The notes under the pieces were generated by a model. The model made no database searches. It was not told the origin of the DNA and saw only the letters and a list, made by a program, of their open reading frames with translations. A stretch of DNA of 64,000 bases. Origin: Patescibacteria group bacterium (GTDB lineage: Bacteria; Patescibacteriota; Patescibacteriia; 2-12-FULL-57-11). The number at the start of each line of letters is the position of its first letter. The stretch's first letter is position 1. Below are positions 1 through 64,000 of the stretch, one piece after another. The position numbers and the translations under genes are program-made. Location of the stretch: contig SCUL01000002.1 in NCBI GenBank assembly GCA_004297205.1, positions 252,594 through 316,593 on the forward strand, given 5' to 3'.

Positions 1-146
1 TCCTGTCCCAGGAAGGAACCTTCCCGTCGTAGACCTCCTGAAGCGCGACCACATCGGGCTTGGTCGCACGAATCAGGGCCAGCACCTCATCCATGAGGTG
101 GCCGCCCAACCAGACGTTGAGGCACAGAAACTTCAACTGCATGGGC
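1..146 (-). CDS. endonuclease/exonuclease/phosphatase (EEP) family protein, N-terminal fragment (gene continues beyond window start)
   Basis: Minus-strand ATG at 144-146 followed by MQLKFLCLNVWLGGHLMDEVLALIRATKPDVVALQEV..., typical EEP-family N-terminus (hydrophobic run + NVW motif); open to window edge. Confidence 0.4.
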
Positions 147-201
147 CATATTCAAACAGAAACGGCGGAAAAAGGGAAGCATGAACCTCACAGCAGGACA
201 A

Positions 202-230
202 TTGATTGAATGGAGGAACCATGATATCTT
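202..230 (+). promoter_or_regulatory. candidate sigma70-type promoter (TTGATT-17-TATCTT) for the 258-4226 operon
   Basis: TTGATT at 202-207, 17-nt spacer, TATCTT at 225-230; located in AT-richer divergent intergenic region, ~28 nt upstream of ATG 258. Confidence 0.4.
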
Positions 231-257
231 CTTCTGGTCTTTATCGGACCAGACAGT

Positions 258-1064
258 ATGCTCGCTACGGTCAAATCACGGCTCCGCCGCAGCTGGGCGG
301 CCATCGGCCTGTACCGCGCCTTGAAAAACGCCGCGGTCTTCCCGTTGCGTTTTACACCGCTGCGCACGCTTCAGCTCAAAAACATGCCGCTTGCCGACCT
401 TGCCAAACCGTGGAAGATCGATCTCCTCCGCAAGGTGAGCCCCTACACCAAGAATGGCTATCCCCGGCTGTCCAACATCTTCGACTGCGCGACGGACGTG
501 GAACGCAGGAAGCTGCCGGGCGCCTTCGTGGAGTGCGGTACCTGGAAGGGCGGAACGACCGCGGTCATGGGCGCGGTCGCGCACCGCTTCGGCGGCACGC
601 GGACAACCTGGTATTTCGATTCGTTCGAAGGCATGCCGGCGCCCGCGCCGCAGGACGGCAGCAAGACGGACGAAATTGCGGGTGATGTGCTCAAAGCGTC
701 CGTTGCCGACGTCGAGGAGCTTGTCTTCGGTACGCTCCACCTTCCCCGGGAGAAAAACCGCATCGTCAAAGGGTGGTTCGAGCACACGTTGCCGGACACC
801 AAAGCGCAGATCGGCCCGATCGCGTTGCTGCGTCTCGACGCGGACTGGTACGAAGCGACGAAACTCATCTTGAACGAACTCTATGACCAGGTCGTCCCCG
901 GCGGCTGGCTGATCTTCGACGACTACGGCCGCTGGCAGGGCTGCAAAACCGCCGTCGACGAATTCTTCGCGGCGCGCGGCCTGTCCCCGAAACTGCACTT
1001 CGTCGGCAGCCGCGGCGGCGTCTACGGCGACCGGCTGGCACCGATGTTTTTCCGAAAAACCTAG
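258..1064 (+). CDS. TylF/MycF-family (macrocin-type) SAM-dependent O-methyltransferase
   Basis: Motifs ECGTWKGG (SAM-binding), LLRLDADWYEATK and IFDDYGRW characteristic of TylF/Methyltransf_24 family; ATG verified at 258. Confidence 0.8.
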   Translation: MLATVKSRLRRSWAAIGLYRALKNAAVFPLRFTPLRTLQLKNMPLADLAKPWKIDLLRKVSPYTKNGYPRLSNIFDCATDVERRKLPGAFVECGTWKGGTTAVMGAVAHRFGGTRTTWYFDSFEGMPAPAPQDGSKTDEIAGDVLKASVADVEELVFGTLHLPREKNRIVKGWFEHTLPDTKAQIGPIALLRLDADWYEATKLILNELYDQVVPGGWLIFDDYGRWQGCKTAVDEFFAARGLSPKLHFVGSRGGVYGDRLAPMFFRKT

Positions 1065-1070
1065 TCTCGT

Positions 1071-1847
1071 ATGGAACGTCTCGCCGCGCTGCCGATCGCC
1101 GAACTCCGGCGGCGCGCACAATCGACGGCGCCGGAGGCCGGACGCGATCCCCTCATTGGATTGACGATCCGGTTTTTTTCGATCTACGTCACGAAGGTGC
1201 TGATCGGCACGCCGATCACGCCGAACCAGGTCACGGCGCTTTCGGTGTTCGTTTTCTTGGCCGGCATGGCGCTGTTCGCGTTCGCATCCGTCCCGCTGTA
1301 CGCCGTCGGCATTTTTCTCGTCTACCTCTCGGTGGTGCTCGACGGCGTGGACGGCGAAATCGCGCGTTTGAAATTCCCGGGGCGCAAAGTCGGCAGCCTG
1401 TGGACCGAACCGGTCAGCCATGACATCCAATACGCGCTCATGTACGTGCCGCTCGCGATCAACGCCTGGCAGGTGACCGGATCGGTCGTTCCCGTTTTCG
1501 TCGGACTCGGCGCCGCCATCACGAAACTGCTGTATCGTCTGCTCGACCACCGTTTCGCCCAGCTGCAGTACTGGCTCAAGGTGGAGGCGGGCGCGGCCCA
1601 ATCGGTGCAGACCTTCCAAACGCCGTTCGTGAAAAACGTCGGGTTTCCGCAACGCGCGTATCGCCTGCTGAACCGGAACGTTTTCAGCTCCGTCGGCCTG
1701 GTGGTGCCGCTGGCCGCGTGCGCCGCGTTCAACCGGATCGACGTCTTTCTCTGGATGTTCGGCGTCTACTACCTGACCGTCACCGTCATCGCGTTCCTGA
1801 AGCACGTCCGGTACGTTTCCGGTCTGGCACGCCCGCCCGCGCCCTGA
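1071..1847 (+). CDS. CDP-alcohol phosphatidyltransferase family membrane protein
   Basis: Multi-TM protein with signature LDGVDGEIAR...G...D (D-G-x2-A-R core of CDP-OH_P_transf); 6-nt gap after upstream stop. Confidence 0.75.
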   Translation: MERLAALPIAELRRRAQSTAPEAGRDPLIGLTIRFFSIYVTKVLIGTPITPNQVTALSVFVFLAGMALFAFASVPLYAVGIFLVYLSVVLDGVDGEIARLKFPGRKVGSLWTEPVSHDIQYALMYVPLAINAWQVTGSVVPVFVGLGAAITKLLYRLLDHRFAQLQYWLKVEAGAAQSVQTFQTPFVKNVGFPQRAYRLLNRNVFSSVGLVVPLAACAAFNRIDVFLWMFGVYYLTVTVIAFLKHVRYVSGLARPPAP

Positions 1848-1853
1848 CCTCCT

Positions 1854-2630
1854 ATGCCGAGACCCTTCACCGGGGTCATCCTCGCCGCGGGCATGGGCAC
1901 GCGCCTGGGAGAAATGACCCGGGACATTCCCAAGCCCCTCCTCGCCGTGAACGGCAAGCCGCTCATCGCGTACGGCACGGACTGGATGCGCGCGGCCGGA
2001 GCGGAACGCGTCGTCGTGGTCGGCGGGTACCGCATCGAGCAGCTGCGCGCTTTTTTATCCGCGCACGATCCGGACGTGATCGTTGCAGAGAATCCCGATT
2101 TCGCCACGACCCAGCGCATGGTCAGCCTGTTGGCCGCCGAGCCGCACGTCACGGGCGACCTTCTCGTCCAAGACGGAGACTACATCTTCACGCGTGCCGC
2201 CGCGGAAGCGCTGGAGCAGGATCCCCCGGAGACGATCGTCGTTCACGGGACGCGCCGCCGGGACGCATGCTGGTCGGCCATGGACGTCATCATCCGCACG
2301 GCAGCGGACGGCAGCATGACCGACATCTTCAAGACGTCCGGCACGCAGCCTTTGGGAACGGGCGAATACTATTTCAACAGCCAGGCGTTCTGGCCTGCAG
2401 ACGCCGTCGCGCCGTTCTTCCGCCACGCCCGCGCATTGATCGCCGCCCGCGGGCCGGTCCTGCACGTGGAGGACGCATTGATGGAATACGTCCGGCATGG
2501 TAAGAGCGTGAACGTCCGTCCGATAGAAACGGGCTACTGGGTCGAGGTGGATACCCCCTCCGAAAAAGAGGCCGCGGAACGCTTCGCCGCCGCCTATCTG
2601 AACGATCTCCCGAACGCATGTCCACGCTGA
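1854..2630 (+). CDS. sugar-/alcohol-phosphate nucleotidyltransferase (LicC/IPCT-like cytidylyltransferase)
   Basis: N-terminal GVILAAGMGTRLG...KPLL (G-x-G-x-R NTP_transferase motif), ~258 aa; starts 7 nt after upstream stop. Confidence 0.75.
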   Translation: MPRPFTGVILAAGMGTRLGEMTRDIPKPLLAVNGKPLIAYGTDWMRAAGAERVVVVGGYRIEQLRAFLSAHDPDVIVAENPDFATTQRMVSLLAAEPHVTGDLLVQDGDYIFTRAAAEALEQDPPETIVVHGTRRRDACWSAMDVIIRTAADGSMTDIFKTSGTQPLGTGEYYFNSQAFWPADAVAPFFRHARALIAARGPVLHVEDALMEYVRHGKSVNVRPIETGYWVEVDTPSEKEAAERFAAAYLNDLPNACPR

Positions 2631-3193
2631 ACATCGGTCTCGATTTCGACGGCGTCATCGCCGACACCAGCGCCCTGAAGCGGGAACACGCCCGGGCGCT
2701 GTTCGGCGTGGAGCTGCCGGCAGACCGCCTGAAGGAACAGATGGTGACCGCGGACGGCCTGATGACGCGGGACCAGTACCGCGCGCTCATGCGCGCCGTC
2801 TGTGCCACACGCGACCTGGGACTGCGCATGGCGCCGCTCCCCGGGATGGATGAGGCGCTCCGCGCGTTGGTCGCTTCCGGGCACGACTGCAAAATCATCA
2901 CCGCGAGATGCGAGGAGGAAGTTGCCGTCGCCCGCGAGTGGTGCCTGTCGCGCGCCCTGCCGGACCTGCCGTTCGTCTCCGTCGGCTACGGCATGCCGAA
3001 GACGGAAGCGGCGCGCGGCCTGGACGCGTATATCGACGATGACCTCCAGAAACTCCTCCCGCTGGTCGGCGCCGTACCGCACCTGTTTCTCTTCACCCAG
3101 CCGCACAACGCGGGGGACGCTGTCCCGCCGGGCATCCGCCGCGTCGCGTCGTGGTACGAATTCACGACGCACCTCGCCGCCGTCCCCTCCTGA
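2618..3193 (+). CDS. HAD-superfamily hydrolase (phosphatase-like)
   Basis: N-terminal IGLDFDGVIADT (HAD motif I DxDG), internal KIITAR/DDD-like motifs; overlaps upstream gene by 13 nt. Confidence 0.65.
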   Translation: MSTLNIGLDFDGVIADTSALKREHARALFGVELPADRLKEQMVTADGLMTRDQYRALMRAVCATRDLGLRMAPLPGMDEALRALVASGHDCKIITARCEEEVAVAREWCLSRALPDLPFVSVGYGMPKTEAARGLDAYIDDDLQKLLPLVGAVPHLFLFTQPHNAGDAVPPGIRRVASWYEFTTHLAAVPS

Positions 3194-3194
3194 T

Positions 3195-4226
3195 ATGCAG
3201 CCCGCGGAACCCCGCCAGCCCGAAGACGCGCATTTTGCGCCGATCGCCGAAATCTTCGGCCTGCGCGGCGGCGTGAATTCAGAAATCCGTTACGTGCGTT
3301 CCCCGCTCGGCACCCTCACGGTGGAAGCGCGGTACGGCGCAAAGAAGGGCGGCTTCCCCCACGCGGAGGCGGTACGCTGGAGCGACGACATCGCCGCGTA
3401 CCACGATGAGCTCGCACGCCGCGGCGTCCCCTTGCCTCCCTTGGAACGGATGGTCATCGAACATGACCGCGCGACGGAACGCGCCGTCATCGTAAAAACC
3501 TCTCCGTGGACCGGCCACGACGTCAGCCACCTGTTGGAACATACTCCGGTCGGCGGTGACCCGGACGCCGTCGCGCGCCTCGTCCGGCAGATCTGCGCCA
3601 TCCTCGTGCCGATCTGCGCGGAACGCCATGTGGGGTGGGAAACGGAAGTCGGCATCGACCCGCGCTGCAGCAACTTCACCGTCGACGCCGACGCACGGAT
3701 GTGGTTCGTGGACCTGTTTCCCCCGCGCTTCCGCAAAAACGGCATCCCCATCGTCGAATGGCCGCACCCGCAGAGCGATGAAGGGTTCCGTCTCGGCGTG
3801 TTCAAACACTTCGACGTCCGCGGCATCGCGCTCACCACCATCGCCCAACTCTCCCGCATTCTCCCTCTGCAGAAAGCGGCGTTCGAGAACGACGTGATCG
3901 CGGGTCTCGCCGCGGCGCTCCGCCCCGAAGAACGGACGGAGCTTGCCGACGGGCTTGCGAGAAGTCCGTGGCACCGCGTACGGACGGCGCTCGCCGCGGG
4001 AAACACGGCCGAGGTGGCGGCGATCATCGCCGGCGCGCCGACGGAACCGGTCTTCGGCGCCCCGTATGGCGTCTATGCATTGCGCGAAATCGCGCTCGAA
4101 CTCGCCGCGGCCGGACGGCTGACGCGGCAGGCCCTGGAAGATTTTTTCCGCGCCTCGCACTACGAGGATGCGCTTCCCAAGGAGAGGCTGGAAGGACTGA
4201 TCCGACAACTCCAGGCGGCCACATAA
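3195..4226 (+). CDS. hypothetical protein, possibly kinase-like (APH/choline-kinase-like fold)
   Basis: ATG at 3195 two nt after HAD stop (TGA-TA-ATG); the long upstream extension of ORF 2802-4226 is Arg/Ser-rich junk; segment GIDPRCSNFTVD...WFVDLFPP loosely resembles a kinase catalytic/Mg-binding region. Confidence 0.5.
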   Translation: MQPAEPRQPEDAHFAPIAEIFGLRGGVNSEIRYVRSPLGTLTVEARYGAKKGGFPHAEAVRWSDDIAAYHDELARRGVPLPPLERMVIEHDRATERAVIVKTSPWTGHDVSHLLEHTPVGGDPDAVARLVRQICAILVPICAERHVGWETEVGIDPRCSNFTVDADARMWFVDLFPPRFRKNGIPIVEWPHPQSDEGFRLGVFKHFDVRGIALTTIAQLSRILPLQKAAFENDVIAGLAAALRPEERTELADGLARSPWHRVRTALAAGNTAEVAAIIAGAPTEPVFGAPYGVYALREIALELAAAGRLTRQALEDFFRASHYEDALPKERLEGLIRQLQAAT

Positions 4227-4256
4227 AACGCCGGTCCCGAAAGGACCGGCGTTTTG
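4225..4256. terminator. bidirectional rho-independent terminator between convergent genes
   Basis: Perfect hairpin AAAACGCCGGTCC-cgaaa-GGACCGGCGTTTT (4225-4255) starting inside TAA stop of 3195-4226 and followed by T-run; A-run on other side serves minus-strand gene ending 4270. Confidence 0.8.
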
Positions 4257-4269
4257 TCGATCCGCGCGG

Positions 4270-4923
4270 TTACTTCTTGCGGAGGAAGTAACAGACGCGC
4301 TTCGAGAACCATTTTGACGCAGGAAGCTTCACACCCGGCACGTACGGAACGAATCCGCCGTCGTATCGCACGTCCTCCCGCGTAAAGTTGACGAGGAAGG
4401 TCTTTGCAAAGACGTCACGGGTTAAAAAGGTGATATGGTTGTTGACCGTGTTGAAGCCCGTGATGTTATTCGAAACGAGGTATTGCACCCTCGCCCACAC
4501 GCTTTCTCCGCTCGGGAAGGAAAGGATGAATGACCCTCCTGGTTTCAACACCCGCGCCGCTTCGCGAGCAAATAAAAAGGGATTTTCCAGGTGCTCCATC
4601 ACCTGGATCGCGGTGACCACGTCGAATGACGCGTCCGCAAAGGGAAGCGCGTCGCGGGACAGATCCAGCACCCGTACCTTGTCCCGCAACGCCTCATGAC
4701 GCACGGAGTTCACGATGTCCGCGCCAAACACTCTTGCCGTTTCGTCACTCTCCTGGATCACCCGCATCGTGCCGCCGGAGCCGCAGCCCAAGTCAAGATA
4801 CGCCTGACCCTTCGGCTGACGGGCCAGGAACGCACGGAAGAACGGCCGCTTCGTCACCCACGCCTGGGAGAATGCGTACCGTTCATTTCCGTAGCTCCAT
4901 GTAGATGGCGCCGTGGTTGACAT
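4270..4923 (-). CDS. class I SAM-dependent methyltransferase
   Basis: LDLGCGSGG SAM motif, D..D acidic loop, Methyltransf_11-like; ATG start chosen at 4923 (M28 of track ORF; upstream part begins with GTG and overlaps next gene). Confidence 0.65.
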   Translation of the reverse strand: MSTTAPSTWSYGNERYAFSQAWVTKRPFFRAFLARQPKGQAYLDLGCGSGGTMRVIQESDETARVFGADIVNSVRHEALRDKVRVLDLSRDALPFADASFDVVTAIQVMEHLENPFLFAREAARVLKPGGSFILSFPSGESVWARVQYLVSNNITGFNTVNNHITFLTRDVFAKTFLVNFTREDVRYDGGFVPYVPGVKLPASKWFSKRVCYFLRKK

Positions 4924-4931
4924 AAGAGAGA

Positions 4932-5756
4932 TCAGGGTTTCCGTCCGACCAGGAAATGGGCCTGTGCCAATCGCGGACCCGTCTCGAGCGGATACTCCCG
5001 CCACAGGCGGCGAACGCGCGCGACGCCGCGATCCAGGTACGTGAGGGCGCTGTCCAGCGGAAGATAGACCGGCACGAACAGCGGGAACGGGTTGACGTGC
5101 GTGATCGTGAGATCCACGAACCCCGCCGCGGCGGCGTGCGCGGCGTATTGCTCCGCGGTGTCGTTGTTCCTGTAGTAATCCTTCTTCGGGGGCGTCGTTC
5201 GGAACGGACGGATCAGCCGCTTATAGACGGCGTTCAACGACTGCACCGAACGTTTCCCGGGGATGTTCAACGACACCATCAACCCGCCGGGGCGCAAGAC
5301 GCGCAGCGTCTCCGCCATCACCTCGCGGTAATCCTGGAAATGCTCCAAGAGTCCGATGGAACACGCGACATCGAACGCGCCGTCGGGAAAAGGCAAATGC
5401 CGTACGTCGGCCGCGACGAAGGTCCCCGTGCCGCCGTGGTGCGCGAAGTTCCTCCGGGAAAGATCGAGCGCGTCCTCGGAGAGGTCCACGAGCGTCACAT
5501 CGAGGCCGTCGTACGTGTTCAAGTACAGCCCCGCGGTCCCGCGGCCGCACCCGAGTTCGATCGCGTTCTTGAACCCCCGGCCGCGGATCGCGCGACGGAT
5601 GAAGTCGCTGTACCAAAACAGGGAAAACTGCCGCTGCGTCCGAGGCACGCCTCCCTTCGGGACGTAGACCGTCCATTCTTCGCGGTTCACGCCCCCAAGG
5701 CCGGCCATTTTCCACTTCGTTTCAAAAGCGGAGTTGTCCTGCGCAGGCGCGTTCAT
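4932..5756 (-). CDS. class I SAM-dependent methyltransferase
   Basis: IELGCGRGTAG...LVDLS...DVACSIGLLEHF motifs; real start MNAPAQD at 5756 (ATGA overlap with stop of upstream gene at 5753-5755); upstream part of track ORF is Arg-rich junk. Confidence 0.7.
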   Translation of the reverse strand: MNAPAQDNSAFETKWKMAGLGGVNREEWTVYVPKGGVPRTQRQFSLFWYSDFIRRAIRGRGFKNAIELGCGRGTAGLYLNTYDGLDVTLVDLSEDALDLSRRNFAHHGGTGTFVAADVRHLPFPDGAFDVACSIGLLEHFQDYREVMAETLRVLRPGGLMVSLNIPGKRSVQSLNAVYKRLIRPFRTTPPKKDYYRNNDTAEQYAAHAAAAGFVDLTITHVNPFPLFVPVYLPLDSALTYLDRGVARVRRLWREYPLETGPRLAQAHFLVGRKP

Positions 5757-7144
5757 ACCGACGCAGGGTACCGCCCGAGCGCGAACGCGGCAACCGCGCG
5801 GCCCAGGCGCTCGCCGGACTTTCCGTCGACCGTGCCGCAGAAGAATCGGACCAGCGACGCGCGCTCGCGCGCGCGCAGGGACGGGTCCGCGAGGAACGCG
5901 GCCACGGCCTCGTGCAGCCCCTGCTCGGAGCGCACCATCCACGGCGCCCCGCTCGCCACGACCCGGCGGTAGTACTCCGTGGTGTACCACTTCGCGATCG
6001 AATCCCCGAACGGCTTGCGCGCGTAGCCGTCGAAGGCGACGTTGATGACCGGTTTGTCGAATGCCGCCGCGTCGAGGGTCAGCGTCGAATTCGAGGTGAT
6101 CAGGAGGTCGCAGTGGCGGAGCAGGTTCGCCATGTGGCGGATCTGCGCGTCGCTGTAATCCCACTGGTCGCGGAAACCCGCGGACGGGGCGTAGGTGGCG
6201 TCGATGCGGACGTCCGGATCGGATGCGAACCGGGAAAACTTCTGTGCGTCTCCTTTGTAGATGAAATGCGGACGGATGAAGAGCTGGGCGGGCGCGCCAA
6301 AGCCTCCCGACCGGATCCCTTTGAGCAGCATGTCGACGATGTCCGGATCATGCTTCGCGATCTTCCCTTCCGAGGCGTACACGATCACTTTCTTCGCCGG
6401 ATCCAACCCGAGCCCGCGGAGGAACTCGGCGCGCGGCACGACGAGGCGCTCGTCGCGGTAGGCGTCGAACTGCGGAATCCCGGTTTCCACAACGTCGGCA
6501 TCCCGCATGTTCTGGAACGTCCGCGCCTCCTCCCGGGAATACGGCGCCCAGACGGCCATGCGGTCCGGTTTCACGCGGACGCTCATTTTGGATAGGTTGT
6601 CCCAAGACTTCGGCATGCCGATGATCGGGACGCCGCGTTGCCGCGCCTGCTTGGCCACGGACACGTCCATGTCTTCCATGATGCTGGTACAAAAAACCGC
6701 GACCGGGTCGTACCGGGCAAAAAGGTCGCCGTAGGTGCGGTCGCGTACGAGCGCCGCATCAAGGGCGCGCGCTGCTTCCTTGAGCCAGCCGATCGTACGC
6801 AACGGGCGGAAGACGATGCGCTTCGCCCAATAGCGCGCCGTGTTCGCTTCCTTGGGATCGTAAATGCCGTAGCGGTCGCGCATCTCGGTGCTTGCGTTGT
6901 ACACGAGCGCCTTGTGCAGGCCCACCAGCAGGCCGTCCAGCCAGCTCCAGCGCGGCTCGGACAACGGCGCGAACGTCACGCCGGGCGCGGAAAACTCCGC
7001 CAAGAATCGCGGGTCGTTCCAGGCGGGAGTGAGGACCACCAATCGCAGTCCGGACGCGCGCAGCACCCGGAGCACGTCCGTCTTCAAGATATTGCGCGCG
7101 GTGCCGCCGCGCGACACGGTGACGAAAAGGACGCGCTCGTTCAC
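5753..7144 (-). CDS. CDP-glycerol glycerophosphotransferase (TagB/TagF, Glyphos_transf) family protein
   Basis: C-terminal ...LLITSNSTLTLDAAAFDKPVINV... typical of Glyphos_transf; paralogue of 13546-14925. Confidence 0.55.
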   Translation of the reverse strand: MNERVLFVTVSRGGTARNILKTDVLRVLRASGLRLVVLTPAWNDPRFLAEFSAPGVTFAPLSEPRWSWLDGLLVGLHKALVYNASTEMRDRYGIYDPKEANTARYWAKRIVFRPLRTIGWLKEAARALDAALVRDRTYGDLFARYDPVAVFCTSIMEDMDVSVAKQARQRGVPIIGMPKSWDNLSKMSVRVKPDRMAVWAPYSREEARTFQNMRDADVVETGIPQFDAYRDERLVVPRAEFLRGLGLDPAKKVIVYASEGKIAKHDPDIVDMLLKGIRSGGFGAPAQLFIRPHFIYKGDAQKFSRFASDPDVRIDATYAPSAGFRDQWDYSDAQIRHMANLLRHCDLLITSNSTLTLDAAAFDKPVINVAFDGYARKPFGDSIAKWYTTEYYRRVVASGAPWMVRSEQGLHEAVAAFLADPSLRARERASLVRFFCGTVDGKSGERLGRAVAAFALGRYPASV

Positions 7145-7147
7145 AGG

Positions 7148-7909
7148 TTACGGGTGCGTTGCAGCGGGGTCGTAACTGGCGTATCCCTTCCAGGTGCCGA
7201 CGTCCACCGGCCGGTCGTGCCGCCGGAGCACGTAGCAGACCTTCTCGCTCAGCCGACGCTGCACCCATGCAACGGGGGGCAGGCGCAGCTTCCGACCCGC
7301 GAAACGGATGAACGGATTGCTGTAGTCCGTCCGCTCAAGAGTGAAATACGGCCCGACCATCTTTTGGAAAACGTCCGCGGTCTGGAACGAAATGTGGTTG
7401 TTGCGGAGGTTGAAACCGATCACGTTGCCTGAGCGCAGGAACCGCAGCCGGCTCGGCAGAGAAAAACCGTGCGGAATGGAGATCACGCACCGGCCACCGA
7501 CCTTGAGGACGCGGGCGAACTCGCGCACTGCGTGCCACGGGTTCTCTACGTGCTCCAGCATTTGCAGGGCAATCACGCCGTCGACGCTCCCGTCCGCGAA
7601 CGGCAGCCGGTCGTGGTTGGCGTCCCATTGCGTGAACGGAAGCGCCTGCGCGGCGGGTGAGGAACGGTAATCATGGATGTCGCACGGCTGGAGGTTGCGG
7701 AAGCCGAGCGACAGCAGCATCTCGGAGAGCGCTCCGCTGCCGCTGCCGATGTCCAGCACGCGGCCGGCCTTGGGAACGTCCCGCATCCACGAAGCCACCT
7801 TGTTCTCGCGGATGCCCCAAGAAGCCATGCCGGCGTAATGCGCACGCAGTTCGCCGGCCTTGGCACGGAGGGTTTCGGGATCGAGATGCGGATGGAAATG
7901 TTCGGCCAT
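7148..7909 (-). CDS. class I SAM-dependent methyltransferase
   Basis: VLDIGSGSGALS...DGVIALQMLEHV motifs; paralogue of 4270-4923. Confidence 0.7.
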   Translation of the reverse strand: MAEHFHPHLDPETLRAKAGELRAHYAGMASWGIRENKVASWMRDVPKAGRVLDIGSGSGALSEMLLSLGFRNLQPCDIHDYRSSPAAQALPFTQWDANHDRLPFADGSVDGVIALQMLEHVENPWHAVREFARVLKVGGRCVISIPHGFSLPSRLRFLRSGNVIGFNLRNNHISFQTADVFQKMVGPYFTLERTDYSNPFIRFAGRKLRLPPVAWVQRRLSEKVCYVLRRHDRPVDVGTWKGYASYDPAATHP

Positions 7910-7913
7910 ACCG

Positions 7914-8894
7914 TCACGCCGCGCCGGGCTCGCCCGGCAGCGATACGTTTTCGTCCCAATTCCACACCACGGCGCCCTGGGCGTCGCGCGAGGCGAAGCG
8001 GCCGCGGTAGTAGTCGCGGTTCAGCATTTCGGCATGGGAGAGCGGACGCGTTTCGCTTCCGAGCATCGCCGTGAATTCCGGAATCATCCGGCGCGCCTCG
8101 GCATGGCGGGCGTGGATCGGCAGCTTGGCGAACGCGGCGAGTTCCTTGAGCTCTTTCGGTCCGATGGACACCGGGCCGTCTTTGGTTTCCTCCGGCGGCA
8201 GGATCGTGAAGTGCCGTTCGATCACGTCGGCCCCCATCGCGAGCGCGGCAAGCGACGCCTTGATGCCGTCGCGGGCCACGAGGGTGTGGTCGCTGAACCC
8301 CACGGACGGCGTGAAGCGGCGCAGCCAGCGCATCCGGTTCAGGTGGGCCTCCGCGAGCGGTGTCGGGTAGATGCTCACGCAATGCAGAAACGAGAAGCTG
8401 TGGATACCCAACGCCTGGGCCGTCCGCTCGACTTCCCAGTCGTAGCACGTCCCGGTGGAAATGAAGAGGTGCGAAAAATGCTGCGCCAGCGAACGGATTA
8501 ACGGCAGCGACGCGCCGTCGAAGCTCGCGACCTTCACCTCTTTCCATCCCAGCGCGACCATGTCCTTCACGCGGCCGCGCGTGAAGATGGTCGTGAGCGG
8601 GCGGATCCCCACGCGCTGGCATTCATCGACGAACCAGGCGTAATCATCCATGGTCAGATCCATGGGACGAAGGCGGGCGTACTCCGCGCCGTAGGGGCGC
8701 TTGATCACCTGGACGACACCATGCTCGTCCGTGATCCCCTCCTCAAAACGGTCGCGTTTCACCAGGTCGTCGGCGAACGCGGTTTGTATCTTGGCATGAG
8801 TGGCGCCGGCCTCATGGGCGGCCGCGATCATCTCCCGGAGCGCGCCGCGGTCCCCCTTGTGGTTTTGGCAAAATTCGGCGATCAGCGTGGTCAT
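7914..8894 (-). CDS. nonulosonic (sialic/legionaminic/pseudaminic-type) acid synthase, NeuB family
   Basis: N-terminal IAEFCQNHKGD...AKIQT matches NeuB/PseI/LegI signature; C-terminal SAF-like region. Confidence 0.75.
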   Translation of the reverse strand: MTTLIAEFCQNHKGDRGALREMIAAAHEAGATHAKIQTAFADDLVKRDRFEEGITDEHGVVQVIKRPYGAEYARLRPMDLTMDDYAWFVDECQRVGIRPLTTIFTRGRVKDMVALGWKEVKVASFDGASLPLIRSLAQHFSHLFISTGTCYDWEVERTAQALGIHSFSFLHCVSIYPTPLAEAHLNRMRWLRRFTPSVGFSDHTLVARDGIKASLAALAMGADVIERHFTILPPEETKDGPVSIGPKELKELAAFAKLPIHARHAEARRMIPEFTAMLGSETRPLSHAEMLNRDYYRGRFASRDAQGAVVWNWDENVSLPGEPGAA

Positions 8895-8903
8895 ATTGCG
8901 GCG

Positions 8904-10073
8904 TCATGCTAGCACGGCATCGGCGATTTGGGAAGCCGCGTACCCGATTCCGTCGAGGGTGCCGAAGCGCTCCCGAAGCGCCGCATACCGCGCGTCAATC
9001 GCGGGCTGAAGCCGCTGCGCGGAAGCGATGGCCTCGGCCGGATCCGCACCCTGCCGCCAGATCGCGCCCAACTCCAAGGCCTCGACCGTCCGGTTGTTGT
9101 AGTAAATCTCAGGGAAGTCGTCCTCGAGGAACTCCGGACAGGCGAGCGGTTTCCGCGAAAGGTTCGCCAACCAGATCGTATTCCACGCCGCCCGCGCAAC
9201 CACCGACTGGATCGCCGGATGCGCGACGTATTTGGGATGGAGACGCACCGCGTTCGGGATTTCCGGTATTTCCTGGTTGACGTAGAGCCGCCATCCCTGT
9301 GCCGCCACGTGGCGATACAAGCGTCCCAGGTGCGGAATGCCGGACACGAGCACGTACACGCCCGGAGCGAGCTCTCCCTCGGTCACCGGCGCGGGCGGAT
9401 GGAACAGCGGCGGGGTCCGCCGTTCTTCGGGACGAAACGGCGCGCCGTCGGGGATCCAGGAAAACACGCTGGGTTCCGGCTGAAAGTAGATGTCCTGTCC
9501 GTCCTCCGCAGTGCGGGCGTTGTCCGCTGCTGCCGCGAGCAGGTCCGCGTCATAACGGCGGAATTGCGACTCGTCCAGGCTCTGGCGGAGAATGCGCTCC
9601 AGGTAGCCGATCGACGTGTAGAACGAGCGGATCCTCCCCATGCGGACGTTGGGATTGCGGCTGACGGAAAGGAAGAGTTCGTCCGGCGCAACCGTCACGG
9701 AAACGCCGTCGAGCGTGATCCCCGCAATGCGCTCGGCAAGATGGGCATCCACGGCGCGCTGGATCTCCGGGTACCGGCGCGCCAGCCGCTCAAGGGTGAT
9801 CGTGAAATCGCGACCGTCGTACAGCAGCGCGTCGAGGAGTTTTCCCAGCGCGGCATCCAGAACGAACAATCCGGGGTCCTTCTCCAATTCCGCCGAAAAA
9901 TCTTCCCGGAGCAGCCGCGGCAGCCGGTCGCCATAGACATGCGGAACGAGTATCCGGTACGTGACGTCCGGTTGAACGGCCGTGAGCCGTTCGCGGACGG
10001 CCAGCGCCAGGTCCACCGCGCGCAGCAACGGTCCGTTGCCGCAGCCGAAATTGACGACCAGATACCTGATCAT
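8904..10073 (-). CDS. hypothetical protein (possibly GT-B fold nucleotide-sugar hydrolase/transferase, PseG-like)
   Basis: 389 aa, N-terminal LVVNFGCGNGPLLRAVDLALAV Rossmann-like start; no confident family assignment from sequence alone. Confidence 0.4.
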   Translation of the reverse strand: MIRYLVVNFGCGNGPLLRAVDLALAVRERLTAVQPDVTYRILVPHVYGDRLPRLLREDFSAELEKDPGLFVLDAALGKLLDALLYDGRDFTITLERLARRYPEIQRAVDAHLAERIAGITLDGVSVTVAPDELFLSVSRNPNVRMGRIRSFYTSIGYLERILRQSLDESQFRRYDADLLAAAADNARTAEDGQDIYFQPEPSVFSWIPDGAPFRPEERRTPPLFHPPAPVTEGELAPGVYVLVSGIPHLGRLYRHVAAQGWRLYVNQEIPEIPNAVRLHPKYVAHPAIQSVVARAAWNTIWLANLSRKPLACPEFLEDDFPEIYYNNRTVEALELGAIWRQGADPAEAIASAQRLQPAIDARYAALRERFGTLDGIGYAASQIADAVLA

Positions 10074-10816
10074 GGCGTCATCCCCAGACGCTGCGCCATG
10101 GCGATGCGCGCCATTTCGAAATCGATCGCGCTGTCGATGTCGATGGCGTTGTCGGCGTCGACGATCATGCCCACGATGTTCTTCCCGCAGGTGGAATGCA
10201 GTTCAAGCACGGTGCGCGGGCGGATGACGGACAGGTACCCCAACGATGCGTACGCCTTGGGCAACGCCTGGCGCGGCGCGTTGTACGGCTCCGGGATGCC
10301 GTACACCGATTCCGGGATGAACGGCTGCAGCATGCCGCCGTCGGCGTCCAGGCGGTACGTCTTCATCGGGTGGTGCGGCGCTTTGGCTACGCAGCGCAGC
10401 GAATCGGCTTCCGGATGGGCCTGCAGCAGGGCGACGGCCCGCTCGATGTCGGCGGAGACGCGCAGCGGGCTGGTGGGCCGCAAGTGCACCAGCAGGTCCG
10501 GCATCTTTCCCTCGTTGTCCCGGAACCACGTCAGGGCGTGCTCCAGCACGGGCAAGTCGGGCGTCAGGTCCTGGGCGAATTCCGCGGGACGCAGGAAGGG
10601 CGTTTCCGCGCCGAACTCCCGCGCCACGGCGGCGATCTCTTCGCTGTCCGTGGAGCACACCAGCCGGTCGATCGACGGCGCGCTCTTGGCCGCCTCGATC
10701 GTCCAGGCGATCAGCGGTTTGCCGCAGAGATCCTTGATGTTCTTTTTGGGGACCGATTTTGAACCGCCCCGGGCGGTGATGAGGCCGTACACGAGCGGTT
10801 TCGCGGGCGAGGTCAT
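10070..10816 (-). CDS. CMP-nonulosonate (acylneuraminate-type) cytidylyltransferase
   Basis: GLITARGGSKSVPKKNI motif (CTP_transf_3); ATGA overlaps at both ends. Confidence 0.8.
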   Translation of the reverse strand: MTSPAKPLVYGLITARGGSKSVPKKNIKDLCGKPLIAWTIEAAKSAPSIDRLVCSTDSEEIAAVAREFGAETPFLRPAEFAQDLTPDLPVLEHALTWFRDNEGKMPDLLVHLRPTSPLRVSADIERAVALLQAHPEADSLRCVAKAPHHPMKTYRLDADGGMLQPFIPESVYGIPEPYNAPRQALPKAYASLGYLSVIRPRTVLELHSTCGKNIVGMIVDADNAIDIDSAIDFEMARIAMAQRLGMTP

Positions 10817-11766
10817 AGTGCGTTCTTCTTGCAGTGATCAATCACTTTTTGCGCAATGAACACCTGTGTCTTCTCAAGCGACTCGGCGGTCGTTCCCGCG
10901 ATGTGCGGCGTGATCAGCACGTGGTCGTGGTCGCGGGCGTACGCCACGAGCGGGCTGGTGCCCGCGCCGCTCCCCTCTTCCGCCGCCAGCACGTCGAGCG
11001 CCGCGCCGGCGACGGCGCCGGAGGCGAGCGCCTCCACCAGCGCCGCCTCGTCGATCACCCGTCCGCGCGCGGTGTTGACGACGATGGCGCCGGACTTGAG
11101 GCGTGCGATTCGCTCCCGTGACAGCAGGCCGACCGTGTCGTCCGCGAGCGGGACGTGCATGGAGACGACGTCTGACGCCGCGAGCAGCGCGTCGAAAGCG
11201 ACCGGCTCCGCGCCGCGCACGGTGATGTCCTCCGCGCTCAGGTGCGGGTCGTACGCCAGACAGCGCATGCCGAAGCCCCGGGCGATCCCCGCGACCGCCG
11301 TCCCGACGCGCCCGATCCCGACGATGCCGAGCGTCTTCCCCGACAGCTCGCGTCCCTGGAACGGGTCCTGTTCCCAGCGCCCGGCGTGCACCGCGGCCGC
11401 GGCGGCAGGGATGCGGCGCAGGAGGGCGAGCAGCAAGGCAAACGTGTGCTCGGGCGTGGCGCGCACCGTGCGCAGGAACGCGACTTCACCGCGCAAGCTG
11501 AGCACGGCGACGCCGCGGCGACCCGCCTCGGCGACGTCGATGTGGTCGAGGCCGGTCGTCGACGTGGCGACGACCTTCAGACGCGGCGCGGCGTCGAACA
11601 CGTCCCGCGTCACGCGGTGCGCGAGACGCACCACGAGGACGTCGGCGTCCGCCACGAGCGCGCGGATGTCGGCCGTACGCTCCGGGACGTACGCCACCTC
11701 CCCGAGCGTCCGCAGCAGGGCAAGCGCGGCCTGGCTGTATCCTGGTTCTGCCACGAGAATCCGCAT
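10813..11766 (-). CDS. D-isomer-specific 2-hydroxyacid dehydrogenase family (phosphoglycerate dehydrogenase-like)
   Basis: GKTLGIVGIGRVG NAD-binding motif, VVNTARG, catalytic region ...ITPHIAG; start at MRILVAEP (11766), upstream part of track ORF is junk. Confidence 0.7.
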   Translation of the reverse strand: MRILVAEPGYSQAALALLRTLGEVAYVPERTADIRALVADADVLVVRLAHRVTRDVFDAAPRLKVVATSTTGLDHIDVAEAGRRGVAVLSLRGEVAFLRTVRATPEHTFALLLALLRRIPAAAAAVHAGRWEQDPFQGRELSGKTLGIVGIGRVGTAVAGIARGFGMRCLAYDPHLSAEDITVRGAEPVAFDALLAASDVVSMHVPLADDTVGLLSRERIARLKSGAIVVNTARGRVIDEAALVEALASGAVAGAALDVLAAEEGSGAGTSPLVAYARDHDHVLITPHIAGTTAESLEKTQVFIAQKVIDHCKKNAL

Positions 11767-11767
11767 A

Positions 11768-13498
11768 TCACCCCCGGTCCGTTCCCAGAGCGTCGTACCG
11801 CATCCCGCGGGATCGGACGGCGTCCGGATGGTGCATGTTCCAGCCGTCGAAAAAATACGACGCGCCGCCGCTCGCCGCCAGCGCGCCGAAGTCCAGCGTC
11901 TCGTACCGCGGATGGTTCGTGAGCTGAAGGACGGCGTCGGATCCGGCAAACACGTCTTCGACTGCCGCGGGGCGGAATCCGGCGGCGGTGATCTCTTCCT
12001 GCGGCACCACGGGGTCATGGGCGACGATGTCCGCGCGGACGCCCCGCGCCCGCAGCGCGGTCGCGACGTCGAGCGTCACCGAACCGCGCACGTCGGATGT
12101 TTCCGGCATGCCTTTGAAGGCGACCCCCAACACGCCCACGCGCAGCTTCTCCGGCGCGATGCCCTTGTCCGCGGCAAACGCCAGGACTTTTTCGGCGACG
12201 CGTTCCGGCACCGCCCGGTTGAGGTCCCGCGCCGCGAGCGTGATGCGCGGATCGACGCCGGCGTTGCGCGCACTTTCCGCGAACAGGATGGGGTCCTTCC
12301 GCAGACAGATGCCGCCCACGCCGGGCGACGGCCGGGCGATGGGATTGCGCGGATACCCTTCGTTGGCCGCATCGATCACCGCCGTGCTGGAGATGCCGAG
12401 ACGGTCGCACAGGAGGGCCACCTGGTTGGCAAAGGCGAAGACGTAATCGCGGTAGCTGTTGTTGACGAGCTTCACCATCTCCGCGGCTTCCAGGCCGGAC
12501 GTCGCCACGATCGTCGGCGCGACCGCGCGGAAGACGCGGGCGGCCAGGTCCAAACTCCGCGCGTCCCATCCGCCGATCACCTGCGGCAACGTGCGCAGCT
12601 CCTCCAGCGCGCGTCCCTCCACGGTCCGCTCCGGCGCGAAGGCGACGGAAAAGTCGCGACCCGCGGCGAGGCCGGACCGCTGCTCGAGTATCGGAATGAC
12701 GCGGCTGCGCGTCGTACCGACGGGGACCGTCGAACGGAGGATCACCAGGTCGCCCACGCGCAGCACGTCGCCGATCGCTTCCGCCGCGGCGGTCAGGTGT
12801 CCGTAGTCGACGACATGCGTCGCCTCGTCGATCGGCGTGCCGACGCTGACGATGTAAATGTCCGCGCGCCCGGGCGCGATGGCATGTTCGAGCGTCAACC
12901 GCGACCCGACGTGTTTCTTCAGCAATGCGGGCAGGTTTTTTTCATGAAAATGCGGCGTCCCCTTCCGCAAATGCGCCAGCACGTCCGGACGCCGCTCAAT
13001 GCCCACGACGTCGTAGCCGACCTCGGCCATGGTCACGGCGAGCGTCAGGCCCACGAAGCCCAGCCCCACGATGCAGACGGTGCGCGCGCCCACTTCGCTT
13101 TCCTTCCAGAGTTCGAACGACGACACCACGTCCACCGGCCGACGGTCGTCGTCCACGAGGACGATGCGGTCGATCCGCCGGGTTTTGGCACCGCGCGCCG
13201 CAAGCTGGTCGCCGACGCGCCGCAGGACGTCCACGGACGCGAGGCCCGCCGGGACGGTGATCGGGTTCCTGTTGACGATCGTTTCGACCGGGAGCGACAA
13301 GTCATGGGACCGCAGGACCGCGCGCCGGACGTCGCCGTCAGTCACGATGCCCACAAGACGCTGCTCCCCGTCGACGACGAGGACGATGCCGGAAGGGGCG
13401 GCTTCCGGCGTCACTTTGGGCGCGGCGTTCATGATCTCCAAAACGGCACGGATGGGCACGTCCGGGGAAACCAGGATGGGGGTGAGGCGATGTCGCAT
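11768..13498 (-). CDS. CBS-domain-containing nucleotide-sugar dehydrogenase (UDP-glucose/GDP-mannose dehydrogenase family; WbpA/UDP-ManNAc DH-like)
   Basis: N-terminal CBS pair (...IVTDGDVRRAV...), then CIVGLGFVGL Rossmann motif and full UDPG_MGDP_dh N/central/C domains; start ATG 13496-13498. Confidence 0.75.
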   Translation of the reverse strand: MRHRLTPILVSPDVPIRAVLEIMNAAPKVTPEAAPSGIVLVVDGEQRLVGIVTDGDVRRAVLRSHDLSLPVETIVNRNPITVPAGLASVDVLRRVGDQLAARGAKTRRIDRIVLVDDDRRPVDVVSSFELWKESEVGARTVCIVGLGFVGLTLAVTMAEVGYDVVGIERRPDVLAHLRKGTPHFHEKNLPALLKKHVGSRLTLEHAIAPGRADIYIVSVGTPIDEATHVVDYGHLTAAAEAIGDVLRVGDLVILRSTVPVGTTRSRVIPILEQRSGLAAGRDFSVAFAPERTVEGRALEELRTLPQVIGGWDARSLDLAARVFRAVAPTIVATSGLEAAEMVKLVNNSYRDYVFAFANQVALLCDRLGISSTAVIDAANEGYPRNPIARPSPGVGGICLRKDPILFAESARNAGVDPRITLAARDLNRAVPERVAEKVLAFAADKGIAPEKLRVGVLGVAFKGMPETSDVRGSVTLDVATALRARGVRADIVAHDPVVPQEEITAAGFRPAAVEDVFAGSDAVLQLTNHPRYETLDFGALAASGGASYFFDGWNMHHPDAVRSRGMRYDALGTDRG

Positions 13499-13520
13499 GG
13501 GGGAGGGGGGGAAGTCCGTC

Positions 13521-13549
13521 AGTATGGGACCTCCGGCGCCATCGGTCAA
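13521..13549 (-). promoter_or_regulatory. candidate internal promoter (TTGACC-17-CATACT) upstream of dehydrogenase gene
   Basis: On minus strand TTGACC (13549-13544, overlapping upstream stop) 17-nt spacer CATACT (13526-13521). Confidence 0.25.
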
Positions 13550-14925
13550 GCCGGCGCGCCGGGACGCGCCATCGCGAGAATGGCCGCGGCGACGCGCTCG
13601 GCGGACCGTCCGTCGAGCGGGCCGCACATCCGCTCGCGCAGACGGGCCCGGCCGGCGGCATCCGCGGCGGGGTGCGCGATGGCATCCGCGATTTCCCGCT
13701 TCAGTTCCTCGTCGCTGTGCGCCATGCGCACGCCGCCGGACTTCAGCACGTCCTGGTAAAAATCGACCCCGTAGATCCAGCGCGTGACGTCCCTCCCCTT
13801 CTTGTCCACCGTGACGCCGTAGAGGATGTTGATGCACGGCCGATCAAGCACCGCCGCGTCGAGCGAGAGCGTCGAGCGGACGCACAGCACCGCCGCGGCG
13901 TGGCGGACGACGTTCATGAACCGCACGACCTCCTCGGGCGACGGATCCCAGCGGTCTTGGAAGTAGTCGCGCAAACGGTGCTGGTCGTCGATGACGACGC
14001 CGGGAACGCCCCGCACCGATTCGTACAACTTCTTGTCGACGTCGATGAAATACGGACGCACCACGAGGGACAGCGGCCCGAGCGATGCTTCGCGCACCCA
14101 CTGCGCAAGCCGCTCCACCAGCGCCGGATCGCCGGCGGACCAGGGTCCCTCCGCGCCGTACACGATGTACGGTTTTGCGGGATCGACGCCGAGCGCGGCG
14201 CAGGTCCGCTCCCGCGTCCACGCGTTCTCCGGCCGGAGGTACGCGTCAAACACGGGAAAACCGGCGAGCGTGATGTCTTCCGGCGCGTAGCGGTGGTTGC
14301 GGATCGCCTGTTCCCGCATCGGCTCGTTCTGCGCGACCAGCCGGTCCGGATGCACCTGCATCGTGAGCTTGTCGAGCGTATCCCACCCCTTGGGCATGGC
14401 CACCGTCGGGACGCGGCGACGTTTGGCTTCCTTCACCAGCATGATGTCCTCCTTCGAAAAAATCGAAAGCTGCACGGCGACCTCCGGTCGGTACCGGTCG
14501 AAGTACGGCGCGAACACCCGGTCCGCAAAGAGGCGGAGCTCCAACCACTGCAGCGCCGGACGGATGAACAGCACGTGCGACAACGGGAAGTAGAACGCGA
14601 ACGTCAGCGCATAAAGCCAGGGCGGCATCGCGGTCGCCTTTCCGGTGCCGTAGCGCATGTGGATGCGGCGGGTGCGGTTGAACAGCGAATTGCGCACGAG
14701 CGGAACGAACAGCTTGCGCCGCAACTTGCTGTACCCGATGGGCGGCAACGGCTCGAACACGACCCGGGGATCCGGAAAATCCGCACGCAGGTCGGGAATC
14801 GCGCGGTCCGGGACGAACAGCACGACCCGCGCGTCCGGCCGGTCGAGCAGGCGGGCGAGTGGTCCCATCCGCAGAATGTTGCGGCAGACGAGTCCTTTGT
14901 TGACGACGGCGAAGATGGTGGTCAT
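13546..14925 (-). CDS. CDP-glycerol glycerophosphotransferase (TagB/TagF, Glyphos_transf) family protein
   Basis: Paralogue of 5753-7144 (...RSTLSLDAAVLDRPCINI...); start uncertain (ATG at 14925 MTTIF aligns with paralogue; alternatives 14934 ATG, 14970 TTG). Confidence 0.55.
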   Translation of the reverse strand: MTTIFAVVNKGLVCRNILRMGPLARLLDRPDARVVLFVPDRAIPDLRADFPDPRVVFEPLPPIGYSKLRRKLFVPLVRNSLFNRTRRIHMRYGTGKATAMPPWLYALTFAFYFPLSHVLFIRPALQWLELRLFADRVFAPYFDRYRPEVAVQLSIFSKEDIMLVKEAKRRRVPTVAMPKGWDTLDKLTMQVHPDRLVAQNEPMREQAIRNHRYAPEDITLAGFPVFDAYLRPENAWTRERTCAALGVDPAKPYIVYGAEGPWSAGDPALVERLAQWVREASLGPLSLVVRPYFIDVDKKLYESVRGVPGVVIDDQHRLRDYFQDRWDPSPEEVVRFMNVVRHAAAVLCVRSTLSLDAAVLDRPCINILYGVTVDKKGRDVTRWIYGVDFYQDVLKSGGVRMAHSDEELKREIADAIAHPAADAAGRARLRERMCGPLDGRSAERVAAAILAMARPGAPA

Positions 14926-14979
14926 AGGTTCCATGCCGGGAAGTCTGTCACAAAAAAGAGGACGAAACAACCCGGGACC

Positions 14980-16353
14980 TCACCCCGGGGCGGGTCCGCG
15001 CCGAAGGCCGCGCAACCGGGAGCGGGCCGCCTCAACGATGCGCGCAACGGCCCGCCGGTCGAAGTCATCTACGGTCGCCAGGTCACGGAGCACGAAACTG
15101 CGGACACCCAACCGCCGCAACCGCCATTCGCGCACGACGATCATCGCCGCCGTGCTCGCCTGATGGACGAGCAACGCGCCGGCGGCGCCGAGCGCTTTGG
15201 AAAACGCCGGCAGCGCGGCCAACACGGCTGCCGTATTCACCGCGGAAACGGCCAGAAGGAACCGTTGCTGGCCGTGGGCATAGAGGAGCGGCGCATGGCT
15301 CATGGACAGCGCGTCCAGGAACAGCGACGGCAGGACGAGGTAAAACACCGGCACCGCGGACGCGTACTTGGGGAAGAAAAGCGCGACCGCCCACGGCATC
15401 GTGACGGCGGCCAACAAAACCACCGCGGCATAGAACCAGATGCCATACTTCGACATGCGCTGGGCGACGAAGGCACTCCCCCGCGTTTCAGAAGACATGC
15501 GGGCGAGCACCGGGAACAAGATCTGCCGGAACGGCAGCATCTGGCTGATCACGGATTTCACCGTGACCGCCAGGCTGTACACGGCCACGGCCTGCAATCC
15601 GGCGACGAGGCCGAGCAACCAGACGTCGACGCCGGAAAACAGTTGGTCGACGCCGCCGCGCGCCATTTCCCACTTGCCGCCACCGCGCATGAGCTTCCAC
15701 ACCTGCGCCGCCGCGGACCGCATGCCGTTGCCGGGGCTCAGGAACGCGCCCACGCCCGGCACGAGCAGGACGACACCCGCCCCCTTCGCGATGACGTAGG
15801 ACCAAAGCACCGTGGCAACGGAAAGCTGGCCCATGAAAACAAACGCGCCGACGACCGCCAACCGCACCGCCGACTCCGCAATCGTCGATGTGGCCAGCAC
15901 CGGGAAGCGCTCCTGGAGCTGGACACCGTGGTTGCCGATGACGGACAGGATGGTCATGGCGACCCAGCACTGCAACGGCAGGATGAACCCGCGCACCACC
16001 GGCTCGTACGTCGGGCCGAGCACTCCGGGAAGCAGACCCATGGCGACGATGGCAAGCGCCGCCATGAGGATGCGCTGCAAAGCGAATCCCCGCATCAGGT
16101 CCGCCGCGGCGGCGGCATGGTGTTCGCCCCGGAGCCGGGCGGCGGTGGCCAACACGACGTCATCCAACGCCAGGCCGGACAGGGTCAAGACGGGTCCGGA
16201 CACGCTGAGCGCCAAGGCCAGGACGCCGTAATCCTGCACCGAAAGACCCGCGGTGATCAGCAGGACCGAAACGAAGGAAAAGCCCCGGGTCGCCATGCGG
16301 GCGCCGCTGATCGTGAGCGACCCGAGCGCGAGCGTGCGGAAAAGGCGCGCCAT
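14980..16353 (-). CDS. polysaccharide/oligosaccharide flippase (Wzx, MOP superfamily)
   Basis: 457 aa, ~12 predicted TM helices, Ala/Leu/Val-rich, typical Wzx-like organisation inside glycan cluster. Confidence 0.7.
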   Translation of the reverse strand: MARLFRTLALGSLTISGARMATRGFSFVSVLLITAGLSVQDYGVLALALSVSGPVLTLSGLALDDVVLATAARLRGEHHAAAAADLMRGFALQRILMAALAIVAMGLLPGVLGPTYEPVVRGFILPLQCWVAMTILSVIGNHGVQLQERFPVLATSTIAESAVRLAVVGAFVFMGQLSVATVLWSYVIAKGAGVVLLVPGVGAFLSPGNGMRSAAAQVWKLMRGGGKWEMARGGVDQLFSGVDVWLLGLVAGLQAVAVYSLAVTVKSVISQMLPFRQILFPVLARMSSETRGSAFVAQRMSKYGIWFYAAVVLLAAVTMPWAVALFFPKYASAVPVFYLVLPSLFLDALSMSHAPLLYAHGQQRFLLAVSAVNTAAVLAALPAFSKALGAAGALLVHQASTAAMIVVREWRLRRLGVRSFVLRDLATVDDFDRRAVARIVEAARSRLRGLRRGPAPG

Positions 16354-16355
16354 AG

Positions 16356-17489
16356 TCAGGGAAGAGCGGCAAGAATCCGCTCGGCGCGGGCACGCCAGGT
16401 GCGACCGGCGACGAGCGCGGCTCCGGCAGCCACGCGCGCGTCGTCCCCCACCGCGGCGGCGATGCCCGCGGCCAGTGCCGCCGGATCGTCCGGCGGCACG
16501 AACCGCACCTCGCGCTCCGAAACGGCCTCCCGAATGCTCGGCAGGTCGGAGGACACGACCGGACGGCGTGCGGCGAGGTACTCCAGAAGCTTGATCGGCG
16601 ACGTGGTGTGCAAAGAGTTCCAGTCCTTTCCGGAGTTCGGCAACACGAGGACGTCGGCTGCGGCAAGATAGCGCATGGCCTCCGCGTGCGGCAGATGCGG
16701 CACGAGCACCACCTGGTCAAGTCCGCGCTCCGCGAGGAATCGGGTAAACGTCTCCCGGTCTTCCGGCGTGCCTCCGATCATGAGCACACGGAAACCCGGC
16801 GGCAACAGCGCGCTTGCTTCGGCCAGCACGTGCACGCCCTTCCATGCGTACAAATGTCCCGTGTACACGGCCAGATGCTCCTGCGGGGAAAGCTGCAGCG
16901 CGCGGCGCGCCTCGTCACGCGTCGGCAATGAGGCGTACGATTCCGGATCAACGGCATTCGGCGCGACGAGCACCGGGCGGCGCAACAGGCCCTTCCACGC
17001 GGCGCTGAGTCGTTCGGCATTCCAACGCGTGGTCGATACGACGAGATCGGCGGCACGCGCCACGGCACGGTGACGCGCGGCAAACCGCGGGGATACGTCA
17101 TGCGCCTCGAAGACGACCGCTCGTCCGCGGCCGGCAAGCGCGGGGGCGAGAAACTGATCGCGCGTGATCAGGATGGCGTCGTGCACGTCTTTTTCGGTGA
17201 GCCGCCGGCGCGCGGCGCGTCGGAATGACCAGACCGTCAGGGCGAAGGCGACGCGTCGCGGAATCCACCGCACGGCAAGGGCGTCAAACACCGGGAGACG
17301 CTCCACGGCGAACCGGGACCGAAGGCCGTAGTAGGCGAAGGCGTCCTGCCGAATCGACGTCGCCCGGTCGGGCACGACGAGGCGGACGTCGTGGCCGAGC
17401 GCCGCGTACGCCTCGCACATGTTGGCGATCTGCCAACCGTGCGCCTTCTCCGTGGGAAAGCGTACCGTGGTGACGTAGACGATCGTCAT
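16356..17489 (-). CDS. glycosyltransferase family 4 (GT4)
   Basis: Start MTIVYVTT at 17489 (ATGA overlap with upstream stop); C-terminal ...VLPNSGKDWNSLHTTSPIKLLEYLAARRPVVSSD (GT4 E-x7-E region). Confidence 0.75.
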   Translation of the reverse strand: MTIVYVTTVRFPTEKAHGWQIANMCEAYAALGHDVRLVVPDRATSIRQDAFAYYGLRSRFAVERLPVFDALAVRWIPRRVAFALTVWSFRRAARRRLTEKDVHDAILITRDQFLAPALAGRGRAVVFEAHDVSPRFAARHRAVARAADLVVSTTRWNAERLSAAWKGLLRRPVLVAPNAVDPESYASLPTRDEARRALQLSPQEHLAVYTGHLYAWKGVHVLAEASALLPPGFRVLMIGGTPEDRETFTRFLAERGLDQVVLVPHLPHAEAMRYLAAADVLVLPNSGKDWNSLHTTSPIKLLEYLAARRPVVSSDLPSIREAVSEREVRFVPPDDPAALAAGIAAAVGDDARVAAGAALVAGRTWRARAERILAALP

Positions 17490-18211
17490 GCGGGTTTTTC
17501 GTACGCCGCCATCACCGTCTGTCCCAGCAGCTGGACGCCGGGCAGCGACGCCACGCGCCGGTCGAACGCATGGATGAGGTTGTTGGAAAACCAGAACCGC
17601 GGCATGCCGTAGAGGTGCAACGGCGGGAACATCGTGGTCGCGCGGCTCACGACGAATCGGAAGCCGGCCCGCTCGACGATGCGCCGCCACTCCCGGACCG
17701 GCAACTCCCGTTGATGCTCGTCCGGATGCCAGCGGCCGGCATGGGCGTGCGGCGGCCGGCGGGTGAAGAACCGCGAAAGGGCCGCGACCGCATCCACGAA
17801 CCGGTCGTGCATGGCCGGGAAGGTGATGAGCAACCGACCGCCGGGCGCGACCGCGCGGAACAGTTCGCGCACGAACACGTCGGGGTGTTCGACATGCTCG
17901 ATGATGTCGATGGCCAATGCCGCGTCAAACGCGCCGTCCGGCACGGGAAGCCGCTCCACGTTCCCTTCACTCAGTTCGACGCCGGCAATCCGCATCGCAT
18001 CCATCAAACGGCGGGCGCGCGACAGCCGCTCCGCGTTCACGTCGATGCCGAGCATGCTCCTGAACGAACCGGCGTACACGAGGGCCTGCGGGCCGTCCCC
18101 GAATCCCGCGTTTAACACGCGGTCTTCCGGTCGCAGCGGAAAAAACTCCGGGTACACCCTGCTCGAGAGCAGCTTGCCGTGGAGGAAGGAAAACTCAGGA
18201 GGAAGCTCCAT
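17486..18211 (-). CDS. class I SAM-dependent methyltransferase
   Basis: VLNAGFGDGPQA...AIDIIEHVEHP...PGGRLLITFP Methyltransf_11/23-like. Confidence 0.65.
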   Translation of the reverse strand: MELPPEFSFLHGKLLSSRVYPEFFPLRPEDRVLNAGFGDGPQALVYAGSFRSMLGIDVNAERLSRARRLMDAMRIAGVELSEGNVERLPVPDGAFDAALAIDIIEHVEHPDVFVRELFRAVAPGGRLLITFPAMHDRFVDAVAALSRFFTRRPPHAHAGRWHPDEHQRELPVREWRRIVERAGFRFVVSRATTMFPPLHLYGMPRFWFSNNLIHAFDRRVASLPGVQLLGQTVMAAYEKPA

Positions 18212-19037
18212 ACCGCCGGAATGTCTGACGCATGCGCAACAGGCCGATACGCCAATGATACCGCACGAACCTCGACCAATGTTTTATGGAGAGAACGTCG
18301 CGACCGCCGTACCGGATGCCTATTGCCACGGAGACGAGCCCGATGTGAATCCCCTTCGCCAGATTCACCAGAGCCGATTTCAGGAGCTTCCGCCGCAGAC
18401 CGCGTTGCGGTGTGACGACTTCCGCCGCGACGAGCGCCAGATACCGCTCGTCCTTGGCGCGCGCATCGGCATAGGAAGGCCACGGCGCAAGGACCGGCGC
18501 GTCCAATGAGCGCACGGGCAGGTCCTGCGGAAGCAGAATCTTCTCGTGCAGCGCCTTTTTTGGATGGAATCCCACCCCCGCCACCATCGGATACAGCCGG
18601 ATATAACGGTCCGGATACAAGAACGCATGGCGGACGACGGTGCCGTTCACGATCGCGCGGCGCGGAACGGAATACGCCGCCGGCTGTCCCGCGACGGCGG
18701 TACGGATCTGATCGCGCAACGCCTCGGACATGATCTCGTCCGAGTCGAGATCGAAAAACCACGGCTGGGTGACGAAGGTGAACAATCGGTTGCGGGTCGC
18801 GGCGAAATCCGTGATGCGCACGTTCTGTTCCGCCGACTCCACCTGCGGGACGACGCGCGCGCCGAATCGCCGGGCAATGTCCTGGGTTCCATCGGTACTG
18901 TTCCCGTCGAAGACGATGACCTCGGCGAAATCGCGCACGGACGTCAAGCAGCGCTCGAGCGTCGCCGCGGAGTTGAGCGTGAGGATGCCGACGGTGCAGG
19001 GAATCTTCGGCATGGCGGATGTCGGAGAAGTACTCAT
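18195..19037 (-). CDS. glycosyltransferase family 2 (GT2)
   Basis: ...ILTLNSAATLERCL...FDGNSTDGT...DSDE motifs of GT2; start MSTSPTS at 19037 (ATGA overlap with upstream stop 19034-19036). Confidence 0.7.
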   Translation of the reverse strand: MSTSPTSAMPKIPCTVGILTLNSAATLERCLTSVRDFAEVIVFDGNSTDGTQDIARRFGARVVPQVESAEQNVRITDFAATRNRLFTFVTQPWFFDLDSDEIMSEALRDQIRTAVAGQPAAYSVPRRAIVNGTVVRHAFLYPDRYIRLYPMVAGVGFHPKKALHEKILLPQDLPVRSLDAPVLAPWPSYADARAKDERYLALVAAEVVTPQRGLRRKLLKSALVNLAKGIHIGLVSVAIGIRYGGRDVLSIKHWSRFVRYHWRIGLLRMRQTFRRYGASS

Positions 19038-19729
19038 TTGACCAGAAAAACCCGTCCTCCGTCCTGATACCACCGTAGCAAGGGGCTCATCTCTCGAGAG
19101 GAGAAGAACTCGTAGATCGCCTTGCGGCATCCTTCGAGATGATAATCGTCGAAGACGATGTAGCCGCCGGGAGACACGGAATCATACAGCATCTCAAGGC
19201 AGCACTTCGTCGACCCGTAGGTGTCTCCATCGAGATGCAGAACGGACAACTTCCCCATGCGCTCCTTCACGCCGGGGACGGAATCCTGGAACCAACCCCT
19301 GATGACCTCGAAACGCCGACGATCCGCGCCTACGGCGGTCAACGCCGCGAAAACATCCTCCTCGGTGACTGCGTAATCTCCTTTCTCCGCGCCTTTCCAG
19401 GAAGCGTCCTCCTTCGTCGGCTCCGGGAGCCCCTCAAAAGAGTCAAAGAGCCATACCCGTTTCTTCGACGCCAGCGTGTCGAGAATCTTCCCCATGACCG
19501 CACCGCACCCACCCTTCCAGCACCCGAGCTCCGCGATGTCACCCTCGATGCCGTTCCGTTCCACGGCCTCGACAACGTCCGACATCTGGCATAACGCCGT
19601 ATACGAAAGCATCGAATGGGGAAATGCCTTCCGGACGAGCGGATACCGCACGAGGCTTCCCGGATGATTGAGCAAGAAGCGCCTGTTGATACGGAAAAGA
19701 CTGAGCGTCCTTTTGGGTTTCACGAGCAT
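19034..19729 (-). CDS. TylF/MycF-family SAM-dependent O-methyltransferase
   Basis: ELGCWKGG, VLHLDGDTYGSTK, IVFDDY motifs; paralogue of 258-1064. Confidence 0.8.
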   Translation of the reverse strand: MLVKPKRTLSLFRINRRFLLNHPGSLVRYPLVRKAFPHSMLSYTALCQMSDVVEAVERNGIEGDIAELGCWKGGCGAVMGKILDTLASKKRVWLFDSFEGLPEPTKEDASWKGAEKGDYAVTEEDVFAALTAVGADRRRFEVIRGWFQDSVPGVKERMGKLSVLHLDGDTYGSTKCCLEMLYDSVSPGGYIVFDDYHLEGCRKAIYEFFSSREMSPLLRWYQDGGRVFLVK

Positions 19730-19735
19730 ATGGTG

Positions 19736-21175
19736 TCAGCGCTCCATCCGTGAAACAATCCGCTCGTAGGCATGCGCCCCGAACACGGCACCGGCGACGT
19801 AGTCGCGGAGGGCCGGAGTGAGATGCTGGTGCACCGGAAGGAAGATGGCGGCATTCTGCCAATAGTTTCCGCATTCGATGCCGAAACTCCGCACGAACGC
19901 GGACGTTTCCTGCATGTCCCGCTCGTCCCTCATCCGCAATACGAACGCACCCGGCGATACGCCGTCCGCCGGTGCGCCGAACAGCGCCCGCGCATCGCCA
20001 AACAGGCCGCGGTAGTATACCTCATTGGCCAACCGCGCCGCGCGCGCCTCCGGCAGCCGCGGAAGCATCTCCGCGACCGTCGGCAAAATCAGCTGTTCCT
20101 TGTTCTCATCCGCACAGCCGAACCGCTGCCAGACCTCGGCGGTTTCGAAACGCTTTCCGACGAGCAGGCCGCCGAACTGCACGGGAAAAATCTTCGGAAG
20201 CGAATAGACGGCAAAGTCACCGACGTACCCCACGCCCGCCGTCCCCCACGCATAGGCGCAATCTTCGATGAGCGGGATGCGCCGCGTGTCGGCCTCCGCA
20301 CGGAGGTCCGCGAGCGCGGGATGGGGAAAACCGAACTCGTGGATGACGAAGATCGCGCGTGTCCGCTCGGTCAACGTCCGGCTCCACCGGCACGTCTGTT
20401 CGATCGCGGAGGTGACGCAGCTGGACACGTACGGGGACTCGGTGGTCGTCCGGATGCACACCTCGTCCTCCGGTCCGATCGCCCCTTCGTCCCGCAACGA
20501 ACGGAACAGCGCATGGATCGCGTACATCCCGCGCGGGAAGAACGTCCAGGCATCCGTTCCCAGCGCCGCCGACACCGCGCCGCGCGTCGCCGCAAGGTTC
20601 GGCGGCCGTTGTCCGACCGGAAGAAGGGATCGTCCGTCGAACGGCGTGATGTCAATGCGCGGCGGAAGCACGGGCGGACGCATGATGACGGGATAGCGTT
20701 CGGTGGCGAAACTGGAGAAATACTTCTGCAGCGACGGACGGTACGATGCGCCCACGTCCAAATACCGGAAGCGCGACCCGGAGAAGGCCTCGACGATGTG
20801 CCACAACAGCACGCTCGGCACATGGTGCCGCTTCCCCTCCTCCGTCGCCGCGTGGAAATGCAGGTACAACCGGTCCGGCAGTTCGGTCACGATGATCCCG
20901 CCGGCAAGCGCGTCCCCCAGAAAAGCGAAAAACAGATGCTGGGTCGGCCGCAAACGTTCCGGCAGGTCGTCGCGGTTCGGACAGAACGGGGCGAACAGGG
21001 CGATGTCCTCGGACGTCCCCGCGCGCTTCTCGATCCGCGGCCCGTACGACTGCCCCTTGCGGATCGCGGTACGGACCCGCTTCTCAATACGCAGCCACGC
21101 CTCCTGCGGATCAAGCAGGAGGCGGCTGCCGAATATCACGAAATCTTTGGAGCGGTAGGGTTCGTACCCGGGCAT
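19736..21175 (-). CDS. fusion protein: N-terminal FemAB-like GNAT (Acetyltransf_6) domain + C-terminal DegT/DnrJ/EryC1-family PLP-dependent aminotransferase domain
   Basis: N-half YLHFHAATEEGKRHHVPSVLLWHIVEAF...YLDVGAS (FemAB-like GNAT); C-half GMYAIHALF...GPEDEVCIRTTTE..., IFVIHEFGFP...IEDCAYAWG...AVYSLPKIFP (DegT motifs incl. candidate PLP-Lys). Confidence 0.5.
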   Translation of the reverse strand: MPGYEPYRSKDFVIFGSRLLLDPQEAWLRIEKRVRTAIRKGQSYGPRIEKRAGTSEDIALFAPFCPNRDDLPERLRPTQHLFFAFLGDALAGGIIVTELPDRLYLHFHAATEEGKRHHVPSVLLWHIVEAFSGSRFRYLDVGASYRPSLQKYFSSFATERYPVIMRPPVLPPRIDITPFDGRSLLPVGQRPPNLAATRGAVSAALGTDAWTFFPRGMYAIHALFRSLRDEGAIGPEDEVCIRTTTESPYVSSCVTSAIEQTCRWSRTLTERTRAIFVIHEFGFPHPALADLRAEADTRRIPLIEDCAYAWGTAGVGYVGDFAVYSLPKIFPVQFGGLLVGKRFETAEVWQRFGCADENKEQLILPTVAEMLPRLPEARAARLANEVYYRGLFGDARALFGAPADGVSPGAFVLRMRDERDMQETSAFVRSFGIECGNYWQNAAIFLPVHQHLTPALRDYVAGAVFGAHAYERIVSRMER

Positions 21176-21178
21176 ACG

Positions 21179-22207
21179 TCACGGCGACTCCGGCGCCCCC
21201 CCTGCCGCAATCGAACGTTGCGCGGCGGCGATGATGCGGACGACGTCCAGCCCGAACTGCGCGTCGGTGAGCGTCGGCGCCCCTCCCCGTGCGGCCGCGA
21301 CGAACTCTTCAAGCTCCTGGACGAGCGCTTCCTTGTTTCCCAACCAGGGGATCACCACGTCCCCGCTGCGATACACGGGTTCGAACGTCGTCTCTCCCGT
21401 CAAATCCACGTCGACCCCGTGATCGTAGACCTTCACTTTTTCGATGGGCGCGATGTCGTCGTACGCCACCATCTTGCGGCTGCCGCCGACGAGCATTTTC
21501 CGGATCTTGACCGGCGAGAGCCAGCTTGCATGCACGTGGGCAACGATGTCGTTCGGATAGCGCAACAACAGATGCGCAACCTCCGACCGGGGCGAGGACG
21601 TCTTGCGCGTGACGTAGGCCGAACCCAACGCGGATACGCGCTCCGGCATGACGCCGAGCAGATACTGAAAGATGGAAAGGTCATGCGCGGCAAGGTCTGC
21701 GATCACGTCCACGTCCGGCTGAATCAGGCCGAGGTTGATGCGTTCCGAGTCGAGGTACCGGATGACGCCCAGGTCGCCCGCCGTGACGAGTTCCTTCAGG
21801 CGACGCACGGCGGGGGTGTACAAAAAGGTGTGGTCCACGTGCAGCACGCGTCCCCGGGAGGCGGCGAGCGTGACGAGCTCCTCCGCTTCCTGCACGGTCG
21901 CCGTCATCGGTTTTTCCACCCAGACATGCTTCCCTGCCGCGAGCGCCGCGCGGCACAAGGCGGCGTGGGTCGTGACCGGCGTCGCGATCAGCACCGCATC
22001 CACGTCGGGCGCGTCAAACACGGCCGCGGCATCGGTTTCGACGCGGACGTGCGGCGCCCCACGCTGCACGGCGGCAAGCGCTTCGGGCCGGCGGTCGCAC
22101 ACGGCGATCAGACGCGCCTCGGGGGCGGCGAGGGCGACGCGGACGAGGTTCTTTCCCCAGTACCCGGCGCCGATGATGGCGATGCGGAGCGGTTCCATAG
22201 GGGTCAA
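21179..22207 (-). CDS. Gfo/Idh/MocA-family NAD(P)-dependent oxidoreductase (WbpB-like UDP-sugar 3-dehydrogenase candidate)
   Basis: LRIAIIGAGYWGKNLV Rossmann start, EKPMT motif, full-length 342 aa. Confidence 0.75.
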   Translation of the reverse strand: MTPMEPLRIAIIGAGYWGKNLVRVALAAPEARLIAVCDRRPEALAAVQRGAPHVRVETDAAAVFDAPDVDAVLIATPVTTHAALCRAALAAGKHVWVEKPMTATVQEAEELVTLAASRGRVLHVDHTFLYTPAVRRLKELVTAGDLGVIRYLDSERINLGLIQPDVDVIADLAAHDLSIFQYLLGVMPERVSALGSAYVTRKTSSPRSEVAHLLLRYPNDIVAHVHASWLSPVKIRKMLVGGSRKMVAYDDIAPIEKVKVYDHGVDVDLTGETTFEPVYRSGDVVIPWLGNKEALVQELEEFVAAARGGAPTLTDAQFGLDVVRIIAAAQRSIAAGGAPESP

Positions 22208-22938
22208 CGCCGGCGTCCGGCCAGGACGTATAATTCGGCCGCCAACCGCGGGTCAAGCTGGGTGCCCACGGACCCGAATGCGGCGACCATCTCCGCCGGC
22301 AGGCGTTCCATGCGTCCGTTGGGGAACGGTTTGAGGAACAATCCGCCCGCGGCGCGGATACCGAGCCCCGCGGCGCGCACGTCCCGTTGCAACGAATCGA
22401 AGTCGTACACCTTCCGATGTCCGAAGAGCGCCACGTCCCGTTGGCTCAAGGCGTGCTCATCGCGGATCAGGCCCATGGCCTTGCCGATGCGGCGGTGGAG
22501 CGAATAGGCGTTGTGCGAGGTGATGTAGATGACGCCGCCACGAGTGAGCCATGCGGACGCGCGCCGCAGAAACGCGACCGGCCGCGGCAGCGCGGGAAGC
22601 ACGCCGGAAAGGACGATGGTGTCATACCGGCGATCCGGCTGGAAATCCTGAAACAGGGAGGCGTAATAACGCACGTGTCCCTTCCTGCGCGGGGCGACCC
22701 GCGCCAGGAGACGACGGACGCTGCGGATGTACTCCTCGGACGCGTCAACGACGTCGAGTCTGTGCGCCCGCGGCACCAGGAGACGCGTCATCAACCCCAT
22801 CGCACACCCCAACTCCAAGGTCGTCCCGAACCGCGGGCGCAGCTCGGCGAGTTTGTCGAACTTGTACGCCAGCAGCACCCGGTCGAAGTCCTTCCGGTTG
22901 TCGTATCGGCGGGCGTAGGATCCGAAGTCGGTCGGCAT
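22204..22938 (-). CDS. class I SAM-dependent methyltransferase
   Basis: Start MPTDFGS at 22938; LELGCAMGLMT...YDTIVLSGVLP; upstream part of track ORF is Arg-rich junk. Confidence 0.65.
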   Translation of the reverse strand: MPTDFGSYARRYDNRKDFDRVLLAYKFDKLAELRPRFGTTLELGCAMGLMTRLLVPRAHRLDVVDASEEYIRSVRRLLARVAPRRKGHVRYYASLFQDFQPDRRYDTIVLSGVLPALPRPVAFLRRASAWLTRGGVIYITSHNAYSLHRRIGKAMGLIRDEHALSQRDVALFGHRKVYDFDSLQRDVRAAGLGIRAAGGLFLKPFPNGRMERLPAEMVAAFGSVGTQLDPRLAAELYVLAGRRR

Positions 22939-22940
22939 AT

Positions 22941-24068
22941 TCAATGCGTCGCGAAATCGCGGATGGCGGCGACCACCTCGTCGACGTGCGTGTCCGGCAA
23001 TTCCGGATAGATCGGCAACGAGAGGATGTCCCCCGCGAGCGCCTCGGCACGCGGCAGCGACCCCTGTCCCTTGCCGGAATCCGCGTACGCCTTCTGCAGA
23101 TGGATCGGATACGGATAATGGATGCCGGTCTCGATCCCGGCGGCGGCGAGGTGGGCGGCCAGCGCGTCCCGGCGCGTCGAGCGGATCACGTACAAATGGT
23201 AGACGTGCTCGTTGCCCGGAACGACCCGCATCGGCCGAATGTCCGGCAGGTGCGCGAATGCCGCGTCGTACCGCGCGGCAATGGCGCGGCGGCGCGCGTT
23301 CCACGCGTCGAGATGCGGAAGTTTGACGGAGAGCACCGCGCCCTGGATGCCGTGCATGCGCGCGTTGAATCCGACCAGGTCATGGACGTATTTCCGGGGC
23401 ATGCCGTGATTGCGCAGCAGGCGGAGGCGCGCCGCAAGCTCCTCGTCGTTCGTGACCACCGCGCCGGCTTCTCCGGCGGCGCCGAGATTCTTCCCGGGAT
23501 AGAAGCTGAACGCGGCGGCTTTCCCGACCGACCCCGCGCGCTTCCCGTCTTGGCGCGCTCCGTGCGCTTGGCAGGCGTCCTCAAACACGGCGATGCCGCG
23601 GGGTTCCGCGACGGCGGCCACCTCGCGCATGGGGGCCATCTGTCCGTACAAGTGGACGGGAACGACCGCTTTTGTCTTCTCCGTCAACGCGGCCGCGACG
23701 GCGGACGGATCGATCAAACCCGTATCCGCGTCGCAGTCGACGAACACCGGCGTCGCCCCCGCCCGGCACACCGCCTCCGCGGTGGCAACGAACGTGTTGG
23801 CCGGCACGATGACCTCGTCGCCCGGACCGATGCCGGCCGCGGTGAACAGGAGAATCAACGCGTTCGTCCCGTTGGTCACGCCGACGGCATGTTTCACGCC
23901 GCAATAGGCCGCAAAGGACTCTTCGAAACGCGCCACGGCCGGACCCAGAACGAAACGGGATTCCTCGAACACCCCTTCGATCGCGCGGTGGATGTCATCG
24001 CGGATGGTGAGGTACTGCGCGTGGAGGTCCAAAAACGGGATGCGTGCGGGCGAAGGGACGGAATTCAT
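22941..24068 (-). CDS. DegT/DnrJ/EryC1/StrS-family sugar aminotransferase (WbpE/PseC-like)
   Basis: FLDLHAQY, GPGDEVIVPANTFVAT, AFSFYPGKNLGAAGEAGAVV (PLP-Lys region), full length 375 aa. Confidence 0.85.
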   Translation of the reverse strand: MNSVPSPARIPFLDLHAQYLTIRDDIHRAIEGVFEESRFVLGPAVARFEESFAAYCGVKHAVGVTNGTNALILLFTAAGIGPGDEVIVPANTFVATAEAVCRAGATPVFVDCDADTGLIDPSAVAAALTEKTKAVVPVHLYGQMAPMREVAAVAEPRGIAVFEDACQAHGARQDGKRAGSVGKAAAFSFYPGKNLGAAGEAGAVVTNDEELAARLRLLRNHGMPRKYVHDLVGFNARMHGIQGAVLSVKLPHLDAWNARRRAIAARYDAAFAHLPDIRPMRVVPGNEHVYHLYVIRSTRRDALAAHLAAAGIETGIHYPYPIHLQKAYADSGKGQGSLPRAEALAGDILSLPIYPELPDTHVDEVVAAIRDFATH

Positions 24069-24076
24069 AAGATGCG

Positions 24077-24105
24077 ATCATAGCCGAGAAAGGCGCGGAA
24101 AGCAA
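24077..24105 (-). promoter_or_regulatory. near-consensus sigma70 promoter (TTGCTT-17-TATGAT) giving an almost leaderless transcript of the DegT gene
   Basis: Minus strand: TTGCTT (24105-24100), 17-nt spacer, TATGAT (24082-24077), then only 8 nt (cgcatctt) before ATG at 24068; sits in the only 60-nt gap of the 27-gene cluster. Confidence 0.5.
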
Positions 24106-24128
24106 GACGCGCGGCCCGATGCGGAACT

Positions 24129-24932
24129 TCAGCCGGCGGCCGGCGGTTTACGGCCTGCGGCGTAGATGAAATCCCCCCAGCGCGGCGAGAGCAGCGATGC
24201 GGCCTGAAAAAAGACGTGGTGCATCTTGCGCGGATTGCGCAGCCAGCGCCACCGGAAATACCCGGGCCGCGCCACGACGGAGACGGGAACGAAACCGCTC
24301 CAGGCGAGCATGGCCCGGCACTCGGCGACCGTGAACTCGCGGACATGGCCGGTGAAATCCGTGCCCGCGTCAAAATAGTCCTTGATGTCCCAGTTCGGCG
24401 ACCGGCCGAGCACGAACCGGACGCGCTTCAACAGCGACGCGATGTTCGGCGTGGAGAAGACGAAGTGTCCGCCCGGCGCGAGCACACGGAAGGCCTCGGC
24501 GAACACCTGCTTGTGGATGCCATGGAAATGTTCGATCGCCGCGTGGCAGGTCACCAGATCGAAACTGCGGTCCGGAAACGGGAACGGGTCGGCCAGATCG
24601 TGCGCGAGCACGCGCACGCCTTCCGCCTGCCAGACGCGGGCGAGGCCGGCATGCGTTGCCGTGTCGTGACGGAACGGACTCTCCCCGCTCTCGGGAAAAA
24701 TGAATTTATCAAGACCGACGGCTTCGCTCGCGCCGGCGCGCCTGGCGGCAACGAGGTGGATGCCGACGGACGAACCGAGTTCGAGCACGCGTTTCCCCGC
24801 GTAGCCGCCGGCGACGCGGTCCGCGAAGGCCATGGCACGCACCAGACGGAACTCCTCGATGCGTTCCCGTTCGGCAGGCGCGCCCAAGACGCGGTACGCC
24901 TCGCCGACGAAACGGGAAAAATCGGTTGTCAT
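24129..24932 (-). CDS. class I SAM-dependent methyltransferase
   Basis: VLELGSSVGIHL...DLVTCHAAIEHF...PGGHFVFSTPN motifs. Confidence 0.7.
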   Translation of the reverse strand: MTTDFSRFVGEAYRVLGAPAERERIEEFRLVRAMAFADRVAGGYAGKRVLELGSSVGIHLVAARRAGASEAVGLDKFIFPESGESPFRHDTATHAGLARVWQAEGVRVLAHDLADPFPFPDRSFDLVTCHAAIEHFHGIHKQVFAEAFRVLAPGGHFVFSTPNIASLLKRVRFVLGRSPNWDIKDYFDAGTDFTGHVREFTVAECRAMLAWSGFVPVSVVARPGYFRWRWLRNPRKMHHVFFQAASLLSPRWGDFIYAAGRKPPAAG

Positions 24933-24935
24933 ACG

Positions 24936-26780
24936 TCAAGCAAGATAGGCCCGATACCAGGCCTGGAACGTCATCACCGCCCACACCTGCGTGAGGCCGT
25001 AGGCGCGCTGGGCGACGTGGTCGTCGAGCATCGTTCGTGCGGCGGCCAGGTCGATCCACTCCCCGCTCCCCGGCGCGTAGCCGTCGGAGAGCAGTTCCCG
25101 CGCGAGCGGCAGCAGGTCGCCGCGCAGCCACTTGGACGCCGGCGAAAAGAACCCCCGCTTTTTCTGACGCGCCACGAACGGCGGAATGACGTCGGCAAAG
25201 GCCGCGCGCAACACGCGTTTGCCGAGCGTCCTGCTCCCGAGCTTGCGGCGCGACGGAATGCGGAAGGCGAGCTCCGCGAGCATCGGGTCCAAGAGCGGCA
25301 CGCGCTGTTCGAGCCCGTGTGCCATGGTCATCTTGTCCGTTCGCATGAGCGATTCGTCCGGCAGCCACGTTCGCGCGTCCACGGCCATGATCTGGTTGAC
25401 GCCGTCCTTCCACGGCGCGGCGAACAACGGCGCAAAGTGCCGGCGCGCGGCCTGCGCATCGTTGACGCCGGGCGGCAGCAGCCGTCCGACGCGCTCCTCT
25501 TTCTGCGCCATGAATGCCAAGAACCGTTCGAGGCCCGACGCCAGCGCAGCCTTCTCAGCCAGCGATTCGGCGCGCGCCAGCCGTCCGACGGCGCGCAGCA
25601 CCGACGGATGCCGGAGCATGCCCGGAAGCTGGTCGATCCGGCCGAGCATGGCGTGATACCAGTACCGATCGTACCCGCCGAACAGCTCGTCGCCGCCGTC
25701 GCCGCCCAAGGCCACGGTGATGTGCGGCTTGGCGTATTTCGCAAGGAGATAGGTGGATGGCTGGACATGGTTGGAAACCGGCTCGTCCATGTGCCGGACG
25801 ACCTCCTCGAACACCGCGGCCACGTCACGTCCGGAAATGCGCAGCGCGTGATGGTCGGTGCCGAAGTGCGCGGCGGTACGCGCCGCCACGTCGAAATCCG
25901 CGTTGTATTTCTCCGCTTCGGCCGTAGCCTCGTAGCCGACGGAAAACGTCTTGATCGCGCCCGTCGCCTGCTGCCGCATGGACCCAAGCACGATCGTGGA
26001 ATCGATGCCGCCGGAGAGGAACACGCCGAGCGGACGGTCGGAGACGAGTTGGCGGTGCACCGCGGCATCCACGCCGGCACGCACGGCGGGAACGGTCTCT
26101 TGATCCGGCAACGGCTCCCCTTCCTTGATTTCCCAAAAAGGCCGCTCGGCGAACGCGTCGCCGCGCAGCGTCGCCACGTGACCCGGCTGCAGCTTGCGGA
26201 TGCCGGCGAACATGGTCCGCGGTCCCGGCACGTACAAGAAGCGGAAGTACAAGTTGAGCGCTTCCGGATCAACGCGCCGTTCCACGTCGCGGTGCGCGAG
26301 GATGCCTTTGATCTCCGACGAGAACAGCAGCCGCTTCCCATCCCAACGGTAATACAGCGGCTTCACGCCGAGATGGTCGCGCGCGAGCGTCAGCGTCCGC
26401 GTATCGCGGTCCCAGATGCCGAAGGCGAAGATGCCGTTCAACTTGCGGAGGCCGTCGATGCCCTCGCGTGCAAACAATGCCAGGAGCACCTCGGTGTCCG
26501 ACTGCGAACGAAAACGCGCGCCGCCGCGTTCAAGATCGGCGCGCACCTCCTTATAGTTATAGATCTCGCCGTTGAAAACGATGATGAACCGTCCGTCCGC
26601 GGTGGCCATCGGCTGACGGCCGAGCGGCGAGAGGTCGATGATGGACAGCCGGTTGTGCGCGAGCGAGACGCCGTCCTGCTCGAAGAACCCTTCGTCGTCC
26701 GGACCGCGGTGGCGCGTGGCCGCGTGCATGCGGCGCAAGGCGTCGGGATCGGAAAAGGAGAAGCCGTTGATGCCGCACAT
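24936..26780 (-). CDS. asnB: asparagine synthase (glutamine-hydrolysing) family amidotransferase (WbpS-like)
   Basis: N-terminal MCGINGFSF (Ntn Cys2 GATase), SGGIDS PP-loop, 614 aa. Confidence 0.85.
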   Translation of the reverse strand: MCGINGFSFSDPDALRRMHAATRHRGPDDEGFFEQDGVSLAHNRLSIIDLSPLGRQPMATADGRFIIVFNGEIYNYKEVRADLERGGARFRSQSDTEVLLALFAREGIDGLRKLNGIFAFGIWDRDTRTLTLARDHLGVKPLYYRWDGKRLLFSSEIKGILAHRDVERRVDPEALNLYFRFLYVPGPRTMFAGIRKLQPGHVATLRGDAFAERPFWEIKEGEPLPDQETVPAVRAGVDAAVHRQLVSDRPLGVFLSGGIDSTIVLGSMRQQATGAIKTFSVGYEATAEAEKYNADFDVAARTAAHFGTDHHALRISGRDVAAVFEEVVRHMDEPVSNHVQPSTYLLAKYAKPHITVALGGDGGDELFGGYDRYWYHAMLGRIDQLPGMLRHPSVLRAVGRLARAESLAEKAALASGLERFLAFMAQKEERVGRLLPPGVNDAQAARRHFAPLFAAPWKDGVNQIMAVDARTWLPDESLMRTDKMTMAHGLEQRVPLLDPMLAELAFRIPSRRKLGSRTLGKRVLRAAFADVIPPFVARQKKRGFFSPASKWLRGDLLPLARELLSDGYAPGSGEWIDLAAARTMLDDHVAQRAYGLTQVWAVMTFQAWYRAYLA

Positions 26781-26781
26781 A

Positions 26782-27795
26782 TCAATTTCCCGGACGGATG
26801 TAGGCCGCCATCTTTTCGACGAGCGCGTCGAGGCCGTGCTTCTCCCGGACGATGCGGCGCAGGTCCTCGCGCGGCGTCGGCGTGAGCGCGCGGATGTAGG
26901 CGGCGACCGCCTCCGGCGTATCGTCGGCCGGCGCGCCCGGATACCCGATGGCCAGCGCGTGGCCGCGCGTGATGACCGGCGTGACGCCGCAGAACATGGC
27001 TTCGACGACGGTCTTGTCGACCGTATCCGGCACCATGTTCACGAGCACCTGGAAACGCGGATAGACGGAACGGAGCTCCGGCATCGGCACCGACCCCATG
27101 AAACGCACACGGCCTTTGAGCGCCGGCGATTCGGCGAGCGCGCGGAGTTCTTCGGCGTAGGCCGGATCCTGGCGCGGATCGAGCGGGCGGCCGTAGTGCG
27201 TCAGCGTGTATTCCGGCGGCAGGAGCGCCAGCGCCTTGAGCGTGATCTCCATGCGCTTGGAGCGCGAAATGCGGTGGACGGCCAGCAGGTGCGTGGCCGG
27301 CTCGCGCGCGGGCGGTTCCGGCACGTCCCAGAAGGCGGTGTCCACGCCGTGGCCGGTGACGACTTTGCGCGGATCGCCCTCGTACTGCGGCAGGCAGTCC
27401 TTCGTTGCGGCGAACATGCGCTTCACGATCTTGTCGCCGATCTTCAGGGAAAGCGGGCGCGTGTAGTGCGTGTACCAAAGGTACGTCGGGGTGCGGCGCA
27501 GGAACCAGTACCAGGCGCCGGCAGCCAGCCAGCGCGGATTCATGTGCACGAAGACGCGGTCGTGCGGAACGGTCAGCAGGATGCGTTGGAACTCGAGGAA
27601 CGACCGCCAGGTGGGCCAGCCCTTTTCCCGGCCCAGCGAGTGCACAGGAAACGGCAGGCTGTGCTCGCGCACCTCAAGCGCAATCACGGTCACGGCAAAG
27701 CCCGCCCGCGCAAAGGCCTTGGCCCAGAGGCTCGTGAACGCGAAGTCGTCGTCGCGTTCGTGGATCTTCGGGGTGATGAAGAGCAGGCGCAGCAT
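26782..27795 (-). CDS. glycosyltransferase (GT4/GT1 family)
   Basis: Start MLRLLFITPK at 27795 (TGATG overlap with WecB stop); C-terminal ...MGSVPMPELRSVYPRFQVLVNMV...EAMFCGVTPVI. Confidence 0.65.
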   Translation of the reverse strand: MLRLLFITPKIHERDDDFAFTSLWAKAFARAGFAVTVIALEVREHSLPFPVHSLGREKGWPTWRSFLEFQRILLTVPHDRVFVHMNPRWLAAGAWYWFLRRTPTYLWYTHYTRPLSLKIGDKIVKRMFAATKDCLPQYEGDPRKVVTGHGVDTAFWDVPEPPAREPATHLLAVHRISRSKRMEITLKALALLPPEYTLTHYGRPLDPRQDPAYAEELRALAESPALKGRVRFMGSVPMPELRSVYPRFQVLVNMVPDTVDKTVVEAMFCGVTPVITRGHALAIGYPGAPADDTPEAVAAYIRALTPTPREDLRRIVREKHGLDALVEKMAAYIRPGN

Positions 27796-28868
27796 CACTT
27801 CAGGAGAATATCGGCGATGCGTTCCGCGGCGTGTCCGTCCCAGAGTTCTGGGACGCGGCCTTTCTTCCAAGTGCCGGCAAGCACGCGCTCCACGGCAGCG
27901 CTAATCACGGCCGGATCATGGCCGACGATTTCGCTCGTCCCCACGTCGACCGTGATCGGCCGTTCCGTTTGTCCGCGCAGGGTGAGACACGGCACGCCGA
28001 GCGCGGTCGTCTCCTCCTGGAGCCCGCCGGAGTCGGTGACCACGGCTTTGGCCGCGCGCACCAGCGCCAGCATGTCGACGTAACCGAGCGGTTCGATGAT
28101 GCGCACGCCGGGCGCGGCGGCGAGGGCCGTTCCTTCCAAACGGTCGCGGACGCGGTGATGGACCGGATAGACGAGCGGGAGACGCTCGGCGGTCTTGGCC
28201 AGCGTTTCCGCGAGCGCGCGGAAGGATTCCGGATCATCCACGTTCTCCGGCCGGTGGAGGGTCAGCACGCCATAGCCGCCGGGCGTGAGGCCGAGGCGCG
28301 CCAACACGCCGCTCTCGGCGGCCTGCGGTTCAAGCCGGCGCAGCGTATCGATCATGACGTTCCCGACCAGGTGGACGCGCTCGTCGGGAATGCGTTCGGC
28401 ATGCAAATTGGCGACGCCCGACGGCTCGGTCACGAACAGCCAACGGCTGTGGTGGTCGGCGATCATGCGGTTGAGCTCCTCGGGCATCGGCCAGTGGAAG
28501 GAGCGCAAACCTGCTTCGACATGCGCCACCGGGACGCCTGCCAGCACGCCGGCCATCGCCGCGGCCGCGGTCGAAGTGACGTCGCCGACGACGACGAGCA
28601 CGTCCGGCGCCTGCGTCTTCAGGATCGGTACGAGCACCTCGACGATCGCCTTGCTTTGGACGATACGGTCGCCCGGGCCCACGCCGAGGTGGACGTCCGG
28701 CGCCGGCAGCCCGAGGTCGCGGAAAAAGACGTCCGACATCAACGGATCGTAATGCTGGCCGGTGTGGATGAAGGTGATCCGCGCGCCGCGCGCGGCGAGT
28801 GCCGCGCGCAGGGGGGCGACCTTCATGAAATTCGGCCGTGCGCCGGCCACGAGCGCGATGTGTTTCAT
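27795..28868 (-). CDS. UDP-N-acetylglucosamine (or UDP-diacetamido-uronate) 2-epimerase, WecB/WbpI family
   Basis: MKHIALVAGARPNFMKVAPL..., HTGQHYD, DSGGLQEE motifs; AAGGAG RBS 6 nt upstream of ATG 28868. Confidence 0.85.
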   Translation of the reverse strand: MKHIALVAGARPNFMKVAPLRAALAARGARITFIHTGQHYDPLMSDVFFRDLGLPAPDVHLGVGPGDRIVQSKAIVEVLVPILKTQAPDVLVVVGDVTSTAAAAMAGVLAGVPVAHVEAGLRSFHWPMPEELNRMIADHHSRWLFVTEPSGVANLHAERIPDERVHLVGNVMIDTLRRLEPQAAESGVLARLGLTPGGYGVLTLHRPENVDDPESFRALAETLAKTAERLPLVYPVHHRVRDRLEGTALAAAPGVRIIEPLGYVDMLALVRAAKAVVTDSGGLQEETTALGVPCLTLRGQTERPITVDVGTSEIVGHDPAVISAAVERVLAGTWKKGRVPELWDGHAAERIADILLK

Positions 28869-29590
28869 AACGGACTCCTTACGATAGGCCGTTCGGACGC
28901 CCGGGTCAAACGGCGAATCCTCCACAAGTCGCGAACAATGCCGAACAGCGCGCCAGCGCGAACGGTGGTCGTTGCATCATGGCGCCAACGAACCGGCAGT
29001 TCGATGATGCGCAACCCGGCGCGTCGCGCACGCGCGAGCACGTCAACATCGAACGCCCAGCCGTCGGTGGCGACGTCCTGAAAGAGCGCCGCGGCCGGCG
29101 CACGGAAACACTTGAAGCCGCACTGGGTGTCGCGGAACGGCAGACCGACGATCAGACGCACCAACAGATTGAACACGCGGCCGCTCTTCTCGCGCCACCA
29201 CGGCTGACGCGCCACGAGGTCGGCGCCGGTCACGGCGCGGGACGCGATGAGCACGTCGTGATCGGAAAGATACGGTCGGAATCCCTCGAACGCCTCCGGC
29301 TCGGTGGAGAGGTCGGCGTCCAAAAAGATGCGCCACTCCCCCGTTGCCGCGGCCATGCCGGCGCGCACTGCCGCGCCTTTCCCCCGATTCTGCGGCAGCC
29401 GAAGCAGGCGGATGCGCGGTTCGCGCGCTGCCGCTTCGCCAACGATGCGTGCCGTCGCGTCCGTGGAACCGTCGTCCACGATGACGATCTCCCAGTCCCC
29501 GAGACGGGCGGCGTACGCGGACACGCGCGCCAGGGCTTCGCCGATGGCGGCGGCTTCGTTGTATGCCGGGATGATGAAGGAGTACGTCAT
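28865..29590 (-). CDS. glycosyltransferase family 2 (polyprenol-phosphate sugar transferase-like)
   Basis: YSFIIPAYNE...VIVDDGSTDAT...FLDADL motifs; start at 29590 (ATGA overlap). Confidence 0.75.
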   Translation of the reverse strand: MTYSFIIPAYNEAAAIGEALARVSAYAARLGDWEIVIVDDGSTDATARIVGEAAAREPRIRLLRLPQNRGKGAAVRAGMAAATGEWRIFLDADLSTEPEAFEGFRPYLSDHDVLIASRAVTGADLVARQPWWREKSGRVFNLLVRLIVGLPFRDTQCGFKCFRAPAAALFQDVATDGWAFDVDVLARARRAGLRIIELPVRWRHDATTTVRAGALFGIVRDLWRIRRLTRASERPIVRSPL

Positions 29591-30627
29591 GTGCGTGCCA
29601 ACTTTTCCCACGCCGCGACGATACGGCGGGCGATCTCTGCGGCGTCCGGCAACGCAGCTGCGGCACGGCGGGCGTTCTCACCACGGCGGCGCGCTTCGTC
29701 CGGATGCGCCAGCGCATCGGCCAACGCGGCCGCAAACGCGGCTTCGTCTCCCGGCGGCACGACCCAGCCGCTCTCGCCGTCGACGATCACTTCTCCCGCA
29801 CATCCGACATCGGTCATGACGATGGCGCGTCCTGCAAGCGCGGCTTCGATGGCGAGTCGGCTCCAAGATTCGTGGAGTGAAGGGATGGCGATGATCCCGG
29901 CAGTGTCGACCGACGCATCGCGTGTCCATCCCTGGATGATAATGGGACGCTCAATGTGAGCGTGGTCCTTATCTTCTTTACCAATAACGCGATCGATCTC
30001 GTCTTGAATTGTTTTCTGTTCAGGACCACCGCCGCGTATGCGCAGCAAAGGATGTGGAAATTGTTTGCGTACTTGAGCAAATGCTCTCACGAGCATGGGG
30101 AGATTCTTCTCTGTCGTCAGACGACCATCATAACGGATCTCGTTCCAATAGATGGTCTCGGTGCCGATGGCCGGCATCTTGGGCGCAACGGGAATGATCG
30201 TGATCCGGTCCGTAGAAACGATTTCCTGCAGCGAACGTGCCAGACGCGCACTCACGACGCGCACGCCGTCGGCGCGGCGCAGCTGGAAACGCGCGAGCAT
30301 GAGCCGAAGCGGACGATGCCACGCTTCCGCCGCCCACGCAGGATTGAAAAAGTCGCCGTGCATTTGCAGTTCGAGTTTCGCGCCGCGCAGCCGCGCAATG
30401 AGCCAGCCGGCGAGGCCGGCCTCGAAGGGGTCCTGCGCGGTCACGACCCAACCGTGGCGCACCGTCGCGAGGCCGCGCCACAGGACGGACGCGAACCGCA
30501 TCGGCGATGCGAAGACGACCGTGACCTCCGCCCCGAGCGCGGCATACCCCGCGATCCGTTTCGCCGTCGGCGAACCAGGACGCACGGCGTCCGCATCGCG
30601 GCTGATCATGAAAACCTGCACGGGCAT
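29587..30627 (-). CDS. glycosyltransferase family 4 (GT4)
   Basis: ...AIPSLHESWSRLAIEAALAGRAIVMTDVGCAGEVIVDGESG (E-x7-E); start MPVQVFMISRD at 30627. Confidence 0.7.
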   Translation of the reverse strand: MPVQVFMISRDADAVRPGSPTAKRIAGYAALGAEVTVVFASPMRFASVLWRGLATVRHGWVVTAQDPFEAGLAGWLIARLRGAKLELQMHGDFFNPAWAAEAWHRPLRLMLARFQLRRADGVRVVSARLARSLQEIVSTDRITIIPVAPKMPAIGTETIYWNEIRYDGRLTTEKNLPMLVRAFAQVRKQFPHPLLRIRGGGPEQKTIQDEIDRVIGKEDKDHAHIERPIIIQGWTRDASVDTAGIIAIPSLHESWSRLAIEAALAGRAIVMTDVGCAGEVIVDGESGWVVPPGDEAAFAAALADALAHPDEARRRGENARRAAAALPDAAEIARRIVAAWEKLART

Positions 30628-30628
30628 A

Positions 30629-32884
30629 TCAGGGAACGTCGGACAGCGCGGCAACGAGCCCCTCCGTCATGCGCGCCACGGTGTACTGCGCGGCGGTGCG
30701 CTGGCCGGCCGCGGCCAGGCGCGCGGAAAGATCGGCGTCCTGCAGCAGGCGGACGACGGCCTCAACAAGCGCATCCACGTCGCCGTAGCGCACGACGAGC
30801 GCGTTCTCCTCGTGGCGCGCGACTTCCGCATTGCCACCCGCGTCGCTGGAGACGACCGGCGCACCGGCGGCGAGCGCTTCCACCAGCTGGTGCGAAAAAC
30901 CTTCATAACCCGTGTAGAGCACGAACACGCGCGCAGCCGCGGCGCGCGCCAGCACGTCGCCGTGCGGCAGACGGCCGGTCAGCGTTACGGCGTCCTTCAA
31001 TGCCAGACGCGCAATCTCCGCCTCCACGGCTGTGCGTTGCGGCCCGTCGCCGACGAGCGTCAAACGCGCGCCGGGAACGCGGGCGCGGATCGCGGGGAGC
31101 GCGGCAACGAGCTGTGCCATCCCCTTCCACGGCAGGAACCGTCCGGCGCTGAGGATCTCCGGCGCACGCGCCGCCAGCGCGGCGGCATCCGCCGCCGGCG
31201 GCAGTCCGTGAGCGTCAACGGCATTTTCCACCACGCGCACCCGCGTCTCCGGAACGCCCCACTGCCGAACGATGCCGGCAAGGTAATGGCTCGGCGTGAC
31301 GACGCGGGATGCGCGGCGTACCACGAACCGCTGGATGCGGCGCAACCGCTCCACGCCGGCGGCGTAGCGTTTCGACTGGAACGGATCGAGCAGGTCGGTC
31401 ACGCCGTGGCGCGACTGCCCCTGCTCCCAGGCATAGTCGCCGACGATCTTGATGGCAAAGGAGCGGCGCGCAAGCAGCGCGGCGAGCGCCGCAGGAAAAC
31501 CTGCCGAGACCGGATCCATGGCGAACACGACGCCGGTGCTGCGGGAACGGCGCAGGACGCGCCAGAAATACGCGAGGTGACGGACGCCGGGCGGCAGCGA
31601 GGATGAAACAACGGCGCGCGCCCCACCGGGCGGCGCAGGAATGGTCTTGGTGTCGCCGTAGGTGACGATGTCGACGCGCCAGCCGCGTGCAGACAGAATC
31701 GGGGCCACCGTGTTGACGTATGTTGCTGGCCCGCCGATGGCCGGCGGGAAAATGCCGGTCGCAAACAAGACGTTCTTGGACGTACCCAGACGTTCGTACA
31801 GGTCGGCGTACGACGGCATGATCTTCTCCCAATCGAACCGCGCCGCCGATGCCAACGATCCCGCCGCGAGACGGACGCGCAACGGTTCGTCAGAGAACAC
31901 GCGCATCAGTGCGGCGGCGAGGCGTTCAGGATTTTCGGCCGGCACAAGCACACCGCTCTCCCCGTCCGTAATGACGTCGGGAATGCCGCCGACGTTGGTG
32001 CCGACCGGCGGAACGCCGCAGGCCTGGGCCTCGATGAAGACGATGCCGAGTCCTTCGGCCAGCGACGGACAAGCGAAGACGTCGGCGGTGCGCAGGACGG
32101 CCAGCGCTTCGGCGTTGGGCAACGCGCCGCGGAACGTCACAGCTCCGGCGATCCCGAGTTCTTTGGCACGCGCTTCAAGCGCGGCGCGGTCGGCACCGTC
32201 GCCGACAAGGACCAGGTGCGCGTCAGGAACCGTCGTGCGGGTCCGCGCCAGCGCGTCGAGCAAATCACCCAGGCCCTTCTCCCAGGCCAGCCGCGCGATG
32301 CAAACGATGCGGTGGCGCACCCGCTCCTCCGGCCGTTGCGGCGCGATGCGCGAAAGATCGACGCCGTTCGCGATGACGGACACCCGCGCCGGGTCCGCAC
32401 CCAACCGCGCCGCGCGCGCGGCCAGGAAACCGCTGATGGCGGTGACGCGGTCGGGACCGGTATGGATCCGCCGCCACAGCCAACCGGGAATGCGCCGTTG
32501 TTTTTTGTCGCTGTCCAAGTCGCCGCTCTGCAACGTCAACACGCGACGCACGCGCGGCCGCAGGAGCCCGAACACCCACAGGGCGATGCCGGCATACGAT
32601 TCCATGACGGCGTGCGCGACGCGGGCCCGGATGCCGAGCGCGGCGAGCGGCGCCAGGATGCAGAAGAGCCACTTGTCGATCGGGTGCCCGATGCCGACCC
32701 GGCGGATCTCACCGAAGCCGCGGGTTTCGCGGGCCGGAACGCGGCGGGAGAGGCGGGACGTCAAAAGCACAAAGTGGTAGCGGTCGGAAAGACGGTCTAC
32801 CACTTCTTGCACGCAGCGTTCGGCCCCGCTCATCCACGGATCGTAGAAAGCGGAGAAGAGGATGATGGTGCGTTTCTCAGGCAT
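30629..32884 (-). CDS. tandem double glycosyltransferase (two fused GT4 domains)
   Basis: Two complete GT4 modules, each with PSLAEGLGIVFIEAQACGVPPV / YTGYEGFSHQLVEALAAGAPVV E-x7-E regions; start MPEKRTIILF at 32884. Confidence 0.7.
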   Translation of the reverse strand: MPEKRTIILFSAFYDPWMSGAERCVQEVVDRLSDRYHFVLLTSRLSRRVPARETRGFGEIRRVGIGHPIDKWLFCILAPLAALGIRARVAHAVMESYAGIALWVFGLLRPRVRRVLTLQSGDLDSDKKQRRIPGWLWRRIHTGPDRVTAISGFLAARAARLGADPARVSVIANGVDLSRIAPQRPEERVRHRIVCIARLAWEKGLGDLLDALARTRTTVPDAHLVLVGDGADRAALEARAKELGIAGAVTFRGALPNAEALAVLRTADVFACPSLAEGLGIVFIEAQACGVPPVGTNVGGIPDVITDGESGVLVPAENPERLAAALMRVFSDEPLRVRLAAGSLASAARFDWEKIMPSYADLYERLGTSKNVLFATGIFPPAIGGPATYVNTVAPILSARGWRVDIVTYGDTKTIPAPPGGARAVVSSSLPPGVRHLAYFWRVLRRSRSTGVVFAMDPVSAGFPAALAALLARRSFAIKIVGDYAWEQGQSRHGVTDLLDPFQSKRYAAGVERLRRIQRFVVRRASRVVTPSHYLAGIVRQWGVPETRVRVVENAVDAHGLPPAADAAALAARAPEILSAGRFLPWKGMAQLVAALPAIRARVPGARLTLVGDGPQRTAVEAEIARLALKDAVTLTGRLPHGDVLARAAAARVFVLYTGYEGFSHQLVEALAAGAPVVSSDAGGNAEVARHEENALVVRYGDVDALVEAVVRLLQDADLSARLAAAGQRTAAQYTVARMTEGLVAALSDVP

Positions 32885-33857
32885 GGCCGATGCGGAACCA
32901 ATCGTAGGTGCGTCGCAACCCTTCGTCGAGCGGCACCTGCGGCTCAAAGGCAAGGAGTTCCCGCATGCGCGTCACGTCCGGGCAACGGTAGCGCACCTCG
33001 ATGGCGCGTTCCGGTTCGTGCACGGGGACGAGCGGCTTGCCGGACAACACCGCGATTTTTTCCGCGAGTTCGTTGATGGTCGTCTGCCGCCCGCTGCCGA
33101 TGTTGAACGTCTTGCCGTTCGCCGCGTCCGCCAACAGCGCATGCACGCCCGCCTCGACGTTATCGCTGATGAAGACGAAGTCGCGCGTCGCCTTGCCATC
33201 GCCGAAGATGACCGGCGGTGCTCCGGCCAGGGCGCGTTTCATGAATATGCCGACGACGAAACCGTACGCCGACGCGTTCTGCCGCGGACCGTAGACGTTG
33301 AAGAAGCGCAGCGAGCAGCCCGGGAGTCCAAAACGCCGCCAGTAGTTGCGGACCATGTTCTCGCCGACGAGTTTGGTGAGCCCGTACGGATCGTCGGCGT
33401 TGACGTTGAGCACGCCCTCTTCGCGCTCCGGCAGTTCCACCGGTTCGCCGTAGGCTTCCGACGATGAGGCGAAAACGAACTTCTTGACGCGGTGGGCATG
33501 CGCGAGCGCCAGCAGGAACTTGATACCGTCGATGTCCTTGAACACTTCCAACGGACGTTCGATCACGATCCGGACGCCGACCACGGCGGCGTAGTGGAAG
33601 ACATAATCGATCTTGTGCGCGGAAAAAATCTGGGCGACTTCCTCGAAACGATTGACGTCCGCGCGTACGAAAACGAACTCCGGGTGTCGGCGCGCCTCCG
33701 CAAGGTTCTGATCGGTGCCGGTGCTGAGGTTGTCGACACCGACGACCCGCGCGCCCAACGAAAGCAGCCGGTCGACGAGATGCGACCCGATGAAGCCTGC
33801 GGCACCGGTGACAAGCACCGTGCTGCCCTGTAACGCTCGGTAGTCCACGTTGGTCAT
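32877..33857 (-). CDS. NAD-dependent nucleotide-sugar epimerase/dehydratase (GalE/UDP-GlcNAc 4-epimerase-like)
   Basis: VLVTGAAGFIGSHL Rossmann motif, YGLTK catalytic Y-x3-K, 326 aa; first gene of the minus-strand cluster. Confidence 0.8.
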   Translation of the reverse strand: MTNVDYRALQGSTVLVTGAAGFIGSHLVDRLLSLGARVVGVDNLSTGTDQNLAEARRHPEFVFVRADVNRFEEVAQIFSAHKIDYVFHYAAVVGVRIVIERPLEVFKDIDGIKFLLALAHAHRVKKFVFASSSEAYGEPVELPEREEGVLNVNADDPYGLTKLVGENMVRNYWRRFGLPGCSLRFFNVYGPRQNASAYGFVVGIFMKRALAGAPPVIFGDGKATRDFVFISDNVEAGVHALLADAANGKTFNIGSGRQTTINELAEKIAVLSGKPLVPVHEPERAIEVRYRCPDVTRMRELLAFEPQVPLDEGLRRTYDWFRIGHA

Positions 33858-33859
33858 CG

Positions 33860-33889
33860 TTGTGTTTCAGCCAATTTCCTGCGTATGAT
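33860..33889 (+). promoter_or_regulatory. candidate promoter (TTGTGT-18-TATGAT) for the divergent GT4 gene
   Basis: TTGTGT 33860-33865, 18-nt spacer, TATGAT 33884-33889, ~23 nt upstream of ATG 33913; region is divergent intergenic and likely also holds the minus-strand cluster promoter. Confidence 0.35.
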
Positions 33890-33912
33890 GGGGCATTCTT
33901 CGCCTCCCGTCA

Positions 33913-35031
33913 ATGGACACGCACCGCCGTCTCCTCCTCGTCGTCACCCAGTCGGATCTGGGCGGCGCACAACGCTATGTGCTGACCGTTGCCCGCGCCG
34001 CGGCCGCTTCGGGCTGGCAGGTCACCGTGGCGGCCGGACCCGACCCCTCGACGCGGCTCGGGGCGGGCGGGCTCGCTGCGGCGTGCGCTGATGCCGGCAT
34101 TGCCTTCCGCACGGTCGCGTCGCTCCGCCGCGAGATCCGTCCCGGCAGTGACCTGGCTGCGATCCGCGAACTGCGGCGTCTGATCCGCGAGCTCCGTCCG
34201 GACATCGTCCACGCCAATTCCTCGAAGGCCGGATTCCTGACGCCGCTCGCGCTCGTCGGCCTGCGCCCGCGGCCGCGGCACGTCTTCACCGCGCACGGCT
34301 GGGTGTTCCTCGAACCGGGCCGCAGCGGCCTGCTGTACCGCTGCCTGGAACGGCTCGCCGACCGTGGACGGGATGCGACGGTCGTTCTCTCGCCCCAGGA
34401 ACGCGACGCGGCACGGCGCGCCGGCATCGGCGCGCGCGGCCTGCATGTCGTTCCGCTGGGTGTCGTCCCCGCGTCGCACGACCGGGCCGCGGCGCGGGCG
34501 GCGCTTTCGGCCGCGGGCATTCCGGCCGATGCGGTCGTCCTCGGTTGCGTCGCGAACGCCTATCCCGCAAAAAACCTTCCGGCACTGATCGCCGCGTTCA
34601 CGCGCCTGCACGACGCCGCCGCGCACCTCGTGTTGGTCGGCGGCGGAACGGAACGGCTGCCCGGCGGCGCGCGCATCCATCTGCTCGGTCCCCGAGCCGA
34701 CGCGCGCGCGCTCATGGACGGCTTTGACGTCTTCGTCCTGCCGTCCGTCAAAGAAGGGCTGCCCATGACGCTGCTCGAAGCCATGGATGCGGGACTCCCC
34801 TGCCTGGCCACGTCCGTCGGCGGCGTCCCGAGCGTCATCGCCGACGGCATGAACGGATGGCTCACCGCGCCGGACCGGCTGGAAGACGGGCTGCGACGCG
34901 TCTTCGCGGCGCGCGAGACCTGGCCGCGCGCCGGCAAGGCGGCGTCCGATACGGTGCGGACCCTCTTCACGGAAGAACGCATGACGCGCGACACCCTCGC
35001 GCTCTACCGCAGCCTCACGGAATCCGGCTGA
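33913..35031 (+). CDS. glycosyltransferase family 4 (GT4)
   Basis: ...VFVLPSVKEGLPMTLLEAMDAGLPCLATSVGGVPSVIADGMNG (E-x7-E); convergent 17-nt overlap with next gene. Confidence 0.75.
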   Translation: MDTHRRLLLVVTQSDLGGAQRYVLTVARAAAASGWQVTVAAGPDPSTRLGAGGLAAACADAGIAFRTVASLRREIRPGSDLAAIRELRRLIRELRPDIVHANSSKAGFLTPLALVGLRPRPRHVFTAHGWVFLEPGRSGLLYRCLERLADRGRDATVVLSPQERDAARRAGIGARGLHVVPLGVVPASHDRAAARAALSAAGIPADAVVLGCVANAYPAKNLPALIAAFTRLHDAAAHLVLVGGGTERLPGGARIHLLGPRADARALMDGFDVFVLPSVKEGLPMTLLEAMDAGLPCLATSVGGVPSVIADGMNGWLTAPDRLEDGLRRVFAARETWPRAGKAASDTVRTLFTEERMTRDTLALYRSLTESG

Positions 35032-37219
35032 GGAAGAGCACGACCGCTTCATTCAGGGTGGGATCAAGTTGCCGCGCCCGTTCCGCTTCGGAACGGGCGC
35101 GCTCGTATTCCCCCATCCCGAAGAGCACCTCGGCAAGAAGCATACGCGCGTTGCCGGCCTTGGGAAACGCCTGGACGAGCCCTTCCGCAAGCGGCAGTGC
35201 CGACGCCGGCTGGCCTGCCTGTTGGTAGATCTGAATCGCGGCCACGAGGTCGTCCCCGCGCGTCCACGGATACCCGAGTTCCCGGGCCCGGGTAACGGCG
35301 CGCGCGGCGCCTGCCGCGTTGCCGGCGGCCTGATACGCGATCGCCAAATTCCAATGCACGTCCCGCACCCGCTCCTCGTCGGCCAGGCTGGCCTCGAGCA
35401 ACGCGACCGCGTCCGCGGCACGGCCCTCCAGGAGCGCGAGCTGGACGAGCGCGAACGTGACTTGTTGCCGTTTCGGAGAGAGAGCTTGCGCTTCTTCCAG
35501 TACCGTACGCGCGCGTTGCGCGGCCGTCGGGTCGAATCCCATCCGGGTGATGTAGATCTGTCCCAGCAGAAGCGCGTCGTAGACGTCCTTGCGCCCGGCA
35601 CGGTTCTCCTCGACCCGGCGCACGGCCCAGTCGAGCGCGGCGCGGCCGGCGTCGGTTCCGGGCGAAGACGCGGCGGCGGTCAGCACCTCGCGCGCGCCGT
35701 CCGCACGCAGGTCGACCCGGTGCTGCGTCGGCAGGGCGATGGCGCGATCGTACCAGGCCATGCCCTGGGCGAGGTCCCCGTACAGTCGGAGGGCGGACGT
35801 GCCCAGAAGCCCGTAGCGGTTTGCCTGGTACGGCACCGCAGCTAGCCAGACGGCGAGCGTGATGCCGACCGCGGCCGAGACGGCGCCGACGGCGCCAAGC
35901 GCGGCGCCTCCCAGCGCCCGCCCGGGCGCGGCCTCGGGCAACGGCCGCGCCGCGATCATCGCCAGGAGCAGGAAAAAATAAAGGTACGAGGTGTGCGAAT
36001 CGAACACGGTGAGATTCTGCAGGACGTAAGCGATCAGCATGCCGCCCGTGAGGATCCCTTCCCATTTCGGCGTCTCGCCGGCACGAATCTTCCTCTCCAG
36101 CGTCCAGAAGGCGGCGACGAACAGCGCCAGGTACGCCGCGGCTCCGACCGCCCCCGTGGTGGCGAGCACGTCGAGCAGGGTGTTATGCGGCCGGTCGAAC
36201 CACGTCTCGTACTGGCCGAACCGGTATGACTCGGGGTTGTAGTGCGCGTTGAAAACGTAATAGAAGTTTTCCGGCCCCCATCCCACCACGGGTTTTTCTT
36301 TGAACCCCTCGAGCGCGATCTCCCAGGCGATGAACCGGGTCCGCAAACCGCCGCCTTCGGAAAGCGTCGTCGTCAGCAGACGGCCGAACCCGGGGATGCC
36401 CAGCACCGCGGGATGGGTGCGGTTCGCGTACAACACCCCGAGCGCGATGATCGCGGCCAGCAGAAGAGAGATGCCCGTTTTCCGGTATCGCTTCTCGCGC
36501 ACCGCCAGCCAGGAAAGGAGCGCGAGGCCCGTCACGATGATCGCCAACAGCGTCCCGCGCGTCTGCGTGAACAGCAGCACGATCCCTTCCGCGATGCCGA
36601 GCACGACGAGCAGGACGCGGACGGACGGCGGCAGCGATTTGCGCACCACCAGGATGGCGATGAAGTACAGGTGGAACAGCAGGTAGTTCGCCAAATAGAT
36701 GGTGTTGCCGAGCGTCGCCCAAGGACGGCCGCTGGTGTTGGCCATGAAGCCCGTGTGGCCGCGCTCCCAGAGCGCCAGGACGGTCATGATGGCGCTCGCG
36801 CCGAGCGAGGCGAGCAGCACCATGCGCCACTCGCGCCGCGTGCGGTAGACGGTCGCGGCCATCAAGAAGAACGCAGCGTAATGCAGCATGGCAACGACGC
36901 CCGTCATGCGCTCATGGTTGGACCACAAGCTGCGCCACGGGTCCACGCCGAACGCGGCGGAAATGAGCAGGACGCCCATGTACGCGCCGACGGCGATGAG
37001 CAGCGGTTCTTTCCGCGGACGGTAGCGCGGCGCAACGGCCACGAGCAGCACGTAGAACGGCAGCAGCAGATCGACGAGGAGGCGGAAGCTCCAGACCTTG
37101 CCGACGACGAACGGAAACGTCGTCTCGCCGATGTAAATGAGCGGCGTCAAAAAAACAACCGGCAGGCCAACCTGGAGCACGCGCAGCGCGATCCGTTCCA
37201 CTCGTTCGGGTGCGATCAT
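35015..37219 (-). CDS. O-antigen ligase (Wzy_C)-like polytopic membrane protein with C-terminal TPR repeats
   Basis: ~10-12 TM helices with central Wzy_C-like loop, then ~250-aa soluble TPR-like tail (Ala/Leu-rich repeats). Confidence 0.6.
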   Translation of the reverse strand: MIAPERVERIALRVLQVGLPVVFLTPLIYIGETTFPFVVGKVWSFRLLVDLLLPFYVLLVAVAPRYRPRKEPLLIAVGAYMGVLLISAAFGVDPWRSLWSNHERMTGVVAMLHYAAFFLMAATVYRTRREWRMVLLASLGASAIMTVLALWERGHTGFMANTSGRPWATLGNTIYLANYLLFHLYFIAILVVRKSLPPSVRVLLVVLGIAEGIVLLFTQTRGTLLAIIVTGLALLSWLAVREKRYRKTGISLLLAAIIALGVLYANRTHPAVLGIPGFGRLLTTTLSEGGGLRTRFIAWEIALEGFKEKPVVGWGPENFYYVFNAHYNPESYRFGQYETWFDRPHNTLLDVLATTGAVGAAAYLALFVAAFWTLERKIRAGETPKWEGILTGGMLIAYVLQNLTVFDSHTSYLYFFLLLAMIAARPLPEAAPGRALGGAALGAVGAVSAAVGITLAVWLAAVPYQANRYGLLGTSALRLYGDLAQGMAWYDRAIALPTQHRVDLRADGAREVLTAAASSPGTDAGRAALDWAVRRVEENRAGRKDVYDALLLGQIYITRMGFDPTAAQRARTVLEEAQALSPKRQQVTFALVQLALLEGRAADAVALLEASLADEERVRDVHWNLAIAYQAAGNAAGAARAVTRARELGYPWTRGDDLVAAIQIYQQAGQPASALPLAEGLVQAFPKAGNARMLLAEVLFGMGEYERARSEAERARQLDPTLNEAVVLFLSRIP

Positions 37220-39429
37220 AGCGAGCGTATATCTTCCTCAGGATACCCGTTCTGGCGTAGGAATTCGACGGCCTCCGCGCGCAGCGTCGGATCGAGGGCG
37301 ATGCCGCGCCGGGCGGCGTCCAGCGCCCGCTCGCGGCTCCCCATGGCAACGGCGGCGGCAACGGCCTGCGCATAAGCGTCGGCATCCCCGTTTTCGCCCA
37401 GTTGGTAGTTCAACGCGAACACGGTCTCGTAGTCTCCCACGGAAAGGAGCGCATGGAGGGCGACCGAAATTTCTTCCGGCGGACGGATCTCCGTGAACCC
37501 CGTTCTGCGCGCCGTGGCGAACTCCCGGGCCGCCGTGGCTTCATCTCCCGTCGCGGCAAGCCCGCGGCCGAGGTGCCAATGCGACTCCGGCACGGAGGGA
37601 TCCAAGGCCAAAGCGCGACGGAACACCGCGAGCGCCTCCTCCGGCATGTTGCGCGTGAGGTACAAATTTCCCAGCTGATAATCGACCATCTGCCGTCGCG
37701 GCGCGAGCAACCGCGCCTCTTCAAACGCGGCCGCCGCCGCCTCATAGGAGCCGCCATGGACCGCGGCGAGCAACAGGACGTTGGCGAGCGTGAAGCGTGA
37801 CGAAAACGAGGCGGGGCGGCGCCGGACGGCGTCGCGCAGCAGCGTTTCCGCCTGAGCCAGCGCGAGACGGTCCTCGTCCGCAAGCTGCGCCGACGCGCCG
37901 ACGCGTTTGAATATCTCGTTGGCGATGCGTTGTTCCTGCAACGCACGGTACGGGTTCTCGAACGAAACGATGCCGGCGGTGACCGGGGCAAAATCCGCGA
38001 CCGTGGTCGCGGTGACCGCGCGGTGGACGAGCGCGGATCCGCGCGCCAGCGGGATGACGCCCGCAAGAAGCGTCCACGCCCCGAGTCCCGCCGCACCGAC
38101 GGTGAGGGCGATCCGCGCCGCCGCGGGAAACGGCGCTGCGGATCGCTCCGGCGCGTTCTTCATCGCCGTGAGCAGCGGGACGGTTCCCGCCGCAGCCAGG
38201 AGCGTGGCATGCGTGTCGAACGACGTCAGGTGCGAAACGCCGAACGCCGCGATGCCCCCGAGCGCGGCTGCGGCGGCGCCGCCCGAAAGCACGCCGGACC
38301 GCCGCGCACGCTCGACCGCCCACGCAACGGCGGCAAACAGCGCCAGATACGCGCACAGACCGACCAGTCCCGCGACCGCGGCCACGTCCAGATAGGCATT
38401 GTGCGCGCGGTCGGAAAAGGAATTGCTGACGCCGAAGCGCGTGAAGTCCGTGGGATACAGACGGTCAAGCGCCATGTCGAACTGCTCCAGACCCCAGCCG
38501 AACACCGGCCGCTCACGAAGTGCCTCCCCTGCCACGCGCCACAGCTGGAGCCGTTGGATGATGCTCGGATCGTTCGCGGAAAAGAGCGAGGCGATCCGTC
38601 CCAAAAACGGCGCCTGCCGCACGGCGGGCACGTCGCGGACCAGATAGAGCGCGGGCACGGTCAGCACGCAGCAGACCGCGAGGACGACGCCGGCGATCCG
38701 CCACGACCGGCGGCCGGACCACAGGGCCGCCGCGATCCCCGCGACCGCAAACCCCGCGGCCGCACCCAGAAAGGCGCCGCGCGTCTCGGTCGCAAGAATC
38801 GCGAAACCGCCGAGGCCGAGCGCCACGGAGACGCCCGCCAACCGCCAGCGCGCCGGCAACCGCAGCGCCGCCGTGGCTGCGCCGGCAGTGGCAATGAGCA
38901 GGGCCTCGGCCAAAAAAATGGCGTTCCCGATGGTGGAGACGCTGCGCGATCCGCCCCCGTTGAAGGCGGACCAAAATCCGGGAACAAACCGCTCCAGGGC
39001 CGCCCATGCGGCAACGACCCCCCAGACGCCGAACCAGGACCAGGCATAGACGCGCGCCGGCGTGCCGCCGCGCGCGGCAAGCCGGTGGATGGCCGCGCCG
39101 AGCACCGCGAACGCCGCAAGCGTGACAAATCCGTTCAACCGCTCGCCGTTCCCCCAAAAACTCGTCGCGGGATGCGTGGAAAAAACAACGGCGAGCGCCG
39201 CCGCCGAAAGCGCGGCAAGCACGGCCGTGCCGACCACGCCCGGCCGCGTCGGCCGCGCCGTCCATGCCCACGCCAACAGGGGAAGCAGCAACGCGGCAAG
39301 GACGCGAACGGCGATGTCCTTGGCGGTCACGAACGGATAGCCAAGCCCCTTTGCAAACACCAGGGGCACGAACGCCGCCGCCACGGTCAGGGCGGCCAAG
39401 GCGTGCTCGCGGATCCTGCCGGCGCTCAT
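37216..39429 (-). CDS. O-antigen ligase (Wzy_C)-like membrane protein with C-terminal TPR repeats (paralogue 2)
   Basis: Paralogue of 35015-37219 (conserved ...RPVFGWGLEQF... / ...FDRPHN... loop); start MSAGRIREHAL at 39429 (ATGA overlap with upstream stop). Confidence 0.6.
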   Translation of the reverse strand: MSAGRIREHALAALTVAAAFVPLVFAKGLGYPFVTAKDIAVRVLAALLLPLLAWAWTARPTRPGVVGTAVLAALSAAALAVVFSTHPATSFWGNGERLNGFVTLAAFAVLGAAIHRLAARGGTPARVYAWSWFGVWGVVAAWAALERFVPGFWSAFNGGGSRSVSTIGNAIFLAEALLIATAGAATAALRLPARWRLAGVSVALGLGGFAILATETRGAFLGAAAGFAVAGIAAALWSGRRSWRIAGVVLAVCCVLTVPALYLVRDVPAVRQAPFLGRIASLFSANDPSIIQRLQLWRVAGEALRERPVFGWGLEQFDMALDRLYPTDFTRFGVSNSFSDRAHNAYLDVAAVAGLVGLCAYLALFAAVAWAVERARRSGVLSGGAAAAALGGIAAFGVSHLTSFDTHATLLAAAGTVPLLTAMKNAPERSAAPFPAAARIALTVGAAGLGAWTLLAGVIPLARGSALVHRAVTATTVADFAPVTAGIVSFENPYRALQEQRIANEIFKRVGASAQLADEDRLALAQAETLLRDAVRRRPASFSSRFTLANVLLLAAVHGGSYEAAAAAFEEARLLAPRRQMVDYQLGNLYLTRNMPEEALAVFRRALALDPSVPESHWHLGRGLAATGDEATAAREFATARRTGFTEIRPPEEISVALHALLSVGDYETVFALNYQLGENGDADAYAQAVAAAVAMGSRERALDAARRGIALDPTLRAEAVEFLRQNGYPEEDIRSL

Positions 39430-41615
39430 GCGCCGGGGACGGTCAGCGCCTCTTGGAAACGGCGCGCCTCCTCCGCGAAGGCGGGATCGAGTTCGGCCGC
39501 ACGCTGGGCTTCCAGCGCGGCGAGCGCCGGCTTGCCGAGCGCGGCATAGGTCGCCGCCAGGTGGACGTGCCACTGCGCGTTGTCCGGTTCGTGACGGATG
39601 AGTATCTCGTAGAGCGGAACGATGTCCGCGTAGCGCTTCTGTTCGTCGAACAACGCGATCACGTAGTCCATCTCCTGCCGTCGGGGCGCGTCTTTCCAGG
39701 CCCCGCGGCGACCGAGATCGAGGGACGTGCGCATCTCGTCCGCAGCCGCGGCCCGATCCCCCGCCGCGGACAGCGCCAACCCCAGGAACCAGTGCGGTTC
39801 CTGCAGCGTCGGATCTTCGGCGACGACCGCACGGGTCACCTCGACCGCTTTCTCCGGTTGTCCGCCGAGAAGCAGCGTCTTGGCGAGTTGGAATTTCACG
39901 GCCTGGCGGCGCGGGGAGATGGCGTCCGCTTTTTCGAGCGCGGCAAGCGACCGTTGCAGCCCCTCCGGGGACTCATACAACTCCCCTTCCAGGGCGTACA
40001 GCTGCCCGAGCATGAAAAACAGCGTGAAGTCGCCGGGGTGAAGATCCGTTTCCCGTTCCAGAGCGGCACGGACCGTGCGGACGTTATCTTTGTAAAACGC
40101 CTCGGTGCCTCCGGGACGCGCCGAGCGGTTCACGAAGTCGCGCGCCAGCTGCTTCACGACGTCGCGGCGCTGCACCGACCACGCCGCAAGGGCGAACCGC
40201 CCGTTCCGCGCCCAGGCCGCCGGCGAGTCCGCTTCAAGCGTCCGGAGCGCCGCAAAGCCGGATGGAATGGTCAGAGGACCGGCCACGAGCGCGACGACGG
40301 CAAACACCGACGCGCCCGCAAGCCCCGCGCGCGAGCGGCGCGCGGGAACGGCCGCGGACCCGGACCGCACGCCGAGCCAGGCGAGCAGGCTGAAAAAAAG
40401 CAACGAGGTGGGGAGGGTCTCGAAAAGGAACGCCCCGTGCACGAGATAGGCAGCCAGAGCGCCTGCGGCGCCGGCACCTTCCGCCGTCGTGAGCGTGCCC
40501 GCCCGCAGCCCGCGGACGATCAGCAGGATGCAGACGCCCAGCAATGCAACCCAGGCGAGGACGAGCGGCACGCCTCCGGCAACAAGCAGCTCGAGCGGAT
40601 AGTTGTGCGGCTTGTCGGAAACGGTTTCCGTGAACGAGAAACGCAACAGTTCCGGCCGGTAGTGGCGGTCGAACGCCGCCTGATAATTCTCCGGCCCCCA
40701 CCCCAACAGCGGTCGGGCGCGGAACGCTTCAAGCGCGATCTGCCATTGGAGAAGGCGCGTCGGATCATCGAAATAGGAACGGGCGTCGACGACGCGCACC
40801 ACGGGCGCGGGAAGACCGATGCGGACGAGGACGTCCTGGGGAACGAGGAACAACGAACCCGCGAGGACGCCGACCACGGCCGCGCCAAGGAGGATATGCG
40901 CGCGGCGGCGGCCGCGCGCGCGCAGAGCAACAACCGCACCGCCTGCGAGTGCGGCAGCGGCCAGGCCGACGATGCCGCTGCGCGATCCGGTCAACACGAC
41001 GCCGGCCACAGCGGCCGCCGCGAGCGCGGGGACTGCCCAGCGGATCCGTGACGGAAAAGACGAGAGGCAGAGCGGCGCCAGCGCCGCCGACATGGTCAGA
41101 TACCCTGCCAGGTATGACGGGTTCCCGAACAGTCCGGAGAAACGCGCTTCTTCCTGAAAAAAGGCACGGACGGCGGGAAACAACGCCTCGGCCACGAGCA
41201 TCGCCGTGGTGGCCGCTGCCGTCAGCGCCGACACCAGCCAGAAACGACGCCAGCCGGCGGCATCCAGGATCCGGGGGGCGGAAAGGCACCACACGGCAAG
41301 CGCCGCGGTCGTGACCAAGCCGGTGGCGCGGCTGACGCTCCCCCACAGCGACTGCGCGCCGTCCACGCCGAACAGCGCGGCACCGGCGCTGACGACGACA
41401 AAGACCGGAACCGCCACGAGGAGCGGCCGCGGGACGCGCGCCGCGGCCGGCCGTCCGGCGGCGACGAGTCCGAGCCCGGCGATGAGCGCCAGCAGGAACG
41501 GCATTTTTCCCGAGACCGCCGGAAAGAGCGTCACGGGCACATACCACAACGGACTCGTGGCCAGCGCCCAGGCGCCCCACTTTCCGGCTCGTACGATGCG
41601 GTCGCTCATGGACAT
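39426..41615 (-). CDS. O-antigen ligase (Wzy_C)-like membrane protein with C-terminal TPR repeats (paralogue 3)
   Basis: Paralogue (...RPLLGWGPENYQAAF...DKPHNYPLELL...), TPR tail with W/H..L repeats. Confidence 0.6.
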   Translation of the reverse strand: MSMSDRIVRAGKWGAWALATSPLWYVPVTLFPAVSGKMPFLLALIAGLGLVAAGRPAAARVPRPLLVAVPVFVVVSAGAALFGVDGAQSLWGSVSRATGLVTTAALAVWCLSAPRILDAAGWRRFWLVSALTAAATTAMLVAEALFPAVRAFFQEEARFSGLFGNPSYLAGYLTMSAALAPLCLSSFPSRIRWAVPALAAAAVAGVVLTGSRSGIVGLAAAALAGGAVVALRARGRRRAHILLGAAVVGVLAGSLFLVPQDVLVRIGLPAPVVRVVDARSYFDDPTRLLQWQIALEAFRARPLLGWGPENYQAAFDRHYRPELLRFSFTETVSDKPHNYPLELLVAGGVPLVLAWVALLGVCILLIVRGLRAGTLTTAEGAGAAGALAAYLVHGAFLFETLPTSLLFFSLLAWLGVRSGSAAVPARRSRAGLAGASVFAVVALVAGPLTIPSGFAALRTLEADSPAAWARNGRFALAAWSVQRRDVVKQLARDFVNRSARPGGTEAFYKDNVRTVRAALERETDLHPGDFTLFFMLGQLYALEGELYESPEGLQRSLAALEKADAISPRRQAVKFQLAKTLLLGGQPEKAVEVTRAVVAEDPTLQEPHWFLGLALSAAGDRAAAADEMRTSLDLGRRGAWKDAPRRQEMDYVIALFDEQKRYADIVPLYEILIRHEPDNAQWHVHLAATYAALGKPALAALEAQRAAELDPAFAEEARRFQEALTVPGA

Positions 41616-41658
41616 TCCACGACGGTAACACAGGATCGCGCGTCTTGGAAACGCAGCA

Positions 41659-41686
41659 CCCCGCCCCGTCGGATGACGGGGCGGGG
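41659..41686. terminator. stem-loop terminator downstream of giant S/T-rich gene
   Basis: Perfect 12-bp GC stem CCCCGCCCCGTC-ggat-GACGGGGCGGGG, 60 nt past stop (41746) on minus strand; U-tract weak. Confidence 0.5.
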
Positions 41687-41745
41687 CGTGTTGTGCGGCG
41701 GAACGCGTTCTTTATCAACGCGTCAGGCCGTACGCCATCCTAGGA

Positions 41746-44700
41746 TTAGTAGGAGAGCGTGTTACCGACGATCGGGAGCGAGTCGACGATGGTGATAGAC
41801 GCACCGTTCGTCGAGCCGTCCGACCAGACCACTGCGGGCTGGTTGCCGCCGTTTCCGTTGACACCGGCGTTGCCGATGCCGACGGTCAGGCGCTTGTCCG
41901 TCGCGGCGTCCTGCGTGTCGAGCGTGGCGTAGTACGTCCGCGAGCTGCCGGCAGAGATGTCGGTGTCCGTGAACGCAGCTTCCGTGTACGCGGTCGACGC
42001 GAAGCCGGTCGCGATGTGCCCCGTGTTGGCGAGCGAGTTGCCCGTCGTGACGGAGTCCTTCCACACCTGGATCTCACGGGAGGTCGTGCCTCCAGCGGTC
42101 GAGATCGTCGACCCGATGTCCAGGTTGAGGAGCTTCAGCGTGGCCGTGTAGTTCCCGACGTTCGCGCTGTTGCTGACCACGAAGATCGCAGCCGTCTGGT
42201 TGTCCGCACCGCTGGTGGTGCCGGACGGGGAAGACGAGTGCTTGGCGATCGTGATCTTGGTGCGGAACGCGTCGTGCGGGTTGCCCAACACCTGGAAGAC
42301 GTCCGTGTCCGAGTTCGACGACGAGCTGTTGTAGTCCAACGAGGTCGTCGAGATCGAGAATCCGGAGTCAGCGCCGGTGGCGATGATCGAGCGGTTGGCG
42401 TTGCCGCCTGCCGCCGCCGCGCCGTCCGTGCTGAGGATCATCGTGTTCCAGACCGGATTCAGGACGAGCCGGTGGGTGGAAGACGTGACACCGCCATCCA
42501 CGAAGGACGAGAAGTCCGACACCACCTTGATCACCACCGAACCGCTCCGCGGAACGGTCAGGTTGTTGATGTTGTCGAAGATCGCGACCGGGGTGACCGA
42601 GTTGCCCGTGGCATTGGAGCCGTCGAGCGAGGCGATCGTCCCGCCGTACTGCGTGCCTGAGGTGGCATCGATGAGCTTCAGGTTCTTGAGCGTACCGGTC
42701 GCGGAGACGAAGGCCGTCCCCGGGCCGCCGGCCGCAACGACGTGCGTCATGACATCGCCGATCACGAGCTTCGTGATGTTGATGTTTTCCTGCACCGTCG
42801 CGTCGAACTTGAAGCGGGCGAGTTCAATGCCCGTGCTGCCCAGAACCTGCGTCGCACGGATCGGCGTGGACGAGTCGGGGTAGACCGACAGGTTGCCGTT
42901 CGTGGAGATGTAGACGTTCTGGAGTTCCGTCGGGCCGTTGCCGTCGGAGTCGGAGACGTCCGTGCCGGTGGCGACACCGGTGGCGGACACCTTGTCGACG
43001 TCGACGACGCCGTCACCCTGGACGTCGGTCGCCGTGGCGCCGGACTTGATGTCGGCCGTCACACGGAAGACCTGCGTCGCGCCGGCCGTGACGCGGATCG
43101 CCGCGGACGGAGTGAACGTGTAGTTGGTCGTCACCGTGTCCGTGAGCGTGCCCACGGTGTTGCCGACCTGGGTCAGCGTCGAACCGACGACTTTCCAGAG
43201 CTTCAGATTCTGGAAGGTGTCGGCAAGCGTGTCGCCGCCCGTGGAGGCGTCGCCGATCACGATCTGCGTGATGTCGGCGTCTTCGCCGCCGCCCGTGACC
43301 ACGAACTGGCCGATGTTGACGCCCTGGGCGCCGAGCACACCGGTCGGGTTCCCAGACGTGCGGTCCGTGAAGGACGAGTCCTCCGACGTGACCACGGCGC
43401 CGCTCTTGACCGTCACCGTGCGGCCGGTTGCCGAAGAGGTGCTGATCGAGTCGAGCGTGACCGTGCCCTGGGCGTTGGACGAACCAGCGGAGAGCGAGGC
43501 CAGGAGCGTGTCGTCGGTCCCGATCGTGGCATCCGTCAGGTCAGCCACGAAAGACAGCGTCTTTGTGGAACCGGCCGGGATGACGAACGAGTTGCCGAAG
43601 GTGTAGTCGATGTCGGTCGTGCCGCCATCGCAGGTCTGCGTCGCATCGGTCGTGCCGACCTGGGAACCATCAAGCCTGAGCTTGACGTTCTTCAGAATGC
43701 CGGCGCTGTCGTTGGAAGCGCAGAACGCGGAGAGGTTGTCGACCTTCACGTCTTCACCCGCGGCGGTGAACGTCCACTTGGCGAGCGTCACCGCAGTGGC
43801 GCCGTCCGGAACGTTCGTGGCCGGGGAGTCCGAAGCCGTGGAGATCGTCAGGCGGCCGGAGTTGATGGTCGTGGAGACCGCGACTTCCGGAGACGCGCCG
43901 TCGTTCGGCTGGACCACGGAGAAGGCGTTGGTCGTGCCCTTCACCGCGACCGTGTAGACCTGGTAGTTCTTGTCCCAGACGATGGCGTCGGTGCGCTCCT
44001 GGATGGAGAACCGGTAGGTGCGACCGGAACCGGCGATGATGTCACCGACGAGTCCGAGCTGCTTGACCTGGCCGTTCGTCACCTTGTAGCCGCCGTCCGT
44101 CATGCCGGAGAGGTCGAAGGTGACCTTGGAGCCGGTCATGGTCGGAACCGTGGAACCGAGCTGGGTCACGCCGTCCATGAGCTTGAAGTTCTGGAGGGCG
44201 TTGTCCTGCACGGAACCGATCTGGGTGAAGGTCAACTTCTTGACGATCATGTCCTGATCAGCCGCCGTCACCTTGAAGCGCCACAGTTCGTAGCTCGTCT
44301 GGCCCGGATCGACCGTGTTGTTGGCCGTCGGGGTGACGCTCAGGAACTGCGCCTGGCCGAGATCGGAGACCGTGGAGATGGTCATGGTGTTGCCGATCGC
44401 CGAGCCGGAGACCGCCGTGGAACCAGTCATCGTGATGTCGGCCGCCTCAACGCTCATCGAGAGGGTCTTCGAAGAGTTGGACGCGCCGCCATCGGAGTTG
44501 ATGGCCAGGTTGCCGCGGACCATGACTTCCTTCGTGCCACCGGCCGGGACCGAGATGTTCAGCCCAGTGAAGGTGATCACGCCGGAGGAGATGGTCGTAG
44601 AGCGGCCGAGCTGCGTGTCGAGCGTGTCGCCCTCATAGAGGTAGACCTCGCCGAGGTTGGAGTCGGCCGTGATGCCGCCGCGGCGGACCTTGAGGCCGGA

Positions 44701-45615
44701 GATCGTCGCCGAGCCGTCAGCGGAAGCGGTGAGCTTCAGCTTGAGGAACGGGATCAGGGCCTGGGCCGTGCGGTTGCCGCTGTTGTCATCAACGATCGTC
44801 ATCGGCGCCGGGTTGTTGGAGCCCGTGGCGAGCGTCAGACCGGAGCCGGTCCCGACCGGGGGCGTCGTCGTCCCGCCGAGCTGCGCAGTGTCGTTGAACT
44901 GCGAATTGCCGGTGGAGATGTCCGTGCCGTTCGTGTAGACCGACAGGTCGAGCGTGGTGGTGACCACGAACTCGGTGCGGAAGCGGTTGGCGGTCCAGCC
45001 GTCAGCCGTGATCTTCCGCTTCGAGGTGCCGTCGATGTAGTAGATGTCCGGGGACGAGGCCGTTTTCACGAGCGCGCCCGTCGGATAGGTGTTGGACGTG
45101 ATGTCCGCGCCCAGCGTGTAGTTGCCGAACACGGAGTCGTCGACGTCGCGGACCCGGGTGGCCCAGCCGGAGCCCCAGAGCGCCGACGCGACGGCCTCCG
45201 AAGAGATGCCGCGAATAACGCCGCCGGGTTCCACGGCGTAGACCGTCGGAACCGTATTGATCTTCATGAGGTACGCGCCCGGGCGATGAACGATGTTCAA
45301 ACCCGAGAGCGGAATCGACGCCAGGTCGGCGTCGGAGACCGTCGTGACACCGCCGAAGTCGGGGTACCACGAAATATAGACCTTCTGATCAGGGAAAGCG
45401 TGGCGCTTGCCATCGGTGCCGACGTAGTAGACGGCCTTCAGGCTTCCCTTGACGAGGGACCCGGCCGGCAACGTAATCGCCGCTTTGGCAACCAACGGGG
45501 CGGCGAACGTCGCCACACCCATGGACCAAGCGATGGTCGTTGCGACCACGCCCCACGAGAGCGCCTTCTTTCCCATCTGAACTGCCTTTTGCATAGATTG
45601 GGAGAATGCTTGCAT
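41746..45615 (-). CDS. giant Ser/Thr/Gly-rich secreted/surface-anchored protein (1289 aa)
   Basis: N-terminal hydrophobic anchor, conserved N-domain (...AVYYVGTDGKRHAFPDQKVYISWYPDF...), then >1000 aa low-complexity T/S/G/N-rich beta-rich repeats; opposite-strand ORF is Arg-rich junk. Confidence 0.7.
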   Translation of the reverse strand: MQAFSQSMQKAVQMGKKALSWGVVATTIAWSMGVATFAAPLVAKAAITLPAGSLVKGSLKAVYYVGTDGKRHAFPDQKVYISWYPDFGGVTTVSDADLASIPLSGLNIVHRPGAYLMKINTVPTVYAVEPGGVIRGISSEAVASALWGSGWATRVRDVDDSVFGNYTLGADITSNTYPTGALVKTASSPDIYYIDGTSKRKITADGWTANRFRTEFVVTTTLDLSVYTNGTDISTGNSQFNDTAQLGGTTTPPVGTGSGLTLATGSNNPAPMTIVDDNSGNRTAQALIPFLKLKLTASADGSATISGLKVRRGGITADSNLGEVYLYEGDTLDTQLGRSTTISSGVITFTGLNISVPAGGTKEVMVRGNLAINSDGGASNSSKTLSMSVEAADITMTGSTAVSGSAIGNTMTISTVSDLGQAQFLSVTPTANNTVDPGQTSYELWRFKVTAADQDMIVKKLTFTQIGSVQDNALQNFKLMDGVTQLGSTVPTMTGSKVTFDLSGMTDGGYKVTNGQVKQLGLVGDIIAGSGRTYRFSIQERTDAIVWDKNYQVYTVAVKGTTNAFSVVQPNDGASPEVAVSTTINSGRLTISTASDSPATNVPDGATAVTLAKWTFTAAGEDVKVDNLSAFCASNDSAGILKNVKLRLDGSQVGTTDATQTCDGGTTDIDYTFGNSFVIPAGSTKTLSFVADLTDATIGTDDTLLASLSAGSSNAQGTVTLDSISTSSATGRTVTVKSGAVVTSEDSSFTDRTSGNPTGVLGAQGVNIGQFVVTGGGEDADITQIVIGDASTGGDTLADTFQNLKLWKVVGSTLTQVGNTVGTLTDTVTTNYTFTPSAAIRVTAGATQVFRVTADIKSGATATDVQGDGVVDVDKVSATGVATGTDVSDSDGNGPTELQNVYISTNGNLSVYPDSSTPIRATQVLGSTGIELARFKFDATVQENINITKLVIGDVMTHVVAAGGPGTAFVSATGTLKNLKLIDATSGTQYGGTIASLDGSNATGNSVTPVAIFDNINNLTVPRSGSVVIKVVSDFSSFVDGGVTSSTHRLVLNPVWNTMILSTDGAAAAGGNANRSIIATGADSGFSISTTSLDYNSSSSNSDTDVFQVLGNPHDAFRTKITIAKHSSSPSGTTSGADNQTAAIFVVSNSANVGNYTATLKLLNLDIGSTISTAGGTTSREIQVWKDSVTTGNSLANTGHIATGFASTAYTEAAFTDTDISAGSSRTYYATLDTQDAATDKRLTVGIGNAGVNGNGGNQPAVVWSDGSTNGASITIVDSLPIVGNTLSY

Positions 45616-45683
45616 TACATGAATATCGACACGGCGACGCCCCTCTCGAGGCTCGACTTTTCAGCCGCCGGTCATCTTTCAAG

Positions 45684-46868
45684 TTACCCGCCCGAGGACG
45701 GAGAGGTGCTGGTGCTTACCCCGGTGGGTTCACTTGCAGAGGAAGTCCCTTGCGGCTGCTGGCACGAAGACGTGCCGCAAGTGGTGGTCGATGTCGTCAA
45801 CGGCGTAATACCGACCGTGGTCTCGCCGCCGACGATGAGGGGATCAGCCACGGTGCTGGAAGCGGCGGACAGCGCCGAGAGCGCCGCGGCACCCGTGGTG
45901 GCATCGATGATTTTTTCGGCCGCCTGCACCAATTCCTTGCCTTCAATCACCTTGGTGAGGGCCGATAGGTAGTCTTGCTGATCCAAAAGGTCCTTCGCGG
46001 CGCCCAGCGCGGTCAGCGCCTGGTTGGCGGTTTCCGAGCCCGGCATGGCCGGCGTGGAGGTGGAGGTGTTGGCCACGAGGTTGGCCTTGTTCGTAATGGT
46101 ATCGATCTTCTCACCGACTTTGGCGGCGATGTCGTCGTTCGAAACGGCGCCGTTGGCATGAGCCTGGACGAGGACGGCCACGGCCTGCACGGAAATGTCG
46201 TCGACCAGCGCCTTGGCTTCCTTCACGGCCACCTGTTCCGGCACCCGCAGCTGGGTGTTGGTCTTCTCGAGCGCGGCCGAATACTCTTCGGATTTCTTGT
46301 CGACGAGGTTGGCGACTTCGGCCGCGTCGGCCGGTTCGCCCGTTTTGCTCAAATCGGAAAGGCTCTGCTGGACGGAACCCAAATCCTGCTTGATATGTTG
46401 AACGGCAGTGTTCAAACGCGCGCTGTTGTCGTTCTCCGGTTTGCCGGCGATGCGGGTGACTTCGTCCACGCGGCGGCCGACATATTCGATGCGCAGCGTG
46501 GCTTTGTCCGTGGCACTCTGGGCCACGGCAATGCGCGCCCGTTCGCTGGCGAGCTTGATCTGGTAGAGCGGATCGCCCGGGATGCTGCCCAGCGACGCCG
46601 AGACGGCGCCCACGCCGCTGCCCATCACCGCAGCCACGGCCAGCACGCCGGCCAAGACCGGACGAGCCACAAGCGTCGCCGCGTTGAAGGAAAACACGCC
46701 GCGCAGCGCGCCAAAGGTCTGGCGCGCACCGCCGCGCGCCGGCGCCTGTTCGGCGACGCGCGCCAGCAGCTGCGCGCGGGACGAGCGGACCCAGGAGGTG
46801 TCCGGCTCGCCGCCGATGCGCAACCGTTGCAGGTGCGACAGCGTGGTGATGATGTGTTTCGAGTTCAT
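45684..46868 (-). CDS. anti-sigma-factor-like membrane protein, DUF5667 family
   Basis: Single TM (PVLAGVLAVAAVMGSGVGAV), conserved PGDPLY motif typical of DUF5667, coiled-coil region, S/T-rich C-tail; ATGA overlap with sigma gene. Confidence 0.6.
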   Translation of the reverse strand: MNSKHIITTLSHLQRLRIGGEPDTSWVRSSRAQLLARVAEQAPARGGARQTFGALRGVFSFNAATLVARPVLAGVLAVAAVMGSGVGAVSASLGSIPGDPLYQIKLASERARIAVAQSATDKATLRIEYVGRRVDEVTRIAGKPENDNSARLNTAVQHIKQDLGSVQQSLSDLSKTGEPADAAEVANLVDKKSEEYSAALEKTNTQLRVPEQVAVKEAKALVDDISVQAVAVLVQAHANGAVSNDDIAAKVGEKIDTITNKANLVANTSTSTPAMPGSETANQALTALGAAKDLLDQQDYLSALTKVIEGKELVQAAEKIIDATTGAAALSALSAASSTVADPLIVGGETTVGITPLTTSTTTCGTSSCQQPQGTSSASEPTGVSTSTSPSSGG

Positions 46869-47434
46869 GTTCGGGAGGAGGGGGGCGCGGTGCGCAGAAG
46901 CGTCCGCAGGGTGTCGAGCGACCGGTGCAGGAGCACTCGGACGTTGCCCGGGCTCTTGCCCAGGGCCTCGGCGATTTCCGTCGTCGTCAGCTCGTCGACG
47001 TAGCGCAGGATGATGGCCTCGCGGTACTCGTCCTTGAGCAGCCGGAGCGCCTTCAGCACCTTGCCGATGTCGAGCGACTCCTCGATCTTGATGAGCCCCT
47101 TGGCGTCCGAGAGCAGCAAATGTTCAAGCTCGGGGGCGGCATCGATCGACAGCGCGTCCTGGCGCGTGCGGTAATGGTCCGCCACGAGGTTGCGCGCGAT
47201 TCGATAGAGGTAGGCGCCCACATGGGTCACCGGCGCGCCTTCCTGCACCTGGTTCCAGAACCGCAGGAAGGTCTCGGAGGTGATGTCCTGGGCGTCCTCG
47301 ACCAACGGGATTTTAAAATACACGAACCGGTAGATCCGATTCACGTACGCGTCGTACAGTTTCCCAAACGCCTGCGGGTCTCGTTGCAAGCGGATGCGAA
47401 ACAGGAGCAGTTTGTCCTGCAGGCTGTTCGACAC
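46865..47434 (-). CDS. ECF-type sigma-70 family RNA polymerase sigma factor
   Basis: Region 2 (...YRFVYFKI...DAQDITSETFLRFW...) and region 4 HTH (...TTEIAEALGKSPGNVRVLLHRSL...); GTG start at 47434. Confidence 0.8.
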   Translation of the reverse strand: MSNSLQDKLLLFRIRLQRDPQAFGKLYDAYVNRIYRFVYFKIPLVEDAQDITSETFLRFWNQVQEGAPVTHVGAYLYRIARNLVADHYRTRQDALSIDAAPELEHLLLSDAKGLIKIEESLDIGKVLKALRLLKDEYREAIILRYVDELTTTEIAEALGKSPGNVRVLLHRSLDTLRTLLRTAPPSSRT

Positions 47435-47493
47435 AACAATAGACGAGAAAACACCGACTCCGTTACACCACGGTCGACCAACGAATACCGCGG

Positions 47494-47522
47494 ACTATAC
47501 GGTTTCCGTGTGAAATTAGCAA
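47494..47522 (-). promoter_or_regulatory. sigma70 promoter (TTGCTA-17-TATAGT) for the sigma / anti-sigma / giant-protein operon
   Basis: Minus strand TTGCTA (47522-47517), 17-nt spacer, TATAGT (47499-47494); ~60 nt upstream of GTG 47434 in AT-richer divergent region. Confidence 0.55.
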
Positions 47523-47590
47523 AAGGCGGTGTGCCTTTATGCAGTTGGGATACGGTATGCGGCATCAAACGCTTGCATTATCCACATCAT

Positions 47591-47612
47591 TTGTATACGC
47601 TTGTGTATACAA
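47591..47612. promoter_or_regulatory. perfect palindromic operator candidate TTGTATAC-N6-GTATACAA
   Basis: 8-bp perfect inverted repeat (47591-47598 / 47605-47612) ending 4 nt before ATG of the HTH gene and overlapping its candidate -10 (TACGCT 47596-47601; -35 TTGCAT 47573-47578). Confidence 0.5.
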
Positions 47613-47616
47613 ACAC

Positions 47617-47952
47617 ATGTCGACGCCTGATCGCATCATCCGCGTTTCCGTCTCCGAAGCCGCCCGCCTCTTTGGCGTGAGCATGCAGACGGTCCGCCGC
47701 GCCATAGCCGACAAGGAGGTCCTCTATGTGGTCGTGGGAAACCGCTACAAGATCAATTTCGAGAGCCTGGTCACCTGGTCCCAGCGCTCCGTCACGGTCC
47801 GCAATAAAACCGAACGCCGCGGTATCGGACAATTCGTCCAAGCCTGGCGGATCCGCAACACCCGCTACTCGCCCAACCCACAGATGTTCACCCCGCCGCC
47901 GGGTCCGGCGGCCCGCCGCGGCAACGGCGACGAAACGGGCTCCGTGAAGTAG
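47617..47952 (+). CDS. helix-turn-helix DNA-binding protein, excisionase/MerR-like HTH_17 family
   Basis: MSTPDRIIRVSVSEAARLFGVSMQTVRRAIADKEVLYVVVGNRYKI... (HTH excisionase-family pattern); start at ATG 47617 (first part of track ORF lies in promoter region). Confidence 0.6.
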   Translation: MSTPDRIIRVSVSEAARLFGVSMQTVRRAIADKEVLYVVVGNRYKINFESLVTWSQRSVTVRNKTERRGIGQFVQAWRIRNTRYSPNPQMFTPPPGPAARRGNGDETGSVK

Positions 47953-47956
47953 GGGG

Positions 47957-47962
47957 TTGACA
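47957..47962 (+). promoter_or_regulatory. TTGACA -35-like box upstream of lipoprotein A (weak -10 GATGCT at 47980-47985)
   Basis: Perfect TTGACA immediately after HTH stop; -10 element poor, so promoter status uncertain. Confidence 0.25.
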
Positions 47963-48026
47963 CGATCGCTTTTTTAACCGATGCTGGCGTATCCCACGGC
48001 CGGCACGCGCCGGAGAAGGAGGATGT

Positions 48027-48809
48027 GTGGGGTTTCCCAGTTCTTTGATGTCGGCGGTCGGCGTTGCCGCCCCGCTGATGGCCATGGCCGCCCTGTCGGG
48101 CTGCGGACTGATCCTGGACCTCGATCCTTGGCCGCCCGCGCCGCCCGATGCGAGCGCCGGCGTGGACGGCGGTGATATCGACGCGGCCGTCGACGGCGGT
48201 CCGGACGGGATGCGCGACGCGTTCCTTCCGGACGCGCCCGCCGACGCAACGGCAGATGCCGCGCTCGATGCCGGGATGTTCGATGCGGCGTCCGACGCGG
48301 ACGCTGGATCGGACGATGCGGGAACGGACGCCGACGCCGGTCCGCCCGAAGGGTGCGCGGACGACTCGATCGAGCAGCACTATCCGGTCGATCCGGGAAC
48401 GGGACTGCTCGTCATGGTCGGCTGCGACGGCGCTCGCACGCAATGCGAGGCCGAAGAGCTGTGCGCACCGGGCTGGCGGCTTTGCACGTTCGCCGCGTAT
48501 CGGACGCGCGGCGGGACGACGATGCCCGCCACCGCCCGCCGCTGGCTTGCGGGCTGCGTCCGCGAAATGTGCGGGGACGTGACGGGTCCGGGAACGGCGG
48601 TCTGCGCAAGCTGCGCGACCGGGACCGGCACCACGCTCGAGCTGTCGTACCAGTGCGGCAGCGGAGAACCGGCGCGATCGGAAGACGATTGCAATGTCGG
48701 CATTGCGGCCGCGCCCGACGACTGGCACCTGGTCTCCCGTTCGCTGGAATGCATCATGGCCAGCGCCGAACCGGCCTCCGACCTCGGTGGAGCCACCTGC
48801 TGCCGCTGA
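48027..48809 (+). CDS. secreted lipoprotein, uncharacterised Cys-rich family (paralogue A)
   Basis: GTG start with AAGGAGG RBS (48016-48022); lipobox ...AALSGC; Asp/Ala/Gly/Pro-rich linker; C-terminal ~150-aa domain with ~12 conserved Cys (...VGCDGARTQCEAEELCAPGWRLCTFAAYRTRGG...ATCCR). Confidence 0.7.
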   Translation: MGFPSSLMSAVGVAAPLMAMAALSGCGLILDLDPWPPAPPDASAGVDGGDIDAAVDGGPDGMRDAFLPDAPADATADAALDAGMFDAASDADAGSDDAGTDADAGPPEGCADDSIEQHYPVDPGTGLLVMVGCDGARTQCEAEELCAPGWRLCTFAAYRTRGGTTMPATARRWLAGCVREMCGDVTGPGTAVCASCATGTGTTLELSYQCGSGEPARSEDDCNVGIAAAPDDWHLVSRSLECIMASAEPASDLGGATCCR

Positions 48810-48828
48810 GCGACTGGAATCACCGTGC

Positions 48829-48866
48829 CGCCCGCCCGTATCAACGGTCGGGCGCTTCTTTTTGCC
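48829..48866 (+). terminator. rho-independent terminator of lipoprotein A
   Basis: CGCCCGCCCG-tatcaa-CGGTCGGGCG stem (one G.U) followed by CTTCTTTTT. Confidence 0.7.
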
Positions 48867-48869
48867 GGG

Positions 48870-48898
48870 TTGACAAAATCCGGAAAAAGCGCTATATT
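48870..48898 (+). promoter_or_regulatory. consensus sigma70 promoter TTGACA-17-TATATT for lipoprotein B
   Basis: TTGACA 48870-48875, exact 17-nt spacer, TATATT 48893-48898; transcript would start ~48905 with a 5'-terminal stem-loop AATACCGC-agtgaaac-GCGGTATT (48909-48932). Confidence 0.7.
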
Positions 48899-48987
48899 CC
48901 AGCGTCCGAATACCGCAGTGAAACGCGGTATTGCGGCCAAACTTCGGGTCCATTCAGGTTCCCCAACGTCAACCCCAAGGAGCAGGA

Positions 48988-49842
48988 ATGCCCCTCCACC
49001 GTCTCGTTCTTTCCCTCGTCATCCTCACGGTCGCCACCCCCGGATGCATGCTCGACCGCAGCGGACTCGCGTACAACTGTGAGGCCCGCCTCATGGACGA
49101 CGCGGCGCTGCACACGGACGGCGCCATCCCCGGATGGTGCCTGGACCGTCTCCGCGACGGCTCCACAGCCGACGCCGGGGCGCCCCCGGACGCAGGTCCG
49201 GAAGACGGCGGCGATGCGGGAGACGCGGAGCTGCCCGACGCCGGACCGTCCGACGCCGGAACGGATGCCGGCAGAGATGCCGGACCGGAAGACGGCGGAC
49301 CGCCTGACAGCGGCCCTCCCGACGCCGGACCGCCGGATGCGGGACCGTCCGACGCCGGAACGGATGCCGGCAGAGATGCCGGACTCCCCCCTGTCGGCTG
49401 CGACGACGGCACGGTCGAACAACCGTACGTCGGCCGCGACGACATGGTCGGCTGCGACGGCGCGCTGACACAGTGCGAGGCCGCGGCGCTGTGCGGCGCA
49501 GGCTGGCATCTGTGCACCTTCGCCGAGTACCGGACCCGCGGCGGGGCCGTCGCTCCGGCGACGACCTACCGCTGGCTGGCGGGCTGCACGCGCGAGATGT
49601 GCGGCGGGCTGGTCGGTCCGGGAACGGCGGTCTGCGCGAGCTGCGCGCCGGGCACGGGTACGTCGATCGACGTCTCGTATGACTGCAGCGCGTCCCGCGC
49701 GCACGCCGAGGCCGCCTGCAATCAGGGGATCACGGCGGATACCGATCCGATCGGTAACCACCTTGTCTCCCCCGCGCTCGAGTGCGTCCGGGCCCGGATC
49801 TTCCCGGCAGCCATGACGCTCGGCGCAACGTGCTGCAGGTAG
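48988..49842 (+). CDS. secreted lipoprotein, uncharacterised Cys-rich family (paralogue B)
   Basis: ATG 48988 with AAGGAG RBS (48977-48982); lipobox LTVATPGC; DAG-repeat linker (PDAGPSDAGTDAGRDAG...); conserved C-terminal Cys-rich domain ending ATCCR. Confidence 0.75.
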   Translation: MPLHRLVLSLVILTVATPGCMLDRSGLAYNCEARLMDDAALHTDGAIPGWCLDRLRDGSTADAGAPPDAGPEDGGDAGDAELPDAGPSDAGTDAGRDAGPEDGGPPDSGPPDAGPPDAGPSDAGTDAGRDAGLPPVGCDDGTVEQPYVGRDDMVGCDGALTQCEAAALCGAGWHLCTFAEYRTRGGAVAPATTYRWLAGCTREMCGGLVGPGTAVCASCAPGTGTSIDVSYDCSASRAHAEAACNQGITADTDPIGNHLVSPALECVRARIFPAAMTLGATCCR

Positions 49843-49849
49843 GCACGGC

Positions 49850-49896
49850 CCCGGTTCGACGCATCGACAGCGATGCGCGGACCGGGTCATTTTTTT
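49850..49896 (+). terminator. rho-independent terminator of lipoprotein B
   Basis: Long imperfect hairpin (inner CGCATCG-acag-CGATGCG, outer CCCCGGTTCG/CGGACCGGG) followed by ATTTTTTT. Confidence 0.75.
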
Positions 49897-49957
49897 CGAC
49901 CCTTCCCCTTTTGCGCGGCGCCCGCTAGGGTGGCCGTGCGTGCCCAACGGAGGATGC

Positions 49958-50671
49958 ATGCGAACTCTCACCTCTGCGCTCCTGCTCCTGATGGCAGCCG
50001 GCGCAGGCCCCGGCTGCTCGCTCATCACGAATCCCGACACGAGCCGCCTGTACCCGCATCCGCGGGAGGACGGCGGAGCGGCCGATGCCGGACCGCACTC
50101 TGACGCGGATGTCGACGGCTCTTTGCCGCCGACGGATGCCGACCTGCCGGACGCGGACCTTCCGCCTCCGCCCGACGCCGACGTGCCGCCCGCGGACACG
50201 GGCGTCCCCGCCGGCCCCGGCTGCCTGGATGGGACGGTGGATCAGCCCTACCCCGGCCGCAGCGACATCGTCGGCTGCGACGGCGCGGTCGACCAGTGCG
50301 CGGCTTCCGCCCTGTGCGGCGCCGGCTGGCATCTCTGCGGCTGGGACGAATTCCAGACGCGGACGGGCGCCGCCACCGCCACGACCGTCCGCTGGATCGC
50401 CGGCTGCGCACGGGAGGCATGCTCGCTCGATCCGATGCGGGTCCGCGAAGGTGTCTGCGGCGACTGCACCTCAGGAGGAGCGATGCTGCCGATGGCCGTG
50501 TCGTTCGCCTGCAGCGGTGCCTCGCCGCCGCGCGAGGAGATCAGTTGCGACGTCGGCGTCGTGGCCTTCACCGACCCGATCGGTCGCCGTATCGGCAGCA
50601 CGACCGCACCGTGCCTCCGGGCCGAGGCGTTCCCGACGCGAGAGCGCTACGGCGCTACCTGCTGCAGATAG
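49958..50671 (+). CDS. secreted lipoprotein, uncharacterised Cys-rich family (paralogue C)
   Basis: ATG 49958 with GGAGG RBS (49949-49953); lipobox AGAGPGC; Asp/Pro/Ala-rich linker; conserved Cys-rich domain (...IVGCDGAVDQCAASALCGAGWHLCGW...ATCCR). Confidence 0.75.
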   Translation: MRTLTSALLLLMAAGAGPGCSLITNPDTSRLYPHPREDGGAADAGPHSDADVDGSLPPTDADLPDADLPPPPDADVPPADTGVPAGPGCLDGTVDQPYPGRSDIVGCDGAVDQCAASALCGAGWHLCGWDEFQTRTGAATATTVRWIAGCAREACSLDPMRVREGVCGDCTSGGAMLPMAVSFACSGASPPREEISCDVGVVAFTDPIGRRIGSTTAPCLRAEAFPTRERYGATCCR

Positions 50672-50672
50672 C

Positions 50673-50723
50673 AAAAACCCCGACTCCAACATCGCAGGAT
50701 GTCGGAGCCGGGGAATCTTTTTT
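50673..50723. terminator. bidirectional rho-independent terminator shared by lipoprotein C (+) and gene 50725-52500 (-)
   Basis: Hairpin CCCCGACTCC...GGAGCCGGGG with extended inner stem, flanked by AAAAA (50673-50677) and TTTTTT (50718-50723). Confidence 0.75.
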
Positions 50724-50724
50724 A

Positions 50725-52500
50725 TTACTCCAACGCGCCGCTGACGCGCGTCCCCTTTTCTGCGGCGCGCGTATCAGCCGGGACGTCGGTGGCCAAATAT
50801 CCCGTCGTCGCTTCCGTCGGTGCGCCCTCGGCATCCTGGCCCGACAGCCGCACGCTGCGCACGATCACCGCTTCCGCATCGATCTGATCGGTCGTCGGAC
50901 GGAAGGCCAGCGCTGCGGCAAAGGTGAAGGCACCGTCCCCGGCGATGACGTCCGGCCGCCACACCAGCGCGTTACCGACCTGCCGCGGCACGCCGGAGAC
51001 GGAGGCGCTGAACTTGCCAGCGTAGGTCACGTTGCCGCCGAGATCGACGCGTAATTCCGTGTCTTGCATGATCAAGCCGGGTTCAGCGCGCACCACCACC
51101 CAGTACTCGGTTTTTTCATCAACGCGCGGCGGCAGAGGCCCGCGGCCGAGCTGTTCCCCTTCTTCGGTATAGTAGCGAAGTTCTGCGGCCAGCGTCGGCG
51201 CGGCGGCTTGGATGCCGACACGCTCGGTCGACACGAAACCGACGCGCTCTCCGGTCCCTGCCCCATACGCGATTGCACGGACCGTCATCAGTTTCGGATC
51301 GGCCTCGGGACGCAACGGAACGCGGACGACCGTTTCATAAGAGTCGTTCGGTTCGAGCGTGAAACGTGCATCTGCCGGGACACCTTCGATACGCGAACCG
51401 CCCGGCAAGGCCGTCGGATCGACCATATCCCACGGCTCCGGAAAAACGCGCAGTGACCCCCAATCAATCCGATGGTCGCCGCTTGCGACCCCGACCACCA
51501 CTTCAAGCCCGTGGTCACCCAAGCCGGGTTCGAAGCGTGAGATCCGTAACTCATTCCACGCGGTTGCCGCACTCATCCCGAGCTCTTGCAGTATCGACAC
51601 AGGACGTTTCGCGTCGGAGATAGAAATCAACCAATCTTCTTCTGCCGCGAGTTCTTCCAAAACAATGGACTCCTGAGCGCCGGCGGAAAACTCGCGATCC
51701 ACAAATACCCGCTGCTCATTGCCATGCGCTATGACCAGGTGGAGACTATCAATCGCGTTTGCCGAGTCGTTGGTAAACAGAACCGGGCGGACGCTGCCGG
51801 GAGCCGCGATATGCGCATCGGCGATCTCCGGCACGCCCAGTCGGAGCGCCGTCCCGGCGATGCGAATCTGGCTGCTCCCCTTTTCCTGCACAGGAGGTCG
51901 TCCGGAAGGCGTTCCTGTCAGCGTCGCCTCAAGCACGGCGTCCGTGTCATGCCCGACAAGCACATAACCGGAAACGCGCACCGTGCCGTTGCCGCCGGGG
52001 CCGACGGTGCCGAGCGGAATGACGCCGTGCGCGGTCAGCGGCTCGACTGCGGCATCCGTCGCGCGCTCCGCTTCAAGCGACGTGGTGCGGAATCCGTCCG
52101 GCAGCGAGATGGCGAGCGAGGCGTTCTCAAGCGGCAGCTTGCCGCGGTTCTCGTAATGCACCACGAAGCCGACCGTATCCGCGGCACGGACCTCCGCATC
52201 GCTGGCAGTCACGCTCAAGCGCACCGGCGCGACCGCTCCCGGCGCAAGAACGAACGAACCGAGCGTCACGGCAAGCGCCAGCACCAGGGCTGCGGCCAGC
52301 GCATCGAACAGGAACAGGGCGGCGCCGAACGACCCCGGCCGGTTGTAGCGGCGGGCGAAGTGCGCGCGCACCGGCGCCGTGATGCGTTGCGCCGGATGCG
52401 TGAAGAGATGGAGGGAGCCAGGCACGATGCGCGTCGGCCGCGTTTTTTTTGCGCCGGCCAGCGGGACGATGGTGCGCGGCGGAATGTTCGGGGAAGCCAT
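50725..52500 (-). CDS. membrane-anchored hypothetical protein (N-terminal TM, large extracytoplasmic beta-rich region)
   Basis: 591 aa, TM segment AALFLFDALAAALVLALAV near N-terminus, no recognisable catalytic motifs; 3-nt gap to upstream gene. Confidence 0.5.
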   Translation of the reverse strand: MASPNIPPRTIVPLAGAKKTRPTRIVPGSLHLFTHPAQRITAPVRAHFARRYNRPGSFGAALFLFDALAAALVLALAVTLGSFVLAPGAVAPVRLSVTASDAEVRAADTVGFVVHYENRGKLPLENASLAISLPDGFRTTSLEAERATDAAVEPLTAHGVIPLGTVGPGGNGTVRVSGYVLVGHDTDAVLEATLTGTPSGRPPVQEKGSSQIRIAGTALRLGVPEIADAHIAAPGSVRPVLFTNDSANAIDSLHLVIAHGNEQRVFVDREFSAGAQESIVLEELAAEEDWLISISDAKRPVSILQELGMSAATAWNELRISRFEPGLGDHGLEVVVGVASGDHRIDWGSLRVFPEPWDMVDPTALPGGSRIEGVPADARFTLEPNDSYETVVRVPLRPEADPKLMTVRAIAYGAGTGERVGFVSTERVGIQAAAPTLAAELRYYTEEGEQLGRGPLPPRVDEKTEYWVVVRAEPGLIMQDTELRVDLGGNVTYAGKFSASVSGVPRQVGNALVWRPDVIAGDGAFTFAAALAFRPTTDQIDAEAVIVRSVRLSGQDAEGAPTEATTGYLATDVPADTRAAEKGTRVSGALE

Positions 52501-52503
52501 AGA

Positions 52504-54621
52504 CTATCGAACGGCCACGGCAGTCGAGCCCAGCTCGGCGGCCAGAGTGAGGTCGCGGGTGAACACCAAGATGTCACGCGAATTGTTGTTGTCGACGTCG
52601 GTCACGGTCACGCTGATCCCGGCGGTATTGCGCCGGTCCAGGGCGAAGAATCCTTGGCCGCGCGGCGTGCCCGTTCCCGAAAAGACGCGCACGTGCGGGC
52701 CGCCGCCGGGTCCCGCGCCGGTCACGATCTCGGCGCGCCCGTCGCCGGTCAACTCTCCCACGGCCACCGAGATGCCGCCGCGGAAACGCGGATCATAGGC
52801 AAAGAAGCCGCGGTCGCGCACCCGCCCGTCGCCGGAGAAGACGCGCACGTGCGGGCCGCCGCCGGGTCCCGCGCCGGTCACGATTTCCTCCTTCCCTTCG
52901 CCGTCCAGGTTGCCGACGGCCACGGACGCGCCGCCGGGAAAACGCGGATCATAGGCGTGGAAGGGCGGCGCCGCTTCCCGACCATCGAGCGACCAGATGC
53001 GGATGAGCGCATTGCCGGTCGTGGCCGGCGCAGTCACGATTTCTTTGGCACCGTCGCCCGTGACGTCGCCGACCGCGATGTTGATGCGCCCGCTGAGTTT
53101 GTCGCCGTAGGGCAGAAGATTCGCGCTGCGTCCGTTGGCCAAGAGGATGCGCACGCGGCGGCCGTCGGTGCCGACCACGTCGGCGGCGCCGTCGCCGTCC
53201 AGGTCCGTGCGGATGACCGTCTCCCCCGCCCCGAACCGCGCATCGGAGACGAAGAAGCCGTTGCGCAACGTCACCCCTTCGCGGTTGAACATGCGGGTGA
53301 AGGCGCCGTTCGGGAACGTGCCGCCGGTGACGTCTTCGAGCGGCTTGCGCAGGATGACGGCGTCGCGCGCTACGAGCCGCACCTCGTCCACGATGCTGCC
53401 GTCGTTCACGCGCGGATCCTGGGTGCCGCGCAGTTTCTCGAAGTCACCGCCCAGCGCCACGGTCTTGGCCGCGCCGCCGGCGTTCACGACCGCCGCGCCG
53501 CGCTCGAAGTCGCGCCGCCAGACGCCGGCTGCGAAATTGCCGGAGGCGCCGTCGACGCGCCGCGCACTGCCCACCGCCCGGCCGAGATTGGCGTCGTATT
53601 CGTCGTAGTAAAACCACTGGCCGTGATCCTGGTCGCCGTAGTCATAAGAGAAGTAGGCGTCGTTCAGGAGCGCGCTGGCCAGCCCGAAGCGCATGTTGCC
53701 GTACTCGGTGAACCGTCCGGTGTTGCCGGTGTTGCTGTTCAGGATCGGCACGGCCGGCGGAATGCCGCCGCGCGCCGTGCGTTGGATCTGCTGCTGGGTC
53801 AACGTCCAGTCGCCTTTGGGAAAATTTTCGAACAGCTGTCCCTGGACGTCGGCGTAGTACATCGGCCCGTCGTTTTGGAACACATAATAGTCGGGGTCGA
53901 GAACCTCACGGGCACGGCGGTAGATCTGCCGGAGCCCCTCCTGCCAGGCGCGGTTGGCGTCGGCCGCGGTCTCGTTGCGCCCGTCGCCGTCCAGATCCAC
54001 CGGACCGTGGGCGAAGTAGGTGATGTCGTCCCAGCCGTTGTCGAAGAAGACGCCGTCCCACATGCCGGAGGACATGACCTCCTCCTTCACGAAACGCGGC
54101 AGCACGTCCTGCCAGCGCTCCCCGTTTGCTGCAGGCGAGCGATTCGTGACGTTCAGAATCCAGGTGCCGGGCCAGAAGGTCCGCCGGTTCCCGCCCGCAT
54201 CCTTGAGATACCACGATTGCTGAATGCGGTTCGCGAGCTTGGCGCGCAGCGGCGCAGAATCCGAAAGCTGCGCGGCATCGGTGCGGATTTCTCCGGCCGT
54301 GATGTAGGCGAGGATGACGACGTCCGGGTTGCGGCGGCGGATCTCGCGCAGCATCTCCGGCGAGCGCTCCTGCAGTTCCATGTCGAGGATGAGCAGGTCC
54401 CAGCGCGCGAGTTCGCGCGCGTCCAGCTCGTCGATCGTCCAGTGCAGGTAGTAGTTGGCGATCTTGGGTGAAGCGTGCGCCGACAGCGCCGCGACCGCGG
54501 TGCGCGGGACGGCGGCGGCAAGCACGGCCACGAGCAGCAGCGATCCCAAAACACGCGAAGCGCCGGAACGGGCTTCGCGTGTCTGCGGGCGGCGGGGTTC
54601 AGTGGGCCTGGACGTCGCCAT
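52504..54621 (-). CDS. secreted glycoside-hydrolase-like (TIM-barrel, GH114/GHL-type) protein with C-terminal FG-GAP/VCBS repeats
   Basis: Signal peptide; N-domain with YYLHW...WDLLILDME...VILAYITAGE... pattern resembling GH114-like endo-glycosidases; C-terminal repeated GDG..EIVTGAGPGGGPHVRVF and DLDGDGAADVV (FG-GAP). Confidence 0.5.
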   Translation of the reverse strand: MATSRPTEPRRPQTREARSGASRVLGSLLLVAVLAAAVPRTAVAALSAHASPKIANYYLHWTIDELDARELARWDLLILDMELQERSPEMLREIRRRNPDVVILAYITAGEIRTDAAQLSDSAPLRAKLANRIQQSWYLKDAGGNRRTFWPGTWILNVTNRSPAANGERWQDVLPRFVKEEVMSSGMWDGVFFDNGWDDITYFAHGPVDLDGDGRNETAADANRAWQEGLRQIYRRAREVLDPDYYVFQNDGPMYYADVQGQLFENFPKGDWTLTQQQIQRTARGGIPPAVPILNSNTGNTGRFTEYGNMRFGLASALLNDAYFSYDYGDQDHGQWFYYDEYDANLGRAVGSARRVDGASGNFAAGVWRRDFERGAAVVNAGGAAKTVALGGDFEKLRGTQDPRVNDGSIVDEVRLVARDAVILRKPLEDVTGGTFPNGAFTRMFNREGVTLRNGFFVSDARFGAGETVIRTDLDGDGAADVVGTDGRRVRILLANGRSANLLPYGDKLSGRINIAVGDVTGDGAKEIVTAPATTGNALIRIWSLDGREAAPPFHAYDPRFPGGASVAVGNLDGEGKEEIVTGAGPGGGPHVRVFSGDGRVRDRGFFAYDPRFRGGISVAVGELTGDGRAEIVTGAGPGGGPHVRVFSGTGTPRGQGFFALDRRNTAGISVTVTDVDNNNSRDILVFTRDLTLAAELGSTAVAVR

Positions 54622-55822
54622 AGATGCGCATCAACCGCTCGTAATGCAGTTCCGGAGAGAATTGTGCCATCCTTTGGCGGGCCTTCTCCCCGGTCTGCGC
54701 GAGCATGGTCTCATCCTGCGCACACCGGCGGATGGCGTCAACCCAGCGCGGTACGTCGTCCGGCGGCAGCAGGATGCCACTGACGCCGTCCTCGATGATC
54801 TCGGGGATGCCGCCGGTGGACGACGCCAGAACGGTTTTGCCGAGCGCCATGGCTTCGAGCACGGCATACGGGAAATTTTCGAACCAGCGCGACGGCACCA
54901 GCACCATCCGCGCACCGGCAATCGCCGCGTACAACTCCTTCCCGGACAGGAAGCCGGAGAAAAAGACGTTCTTCAGGCCGTGCATCGCAACGGCATCCTT
55001 CAGCTCGCGCTCCAGCGGTCCGGCGCCGATGAAACGAAACGGCAGGTCCGGCAGCGCGGCCGCCATGTCCAACATGTTCTTCACGCCTTTTTCTTCCGAG
55101 AGACGCCCCGCGTAGACGATCTCGCCGCCGACCCGGGGGGCGATGCCGACAAACGATGTCGGATCAATGAAGTTCGGCACGTGACGGATGCGGGAAAGGT
55201 CCTTACCCCAGCGTTCCAAAAGATTGCGGAGGAAAGCGCTCGGCGTCACGGCCAGGGCGACGTCGCGTTCGTACCAACGGCCGAGGCGATGAATCGTCAT
55301 CTCCACGGCAGCAAGCGCCGAGGCGGCGCGCGAGTCGGAAACGCAGCGGTGGGCCACGGCGTTCCAATATTTGTAGACGTGACAGCGTTCGCACGGCGCT
55401 TCTTCCGTATAGAGCTTGTAGTTCGGACAGATCCACTTGAAGTCGTGGACCGTCCAGACCACCGGTATCCCCTCGCGCTTCAGCACGGACAGGATCGACG
55501 GCGAGAGGTGGTGGTAGATGTTGTGGAGATGGGCGACGTCTGGCCGGAATTCGCGCAGCAATGCGCGCAGCTTGGCGGCCGCTTCGCGCGACCAGATCAT
55601 GTTGGCGGCCTTCTCGATGTCGGCGCCGATCCCGTTGCGGCGGTCATACTGGCGCTCGTTCACGAAGAAACGGCTCCACGGCGTCGGCACGTTCTCCGGA
55701 TGCTGCATGGCGAACGGCACCACTTCGTGCCCTTTGCTGGTCAGCAACCGTGACAGATCGAACACGTACCGCTCGGCGCCGGCGCGGACGTAGTGATACT
55801 TGTTGATTTGCAAAATCTTCAT
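54599..55822 (-). CDS. glycosyltransferase family 4 (GT4)
   Basis: Start MKILQINKYHY at 55822 (ATGA overlap); ...VLVPSRWFENFPYAVLEAMALGKTVLASSTGGIPEII (E-x7-E). Confidence 0.75.
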   Translation of the reverse strand: MKILQINKYHYVRAGAERYVFDLSRLLTSKGHEVVPFAMQHPENVPTPWSRFFVNERQYDRRNGIGADIEKAANMIWSREAAAKLRALLREFRPDVAHLHNIYHHLSPSILSVLKREGIPVVWTVHDFKWICPNYKLYTEEAPCERCHVYKYWNAVAHRCVSDSRAASALAAVEMTIHRLGRWYERDVALAVTPSAFLRNLLERWGKDLSRIRHVPNFIDPTSFVGIAPRVGGEIVYAGRLSEEKGVKNMLDMAAALPDLPFRFIGAGPLERELKDAVAMHGLKNVFFSGFLSGKELYAAIAGARMVLVPSRWFENFPYAVLEAMALGKTVLASSTGGIPEIIEDGVSGILLPPDDVPRWVDAIRRCAQDETMLAQTGEKARQRMAQFSPELHYERLMRIYGDVQAH

Positions 55823-57063
55823 ACGCGCGGCGGCGGCAGTTGCGCGAGCACCGCTTCCAGCGCCTCCACGGAGCGCTCCCAACGCCAGTGCTCCTCGGCG
55901 TAGCGGCGGACGGCGGTCCGGCGGTTGACCCGCTCGGCTTCCGGCAGGGCCAGGAAGGCGCTCATGGCGCGCGCCAAAGATGCGGTGTCGACAGCGTCGG
56001 CGACGTAGGCGGGATTGATCGGTCCGAGGATTTCCGGCGTGGCGCCGACCGGCGTCCCCACGACCGGCAAACCGGAGGCCAGCGCTTCGAGCGTCGTCAG
56101 CCCCAAACCTTCGTAGGCGATGGTCGGCAGCACGTAGAGGTCGGCGGCGCCGTAGAAGTCGGCGAGCCGTCCGACCGGAATGCTGCCGATCAGCCGCACC
56201 ACATGCTCGGCCTTCTTCTGGCGAATCAGATTTTTCAGCTTGGCCTCGTCCGGCCCGCTGCCGCCGATCAAGCAGATGAGCTTGGGGTTTTTCTGGCGCG
56301 CCGCGATGCAGGCGTCGATCAGAAGCGGCAGGCCCATGCGCGGCACCAGCCGGCGGACGCTGAAGATCACATCCGCGTCCTCCGGAATGCCAAGGTGGAT
56401 GCGCAGCGCCCGGCGGCTCGGCCGCGGCGCGAAGGCGACGAGGTCCACGCCGCCGGGAATCTCCTGCGCTTTACCGGCCACGTCCGGATAGGTTTCCCCA
56501 AGCAGCTGGACCGAAAATCGGGACAGCGTGAGGATGCGCTCAGAGCGGGACAGCGCCCTGTGTTCGTTGGCTTTGGTGATGGCGAGCTGGAGCGGCGCCC
56601 CGAAGATGCCGATGATCTTGCCGAGCAACGAACGGGAGATGCTGCCGAACTTCCGATCGAGCTGCAATTCCTTATAGACGGAAGCATGGAAGAGGTACAC
56701 CGCAGGAAAGGCCCGGCTGTAGGCGGAACGGAAGTAGCCGGCGCCGGGAAACGGATGGTGCAGGATGACGGCGTCCGGCAGCCACTCCGTGAGCAGCGCC
56801 TCGAAGGCCTTGGGGACGGCCAACAGATCGACGAAACTCTTGCCGATGAGTTTGCGCAGCAATGGACGGCCGTAGCGGATGACGCGCACGCCGTCGATCG
56901 TTTCCTCGGCCGGCAGATCGGCCCGGTCGCGGTGGACGAGAACGACCACCTGATGCCCGCGCGCCGCCAACAACCGGGCATGTTCGGCCACGACACGCTC
57001 ACTTCCCCCGAAGGTGTCGGGAAAGTACAGCTGGCTGATGATCAGGATCTTTTTGGCCTCCAT
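55819..57063 (-). CDS. glycosyltransferase family 4 (GT4)
   Basis: Start MEAKKILIISQLYFPD at ATG 57063 (track ORF begins at TTG 57084); ...YVLPTIAYEGLGLTTLEALASGLPVVGTPVGATPEIL. Confidence 0.75.
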   Translation of the reverse strand: MEAKKILIISQLYFPDTFGGSERVVAEHARLLAARGHQVVVLVHRDRADLPAEETIDGVRVIRYGRPLLRKLIGKSFVDLLAVPKAFEALLTEWLPDAVILHHPFPGAGYFRSAYSRAFPAVYLFHASVYKELQLDRKFGSISRSLLGKIIGIFGAPLQLAITKANEHRALSRSERILTLSRFSVQLLGETYPDVAGKAQEIPGGVDLVAFAPRPSRRALRIHLGIPEDADVIFSVRRLVPRMGLPLLIDACIAARQKNPKLICLIGGSGPDEAKLKNLIRQKKAEHVVRLIGSIPVGRLADFYGAADLYVLPTIAYEGLGLTTLEALASGLPVVGTPVGATPEILGPINPAYVADAVDTASLARAMSAFLALPEAERVNRRTAVRRYAEEHWRWERSVEALEAVLAQLPPPRV

Positions 57064-57105
57064 AGATCGCATCCATGGTATCAAAAACCGCCGAAGTTCG
57101 CTCAG

Positions 57106-57158
57106 AATAAAAAAGGCGGTCGGGAGGGAGAGCGGTCGAAACCACTCCCCTCCCGACC
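57106..57158 (-). terminator. rho-independent terminator of the giant Cys-rich repeat gene
   Basis: Minus-strand hairpin GGTCGGGAGGG...CCCTCCCGACC (57118-57158) followed by UUUUUUAUU (plus 57106-57114 AATAAAAAA). Confidence 0.7.
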
Positions 57159-57209
57159 AGTCGCGTCAGCGTCCCAGGGGCATCTGGAACGCCGCGCGTG
57201 TACGCGCGA

Positions 57210-60200
57210 CTACGGGCAGACGACCCCGTTGTCGATCACTCCGTTGCAGTCGTCGTCGAGCCCGTTGCACACCTCGGCGGATCCGAAGGTGCTGGGGCTG
57301 CAGGGGCCGTAACCGGATCCGTCCGCGAAGCACGTCGTCGTGCCCGCGGCGCAGACGCCCGGCATGCCGGTGCTGCAGGAGAGACCGGCGCCAGCGGTGC
57401 AGGCGACACAGGTCTCGTCGACCATGCCGTTGCAGCTGTCGTCGATCGCGTTGCCGCACACCTCGGGGTTCCCGCCGGTCAGCAGCACGCACGGTCCGTA
57501 CCCGCTGCCCGAGGGCAGGCAGGTGGACTCGCCGCGCGCGCAGATCCCGGTGAGGCCCGTGGCACAGTTGATGACCGTGCCGGGCGTGCAGGAGGCGACG
57601 TCGTCGGTGACGCCGTTGCAGTCGTCGTCGGTACCGTTGCTCGGGATCTCCGAGACGGGACCGGCGACCGGCAGGCAGGCCGTGAACGACCGCCCGTCGG
57701 GACGGCAGGTCATCGAGCCCATGGTGCAGAGTCCGAGCAGGCCCGTGAGGCAGCTCTCGCTCAGACCCGGGGTGCAGACGCACCCCTCGTCCGCGGTGCC
57801 GTCGCAATCCGAGTCGATCCCGTCACCGGGGCACGTCTCGGGCAGCGGGGCGACCGTCGGGGTGCACGGCGTCCAGCTGCGACCGCTGTCGCAGGTCTGG
57901 ATGCCGGTGCTGCAGGCGCCGTCGAGGCCCGTCGTGCACGCGCGGCTCGCGCCGCTCGTGCAGAGGCAGCCATCGTCGGCGGTGCCGTCGCAGTCCGAGT
58001 CGAGCCCGTCGCCGCACAGGTCCGAGCTCGGACCGGTGGTCGACGTGCAGTGGCTCCAGCCGCGGCCGTCCGCGTCGCAGGTCTGCGTCCCGGCGGAGCA
58101 CACGCCCGGCAGCCCCGTGGGGCAGCCGCGCGTCGTTCCACCGATGCAGGTGCAGACCTCCTCGTCCGCGTTGGCGTCACAGTCGTTGTCGACGCCGTCG
58201 CAGACTTCGGAGGTGGGTCCCGTCGCGCCGACGCAGGGGCCGTAGCCCCGGCCGTCGGAACGGCAGGTGTGGGTGCCCGCGCCGCAGGCGCCGGCGAGGC
58301 CCGTGCTGCACGCCTCGGTCAGACCGGGGGTGCAGCTGCAGACCTCTTCGTCGGCGAATCCATCGCAGTCGTCGTCGAGGCCGTTGCAGGTCTCGCCGGT
58401 CGAGGGGATGGTCGGCAGGCAGGCCGTGAAGCCGCGCCCGCCGGCGATGCAGGTCATGATGCCCGCGCTGCAGACGCCCGGGAGCCCCGTGAGGCAGCCC
58501 GCACTCACGCCAACGGCGCAGGTGCAGACCTCCTCGTCGGCCGGACCGTCACAGTCGTCGTCGACCCCGTTGCAGGTCTCGGACGACGGCGCGATTCCCG
58601 GCAGACAGGGACCCCAGGTGAGGCCCGCCGCGCAGGTTTGGAGACCCGTGCTGCAGACGCCGGACTGGCCCGTCAGGCAGGAGCGCGTGGCCCCGGCCGT
58701 GCAGGAGCAGCCCTCGTCCGCGGTGCCGTCGCAGTCGTTGTCCGCACCGTCGGCGCAGACGTCGACCGTGGGGGCCGTCGTCGGCAGGCAGGTGCCCCAG
58801 CCGCGTCCGTCGCCGGAGCACGTCTGGAGGCCCGCGGCGCAGGCGCCGGGCAGGCTCGTGATGCAGCCGCGCGTCGTGGAGGCGGTGCAGGTGCACACCT
58901 CCTCGTCGGCGAGGCCGTCGCAGTCGTTGTCGCTGCCGTCGCAGATCTCGGAGCTCGGTCCCGCCGAAGGCAGGCACGGGCTCCAGGTGCGTCCGGCGTC
59001 GCAGGTCTGCGTGCCGGTGCCGCAGACGCCGAGCCGCTCCGTGTCGCACGTCCGGGTCACCCCGGGCGTACAGGAGCAGCCCTCGTCCGCCTCACCGTCG
59101 CAGTCGTTGTCGAGGCCGTCCGCGCAGACGTCGACGCTCGGCGCGCTCGTCGGCGTGCAGGGGCCGAAGCCCCGCCCGTCGGCGTCGCAGCGCTGGGTGC
59201 CGGCCGCGCACACGCCCGGCAGCGACGTCACGCAGGCGCGCGGCGCGAGGGGGGTGCAGGTGCACACGTCCTCGTCCGCGATCCCGTCGCAGTCGTCGTC
59301 CCGGCCGTTGCAGACCTCGAGGGTGGCGACGCCCGTCGGGATGCAGGCATCCCAGCGGCCGCCGGTGCAGGCCTGGAGGCCCGCGCTGCAGACGCCGTCG
59401 AGGCCGCTCGTGCACGGACGGCTCGCGCCGCTCGTGCAGGTGCAATCCTCGTCGGCGGTGCCGTCGCAGTCGGTGTCGAGGCCGTCGCCGCAGGCGTCCG
59501 CGGAGCGGACGAAGCCGCTCAGGCAGGCGCCCCAGCCGCGTCCGTCGCTGTCGCAGGTCTGGGTGCCGGCCGCGCAGCTGCCGGGCTGACCGGTGTCGCA
59601 GGCGCGCGTCGTCCCCGCGGGGCACGCGCACACCTCCTCGTCGGCCGTCCCGTCGCAGTCGTCGTCCTGGCCGTTGCAGACCTCGGCCGAACCCGCGGCG
59701 CCGGGGAGGCAGGCCGTGAAGCCGCGTCCCCCGCTCACGCAGGTCATGGTCCCGCCGGCGCAGACGCCGGCCAGGCCCGTGAGGCAGCTCGCGGAGGCGC
59801 CGACGGTGCAGGTGCACACGCCGTCGTCGTCCGCCAGCCCATCACAGTCGTTGTCGATGCCGTCGCAGATCTCGAGGCTCGGACCCGCCGAAGGCAGGCA
59901 CGGGCTCCAGATGCGTCCGGCATCGCAGGTCTGCGAGCCGCTGCTGCACGCGCCGAAGAGTCCCGTCAGACACGACTGGCTTGCGCCCGCCGTGCACGAG
60001 CACCCCTCGTCCGCGCTGCCGTCGCAGTCCGAGTCGACGCCATCGCCGCAGATGTCCACGGTGGGAGCGAGGCTCGGGATGCAGGCGTTCCAGCCGCGGC
60101 CATCACTGGCGCACGTCTCGACGCCCGCGCTGCAGAGACCGGGCAGCGACGTCACGCAGGGGCGGGTCGAGAGGCGCGTGCAGGTGCACACTTCCTCGTC

Positions 60201-62438
60201 GGCCGTCCCGTCGCAGTCGTTGTCGATGCCGTCGCACGTCTCCGTGCTCGACGCCACCGTCGGGGTGCAGGGACCCCACTCGAGTCCGTCGGTGCAGGCC
60301 TGGGTGCCGGCGGAGCAGGCGCCCGGGAGCGTCGTCACGCACGTCCGGCTCGCGCCGGGCGCGCAGTCGCAGCCCTCGTCCGCGGTGCCGTCGCAGTCCG
60401 AGTCGACGCCGTCGGCGCAGACGTCCGGGGAGGACGCCGTCGTCGGCAGGCAGGGGCTCCAGCCGCGGCCGTCGCCGTCGCAGGTCTGCTCGCCGGCGGC
60501 GCAGACGCCGCCGAGACCGCTCAGGCAGCCGCGGGTGGCGAAGGGCGTGCAGTCGCACACCTCCTCGTCCGCGACCCCGTCGCAGTCGTCGTCGACGCCG
60601 TTGCACGTCTCGGCGACGCTCCCGCTCGTGGGGAGGCAGTCGCCGTACATGCGGCCGTCGGCCGTGCAGGTCCGCGTTCCCGCGCTGCAGCGCCCAGGGA
60701 GGGTGCTGACGCAGGTGATCACGTCGCCGGGAGCGCAGGTGCACCCCTCGTCGGCCGTGCCGTCGCAGTCGCTATCCACGCCGTCTCCGCAGACGTCGGG
60801 GAAGGCCAGCCAGGGCCAGATGAACGGCTCGCACGGACTCCAGCCGCGGCCGTCGGCGCTGCAGAACTGGGTGCCGTCGGCGCACTCGCCGAAGAACCCG
60901 GTCACGCAGAGGCGGAAGTCGAAGGGCGTGCAGGTGCACACCTCCTCGTCGGCCGTCCCGTCGCAGTCGTTGTCGATGCCGTCGCAGGTCTCGGACGTCG
61001 GTCCGGACGTGGACAGGCAGGGACCCCAACCGCGGCCGGAGGCGTCGCAGGACTGGGTGCCCGCGGCGCACTGGCCGAACGAACCGCTCGCGCAGGCGCG
61101 GCTCGAGAGCGGCGTGCAGTCGCACACCTCCTCGTCCGCGGTGCCGTCGCAGTCGTTGTCCAGTCCGTCGCAGACCTCGGAGCCCGGACCGCTCGTCGGC
61201 AGGCACGGCGTGTAGCCGCGGCCGCCGTCGGCGCAGGTCTGGGTGCCGGTGGCGCAGACGCCGTCCTCGCCGCTGAGGCAGCTGCGGGTGGCGCCGGGCG
61301 TGCAGTCGCACACGTCGTCGTCATCCGCGATGCCGTCGCAGTCGTCGTCGACGCCGTTGCAGCGCTCGGGGCTCGGGACGTTCAGCGACAGGCAGGTGCC
61401 GTAGCTGCGTCCGTCGCTGGAGCACCGCTGCTCGCCGATGTCGCAGGCGCCGGGGATGCCGCTGTGGCAGGACCGGATGTCTCCGGGCATGCAGTCGCAC
61501 ACCTCCTCGTCCGCCGTTCCGTCGCAGTCGTTGTCGAGACCGTCGCAGGTCTCGGGGCTCGCGCCCAGGTCCGGGATGCAGTGGCCCCACACCGAGTCGG
61601 TGCAGGTCTGCAGGCCGCCGGCGCACTCGCCCGGGAGCGGAGAGACGCACGGTCGGCTCGCGCCGCTCGTGCACTCGCAGCCCTCGTCGGCCGTGCCGTC
61701 GCAGTCGTTGTCGACGCCGTCGTCACAGACCTCGTCGGACTCCGTCACCGTGGGCAGGCAGGGACCGAAGCCTCGGCCCGCCGCGGTGCAGGTCTGCGTG
61801 CCGGTGCGGCACGCTCCCGCGAGTCCCGTCAGGCAGCTGCGCGCCGACCCCGCCGAACACTCGCAGACGTCCTCGTCCGCGATGCCGTCGCAGTCGTTGT
61901 CGATGCCGTCGCAGGTCTCCGCGGATTCGCGCGCGCTCGGCAGGCACTCCGTGAAGGAGATGCCGTCCGGGCGGCAGCGCATCGTGCCGAGCGCGCAGGC
62001 GCCGGGCAGATCCGTGATGCAGGGCTCGGTCACGCCGGGGTCGCAGCTGCACCCCTCGTCGACCATGCCGTTGCAGTTGTTGTCCCTTCGGTCGTCGCAG
62101 ATCTCGATCTCGTCGCCGCACAGGCAGTCGATGTGATCGTCGATCTGACCGTCGCAGTCGTTGTCGACCGCGTCGCAGACCTCGCCGCTGGGCAGGCCCT
62201 CGCCGACGCAGTGGCCCCACGTGCCGTCCGGCGCGCAGAGCCGCACCCCGTTGGTGCACTGACCGAGCCCGCCGTACCCGCTGCAGATCCCGGTGATGCC
62301 CGGAACGCAGTCGCCGGACGGCGGCACGCCGCCGTCAGGACTAGGAATGAAGACGTTGGTGTCTCCCTCCTGGGTCGTACATCCGCTGAAGATGCCGAGC
62401 AGCACGCCGAGCGCGATCGCCCGACAGGTGTTGCTCAT
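57210..62438 (-). CDS. giant lipoprotein (1742 aa) composed of ~30 tandem MopE-like Cys-rich putative metal/Ca-binding repeats
   Basis: Start MSNTCRAIALGVLLGIFSGC (lipobox) at 62438 with GGAGG RBS (62443-62447); repeat unit ~55 aa: C.C.PG..R.C..G..G.C..G.Q.C...G..W..C.P.....E.CDG.DNDCDG.ADE; upstream 81 in-frame codons are Arg-rich and lack RBS. Confidence 0.8.
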   Translation of the reverse strand: MSNTCRAIALGVLLGIFSGCTTQEGDTNVFIPSPDGGVPPSGDCVPGITGICSGYGGLGQCTNGVRLCAPDGTWGHCVGEGLPSGEVCDAVDNDCDGQIDDHIDCLCGDEIEICDDRRDNNCNGMVDEGCSCDPGVTEPCITDLPGACALGTMRCRPDGISFTECLPSARESAETCDGIDNDCDGIADEDVCECSAGSARSCLTGLAGACRTGTQTCTAAGRGFGPCLPTVTESDEVCDDGVDNDCDGTADEGCECTSGASRPCVSPLPGECAGGLQTCTDSVWGHCIPDLGASPETCDGLDNDCDGTADEEVCDCMPGDIRSCHSGIPGACDIGEQRCSSDGRSYGTCLSLNVPSPERCNGVDDDCDGIADDDDVCDCTPGATRSCLSGEDGVCATGTQTCADGGRGYTPCLPTSGPGSEVCDGLDNDCDGTADEEVCDCTPLSSRACASGSFGQCAAGTQSCDASGRGWGPCLSTSGPTSETCDGIDNDCDGTADEEVCTCTPFDFRLCVTGFFGECADGTQFCSADGRGWSPCEPFIWPWLAFPDVCGDGVDSDCDGTADEGCTCAPGDVITCVSTLPGRCSAGTRTCTADGRMYGDCLPTSGSVAETCNGVDDDCDGVADEEVCDCTPFATRGCLSGLGGVCAAGEQTCDGDGRGWSPCLPTTASSPDVCADGVDSDCDGTADEGCDCAPGASRTCVTTLPGACSAGTQACTDGLEWGPCTPTVASSTETCDGIDNDCDGTADEEVCTCTRLSTRPCVTSLPGLCSAGVETCASDGRGWNACIPSLAPTVDICGDGVDSDCDGSADEGCSCTAGASQSCLTGLFGACSSGSQTCDAGRIWSPCLPSAGPSLEICDGIDNDCDGLADDDGVCTCTVGASASCLTGLAGVCAGGTMTCVSGGRGFTACLPGAAGSAEVCNGQDDDCDGTADEEVCACPAGTTRACDTGQPGSCAAGTQTCDSDGRGWGACLSGFVRSADACGDGLDTDCDGTADEDCTCTSGASRPCTSGLDGVCSAGLQACTGGRWDACIPTGVATLEVCNGRDDDCDGIADEDVCTCTPLAPRACVTSLPGVCAAGTQRCDADGRGFGPCTPTSAPSVDVCADGLDNDCDGEADEGCSCTPGVTRTCDTERLGVCGTGTQTCDAGRTWSPCLPSAGPSSEICDGSDNDCDGLADEEVCTCTASTTRGCITSLPGACAAGLQTCSGDGRGWGTCLPTTAPTVDVCADGADNDCDGTADEGCSCTAGATRSCLTGQSGVCSTGLQTCAAGLTWGPCLPGIAPSSETCNGVDDDCDGPADEEVCTCAVGVSAGCLTGLPGVCSAGIMTCIAGGRGFTACLPTIPSTGETCNGLDDDCDGFADEEVCSCTPGLTEACSTGLAGACGAGTHTCRSDGRGYGPCVGATGPTSEVCDGVDNDCDANADEEVCTCIGGTTRGCPTGLPGVCSAGTQTCDADGRGWSHCTSTTGPSSDLCGDGLDSDCDGTADDGCLCTSGASRACTTGLDGACSTGIQTCDSGRSWTPCTPTVAPLPETCPGDGIDSDCDGTADEGCVCTPGLSESCLTGLLGLCTMGSMTCRPDGRSFTACLPVAGPVSEIPSNGTDDDCNGVTDDVASCTPGTVINCATGLTGICARGESTCLPSGSGYGPCVLLTGGNPEVCGNAIDDSCNGMVDETCVACTAGAGLSCSTGMPGVCAAGTTTCFADGSGYGPCSPSTFGSAEVCNGLDDDCNGVIDNGVVCP
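57300..62100 (-). repeat. tandem ~165-nt coding repeats (MopE-like Cys-rich modules) inside giant gene
   Basis: Recurrent nucleotide blocks (e.g. gtcgtcgaggccgttgcagacctcgg / ccgtcgcagtcgttgtc) mirroring protein repeats; boundaries approximate. Confidence 0.6.
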
Positions 62439-62783
62439 TCTGCCTCCCATGTTCATGTTCCTCCGCAGTAGTCGTTTTGGCCTCCATACCGGCGATGCCC
62501 GCGCCGGCGTGAAGGACGTTGTCTCCGGATTGTCAACCTGGCGCTTTCCCGCATGGGCCAGACGTCGCCTCTGCCGCGTTCCCGACATGCGGAACGCGGT
62601 GAACATCGCTGCCTGACGCCGGCCGAGGGGGAAAGTCGAATCCTCAGCCGCCGTCTTCAGGGATGCTGCAAATCCGGGCAAATACAGAACCCGAACGAAC
62701 GCGGCACCTCACCAAAATCCTGGGCTTTTGTCAACCCTTATGTAACGAGCTACTGAGATTCCCCCGCCAGGCGGGGGAATGAC

Positions 62784-62838
62784 AAAAAAATGAACTCCGG
62801 ATCAGCGACCTCCCCAGGGGGAAGTCTCCGATCCGGAG
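62784..62838 (-). terminator. rho-independent terminator of lipoprotein gene 62868-63524
   Basis: Minus-strand hairpin CTCCGGATC...GATCCGGAG (62795-62838, with inner CCCC/GGGG pairing) followed by UUCAUUUUUUU (plus A-run 62784-62790). Confidence 0.65.
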
Positions 62839-62867
62839 CACGGGCAGCAGGCTGCCCGGGGTGTCGG

Positions 62868-63524
62868 CTAGCGACCGACGACGAACGACCAGTTGCGGCC
62901 GCCGCCTTCGGTGATGCCGACGACCGCGACGGCGTCGGTGCGGTCGATGTCCCACACCGAGTCGCAGTTGCGGTCCTCGCTCACGAAGAGCGTGCCGCGC
63001 GTCTGCACGGCGCCGTGCTCGTCGAGTCCGACGCCCCAGACCTCGCTGCCATCGGCGGTCTCGCCGTAGGCGTTGAAGTCGACGCGGTCGCCGACCGGGA
63101 CGCGGTCGAGGCGGCAGACGACGGTGCCGGTGTCGGACGAGCACTCGCCGTCCATGCCGACGAACCGCTCGACGATGCACGCACCGCCTGGACGACAGCC
63201 CTGGACCTGCGCATAGCGGAGGTCGAGGTCGCTGCGCCAGTAGAAGCGCACGCGGGTGGTGCCCGCGGCGCATCCGCTGACGGGCGGCGGGGCGACCGGG
63301 CCGCTGTCCGCCGCGGGACGCGGCCCGGCGTCGGCGACGGGAGCGGGGCCCCCGTCCGCCGGCCAGCAGTCCTGGTCGGCCTCGTTGAGGTAGCCGTCGC
63401 CGTCGTCGTCGACGGTGTTGTTGCAGACCTCGCGCGGCTCCGGTCCGTCGCCGGTGCTGTCGGCGTCGTAGCAGCCGGCGATGCTGGTGAGAAGAGCGAA
63501 CGAGAGCGTGAGAGAGGTGCGCAT
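62868..63524 (-). CDS. small lipoprotein with N-terminal MopE-like putative metal-binding motif
   Basis: Signal/lipobox LLTSIAGCY; motif CNNTVDDDGDGYLNEADQDC; GGAG RBS ~10 nt upstream of ATG 63524; overlapping track ORF 62731-63606 is Arg-rich junk. Confidence 0.7.
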   Translation of the reverse strand: MRTSLTLSFALLTSIAGCYDADSTGDGPEPREVCNNTVDDDGDGYLNEADQDCWPADGGPAPVADAGPRPAADSGPVAPPPVSGCAAGTTRVRFYWRSDLDLRYAQVQGCRPGGACIVERFVGMDGECSSDTGTVVCRLDRVPVGDRVDFNAYGETADGSEVWGVGLDEHGAVQTRGTLFVSEDRNCDSVWDIDRTDAVAVVGITEGGGRNWSFVVGR

Positions 63525-63577
63525 GGCGCAGGCTCCTGCCCAAGAGGGGGTTGAAAGTTGGTCCCTCCGGACTACGG

Positions 63578-63606
63578 TTTATATCAGAAATCGCCACCCC
63601 TGTCAA
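63578..63606 (-). promoter_or_regulatory. near-consensus sigma70 promoter TTGACA-17-TATAAA for lipoprotein 62868-63524
   Basis: Minus strand TTGACA (63606-63601), 17-nt spacer, TATAAA (63583-63578); ~45-nt leader to ATG 63524. Confidence 0.65.
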
Positions 63607-63621
63607 CCCTGGCGTTTACAG

Positions 63622-63676
63622 AATAAAAAAACGCCCTGCAGGAGCGTGCTCACGAAGAGCACTACTCCCGCAGGGG
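63622..63676 (-). terminator. rho-independent terminator of partial gene 63703-64000
   Basis: Minus-strand hairpin CCCTGCGGGAG...CTCCTGCAGGG (63634-63675) with inner GTGCTC/GAGCAC stem, followed by GUUUUUUUAUU (plus 63624-63630 AAAAAAA). Confidence 0.7.
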
Positions 63677-63702
63677 TTCGCCGCCTCAGAGGCAGCGCGG
63701 AC

Positions 63703-64000
63703 TCACGACCAGCGGCCGCAGTCCTCGTCGGCCGCGTCGTTGCGACCGTCGCCGTCGTTGTCGACACCGTCGTTGCAGCGCAGCTCGCGCGTGCTGCTCG
63801 AGGTGTTGACGCAGACGTTCGGCCATCCCGACGAGTCGTAGCACGGCTCGCAGGCGCCGGGGGCGAGCGTCGTCGGAGGCGTGTAGCCCCCCGACGGGAT
63901 GCTCGGCAGCGTGCAGGTGCTCCCGTTGATCTGGATCACCACGCCCCAGCCGGAGCGCAGGAAGATCGGCGAGAACGGCGTGCTGGTCTCCATGTAGGAG
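63703..64000 (-). CDS. secreted protein with C-terminal MopE-like motif, 3'-terminal fragment (start beyond window)
   Basis: Ends ...CNDGVDNDGDGRNDAADEDCGRWS* at 63703; frame open to window edge. Confidence 0.5.
   Translation of the reverse strand, partial: SYMETSTPFSPIFLRSGWGVVIQINGSTCTLPSIPSGGYTPPTTLAPGACEPCYDSSGWPNVCVNTSSSTRELRCNDGVDNDGDGRNDAADEDCGRWS

What the first reader, a model, noticed from the sequence alone, without database searches (positions are those of the whole stretch)
258..4226. Compact CDP-alcohol activation/transfer operon next to a giant glycan cluster: candidate phospho-alcohol (teichoic-acid-like) decoration pathway
- Five tightly packed genes on one strand, with 2-13 nt gaps or overlaps: TylF-type O-methyltransferase, CDP-alcohol phosphatidyltransferase (DGVDGEIAR), LicC/IPCT-like cytidylyltransferase, HAD phosphatase and a kinase-like protein.
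- Kinase + cytidylyltransferase + CDP-alcohol phosphotransferase is the logic of LicA/LicC/LicD phosphocholine decoration and of IPCT/DIPPS polyol-phosphate synthesis.
- Here that set sits beside two TagF-like glycerophosphotransferases and about 25 glycan genes.
- This suggests a phosphodiester-linked alcohol, aminoalcohol or polyol substituent on a surface glycan. The operon layout is not a textbook one.
Basis: partly seen in the sequence, partly recalled or inferred. Interest (0 to 1): 0.6.

Follow-up and report, generated by a model that had tools for sequence, protein, structure and literature searches.

The report
CDP-alcohol transfer operon in a CPR bacterium
Five tightly packed genes in an ultra-small (Patescibacteria) bacterium most likely make a CTP-activated small alcohol and attach it through a phosphate bridge to a cell-envelope molecule, using an unusual transferase and an unannotated kinase-like protein that recur together only in this bacterial group.

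Summary
Window 258-4226 (+) is one five-gene unit: TylF-type O-methyltransferase, CDP-alcohol phosphotransferase, LicC/PntC/IPCT-clade cytidylyltransferase, NT5C-type HAD hydrolase and a protein-kinase-fold protein. It runs from a divergent intergenic region to a strong hairpin terminator.

The same genes in the same order occur in at least four other Patescibacteria lineages at 38-61% identity. In one lineage the transferase and the cytidylyltransferase are fused into a single ORF.

- **Transferase:** it belongs to the AF2299/DIPPS clade, not PgsA/PssA. All 36 close relatives replace the canonical G-x3-D-x3-D half of the signature with G-x4-E-P-x-S-H-D.
- **Module swapping:** other Patescibacteria keep the transferase and cytidylyltransferase but replace TylF, HAD and kinase-like genes with a sugar-phosphate-cyclase fusion, an SDR and an APH kinase.
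the neighbouring "TagF-like" proteins match a nonulosonic-acid transferase family better than TarB/TarF, so the teichoic-acid context is weaker than claimed.

Best reading: a kinase, cytidylyltransferase and phosphotransferase pathway that installs a phosphodiester-linked, probably methylated, small alcohol on a Wzx-exported glycan. The alcohol, the acceptor and the HAD's role are unknown. I class it as a new variant of a known kind, of moderate interest.

The parts
143..257 (.). Intergenic region between a divergent Exo_endo_phos gene (minus strand, ends inside window 1-142) and the first gene of the operon; presumed promoter region
   Evidence: Gene calls of the matching contig L001. Sequence read. 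No sigma-70 consensus match was found.
258..1064 (+). TylF-family metal-dependent O-methyltransferase
   Evidence: Pfam TylF E 4e-46. Nearest PDB relatives are sugar O-methyltransferases NovP and MycF, 1e-22 to 1e-32. One or two copies sit directly upstream of the transferase in L002-L005, L031 and L034.
1071..1847 (+). Integral-membrane CDP-alcohol phosphotransferase of a divergent, Patescibacteria-restricted clade. Signature is D91-G-V-D94-G-E-I-A-R99 ... G108-x4-E113-P-x-S116-H117-D118.
   Evidence: Pfam 20.1 bits, below the cut-off. NCBIfam best hits are archaetidylinositol-P synthase 7e-11 and IPCT/DIPPS 6e-9. Family profile: AF2299 1e-17, DIPPS 2e-7, PIPS 3e-5. AF2 model pLDDT 90.6; Foldseek top hits AF2299, DIPPS and PIPS. 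Motif census.
1854..2630 (+). LicC/PntC/IPCT-clade nucleotidyl- (probably cytidylyl-) transferase, with G-x-G-T-R-L and P-K-P-L-L motifs
   Evidence: Pfam NTP_transf_3 1e-14. Single sequence: LicC 7e-11. Family profile A3 with full-length hits: PntC 2e-31, IMPCT 5.5e-18, IPCT 7.6e-16. Sugar-1-P transferases are weaker and align only at the N-terminus. Fused to the transferase in L034.
2618..3193 (+). NT5C-type HAD hydrolase, motif I D-F-D-G-V; a phosphatase or phosphotransferase whose step is uncertain
   Evidence: Pfam NT5C 37.7 bits against a cut-off of 24.8. Only weak PDB matches to 5'(3')-deoxyribonucleotidases. 38 homologues; the few that carry a source name are Patescibacteria. Relatives at 41% identity are stand-alone genes in unrelated neighbourhoods.
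3195..4226 (+). Protein-kinase-fold protein of an unannotated family (weak DUF6206); presumed small-molecule kinase
   Evidence: 21 close homologues. D155, N160 and D173 are invariant; K51 is nearly invariant. AF2 pLDDT 91. 568 Foldseek matches at E<=1e-3, the listed ones almost all protein kinases, with TM only 0.3-0.39. A homologue at 31% identity sits beside two NTP_transferase genes in an unrelated locus.
4223..4257 (.). Bidirectional intrinsic-terminator-like hairpin shared with the convergent methyltransferase gene: 15-bp stem, loop CGAAA, A-run before and U-run after
   Evidence: Sequence. RNA fold -25.4 kcal/mol, z = -5.6, 0 of 200 shuffles as stable.
14980..16353 (-). Wzx-type flippase (Polysacc_synt). 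This is context: the orthologue lies directly next to the cassette in other lineages.
   Evidence: Pfam 1.6e-10. Adjacent to the kinase-like gene in L031 and L034, and close upstream of the transferase in L018.
5753..7144 (-). PF04464 (TagB/TagF-like) GT-B protein (context): either a CDP-alcohol-dependent phosphotransferase or a CMP-nonulosonate transferase
   Evidence: Precomputed PF04464 hit. NCBIfam best hit is the BFO_1060 family, 2.2e-11. No PDB sequence match. Co-occurs with the cassette in most loci.
13546..14970 (-). Second PF04464-like protein (context)
   Evidence: Pfam 24.9 bits against a cut-off of 22.1. NCBIfam BFO_1060 family 2.6e-6. No PDB sequence match.

Best explanation
The operon is a self-contained module that adds a phospho-alcohol to a Patescibacteria envelope glycan.

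Proposed steps (all steps are inferred; none has been shown biochemically):
1. The kinase-fold protein phosphorylates a small hydroxyl compound X.
2. The LicC/PntC/IPCT-clade enzyme condenses X-phosphate with CTP to give CDP-X.
3. The TylF enzyme O-methylates X, CDP-X or the neighbouring sugar.
4. The six-helix membrane transferase moves X-phosphate from CDP-X onto an acceptor hydroxyl at the cytoplasmic face of the membrane and releases CMP. The acceptor is most likely an undecaprenyl-linked repeat unit, modified before Wzx exports it.
5. The HAD enzyme handles a phosphate somewhere in this path. It may dephosphorylate a precursor, supply or remove a second phosphate, or dephosphorylate the product as in PGP, PIP or DIPP pathways.

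What is shown rather than inferred:
- the gene order;
- the family and fold assignments;
- conserved synteny;
- the transferase-cytidylyltransferase fusion;
- the replacement of the precursor genes by a different set in sister lineages.
For: **Operon.** It is tightly packed and bounded by a hairpin terminator.

**Conserved order.** The same five genes occur in the same order in L002/L003/L009 (Uhrbacteria), L004/L005, L031 and L034, at 38-61% identity.

**Gene fusions:**
- The transferase and cytidylyltransferase form one uninterrupted 508-aa ORF in L034.
- An APH kinase fragment is fused to a transferase in P0031.

**Family placement:**
- The cytidylyltransferase profile is closest, over its full length, to enzymes that activate small phospho- or phosphono-alcohols: PntC 2e-31, LicC 1.5e-25, IMPCT 5.5e-18, IPCT 7.6e-16.
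- The transferase is closest to AF2299 and DIPPS, which use soluble CDP-alcohols and are naturally paired with a cytidylyltransferase domain.

**Kinase.** The kinase fold and catalytic residues are conserved. The link between this kinase family and an NTP-transferase recurs in an unrelated locus.

**Module swapping.** Sister lineages keep the transferase and cytidylyltransferase. They replace TylF, HAD and the kinase-like gene with a cyclase fusion, an SDR and an APH kinase. This is the pattern expected if those genes supply the alcohol.

**Location.** The cassette always lies inside glycan loci next to a Wzx flippase.

**Precedent.** C. difficile FtaABCD combines a HAD, a cytidylyltransferase, a methyltransferase acting on the CDP-intermediate and a phosphotransferase. 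It installs phospho-N-methylthreonine on a glycan (PMC10714395; bioRxiv 10.64898/2026.02.12.704994).
Against: - No substrate is identified, and no biochemical data exist for any member.
- The transferase lacks the canonical G-x3-D-x3-D half of the signature. D2 is Asn in some members. Its chemistry or acceptor may therefore differ from known family members.
- The window protein is below the Pfam cut-off.
- The kinase-like protein matches no curated kinase family. hhalign against the sister-cassette APH kinases gives E 0.15.
- Distant HAD relatives are stand-alone genes. The HAD could therefore be a generic nucleotidase, for example acting on CMP.
- CTP specificity is inferred from family membership only.
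- The glycan acceptor is inferred from genomic location only.
Confidence: 0.5

Rival explanations
1. Kennedy-type or inositol-lipid-type head-group pathway. CDP-X is transferred to a membrane lipid such as diacylglycerol or another lipid alcohol. Alternatively, a phospho-alcohol acceptor yields a lipid or anchor that the HAD then dephosphorylates. The product would be a membrane lipid or lipid anchor rather than a glycan substituent.
For: - The nearest curated families are archaetidylinositol-phosphate synthase, DIPPS and PIPS.
- The trio of NTP transferase, CDP-alcohol phosphatidyltransferase and HAD has been proposed for a CDP-inositol route in Bacteroides vulgatus and Prevotella. There the transferase and HAD are sometimes fused (PMC9246714).
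- A product phosphatase is a regular partner of PgsA, PIPS and DIPPS-type enzymes (established knowledge).
Against: - The cassette is always embedded in glycan loci beside Wzx, glycosyltransferases and nonulosonic-acid genes.
- No inositol-1-phosphate synthase or CDP-diacylglycerol synthase was seen among the window genes scanned.
- The HAD here is NT5C-type, and whether it resembles the Bacteroides HAD was not tested.
Confidence: 0.2
2. Sugar salvage or remodelling to a nucleotide sugar. The steps would be HAD phosphatase, anomeric kinase, then nucleotidyltransferase. This is the logic of MupP/AmgK/MurU or HddA/GmhB/HddC (own knowledge). The membrane enzyme would then transfer sugar-1-phosphate.
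For: - A distant homologue of the kinase-like protein lies next to two ordinary sugar-1-P-type NTP_transferase genes, an IMPase-family gene and GlmS.
- The single-sequence NCBIfam hits of the 1854-2630 product include full-length AglF (5e-20) and archaeal GlmU (2e-17).
- TylF relatives methylate sugars.
Against: - With a family profile, the full-length best matches are PntC, LicC, IMPCT and IPCT. Sugar-1-P transferases are at least 13 orders of magnitude weaker than PntC (about 4 orders weaker than IMPCT) and match only the N-terminal nucleotide-binding part.
- No known CDP-alcohol-family enzyme transfers sugar-1-phosphate (own knowledge).
Confidence: 0.12
3. Synthesis of a soluble polyol-phosphodiester compatible solute of the di-myo-inositol-phosphate or glycerophosphoinositol type. 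The HAD would act as the final phosphatase.
For: The pairing of an IPCT-like and a DIPPS-like enzyme, plus a phosphatase, is the DIP pathway layout (established knowledge of IPCT/DIPPS).
Against: - Scores against the IPCT/DIPPS equivalog model are 35-46 bits, against a cut-off of 580.
- No inositol-phosphate synthase was found in the window.
- The cassette is always placed inside glycan export loci.
- Known DIP producers are (hyper)thermophiles (own knowledge). The related contigs come from assorted environmental metagenomes.
Confidence: 0.05
4. The membrane protein is just the organism's housekeeping phospholipid synthase (PgsA/PssA-like), and the adjacency of the other four genes is incidental.
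For: Some database sources label distant relatives 'phosphatidylglycerophosphate synthase'.
Against: - There is no PgsA hit, and PssA reaches only E 4e-3 to 5e-3.
- The order is conserved in several lineages, and the protein is fused to the cytidylyltransferase in one.
- The signature variant is discrete.
Confidence: 0.03

Closest known systems
IPCT/DIPPS of Archaeoglobus fulgidus (PDB 4MND) and AF2299 (PDB 4O6M), CDP-alcohol phosphotransferases that use soluble CDP-alcohols
   Same: - They are the best sequence-profile and fold matches of the 1071-1847 family.
- They are paired with an IPCT/LicC-clade cytidylyltransferase, and the pair is fused in one lineage.
- The D-x2-D-G-x2-A-R half of the signature and the P-N-Q-x-T region are conserved.
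   Different: - The second half of the signature is G-x4-E-P-x-S-H-D instead of G-x3-D-x3-D.
- The fusion order is reversed, with the transferase N-terminal.
- Equivalog scores are far below the cut-off.
- No inositol-phosphate synthase is present.
- The system sits in a glycan locus and has an added kinase, HAD and methyltransferase.
FtaABCD (CD0241-CD0244) of Clostridioides difficile: phospho-N-methylthreonine modification of flagellin GlcNAc
   Same: It is an operon of a HAD-family enzyme, a CTP:phospho-alcohol cytidylyltransferase, a SAM methyltransferase acting on the CDP-intermediate and a CDP-alcohol-dependent phosphotransferase. It makes a phosphodiester-linked small molecule on a glycan (PMC10714395; bioRxiv 10.64898/2026.02.12.704994).
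   Different: - There the transferase is soluble and TagF-like. Here it is a membrane CDP-OH_P_transf-type enzyme.
- There the HAD is ThrH/PSP-like and no kinase is present. Here the HAD is NT5C-type and there is a separate kinase-fold protein.
- There the methyltransferase is a minimal class I N-methyltransferase. Here it is a TylF O-methyltransferase.
LicA/LicC/LicD phosphocholine decoration (Streptococcus, Haemophilus)
   Same: It follows the same logic of kinase, cytidylyltransferase and transfer of a phospho-alcohol to a surface glycan. LicC is among the best structural relatives of the 1854-2630 product.
   Different: - No LicD-family transferase was seen.
- The kinase-like protein is not in the APH/choline-kinase Pfam family.
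- A HAD and a TylF enzyme are present in addition.
Putative alternative inositol-lipid cluster of Bacteroides vulgatus and Prevotella (NTP transferase + CDP-alcohol phosphatidyltransferase + HAD)
   Same: It has the same three domain families side by side and a proposed CDP-alcohol (Kennedy-like) logic. It is likewise unconfirmed (PMC9246714).
   Different: - That cluster sits next to an inositol-phosphate synthase and a lipid context, and its transferase has the canonical signature.
- Here there is no such synthase, the signature is a variant, the locus is a glycan locus, and a kinase and TylF are added.
- Sequence relatedness to the Bacteroides proteins was not tested.
Eukaryotic and Treponema Kennedy pathway (choline/ethanolamine kinase, CCT/LicC, CPT/EPT)
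   Same: It uses a kinase, a cytidylyltransferase and a CDP-OH_P_transf-family membrane enzyme acting on a soluble CDP-alcohol.
   Different: Human CEPT1 is only a marginal fold match (Foldseek E 0.74). Its acceptor is diacylglycerol, whereas here the acceptor is unknown and the context is glycan assembly.

Membership tests
CDP-alcohol phosphotransferase superfamily (Pfam PF01066) | Signature D-x2-D-G-x2-A-R ... G-x3-D-x3-D on transmembrane helices 2-3 | tested here: not met
   The first half is present (D91-G-V-D94-G-E-I-A-R99). The second half is G108-x4-E113-P-x-S116-H117-D118. 34 of 36 close relatives match the strict variant pattern and the other two differ by one residue. All 84 distant hits keep the canonical form.
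CDP-alcohol phosphotransferase superfamily (Pfam PF01066) | Score above the Pfam gathering threshold | tested here: inconclusive
   The window protein scores 20.1 bits against a cut-off of 22. The relative in L018 scores 30.8 bits. Several relatives carry precomputed PF01066 hits.
CDP-alcohol phosphotransferase superfamily (Pfam PF01066) | Six-helix membrane fold like solved members | tested here: met
   The AF2 model has pLDDT 90.6. Foldseek gives AF2299 at E 8e-6 with TM 0.57, then DIPPS and PIPS. The family profile hits AF2299 at 1e-17.
IPCT/DIPPS di-myo-inositol-phosphate system | NCBIfam equivalog score (NF041135, cut-off 580) | tested here: not met
   35.5 bits for the transferase and 45.9 bits for the nucleotidyltransferase.
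IPCT/DIPPS di-myo-inositol-phosphate system | Cytidylyltransferase of the IPCT clade coupled or fused to the transferase | tested here: met
   Profile A3 hits IPCT at 7.6e-16 and IPCT/DIPPS at 2.7e-15 over their full length. The two genes are adjacent everywhere and fused in L034.
IPCT/DIPPS di-myo-inositol-phosphate system | myo-inositol-1-phosphate synthase supplying the substrate | tested here: not met
   No such domain appears among the window genes scanned or in precomputed calls covering about 0-47 kb and 50-63 kb. The rest of the 856-kb contig could not be examined.
LicA/LicC/LicD phosphocholine pathway | LicA-type choline kinase (Pfam APH PF01636) | tested here: not met
   The 3195-4226 product has no APH hit, only weak DUF6206. 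It does have a kinase fold.
LicA/LicC/LicD phosphocholine pathway | LicC-type cytidylyltransferase | tested here: met
   LicC (1JYK) is hit at 7e-11 with the single sequence and at 1.5e-25 with the family profile. Substrate specificity was not tested.
LicA/LicC/LicD phosphocholine pathway | LicD-family phosphocholine transferase | tested here: not met
   No LicD domain appears among the genes of the cassette or the window genes scanned.
TagB/TagF teichoic-acid glycerophosphotransferases (neighbouring genes 5753-7144 and 13546-14970) | Pfam PF04464 above threshold | tested here: met
   13546-14970 scores 24.9 bits against a cut-off of 22.1. 5753-7144 has a precomputed PF04464 hit.
TagB/TagF teichoic-acid glycerophosphotransferases (neighbouring genes 5753-7144 and 13546-14970) | Closest curated relatives are TarB, TarF or TagF, and a CDP-glycerol or CDP-ribitol supply gene is present | tested here: not met
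   The best NCBIfam hit for all eight proteins tested is the BFO_1060 family (a nonulosonic-acid-derivative transferase), at 1e-6 to 1e-19. TarB/TarF reach only about 1e-3. There is no PDB sequence match. No TagD-type gene was seen in the window.
Protein-kinase-like fold kinases | Beta-3 lysine, catalytic loop D-x4-N and metal-binding Asp conserved; kinase fold | tested here: met
   D155, N160 and D173 are invariant and K51 is nearly invariant in 21 sequences. Foldseek gives 568 matches at E<=1e-3; the 50 listed are almost all protein kinases, at probability 1.00 but TM only 0.3-0.39. Activity is not testable here.
HAD superfamily, NT5C subfamily | Pfam NT5C above threshold and motif I D-x-D | tested here: met
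   37.7 bits against a cut-off of 24.8. The sequence reads LDFDGVIAD. The substrate is not testable here.
TylF/NovP/MycF O-methyltransferases | Pfam TylF above threshold and similarity to solved sugar O-methyltransferases | tested here: met
   157.8 bits. PDB matches to NovP and MycF at 1e-22 to 1e-32.

The most novel reading that the evidence does not exclude
The E-P-x-S-H-D clade may be a previously unrecognised class of CDP-alcohol phosphotransferase, largely or wholly confined to Patescibacteria.

On this reading it decorates lipid-linked envelope glycans (or primes them) with unusual phosphodiester-linked head groups. Interchangeable precursor modules would define a family of different head groups:
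- HAD + new kinase + TylF, giving a methylated polyol or sugar-like alcohol;
- sugar-phosphate cyclase + SDR + homoserine-kinase-like APH, giving a cyclitol or hydroxy-amino-acid-like alcohol.

That would amount to a surface chemistry specific to the candidate phyla radiation, with new CDP-activated metabolites.
Probability: 0.3. Interest if true: 0.75.

Novelty: new variant of a known kind. Interest (0 to 1): 0.55.

Why it matters
- **Biology.** Patescibacteria live attached to other microbes, and their envelope is the interface of that lifestyle. Almost nothing is known about its chemistry.
- **Tractability.** This cassette is compact and conserved. It could be expressed as a unit to reveal a new CDP-activated metabolite and a phosphodiester-linked surface substituent.
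- **Enzymology.** It offers a natural variant of the CDP-alcohol phosphotransferase active site (E-P-x-S-H-D in place of D-x3-D). That variant tests current ideas on metal binding and the catalytic base in the superfamily. It would also assign a function to an unannotated kinase-fold family.
- **Annotation.** PF04464 'TagF-like' hits next to nonulosonic-acid genes should not be read as evidence of teichoic acid.

Tried and rejected
**Libraries unavailable or look-ups that failed**
- Exact-sequence contig look-ups failed for two window proteins.

**Searches that found little**
- A sequence-profile search of the PDB with the kinase-like family gave only spurious ancestral PyrR hits.
- hhalign of that family against the APH kinases of sister cassettes was not significant, at E 0.15. 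It did align the D..N loop and the metal Asp.
- Both PF04464-like proteins had no PDB sequence match.
- The HAD had only marginal PDB matches.
- Rfam found nothing in the window, so no riboswitch hints at the ligand.
- The sigma-70 scan found no promoter, and the terminator scan missed the real hairpin because its U-run is four long.
- The paper library holds nothing on DUF6206. Nothing among the listed results linked this cassette to Patescibacteria.

**Readings considered and rejected**
- Phosphonate (PntC/Ppm) decoration: no PEP mutase domain was seen.
- CDP-glycerol teichoic acid: no TagD, and the TagF-like proteins look like nonulosonate transferases.
- Recent horizontal import: GC content is 62-67%, like the flanks.

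**Not attempted**
- A formal phylogeny against PgsA, Pcs and EPT references, because reference sequences could not be fetched. E-values, the motif census and fold ranks were used instead.

Full report
**Source and setting**

The exact protein encoded at 1071-1847 is on record as a hypothetical protein (EPO33_02605) of a 'Patescibacteria group bacterium' MAG, on a contig of 855,898 bp. The window has 62-75% G+C throughout, and the operon does not stand out. Most of the window is one very large glycan locus on the minus strand:
- at least six class I methyltransferases and a second TylF gene;
- NeuB-like and PseF-like nonulosonic-acid genes;
- a Wzx flippase and three tandem Wzy_C/TPR proteins;
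- GT2 and GT4 glycosyltransferases, DegT, an Asn-synthase-type amidotransferase, and dehydrogenases and epimerases.

The five genes of the finding are on the plus strand and converge on this locus.

**The observation**

ORFs at 258-1064, 1071-1847, 1854-2630, 2618-3193 and 3195-4226 are real. An independent metagenome assembly calls them identically. The junctions are +6, +6, -13 and +1 nt. Upstream lies a 115-nt intergenic region shared with a divergent Exo_endo_phos gene. Immediately after the stop codon sits a 15-bp hairpin flanked by an A-run and a U-run. It folds at -25.4 kcal/mol with z = -5.6, and is shared with the convergent gene. This is therefore one transcription unit.

**Family assignments**

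- *Gene 1* is a clear TylF-family O-methyltransferase (E 4e-46). Its solved relatives are the sugar O-methyltransferases NovP and MycF.
- *Gene 3* belongs to the short nucleotidyltransferases. Alone it hits LicC best (7e-11). As a family profile (A3) it gives full-length matches to PntC (2e-31), T. maritima IMPCT (5.5e-18), IPCT (7.6e-16) and IPCT/DIPPS (2.7e-15), plus a partial match to LicC (1.5e-25). Sugar-1-phosphate nucleotidyltransferases come later and match only the N-terminal nucleotide-binding part. The clade it falls in activates small phospho- or phosphono-alcohols with CTP. Known substrates include phosphocholine, 2-aminoethylphosphonate, inositol-1-phosphate and, more recently, phosphoglycerate (PMC12275187).
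- *Gene 4* is an NT5C-type HAD with an intact D-x-D motif.
- *Gene 5* matches no curated family; DUF6206 is below threshold. An alignment of its 21 homologues keeps D155, N160 and D173 invariant and K51 nearly invariant. These sit at the positions of the kinase beta-3 lysine, catalytic loop and metal-binding Asp. The AlphaFold model is confident (pLDDT 91). Foldseek returns 568 PDB matches at E<=1e-3, and the listed ones are almost all protein kinases. TM-scores are low (0.3-0.39), so this is a divergent member of the fold.

**The transferase**

Gene 2 carries LDGVDGEIAR but scores below the Pfam threshold (20.1 against 22). Its best curated matches are archaetidylinositol-phosphate synthase, IPCT/DIPPS and PIPS. 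PssA is marginal and PgsA is absent. A profile of 30 relatives hits AF2299 at 1e-17, IPCT/DIPPS at 2e-7, PIPS at 3e-5 and PssA at 5e-3. The AlphaFold model (pLDDT 90.6) ranks AF2299, DIPPS and PIPS first, and human CEPT1 is marginal.

The alignment explains the low Pfam score. The second half of the family signature, G-x3-D-x3-D, is replaced by G-x4-E-P-x-S-H-D, and E113, P114, S116, H117 and D118 are invariant.

A census makes this a discrete clade. All 36 hits down to E 1e-32 have the variant; two differ from the strict pattern by one residue. After a gap to 3.5e-12, all 84 remaining hits have the canonical motif. The second Asp of the first half is Asn in some members. The invariance argues for a working active site of altered design. 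What the alteration means for donor, acceptor or mechanism cannot be said from sequence.

**Synteny**

The same order occurs on several other contigs: one or two TylF genes, then the transferase, the cytidylyltransferase, the NT5C HAD and the kinase-like gene. These are:
- Candidatus Uhrbacteria contigs (L002, L003, L009);
- a second lineage (L004, L005);
- L031;
- L034.

Identities to the window proteins range from 38 to 61%.

In L031 and L034 the next genes are a Wzx flippase and two PF04464-like genes. In L034 the transferase and the cytidylyltransferase are one uninterrupted 508-codon ORF with both sets of motifs. This fusion is the strongest single piece of evidence that the product of gene 3 is the donor for gene 2. 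A second fusion, an APH kinase fragment joined to a transferase (P0031), links a kinase to the transferase.

This is only a proxy.

**A wider family with exchangeable parts**

A scan of one genome per species found 20 loci encoding the variant transferase. Thirteen are labelled Patescibacteria (Uhr-, Magasanik-, Falkow-, Saccharibacteria and unclassified), one simply 'bacterium'. Six low-GC MAGs are labelled 'uncultured Gammaproteobacteria', and I did not verify that label.

An orthologue of gene 3 lies within a few kb in 12 of the 20 loci. Most of the other eight end a few kb or less downstream of the transferase; L025, which has about 7.8 kb downstream, has none. A PF04464-like gene is present in most loci.

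TylF, the NT5C HAD and the kinase-like gene are confined to the close subgroup. The other loci carry, in the same place:
- a 575-640-aa fusion of a second nucleotidyltransferase with an AroB-like sugar-phosphate cyclase;
- an SDR;
- an APH-family kinase most like type II homoserine kinase;
- then the gene-3 orthologue, a class I methyltransferase and one or two PF04464-like genes.

So the transferase and cytidylyltransferase are a constant core. The genes that plausibly make and phosphorylate the alcohol are interchangeable. This pattern is expected if the core installs whatever CDP-activated head group the variable module supplies. It also suggests that in the window's version the HAD acts on the precursor side. 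It takes the place of a cyclase step that likewise removes a phosphate before a kinase puts one back. That is an argument by analogy only.

**The accessory proteins outside the cassette**

A homologue of the kinase-like protein at 31% identity, in a Parcubacteria genome, sits after two NTP_transferase genes and beside an IMPase-family gene, with no transferase nearby. This independently ties the kinase family to nucleotide activation.

A profile search of 1.84 billion representatives finds only 346 relatives. Some are fused to P-loop or guanylate-kinase-like domains.

HAD relatives at 41% identity are stand-alone genes in unrelated neighbourhoods. The cassette copy may therefore derive from a general nucleotidase-like enzyme. 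A role in removing CMP cannot be excluded.

**The neighbours**

They do hit PF04464, one marginally and one through a precomputed hit. However, they and five of their relatives in other loci — eight proteins tested in all — match the NCBIfam BFO_1060 family best, at 1e-6 to 1e-19, always below that model's cut-off. TarB and TarF appear only at about 1e-3.

BFO_1060 is the Tannerella forsythia legionaminic-acid-derivative transferase, a TagB-domain enzyme that uses a CMP-sugar (PMC5420450). Nonulosonic-acid genes accompany many of these loci. These proteins may therefore be nonulosonate transferases, so the teichoic-acid reading of the context is not secured.

Equally, C. difficile FtaD shows that a TagF-like enzyme can transfer an unusual phospho-alcohol from a CDP donor to a glycan (bioRxiv 10.64898/2026.02.12.704994). 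They therefore cannot be excluded as users of CDP-X.

**Most likely mechanism**

I favour a modification pathway in five parts:
1. The kinase makes X-phosphate.
2. The cytidylyltransferase makes CDP-X.
3. TylF methylates X, CDP-X or a neighbouring sugar. In Fta, methylation occurs on the CDP-intermediate.
4. The membrane transferase passes X-phosphate to a hydroxyl on a lipid-linked glycan at the inner face of the membrane.
5. Wzx then exports the glycan.

Confidence is about 0.5 for the general scheme and much lower for any single detail.

The rivals, in order:
- a lipid head-group or anchor pathway of the Kennedy or inositol-lipid type, echoing the unconfirmed trio of NTP transferase, CDP-alcohol transferase and HAD in Bacteroides vulgatus (PMC9246714);
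- a sugar-salvage route to a nucleotide sugar;
- a soluble DIP-like solute;
- a housekeeping phospholipid synthase, which is largely excluded.

**Novelty and verdict**

The logic is known from LicABC, IPCT/DIPPS, the Kennedy pathway and FtaABCD. The parts and their combination are not: a discrete transferase clade with an altered signature, an unannotated kinase-fold family, an NT5C-type HAD and a TylF enzyme. They occur in a fixed order in a little-studied bacterial group, with a modular precursor set. I found no description of it in the searchable literature. I class it as a new variant of a known kind, with moderate interest.

Noticed in passing
L018:10750-12663 (also L006, L010-L017, L019, L021): In sister Patescibacteria loci the variant transferase is followed by a 575-640-aa fusion of an NTP_transferase domain with an AroB-like sugar-phosphate cyclase. 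The cyclase scores 262 bits on TIGR01357, below the cut-off, and also hits TIGR04425. Then come an SDR and a homoserine-kinase-like APH kinase. This suggests a CDP-activated cyclitol or similar head group.
   Followed up: partly
window 5753-7144 (-) and 13546-14970 (-); L018, L031, L006, L002 relatives: All PF04464 'TagF-like' proteins of these loci match the BFO_1060 family best. That family is the Tannerella forsythia legionaminic-acid-derivative transferase. They match TarB/TarF much less well, and they sit near NeuB/PseF-like genes. They may be nonulosonic-acid transferases.
   Followed up: partly
window 7914-11766 (-) and 19736-28868 (-): The gene content resembles the chemistry of the Tannerella forsythia O-glycan. 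It includes a NeuB-like synthase, a PseF-like CMP-synthetase, a 2-hydroxyacid dehydrogenase, a UDP-sugar dehydrogenase, an Asn-synthase-type amidotransferase, a UDP-GlcNAc 2-epimerase and many methyltransferases. A 389-aa protein with no family (8904-10073) sits between NeuB and the CMP-synthetase.
   Followed up: no
window 35015-41615 (-): Three tandem paralogues of about 730 aa, each combining a Wzy_C (O-antigen ligase/polymerase) domain with TPR repeats.
   Followed up: no
window 41746-45615 (-): A 1289-aa ORF with no Pfam family and an odd codon-position composition (GC1 0.53, GC3 0.90). It lies next to a DUF5667 protein and a sigma-70-type factor (45684-47434). It may be a large surface protein under ECF-type control.
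   Followed up: no
window 57210-62681 (-): An 1823-aa ORF in a 74% G+C stretch with repeated Cu-binding_MopE motifs (Pfam E 3e-92). The opposite strand also carries a long open frame, so the true coding strand should be checked.
   Followed up: no
window 4469-4548 (-) and 34872-34965 (+): ARAGORN calls two tRNAs (Gly-CCC of 80 nt, Arg-TCG of 94 nt) that lie inside protein-coding genes and have unusual lengths. They are probably false positives.
   Followed up: no
P0229 (572 aa), P0283, P0312: Distant members of the kinase-like (DUF6206-related) family are fused to guanylate-kinase-like or AAA-type P-loop domains.
   Followed up: no
L012, L018, L022, L025, L027, L028: Six low-GC MAGs that carry the Patescibacteria-type variant transferase are labelled 'uncultured Gammaproteobacteria bacterium' in their records. 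The label may be wrong, or the cassette may occur outside Patescibacteria.
   Followed up: no
window 52504-54621 (-): A 705-aa protein combining a GHL15 putative glycoside-hydrolase domain with FG-GAP repeats, next to two GT4 glycosyltransferases.
   Followed up: no

Follow-up and report, generated by a model that had tools for sequence, protein, structure and literature searches.

A 27-gene array and its neighbours

The window, a stretch of 64,000 nucleotides from an 856-kb contig of the very small genome of a Patescibacteria (CPR) bacterium, contains 27 minus-strand ORFs chained across positions 4270–33857 (Table 1). Pfam matches consistent with glycan synthesis were found for 26 of the 27, the exception being a 389-aa protein. 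All 26 junctions fall between −17 and +60 nt and the widest internal gap is no more than 60 nt. A 4-nt overlap of the ATG type (ATGA) occurs at seven junctions and a TGATG overlap possibly at one; two overlaps are longer, one of 17 nt and one of 8 nt where the start of the double GT4 gene overlaps the stop of the gene upstream; GTG or TTG starts, if used, would give up to four additional 4-nt overlaps. TGA is the stop codon of 25 genes. The chain of ORFs and the junction lengths bear out the initial annotation, which had described a co-directional 27-gene glycan array with frequent ATGA/TGATG overlaps, and confirm the region as a genuine operon-like glycan-assembly cluster.

Eight gene models were identical to NCBI proteins by exact-sequence look-up (TAK04870, 04872, 04874–04876, 04883, 04885 and 04896) and a ninth, the 389-aa protein, was 100% identical to locus tag EPO33_02650. 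The gene list corresponds to one accession per gene provided that the TAK accessions run consecutively. A promoter-like site lies ahead of the first gene at 33913–33885 on the minus strand. This first gene, an SDR epimerase, and the gene for the 479-aa GNAT/FemAB-like protein had been overlooked previously. A minus-strand ORF at 33910–35052 was rejected as spurious, the true gene there being the plus-strand GT4 gene.

Table 1. Genes of the array and its surroundings, with the matches on which each assignment is based.
Gene product	Position	Strand	Evidence
Convergent five-gene operon	258–4226	+	Pfam
Class I SAM methyltransferase MT_a, last gene of array	4270–4923	-	PF08241 71.5 bits
Class I SAM methyltransferase MT_b	4932–5756	-	PF08241 74.8 bits; ATGA overlap
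TagB/TagF-like GT-B transferase, paralog 1	5753–7144	-	PF04464 36.6 bits; NF046086 43.5 bits
Class I SAM methyltransferase MT_c	7148–7909	-	PF08241 65 bits
NeuB-like PEP-condensing synthase	7914–8894	-	PF03102 152.6 bits
389-aa GT-B-fold protein	8904–10073	-	Fold by structure prediction
CMP-sugar synthetase (CTP_transf_3; PseF/NeuA-like)	10070–10816	-	PF02348 67 bits
D-isomer 2-hydroxyacid dehydrogenase	10813–11766	-	PF02826 192.3 bits
CBS-domain-fused nucleotide-sugar 6-dehydrogenase	11768–13498	-	CBS; UDPG_MGDP_dh N, central and C domains; TAK04876
TagB/TagF-like GT-B transferase, paralog 2	13546–14970	-	PF04464 24.9 bits; NF046086 (BFO_1060 family) 26.8 bits
Wzx-like flippase	14980–16353	-	PF01943 Polysacc_synt 41.3 bits
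GT4 glycosyltransferase	16356–17489	-	PF13692 73.3 bits; PF13439 37.7 bits
Class I SAM methyltransferase MT_d	17486–18211	-	PF08241 62.9 bits
GT2 glycosyltransferase	18195–19037	-	PF00535 47.9 bits; ATGA overlap
TylF-type O-methyltransferase	19034–19729	-	PF05711 150.2 bits
479-aa protein, GNAT/FemAB-like N-terminus and DegT-like fragment	19736–21175	-	PF13480 27.2 bits; PF01041 30.5 bits
Gfo/Idh/MocA oxidoreductase	21179–22207	-	PF01408 101.6 bits
Class I SAM methyltransferase MT_e	22204–22938	-	PF13489 57.1 bits; weak NodS matches
DegT-family sugar aminotransferase, C3-aminotransferase type	22941–24068	-	PF01041 417.6 bits
Class I SAM methyltransferase MT_f	24129–24932	-	PF08241 49.6 bits; PF13489 48.4 bits
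AsnB-type glutamine-dependent amidotransferase	24936–26780	-	Asn_synthase 300 bits; GATase_7
GT-B glycosyltransferase	26782–27798	-	PF13692 38.5 bits; PF00534 28.6 bits
Non-hydrolysing UDP-GlcNAc 2-epimerase (WecB family)	27795–28868	-	PF02350 319.5 bits
GT2 glycosyltransferase	28865–29590	-	PF00535 117.1 bits; ATGA overlap
GT4 glycosyltransferase	29587–30627	-	PF00534 76.6 bits; PF13579
Double GT4 glycosyltransferase fusion	30629–32884	-	Glyco_transf_4 x2; Glycos_transf_1 x2 (254 bits)
NAD-dependent sugar epimerase/dehydratase (SDR; GalE/TviC-like), first gene of array	32877–33857	-	PF01370 196.6 bits
GT4 glycosyltransferase, divergently transcribed	33913–35031	+	PF13692 93.2 bits; PF13439 88.6 bits
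Three tandem Wzy_C (O-antigen ligase/polymerase/O-OTase-type) and TPR membrane proteins	35015–41615	-	PF04932 63.8, 67.6 and 73.2 bits; TPR matches
1289-aa secreted Thr/Ser/Gly-rich protein	41746–45615	-	Signal-peptide-like N-terminus

The convergent operon encodes a TylF methyltransferase (258–1064), a membrane protein that weakly matches CDP-alcohol phosphatidyltransferase, an NTP_transf_3 protein, an NT5C-like protein and a protein of no assigned family. Its counterparts in a close relative (L083) are co-directional with the cassette described below at 40–62% identity, and the operon appears to be functionally linked to the glycan island. On the other side of the array the three Wzy_C-TPR proteins are ~31% identical to one another, and homologs follow a NeuB/CTP_transf_3 pair in four CPR loci (L057, L063, L068 and L069). 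The 1289-aa protein has no Pfam match and is, from its adjacency, a candidate S-layer or surface glycoprotein acceptor. None of the window's scanned ORFs matched an initiating phosphoglycosyltransferase, Wzz or an LCP ligase.

The cassette around the NeuB-like gene

The NeuB-like protein showed no SAF domain in the Pfam scan and its scores fell well short of the cut-offs for NeuB and PseI (138.7 versus 399.65 and 114.7 versus 340.25), and a NeuB/PseI/LegI equivalog identity was therefore rejected. It keeps sequence motifs shared with Neisseria meningitidis NeuB and appears to be catalytically intact. It belongs to a distinct clade (47–79% identity) extending over CPR, Chloroflexota, Thaumarchaeota, Asgard archaea and others, and 192 relatives were found in GTDB species genomes. 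None of the five biosynthetic proteins of the cassette reached a curated equivalog cut-off; the CMP-sugar synthetase, for example, gave 142.5 bits for PseF against 205.7 and the 2-hydroxyacid dehydrogenase 257.9 bits for a PGDH-like family against 454. The CBS-dehydrogenase exceeded the TIGR03026 cut-off (335.6 versus 189.8 bits), its PDB matches including CalS8 (220 bits) and a UDP-ManNAcA dehydrogenase (193). Both the 2-hydroxyacid dehydrogenase gene and the CBS domain had escaped notice in the initial annotation.

The 389-aa protein gave no Pfam or NCBIfam match. Its AF2 model (pLDDT 92, pTM 0.92) matched GT1-family GT-B enzymes in Foldseek (E ~1e-9), and a GT-B fold is thus predicted. The family is small and unnamed (277 representative clusters), and a distant member matches Glyco_tran_28_C, which we take to be the Pfam domain covering PseG and MurG. 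In one genome (P0164) the protein is fused to the CBS-dehydrogenase within a CTP_transf_3/NeuB-like cassette.

Conservation was examined in 80 loci from CPR, Chloroflexota, Thaumarchaeota, Asgard archaea, Bacteroidota and others. The CBS-dehydrogenase gene lay no more than ~7 kb from the NeuB-like gene in 64–65 loci from unrelated phyla, usually with a cytidylyltransferase as well, and CTP_transf_3 was present in 63–74 loci. This proximity, the CBS fusion and the fusion to the GT-B protein place the dehydrogenase in the same module as the NeuB-like gene. About half of the CBS-dehydrogenase loci had one of two further genes, for a D-2-hydroxyacid dehydrogenase or for a LarA-like racemase. The former was found in 32–34 loci and a CTP_transf_3::LarA-like fusion in nine, never together in any of the 80, and two unrelated enzymes of alpha-hydroxy-acid chemistry thus fill the same slot. 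The GT-B protein belongs to the cassette in loci of CPR and Asgard archaea and was never found together with the ManC-like/HAD pair seen in other lineages, a pattern which the route proposed below leaves unexplained. In the closest relatives the order of the cassette is kept at 51–85% identity, and MT_c adjoins the NeuB-like gene in relatives too (L003, 50% identity; L082, 53%).

The initial annotation had also noted two TagF-like transferases. The PF04464 matches are there but are marginal, the NF046086 matches are weak too, and a different role now seems more likely. Paralog 2 is 33% identical to paralog 1 over its full length, and TagB-like homologs were found near the cassette in 32 of the 80 loci. 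As these paralogs travel with the cassette, both are probably CMP-sugar (CMP-ulosonate) transferases. In Tannerella forsythia the transfer of Pse and Leg derivatives by TagB-domain proteins has been proven (PMC5420450).

It might be argued instead that the paralogs are polymerases of a wall-anchored teichoic-acid-like polymer, attached to peptidoglycan and not to protein. Both do match PF04464, CPR bacteria are generally regarded as monoderm, and the adjacent operon has cytidylyltransferase and CDP-alcohol-transferase-like genes and in L083 runs in the same direction as the cassette. Teichulosonic acids, which are phosphate-free Kdn polymers, are moreover known from monoderm cell walls (PMC7831098; PMC11481543). 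However, paralog 1 gave no significant match to any PDB sequence, solved TagF/TarL included (TarL, E = 0.22), the window yielded neither an LCP ligase nor TagO/TagA-like genes, and the Wzx flippase and Wzy_C proteins favour a Wzx/Wzy-type or ligase route. A polymer of this type is considered unlikely.

The variable half and the modifying enzymes

The count of eight methyltransferases given earlier agrees with Pfam: six class I enzymes (MT_a to MT_f) and one TylF enzyme inside the array, plus the TylF enzyme of the convergent operon. Their UbiE, BioC and MenG-type matches were all far below the curated cut-offs and their genes lie within the operon, so they are not housekeeping enzymes. Seven glycosyltransferases, five of them GT4, had also been claimed. 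The two GT2 genes, the double GT4 gene and a total of seven catalytic modules stand, but these modules are distributed over six genes, four of which are GT4/GT1-type; adding the 389-aa GT-B protein would give seven genes. Only the GT1-type C-terminal domain was detected in the GT-B glycosyltransferase beside the WecB gene.

The AsnB-type amidotransferase and WecB-family epimerase were correctly recognised, both exceeding their cut-offs (TIGR01536, 451.9 versus 267.1 bits; TIGR00236, 269.9 versus 210.15, with NeuC at just 48.4). The closest relatives (L002, L082 and L083) carry an AsnB gene ahead of the cassette. The best NCBIfam matches of the SDR epimerase, GalE (167.6) and TviC (152.8), were both below cut-off.

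With the Gfo and DegT genes the variable half has a 3-amino-sugar pair. The Gfo protein, a candidate nucleotide-sugar 3-dehydrogenase, has an archaeal UDP-GlcNAc 3-dehydrogenase as its best NCBIfam match (135.6 bits versus a cut-off of 450) and 3c1a and 7bvj as its best PDB matches. The DegT protein scored 371 bits against 2oga, which we take to be DesV, 330 against QdtB and 281 against WbpE, and so is nearer to DesV and QdtB, presumably both C3-aminotransferases, than to WbpE. MT_e, a 244-aa protein (TAK04885) encoded between the two genes, is a candidate N-methyltransferase, and the 479-aa protein, named 'GNAT family N-acetyltransferase' at NCBI (TAK04883), is a candidate N-acyltransferase.

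These results bear on the pathway originally proposed, read here as a canonical Neu/Pse/Leg branch (NeuB plus CMP-transferase) merged with a WbpA/B/D/E/I branch leading to UDP-2,3-diacetamido-2,3-dideoxy-mannuronic acid, amidated by AsnB. At family level the matches are right (NeuB, CTP_transf_3, UDPG_MGDP_dh, GFO_IDH_MocA, DegT, Epimerase_2 and Asn_synthase), and WbpE is a strong PDB match of the DegT protein. Against this, the low NeuB and PseF scores and missing SAF domain do not fit a canonical nonulosonic-acid branch, the 27 array genes include no PseB/H/G, LegB/H/G or NeuC partners, and WecB is of the non-hydrolysing type. Nor is the dehydrogenase a WbpA-like member of a Wbp branch, since it is CBS-fused and accompanies the NeuB-like gene across phyla. 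None of the Gfo protein's 44 best PDB matches is a WbpB- or WlbA-named chain, and no hexapeptide (WbpD-type) acetyltransferase was detected by Pfam among the array genes. The merged pathway is thus highly improbable, although the methylated, amidated, acidic heteroglycan predicted from it is a reasonable expectation.

A proposed route to a surface glycan

The best explanation, to which we give a probability of about 0.6, is that one long operon directs synthesis of a lipid-linked, acidic, heavily methylated cell-surface heteroglycan in two parts. We infer its substrates, order of steps, sugar identity and acceptor as follows. The conserved ulosonate module (5753–14970), flanked by the two TagB-like paralogs, comprises the CBS-regulated 6-dehydrogenase, 2-hydroxyacid dehydrogenase, CMP-sugar synthetase, GT-B protein, SAF-less NeuB-type synthase and a methyltransferase. 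The dehydrogenase would oxidise an NDP-hexose, here probably UDP-ManNAc from WecB; WecB adjoins the cassette in only two of the 80 loci, so UDP-ManNAc is not generally the substrate. The GT-B protein may then act in a PseG-like manner on the oxidised nucleotide sugar, releasing a free sugar which the NeuB-like enzyme would condense with PEP. The fusion of dehydrogenase and GT-B protein would also be compatible with the making of an NDP-uronate and its transfer. In the proposed route the 2-hydroxyacid dehydrogenase and the methyltransferase would modify the condensation product, which would then be activated with CTP and transferred by the TagB-like paralogs.

The variable module (14980–33857) contributes Wzx, six glycosyltransferase genes, WecB, AsnB, the SDR epimerase and four methyltransferases, of which three are class I enzymes and one is of the TylF type. 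Its 3-dehydrogenase and C3-aminotransferase may give a 3-amino sugar that next undergoes N-methylation or N-acylation. After flipping, the glycan would be polymerised or ligated by the adjacent Wzy_C-TPR proteins, the 1289-aa surface protein being its most plausible acceptor. A 27-kb O-glycosylation cluster of T. forsythia contains Wzx, a nonulosonic acid pathway, WecB/WecC, AsnB, three methyltransferases and five glycosyltransferases (PMC6120980), which counts in favour of this explanation.

Alternatively, at least two independent glycan systems could merely be co-transcribed, one being the conserved cassette with its own acceptor, such as a pilin or a lipid, and another a heteropolysaccharide locus peculiar to the strain. 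Conservation in the closest relatives is limited to the 5753–14970 and 258–4226 genes and does not extend to the Wzx-to-GT4 half, and three different Wzy_C-TPR genes could serve separate glycans or acceptors. However, tight overlapping junctions run throughout the array, the Wzx gene is single, and WecB and AsnB of the variable half plausibly feed the cassette. Separate systems are therefore thought improbable and the single heteroglycan is preferred. Overall the type of locus is ordinary. Its core, a five-gene cassette that would make a sialic-acid-like sugar, is uncharacterised and widely shared and matches no known pathway.

Gene content of the cluster and its surroundings

The cluster at 4270–33857 is a chain of 27 minus-strand ORFs, 26 of which were placed by Pfam and NCBIfam in families consistent with glycan synthesis, while 8904–10073 gave no domain match in either collection. 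With the best start codon chosen for each gene, all 26 junctions measured between −17 and +60 nt; they include seven ATGA overlaps, a possible TGATG and two longer overlaps, and most of the others are gaps of 1–9 nt. TGA is the stop codon in 25 of the 27 genes. Exact-sequence look-up matched eight gene models to NCBI proteins within TAK04870–TAK04896, all assigned to ‘Patescibacteria group bacterium’ and encoded on a single 855,898-bp contig, and the 389-aa protein encoded at 8904–10073 is 100% identical to locus tag EPO33_02650. Every cluster protein looked up is a singleton in its own 90% identity cluster. The GC content of the window is 0.62–0.75, being 0.62–0.69 inside the cluster and 0.62–0.75 outside, and this comparison within the window gives no indication of a foreign origin for the island. 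We take a GC content of 62–75% to be unusually high for a Patescibacteria genome.

The extent of the cluster, its methyltransferase counts, the frequent ATGA/TGATG overlaps and the two TylF genes described in the initial annotation were essentially correct. The two GT2 genes and the double-GT4 fusion were also recovered, the latter being one of four GT4-type genes. The 2-hydroxyacid dehydrogenase, the CBS domain, the GNAT/FemAB-like protein and the SDR epimerase had been overlooked. A minus-strand ORF at 33910–35052 was rejected as spurious because it has no domains and a plus-strand GT4 gene lies opposite. Two ARAGORN calls within coding genes, tRNA-Gly 4469–4548 (−) and tRNA-Arg 34872–34965 (+), were regarded as false positives in GC-rich coding DNA since no Rfam tRNA was found at the gathering threshold.

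Principal features of the window.
Feature	Position	Strand	Remarks
Convergent operon, five genes	258–4226	+	TylF; membrane protein, weak CDP-alcohol phosphatidyltransferase match; NTP_transf_3; NT5C-like; weak DUF6206
Second TylF (in the convergent operon)	258–1064		
Class I methyltransferases (six) and one TylF	inside 4270–33857	−	
GT2 (two) and GT4-type (four) genes	inside 4270–33857	−	one GT4-type gene is a double GT4
TagF-like	5753–7144	−	weak match
NeuB-like synthase	7914–8894	−	
389-aa GT-B protein	8904–10073	−	
CTP_transf_3	10070–10816	−	
2-hydroxyacid dehydrogenase	10813–11766	−	
CBS-fused dehydrogenase	11768–13498	−	
TagF-like	13546–14970	−	weak match
Wzx flippase (one)	14980–16353	−	PF01943, 41.3 bits
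GNAT/FemAB-like protein	19736–21175	−	479 aa
Gfo/Idh/MocA	21179–22207	−	
DegT	22941–24068	−	
AsnB	24936–26780	−	
WecB	27795–28868	−	
SDR epimerase	32877–33857	−	
Three tandem Wzy_C-TPR membrane proteins	35015–41615	−	734, 785 and 729 aa; past a divergent GT4
Thr/Ser/Gly-rich protein	within 41746–47434	−	1289 aa; signal-peptide-like N-terminus; no Pfam match
DUF5667 protein and ECF sigma factor	within 41746–47434	−	after the 1289-aa protein
GHL15 glycoside-hydrolase-like protein, then two GT4	52504–57084	−	FG-GAP repeats in the GHL15 protein
Cys-rich repeat protein	57210–62681	−	1823 aa; lipobox-like N-terminus (LLGIFSGC)

No Wzy_C protein is encoded within 4270–33857; the nearest are the Wzy_C-TPR trio, which are ∼31% identical to each other and have homologs following a NeuB/CTP_transf_3 pair in four CPR loci (L057, L063, L068 and L069). 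They could be polymerases, ligases or O-OTases, roles which are inseparable on sequence. No initiating phosphoglycosyltransferase (Bac_transf, Glycos_transf_4), Wzz or LCP protein was found among the window ORFs scanned. The 1289-aa protein is possibly an S-layer or other surface protein to which the glycan is attached, given its adjacency to the Wzy_C-TPR genes, and the DUF5667 and ECF proteins are possibly a sigma/anti-sigma pair controlling it. The GHL15 and GT4 genes further along indicate that the glycan-related region reaches well past the cluster. Beyond these lies the 1823-aa ORF, composed of 15% Gly, 12% Cys and 11% Asp, with many ‘CDGxDNDCDGxxDE’ repeats, a Cu-binding_MopE match (302.8 bits) and, in the DNA, tandem units of 366–369 bp. 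It is predicted to be a giant Cys-rich repeat lipoprotein, which is unexpected in a CPR genome, and this MopE-repeat protein was taken as the true gene in preference to the plus-strand ORFs at 57–62 kb, despite these being favoured by GC3.

A conserved cassette around a NeuB-like synthase

The gene at 7914–8894 had been described as a NeuB-type synthase in a nonulosonic-acid branch. It does contain the NeuB TIM-barrel (PF03102, 152.6 bits against a cut-off of 22.1), and alignment to Neisseria meningitidis NeuB (1xuu) and SpsE (1vli) showed that the motifs IAE, K-x-Q, K-V-x-S, STG, HC-x-x-YP, SDH and ERH, presumably with catalytic and metal-binding roles, are kept. In an alignment of 28 sequences of its clade the forms IxE, K-x-Q, K-[IV]-x-S, STG, HC-x-x-YP, SDH and E-[KR]-H are invariant. 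However, no SAF (antifreeze-like) domain, PF08666, was detected in a Pfam scan, the protein stopping ∼30 residues past a ‘YRGRF’ strand which lines up with the beginning of the C-terminal region of SpsE, and its scores are below the equivalog cut-offs for both NeuB (TIGR03569, 138.7 against 399.65) and PseI (TIGR03586, 114.7 against 340.25). Neither Pfam nor NCBIfam identified the precursor partners NeuC, PseB/C/H/G or LegB/C/H/G among the 27 genes. The barrel and motifs are thus those of a NeuB-type synthase but the equivalog assignment fails, and the branch cannot be retained as a NeuB-type pathway.

A pattern scan covering a single genome for each GTDB species found 192 relatives. Homologs of the synthase form a tight clade of proteins of ∼317 aa, 47–79% identical across bacterial and archaeal phyla, which carry generic names only in the protein records searched: ‘general stress protein’, ‘sialic acid synthase SpsE’ and ‘N,N'-diacetyllegionaminate synthase’. 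The best 80 of the 192, at 47–69% identity, represent CPR, Chloroflexota, Thaumarchaeota, Asgard and other archaea, Bacteroidota, Planctomycetota, Nitrospirota and proteobacteria, and the hits include a non-MAG record, Flavobacteriaceae bacterium PRS1 (L042). Canonical second copies of NeuB in related loci are just 27–33% identical to the window synthase. Neighbours within 7 kb of the NeuB-like gene were counted by tblastn with the window proteins and, independently, by all-against-all ORF clustering.

Gene neighbours (up to 7 kb away) of the NeuB-like gene in the best 80 of 192 loci.
Neighbour	Loci (of 80)
CTP_transf_3	63–74
CBS-fused nucleotide-sugar dehydrogenase	64–65
D-2-hydroxyacid dehydrogenase	32–34
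TagF-like protein	32
HAD hydrolase	28
SDR	26
Class I methyltransferase	24
389-aa GT-B protein	23
ManC-like nucleotidyltransferase, always with HAD	16
CTP_transf_3::LarA-like fusion (Thaumarchaeota)	9
DegT	8
AsnB	7
WecB	2

The CBS-fused dehydrogenase has UDP-ManNAc dehydrogenases and CalS8, not WbpA-type enzymes, as its best equivalog and PDB matches, and it also matches PDB 4o9k in sequence. A possible analogy for feedback control of the dehydrogenase is KpsF-type arabinose-5-phosphate isomerase, whose CBS pair binds CMP-Kdo. The neighbourhood that the dehydrogenase shares with the NeuB-like gene in 64–65 of the best 80 loci indicates that this 6-dehydrogenase belongs with that gene and not with a Wbp branch. 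None of the best 80 loci carries both the 2-hydroxyacid dehydrogenase and the LarA-like fusion; the two alternate. The top match of the LarA-like domain, below cut-off, is the nickel-dependent (nickel-pincer) malate racemase. In the nine Thaumarchaeota loci (L031, L033, L043, L044, L047, L051 at 10943–12907, L053, L055 and L070) the CMP-sugar synthetase::LarA-like fusion is placed immediately after the NeuB-like gene.

The 389-aa protein shares words with only 22 homologs, none of which has a Pfam domain, and a HMMER search of 1.84 billion representative proteins gave a family of 277 members at E ≤ 0.001. An AlphaFold model made with the 22-sequence alignment (pLDDT 92, pTM 0.92) resembles GT-B glycosyltransferases of the GT1 family, with E ∼1e-9, TM 0.5–0.59 and 12–16% identity. 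A distant family member matches Glyco_tran_28_C, which we take to be the Pfam domain covering PseG and MurG. In another member, P0164 (985 aa), a GT-B domain of this type is naturally fused to a CBS domain and a full dehydrogenase. P0164 is encoded at L084:8001–10958 (GCA_016215315.1, JACRKG010000019.1) in the gene order CTP_transf_3, NeuB-like, fusion, GT4, Wzx, and the NeuB-like protein there is 48% identical to that of the window. This fusion in a cassette setting implies a common nucleotide-sugar substrate for the GT-B protein and the dehydrogenase. In none of the best 80 loci did the GT-B protein co-occur with the ManC-like/HAD pair, and it was considered whether the two are functional alternatives.

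The initial annotation listed two TagF-like transferases. Both are present, as full-length paralogs of 33% identity, but their PF04464 matches are marginal: 36.6 bits over profile positions 143–365 for 5753–7144, and 24.9 bits with no single significant stretch for 13546–14970. A PDB sequence search gave no significant match to solved TagF or TarL structures, TarL being best at E = 0.22. The pair score 43.5 and 26.8 bits against NF046086, the BFO_1060 family, under its cut-off of 200. The TagB-domain transferases BFO_1060 and Tanf_01245 put Pse or Leg derivatives on ManNAcA in the Tannerella forsythia O-glycan (PMC5420450). From this precedent and from the association with the cassette (29 of the 32 loci with a TagF-like gene among the best 80 also carry the CBS-dehydrogenase), we infer that the pair are CMP-sugar transferases and not glycerophosphate polymerases.

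The NeuB-like proteins of the nearest relatives, L082 and L083, are 72–78% identical to that of the window and the five core cassette proteins are 51–85% identical. The gene order in these loci is TagF-like, AsnB, methyltransferase, (TagF-like), CBS-dehydrogenase, 2-hydroxyacid dehydrogenase, CTP_transf_3, GT-B, NeuB-like and methyltransferase. In L083 two TylF genes, a CDP-OH_P_transf::NTP_transferase fusion, NT5C and an unknown gene follow in the same direction, and these are counterparts of the convergent operon at 258–4226. The region 14980–33857, from Wzx to the double GT4, is not conserved in L082 or L083, and thus the island combines a conserved core with a variable region, the usual pattern in surface-glycan loci. 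The convergent operon itself looks like a pathway for a CDP-activated alcohol or head group. Beside the cassette in L082 (13025–18281) are an NTP_transf_3::DHQ_synthase-like fusion, an SDR, an APH-type kinase, NTP_transf_3 and a CDP-OH_P_transf-like gene, which may form a pathway for a CDP-activated cyclitol or polyol. In L001/L017, a Chloroflexia MAG, a sulfotransferase gene lies upstream of the cassette, and the downstream region 12660–20592 encodes a sulfate adenylyltransferase/APS kinase fusion, a second CTP_transf_3, a 634-aa NeuB-SAF-AP_endonuc_2 fusion and a KpsC/KpsS-type Capsule_synth protein; these genes hint at a sulfated glycan with two ulosonic acids.

Amino-sugar genes and comparison with described systems

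A 2,3-diamino-uronate branch resembling that of Pseudomonas aeruginosa had also been proposed. Genes of the Gfo/Idh/MocA, DegT and WecB families are present, but there is neither a WbpD-type acetyltransferase, no hexapeptide-repeat domain being found by Pfam in the 27 proteins, nor a dedicated WbpA. The sole 6-dehydrogenase, which had been assigned this last role, is CBS-fused, accompanies the NeuB-like gene and is joined to the GT-B domain in P0164. The PDB matches of DegT (371 bits for what we take to be DesV, 330 for QdtB and 281 for WbpE) are those of a C3-aminotransferase type. The top named match of the Gfo protein is the archaeal UDP-GlcNAc 3-dehydrogenase, at 135.6 against a cut-off of 450, and no chain named WbpB or WlbA is among its top 44 PDB matches. 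Between the two genes is a methyltransferase with weak NodS similarity, and the GNAT/FemAB-like protein that follows them is the sole acyltransferase-like gene of the cluster. The product looks like an N-methylated or N-acylated 3-amino sugar and not the WbpABDEI product. WecB and AsnB both exceed their curated cut-offs, which supports the naming of an AsnB-type amidotransferase.

The nearest described system is the protein O-glycosylation cluster of T. forsythia. This occupies 27 kb and contains Wzx, pseBCFHGI or leg genes, gtfSMILE, mtfJOY, asnB and wecB/wecC, with three methyltransferases and five glycosyltransferases (PMC6120980). The two clusters are alike in size, polycistronic layout, Wzx, a CMP-ulosonic-acid pathway, TagB-like transferases, WecB with a WecC-type dehydrogenase, AsnB, several SAM methyltransferases and GT-A/GT-B glycosyltransferases, and the T. 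forsythia product is an acidic, amidated, methylated glycan carried by S-layer proteins. In contrast, the window belongs to a CPR bacterium, has no PseB/C/H/G/I or Leg equivalogs, uses a synthase from the SAF-less clade and has eight methyltransferases instead of three. Its nucleotide-sugar dehydrogenase is CBS-fused, and it adds the 2-hydroxyacid dehydrogenase, the novel GT-B protein and the 3-amino-sugar pair.

The NeuC/NeuB/NeuA, PseBCHGIF and LegBCHGIF pathways share with the window a NeuB-fold PEP-condensing synthase with NeuB motifs and a CTP_transf_3 synthetase, and the GT-B protein occupies the position where PseG acts. The window synthase, however, is ∼30% identical to canonical NeuB/PseI and SAF-less, the 4,6-dehydratase, aminotransferase and acetyltransferase trio is missing, and the cassette companions are a CBS-fused 6-dehydrogenase and, in about half of the loci, a 2-hydroxyacid dehydrogenase or LarA-like racemase. 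Judged from sequence, the cluster is of the same kind as that of T. forsythia but its ulosonate module (5753–14970) falls outside the Neu, Pse and Leg pathways. The P. aeruginosa WbpA/B/D/E/I, archaeal and GnnA/GnnB routes resemble the window in having Gfo/Idh/MocA near a C3-type DegT, with a WecB-family 2-epimerase and a nucleotide-sugar 6-dehydrogenase in the one cluster. The window differs from these routes in that it has no WbpD-type acetyltransferase, a methyltransferase separates Gfo and DegT, and the 6-dehydrogenase is part of the ulosonate module. The Gram-positive S-layer glycan (slg) clusters with WsaB, a Wzy_C-type O-oligosaccharyltransferase, and the PglL/PilO O-OTases are probably comparable to the window in that Wzy_C proteins adjoin both glycan genes and a large secreted protein, in methylated glycan residues and in a monoderm-type host; the window differs in its three tandem Wzy_C proteins with C-terminal TPR and in having no rml genes, ABC transporter or LCP ligase. 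The teichulosonic acid of Streptomyces is an ulosonic-acid, methyl-substituted wall polymer of monoderms (PMC7831098, PMC11481543).

Proposed product and significance

The gene set of the cassette fits no described ulosonic acid pathway. No description of the cassette was found in the literature searched, the coverage of which was incomplete so that an earlier description is possible. In the proposed pathway, the CBS-dehydrogenase would produce an NDP-uronate, its substrate here probably being UDP-ManNAc from WecB. The GT-B protein would process the NDP-uronate, the NeuB-like enzyme would join the released sugar to PEP, and the condensation product would be tailored and then CMP-activated. The TagB-like paralogs would transfer the activated sugar, and the other glycosyltransferases, the methyltransferases and the amino-sugar enzymes would finish a lipid-linked glycan. 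This would be flipped by Wzx and polymerised or ligated by the Wzy_C-TPR proteins, possibly onto the adjacent surface protein.

The sugar itself may be structurally new. The CBS-dehydrogenase, GT-B protein, SAF-less NeuB-like synthase, 2-hydroxyacid dehydrogenase or LarA-like racemase and CMP-synthetase could together make a CMP-activated dicarboxylic nonulosaric acid, a reading with which the evidence is compatible but which it does not demonstrate, and to which we give a probability of roughly one in five. The most economical chemistry using all the conserved enzymes would be for an NDP-hexuronate to be formed and then freed, and for the hexuronate to condense with PEP to a 3-deoxy-non-2-ulosaric (dicarboxylic) acid. 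The distal C8-OH/C9-COOH end of this product would be an alpha-hydroxy acid, open to oxidation by the 2-hydroxyacid dehydrogenase or epimerisation by the malate-racemase-like LarA, which would explain the presence of one or other enzyme. In this genome amidation by AsnB and methylation could follow. Kdn, as in Bacteroides or Streptomyces, was also considered as the product. The main rival explanation for the CBS-dehydrogenase is that it supplies just a uronic-acid acceptor, the role that WecC has in T. forsythia (PMC6120980).

The cluster overall is unsurprising; the cassette, and its occurrence in so small a genome, are of moderate interest. CPR bacteria live attached to hosts and have very small genomes and, to our knowledge, nothing is known experimentally of their surface glycans. 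A single glycan operon of ∼30 kb here takes up ∼3.5% of an 856-kb contig, and the proportion is greater than 3.5% once the flanking glycosyltransferase, Wzy_C and surface-protein genes are added, which suggests that the glycan matters to the cell. The cassette makes a more general point than the cluster as it spans phyla under generic protein names. Mass-spectrometric surveys have found the ulosonic acids of environmental microbes to be unexpectedly diverse (PMC8157484), and the cassette offers a specific genetic candidate for one such acid. If the proposal is true, the new sugar would be widespread, though so far overlooked, on the cell surfaces of CPR bacteria, Chloroflexota and both ammonia-oxidising and Asgard archaea.
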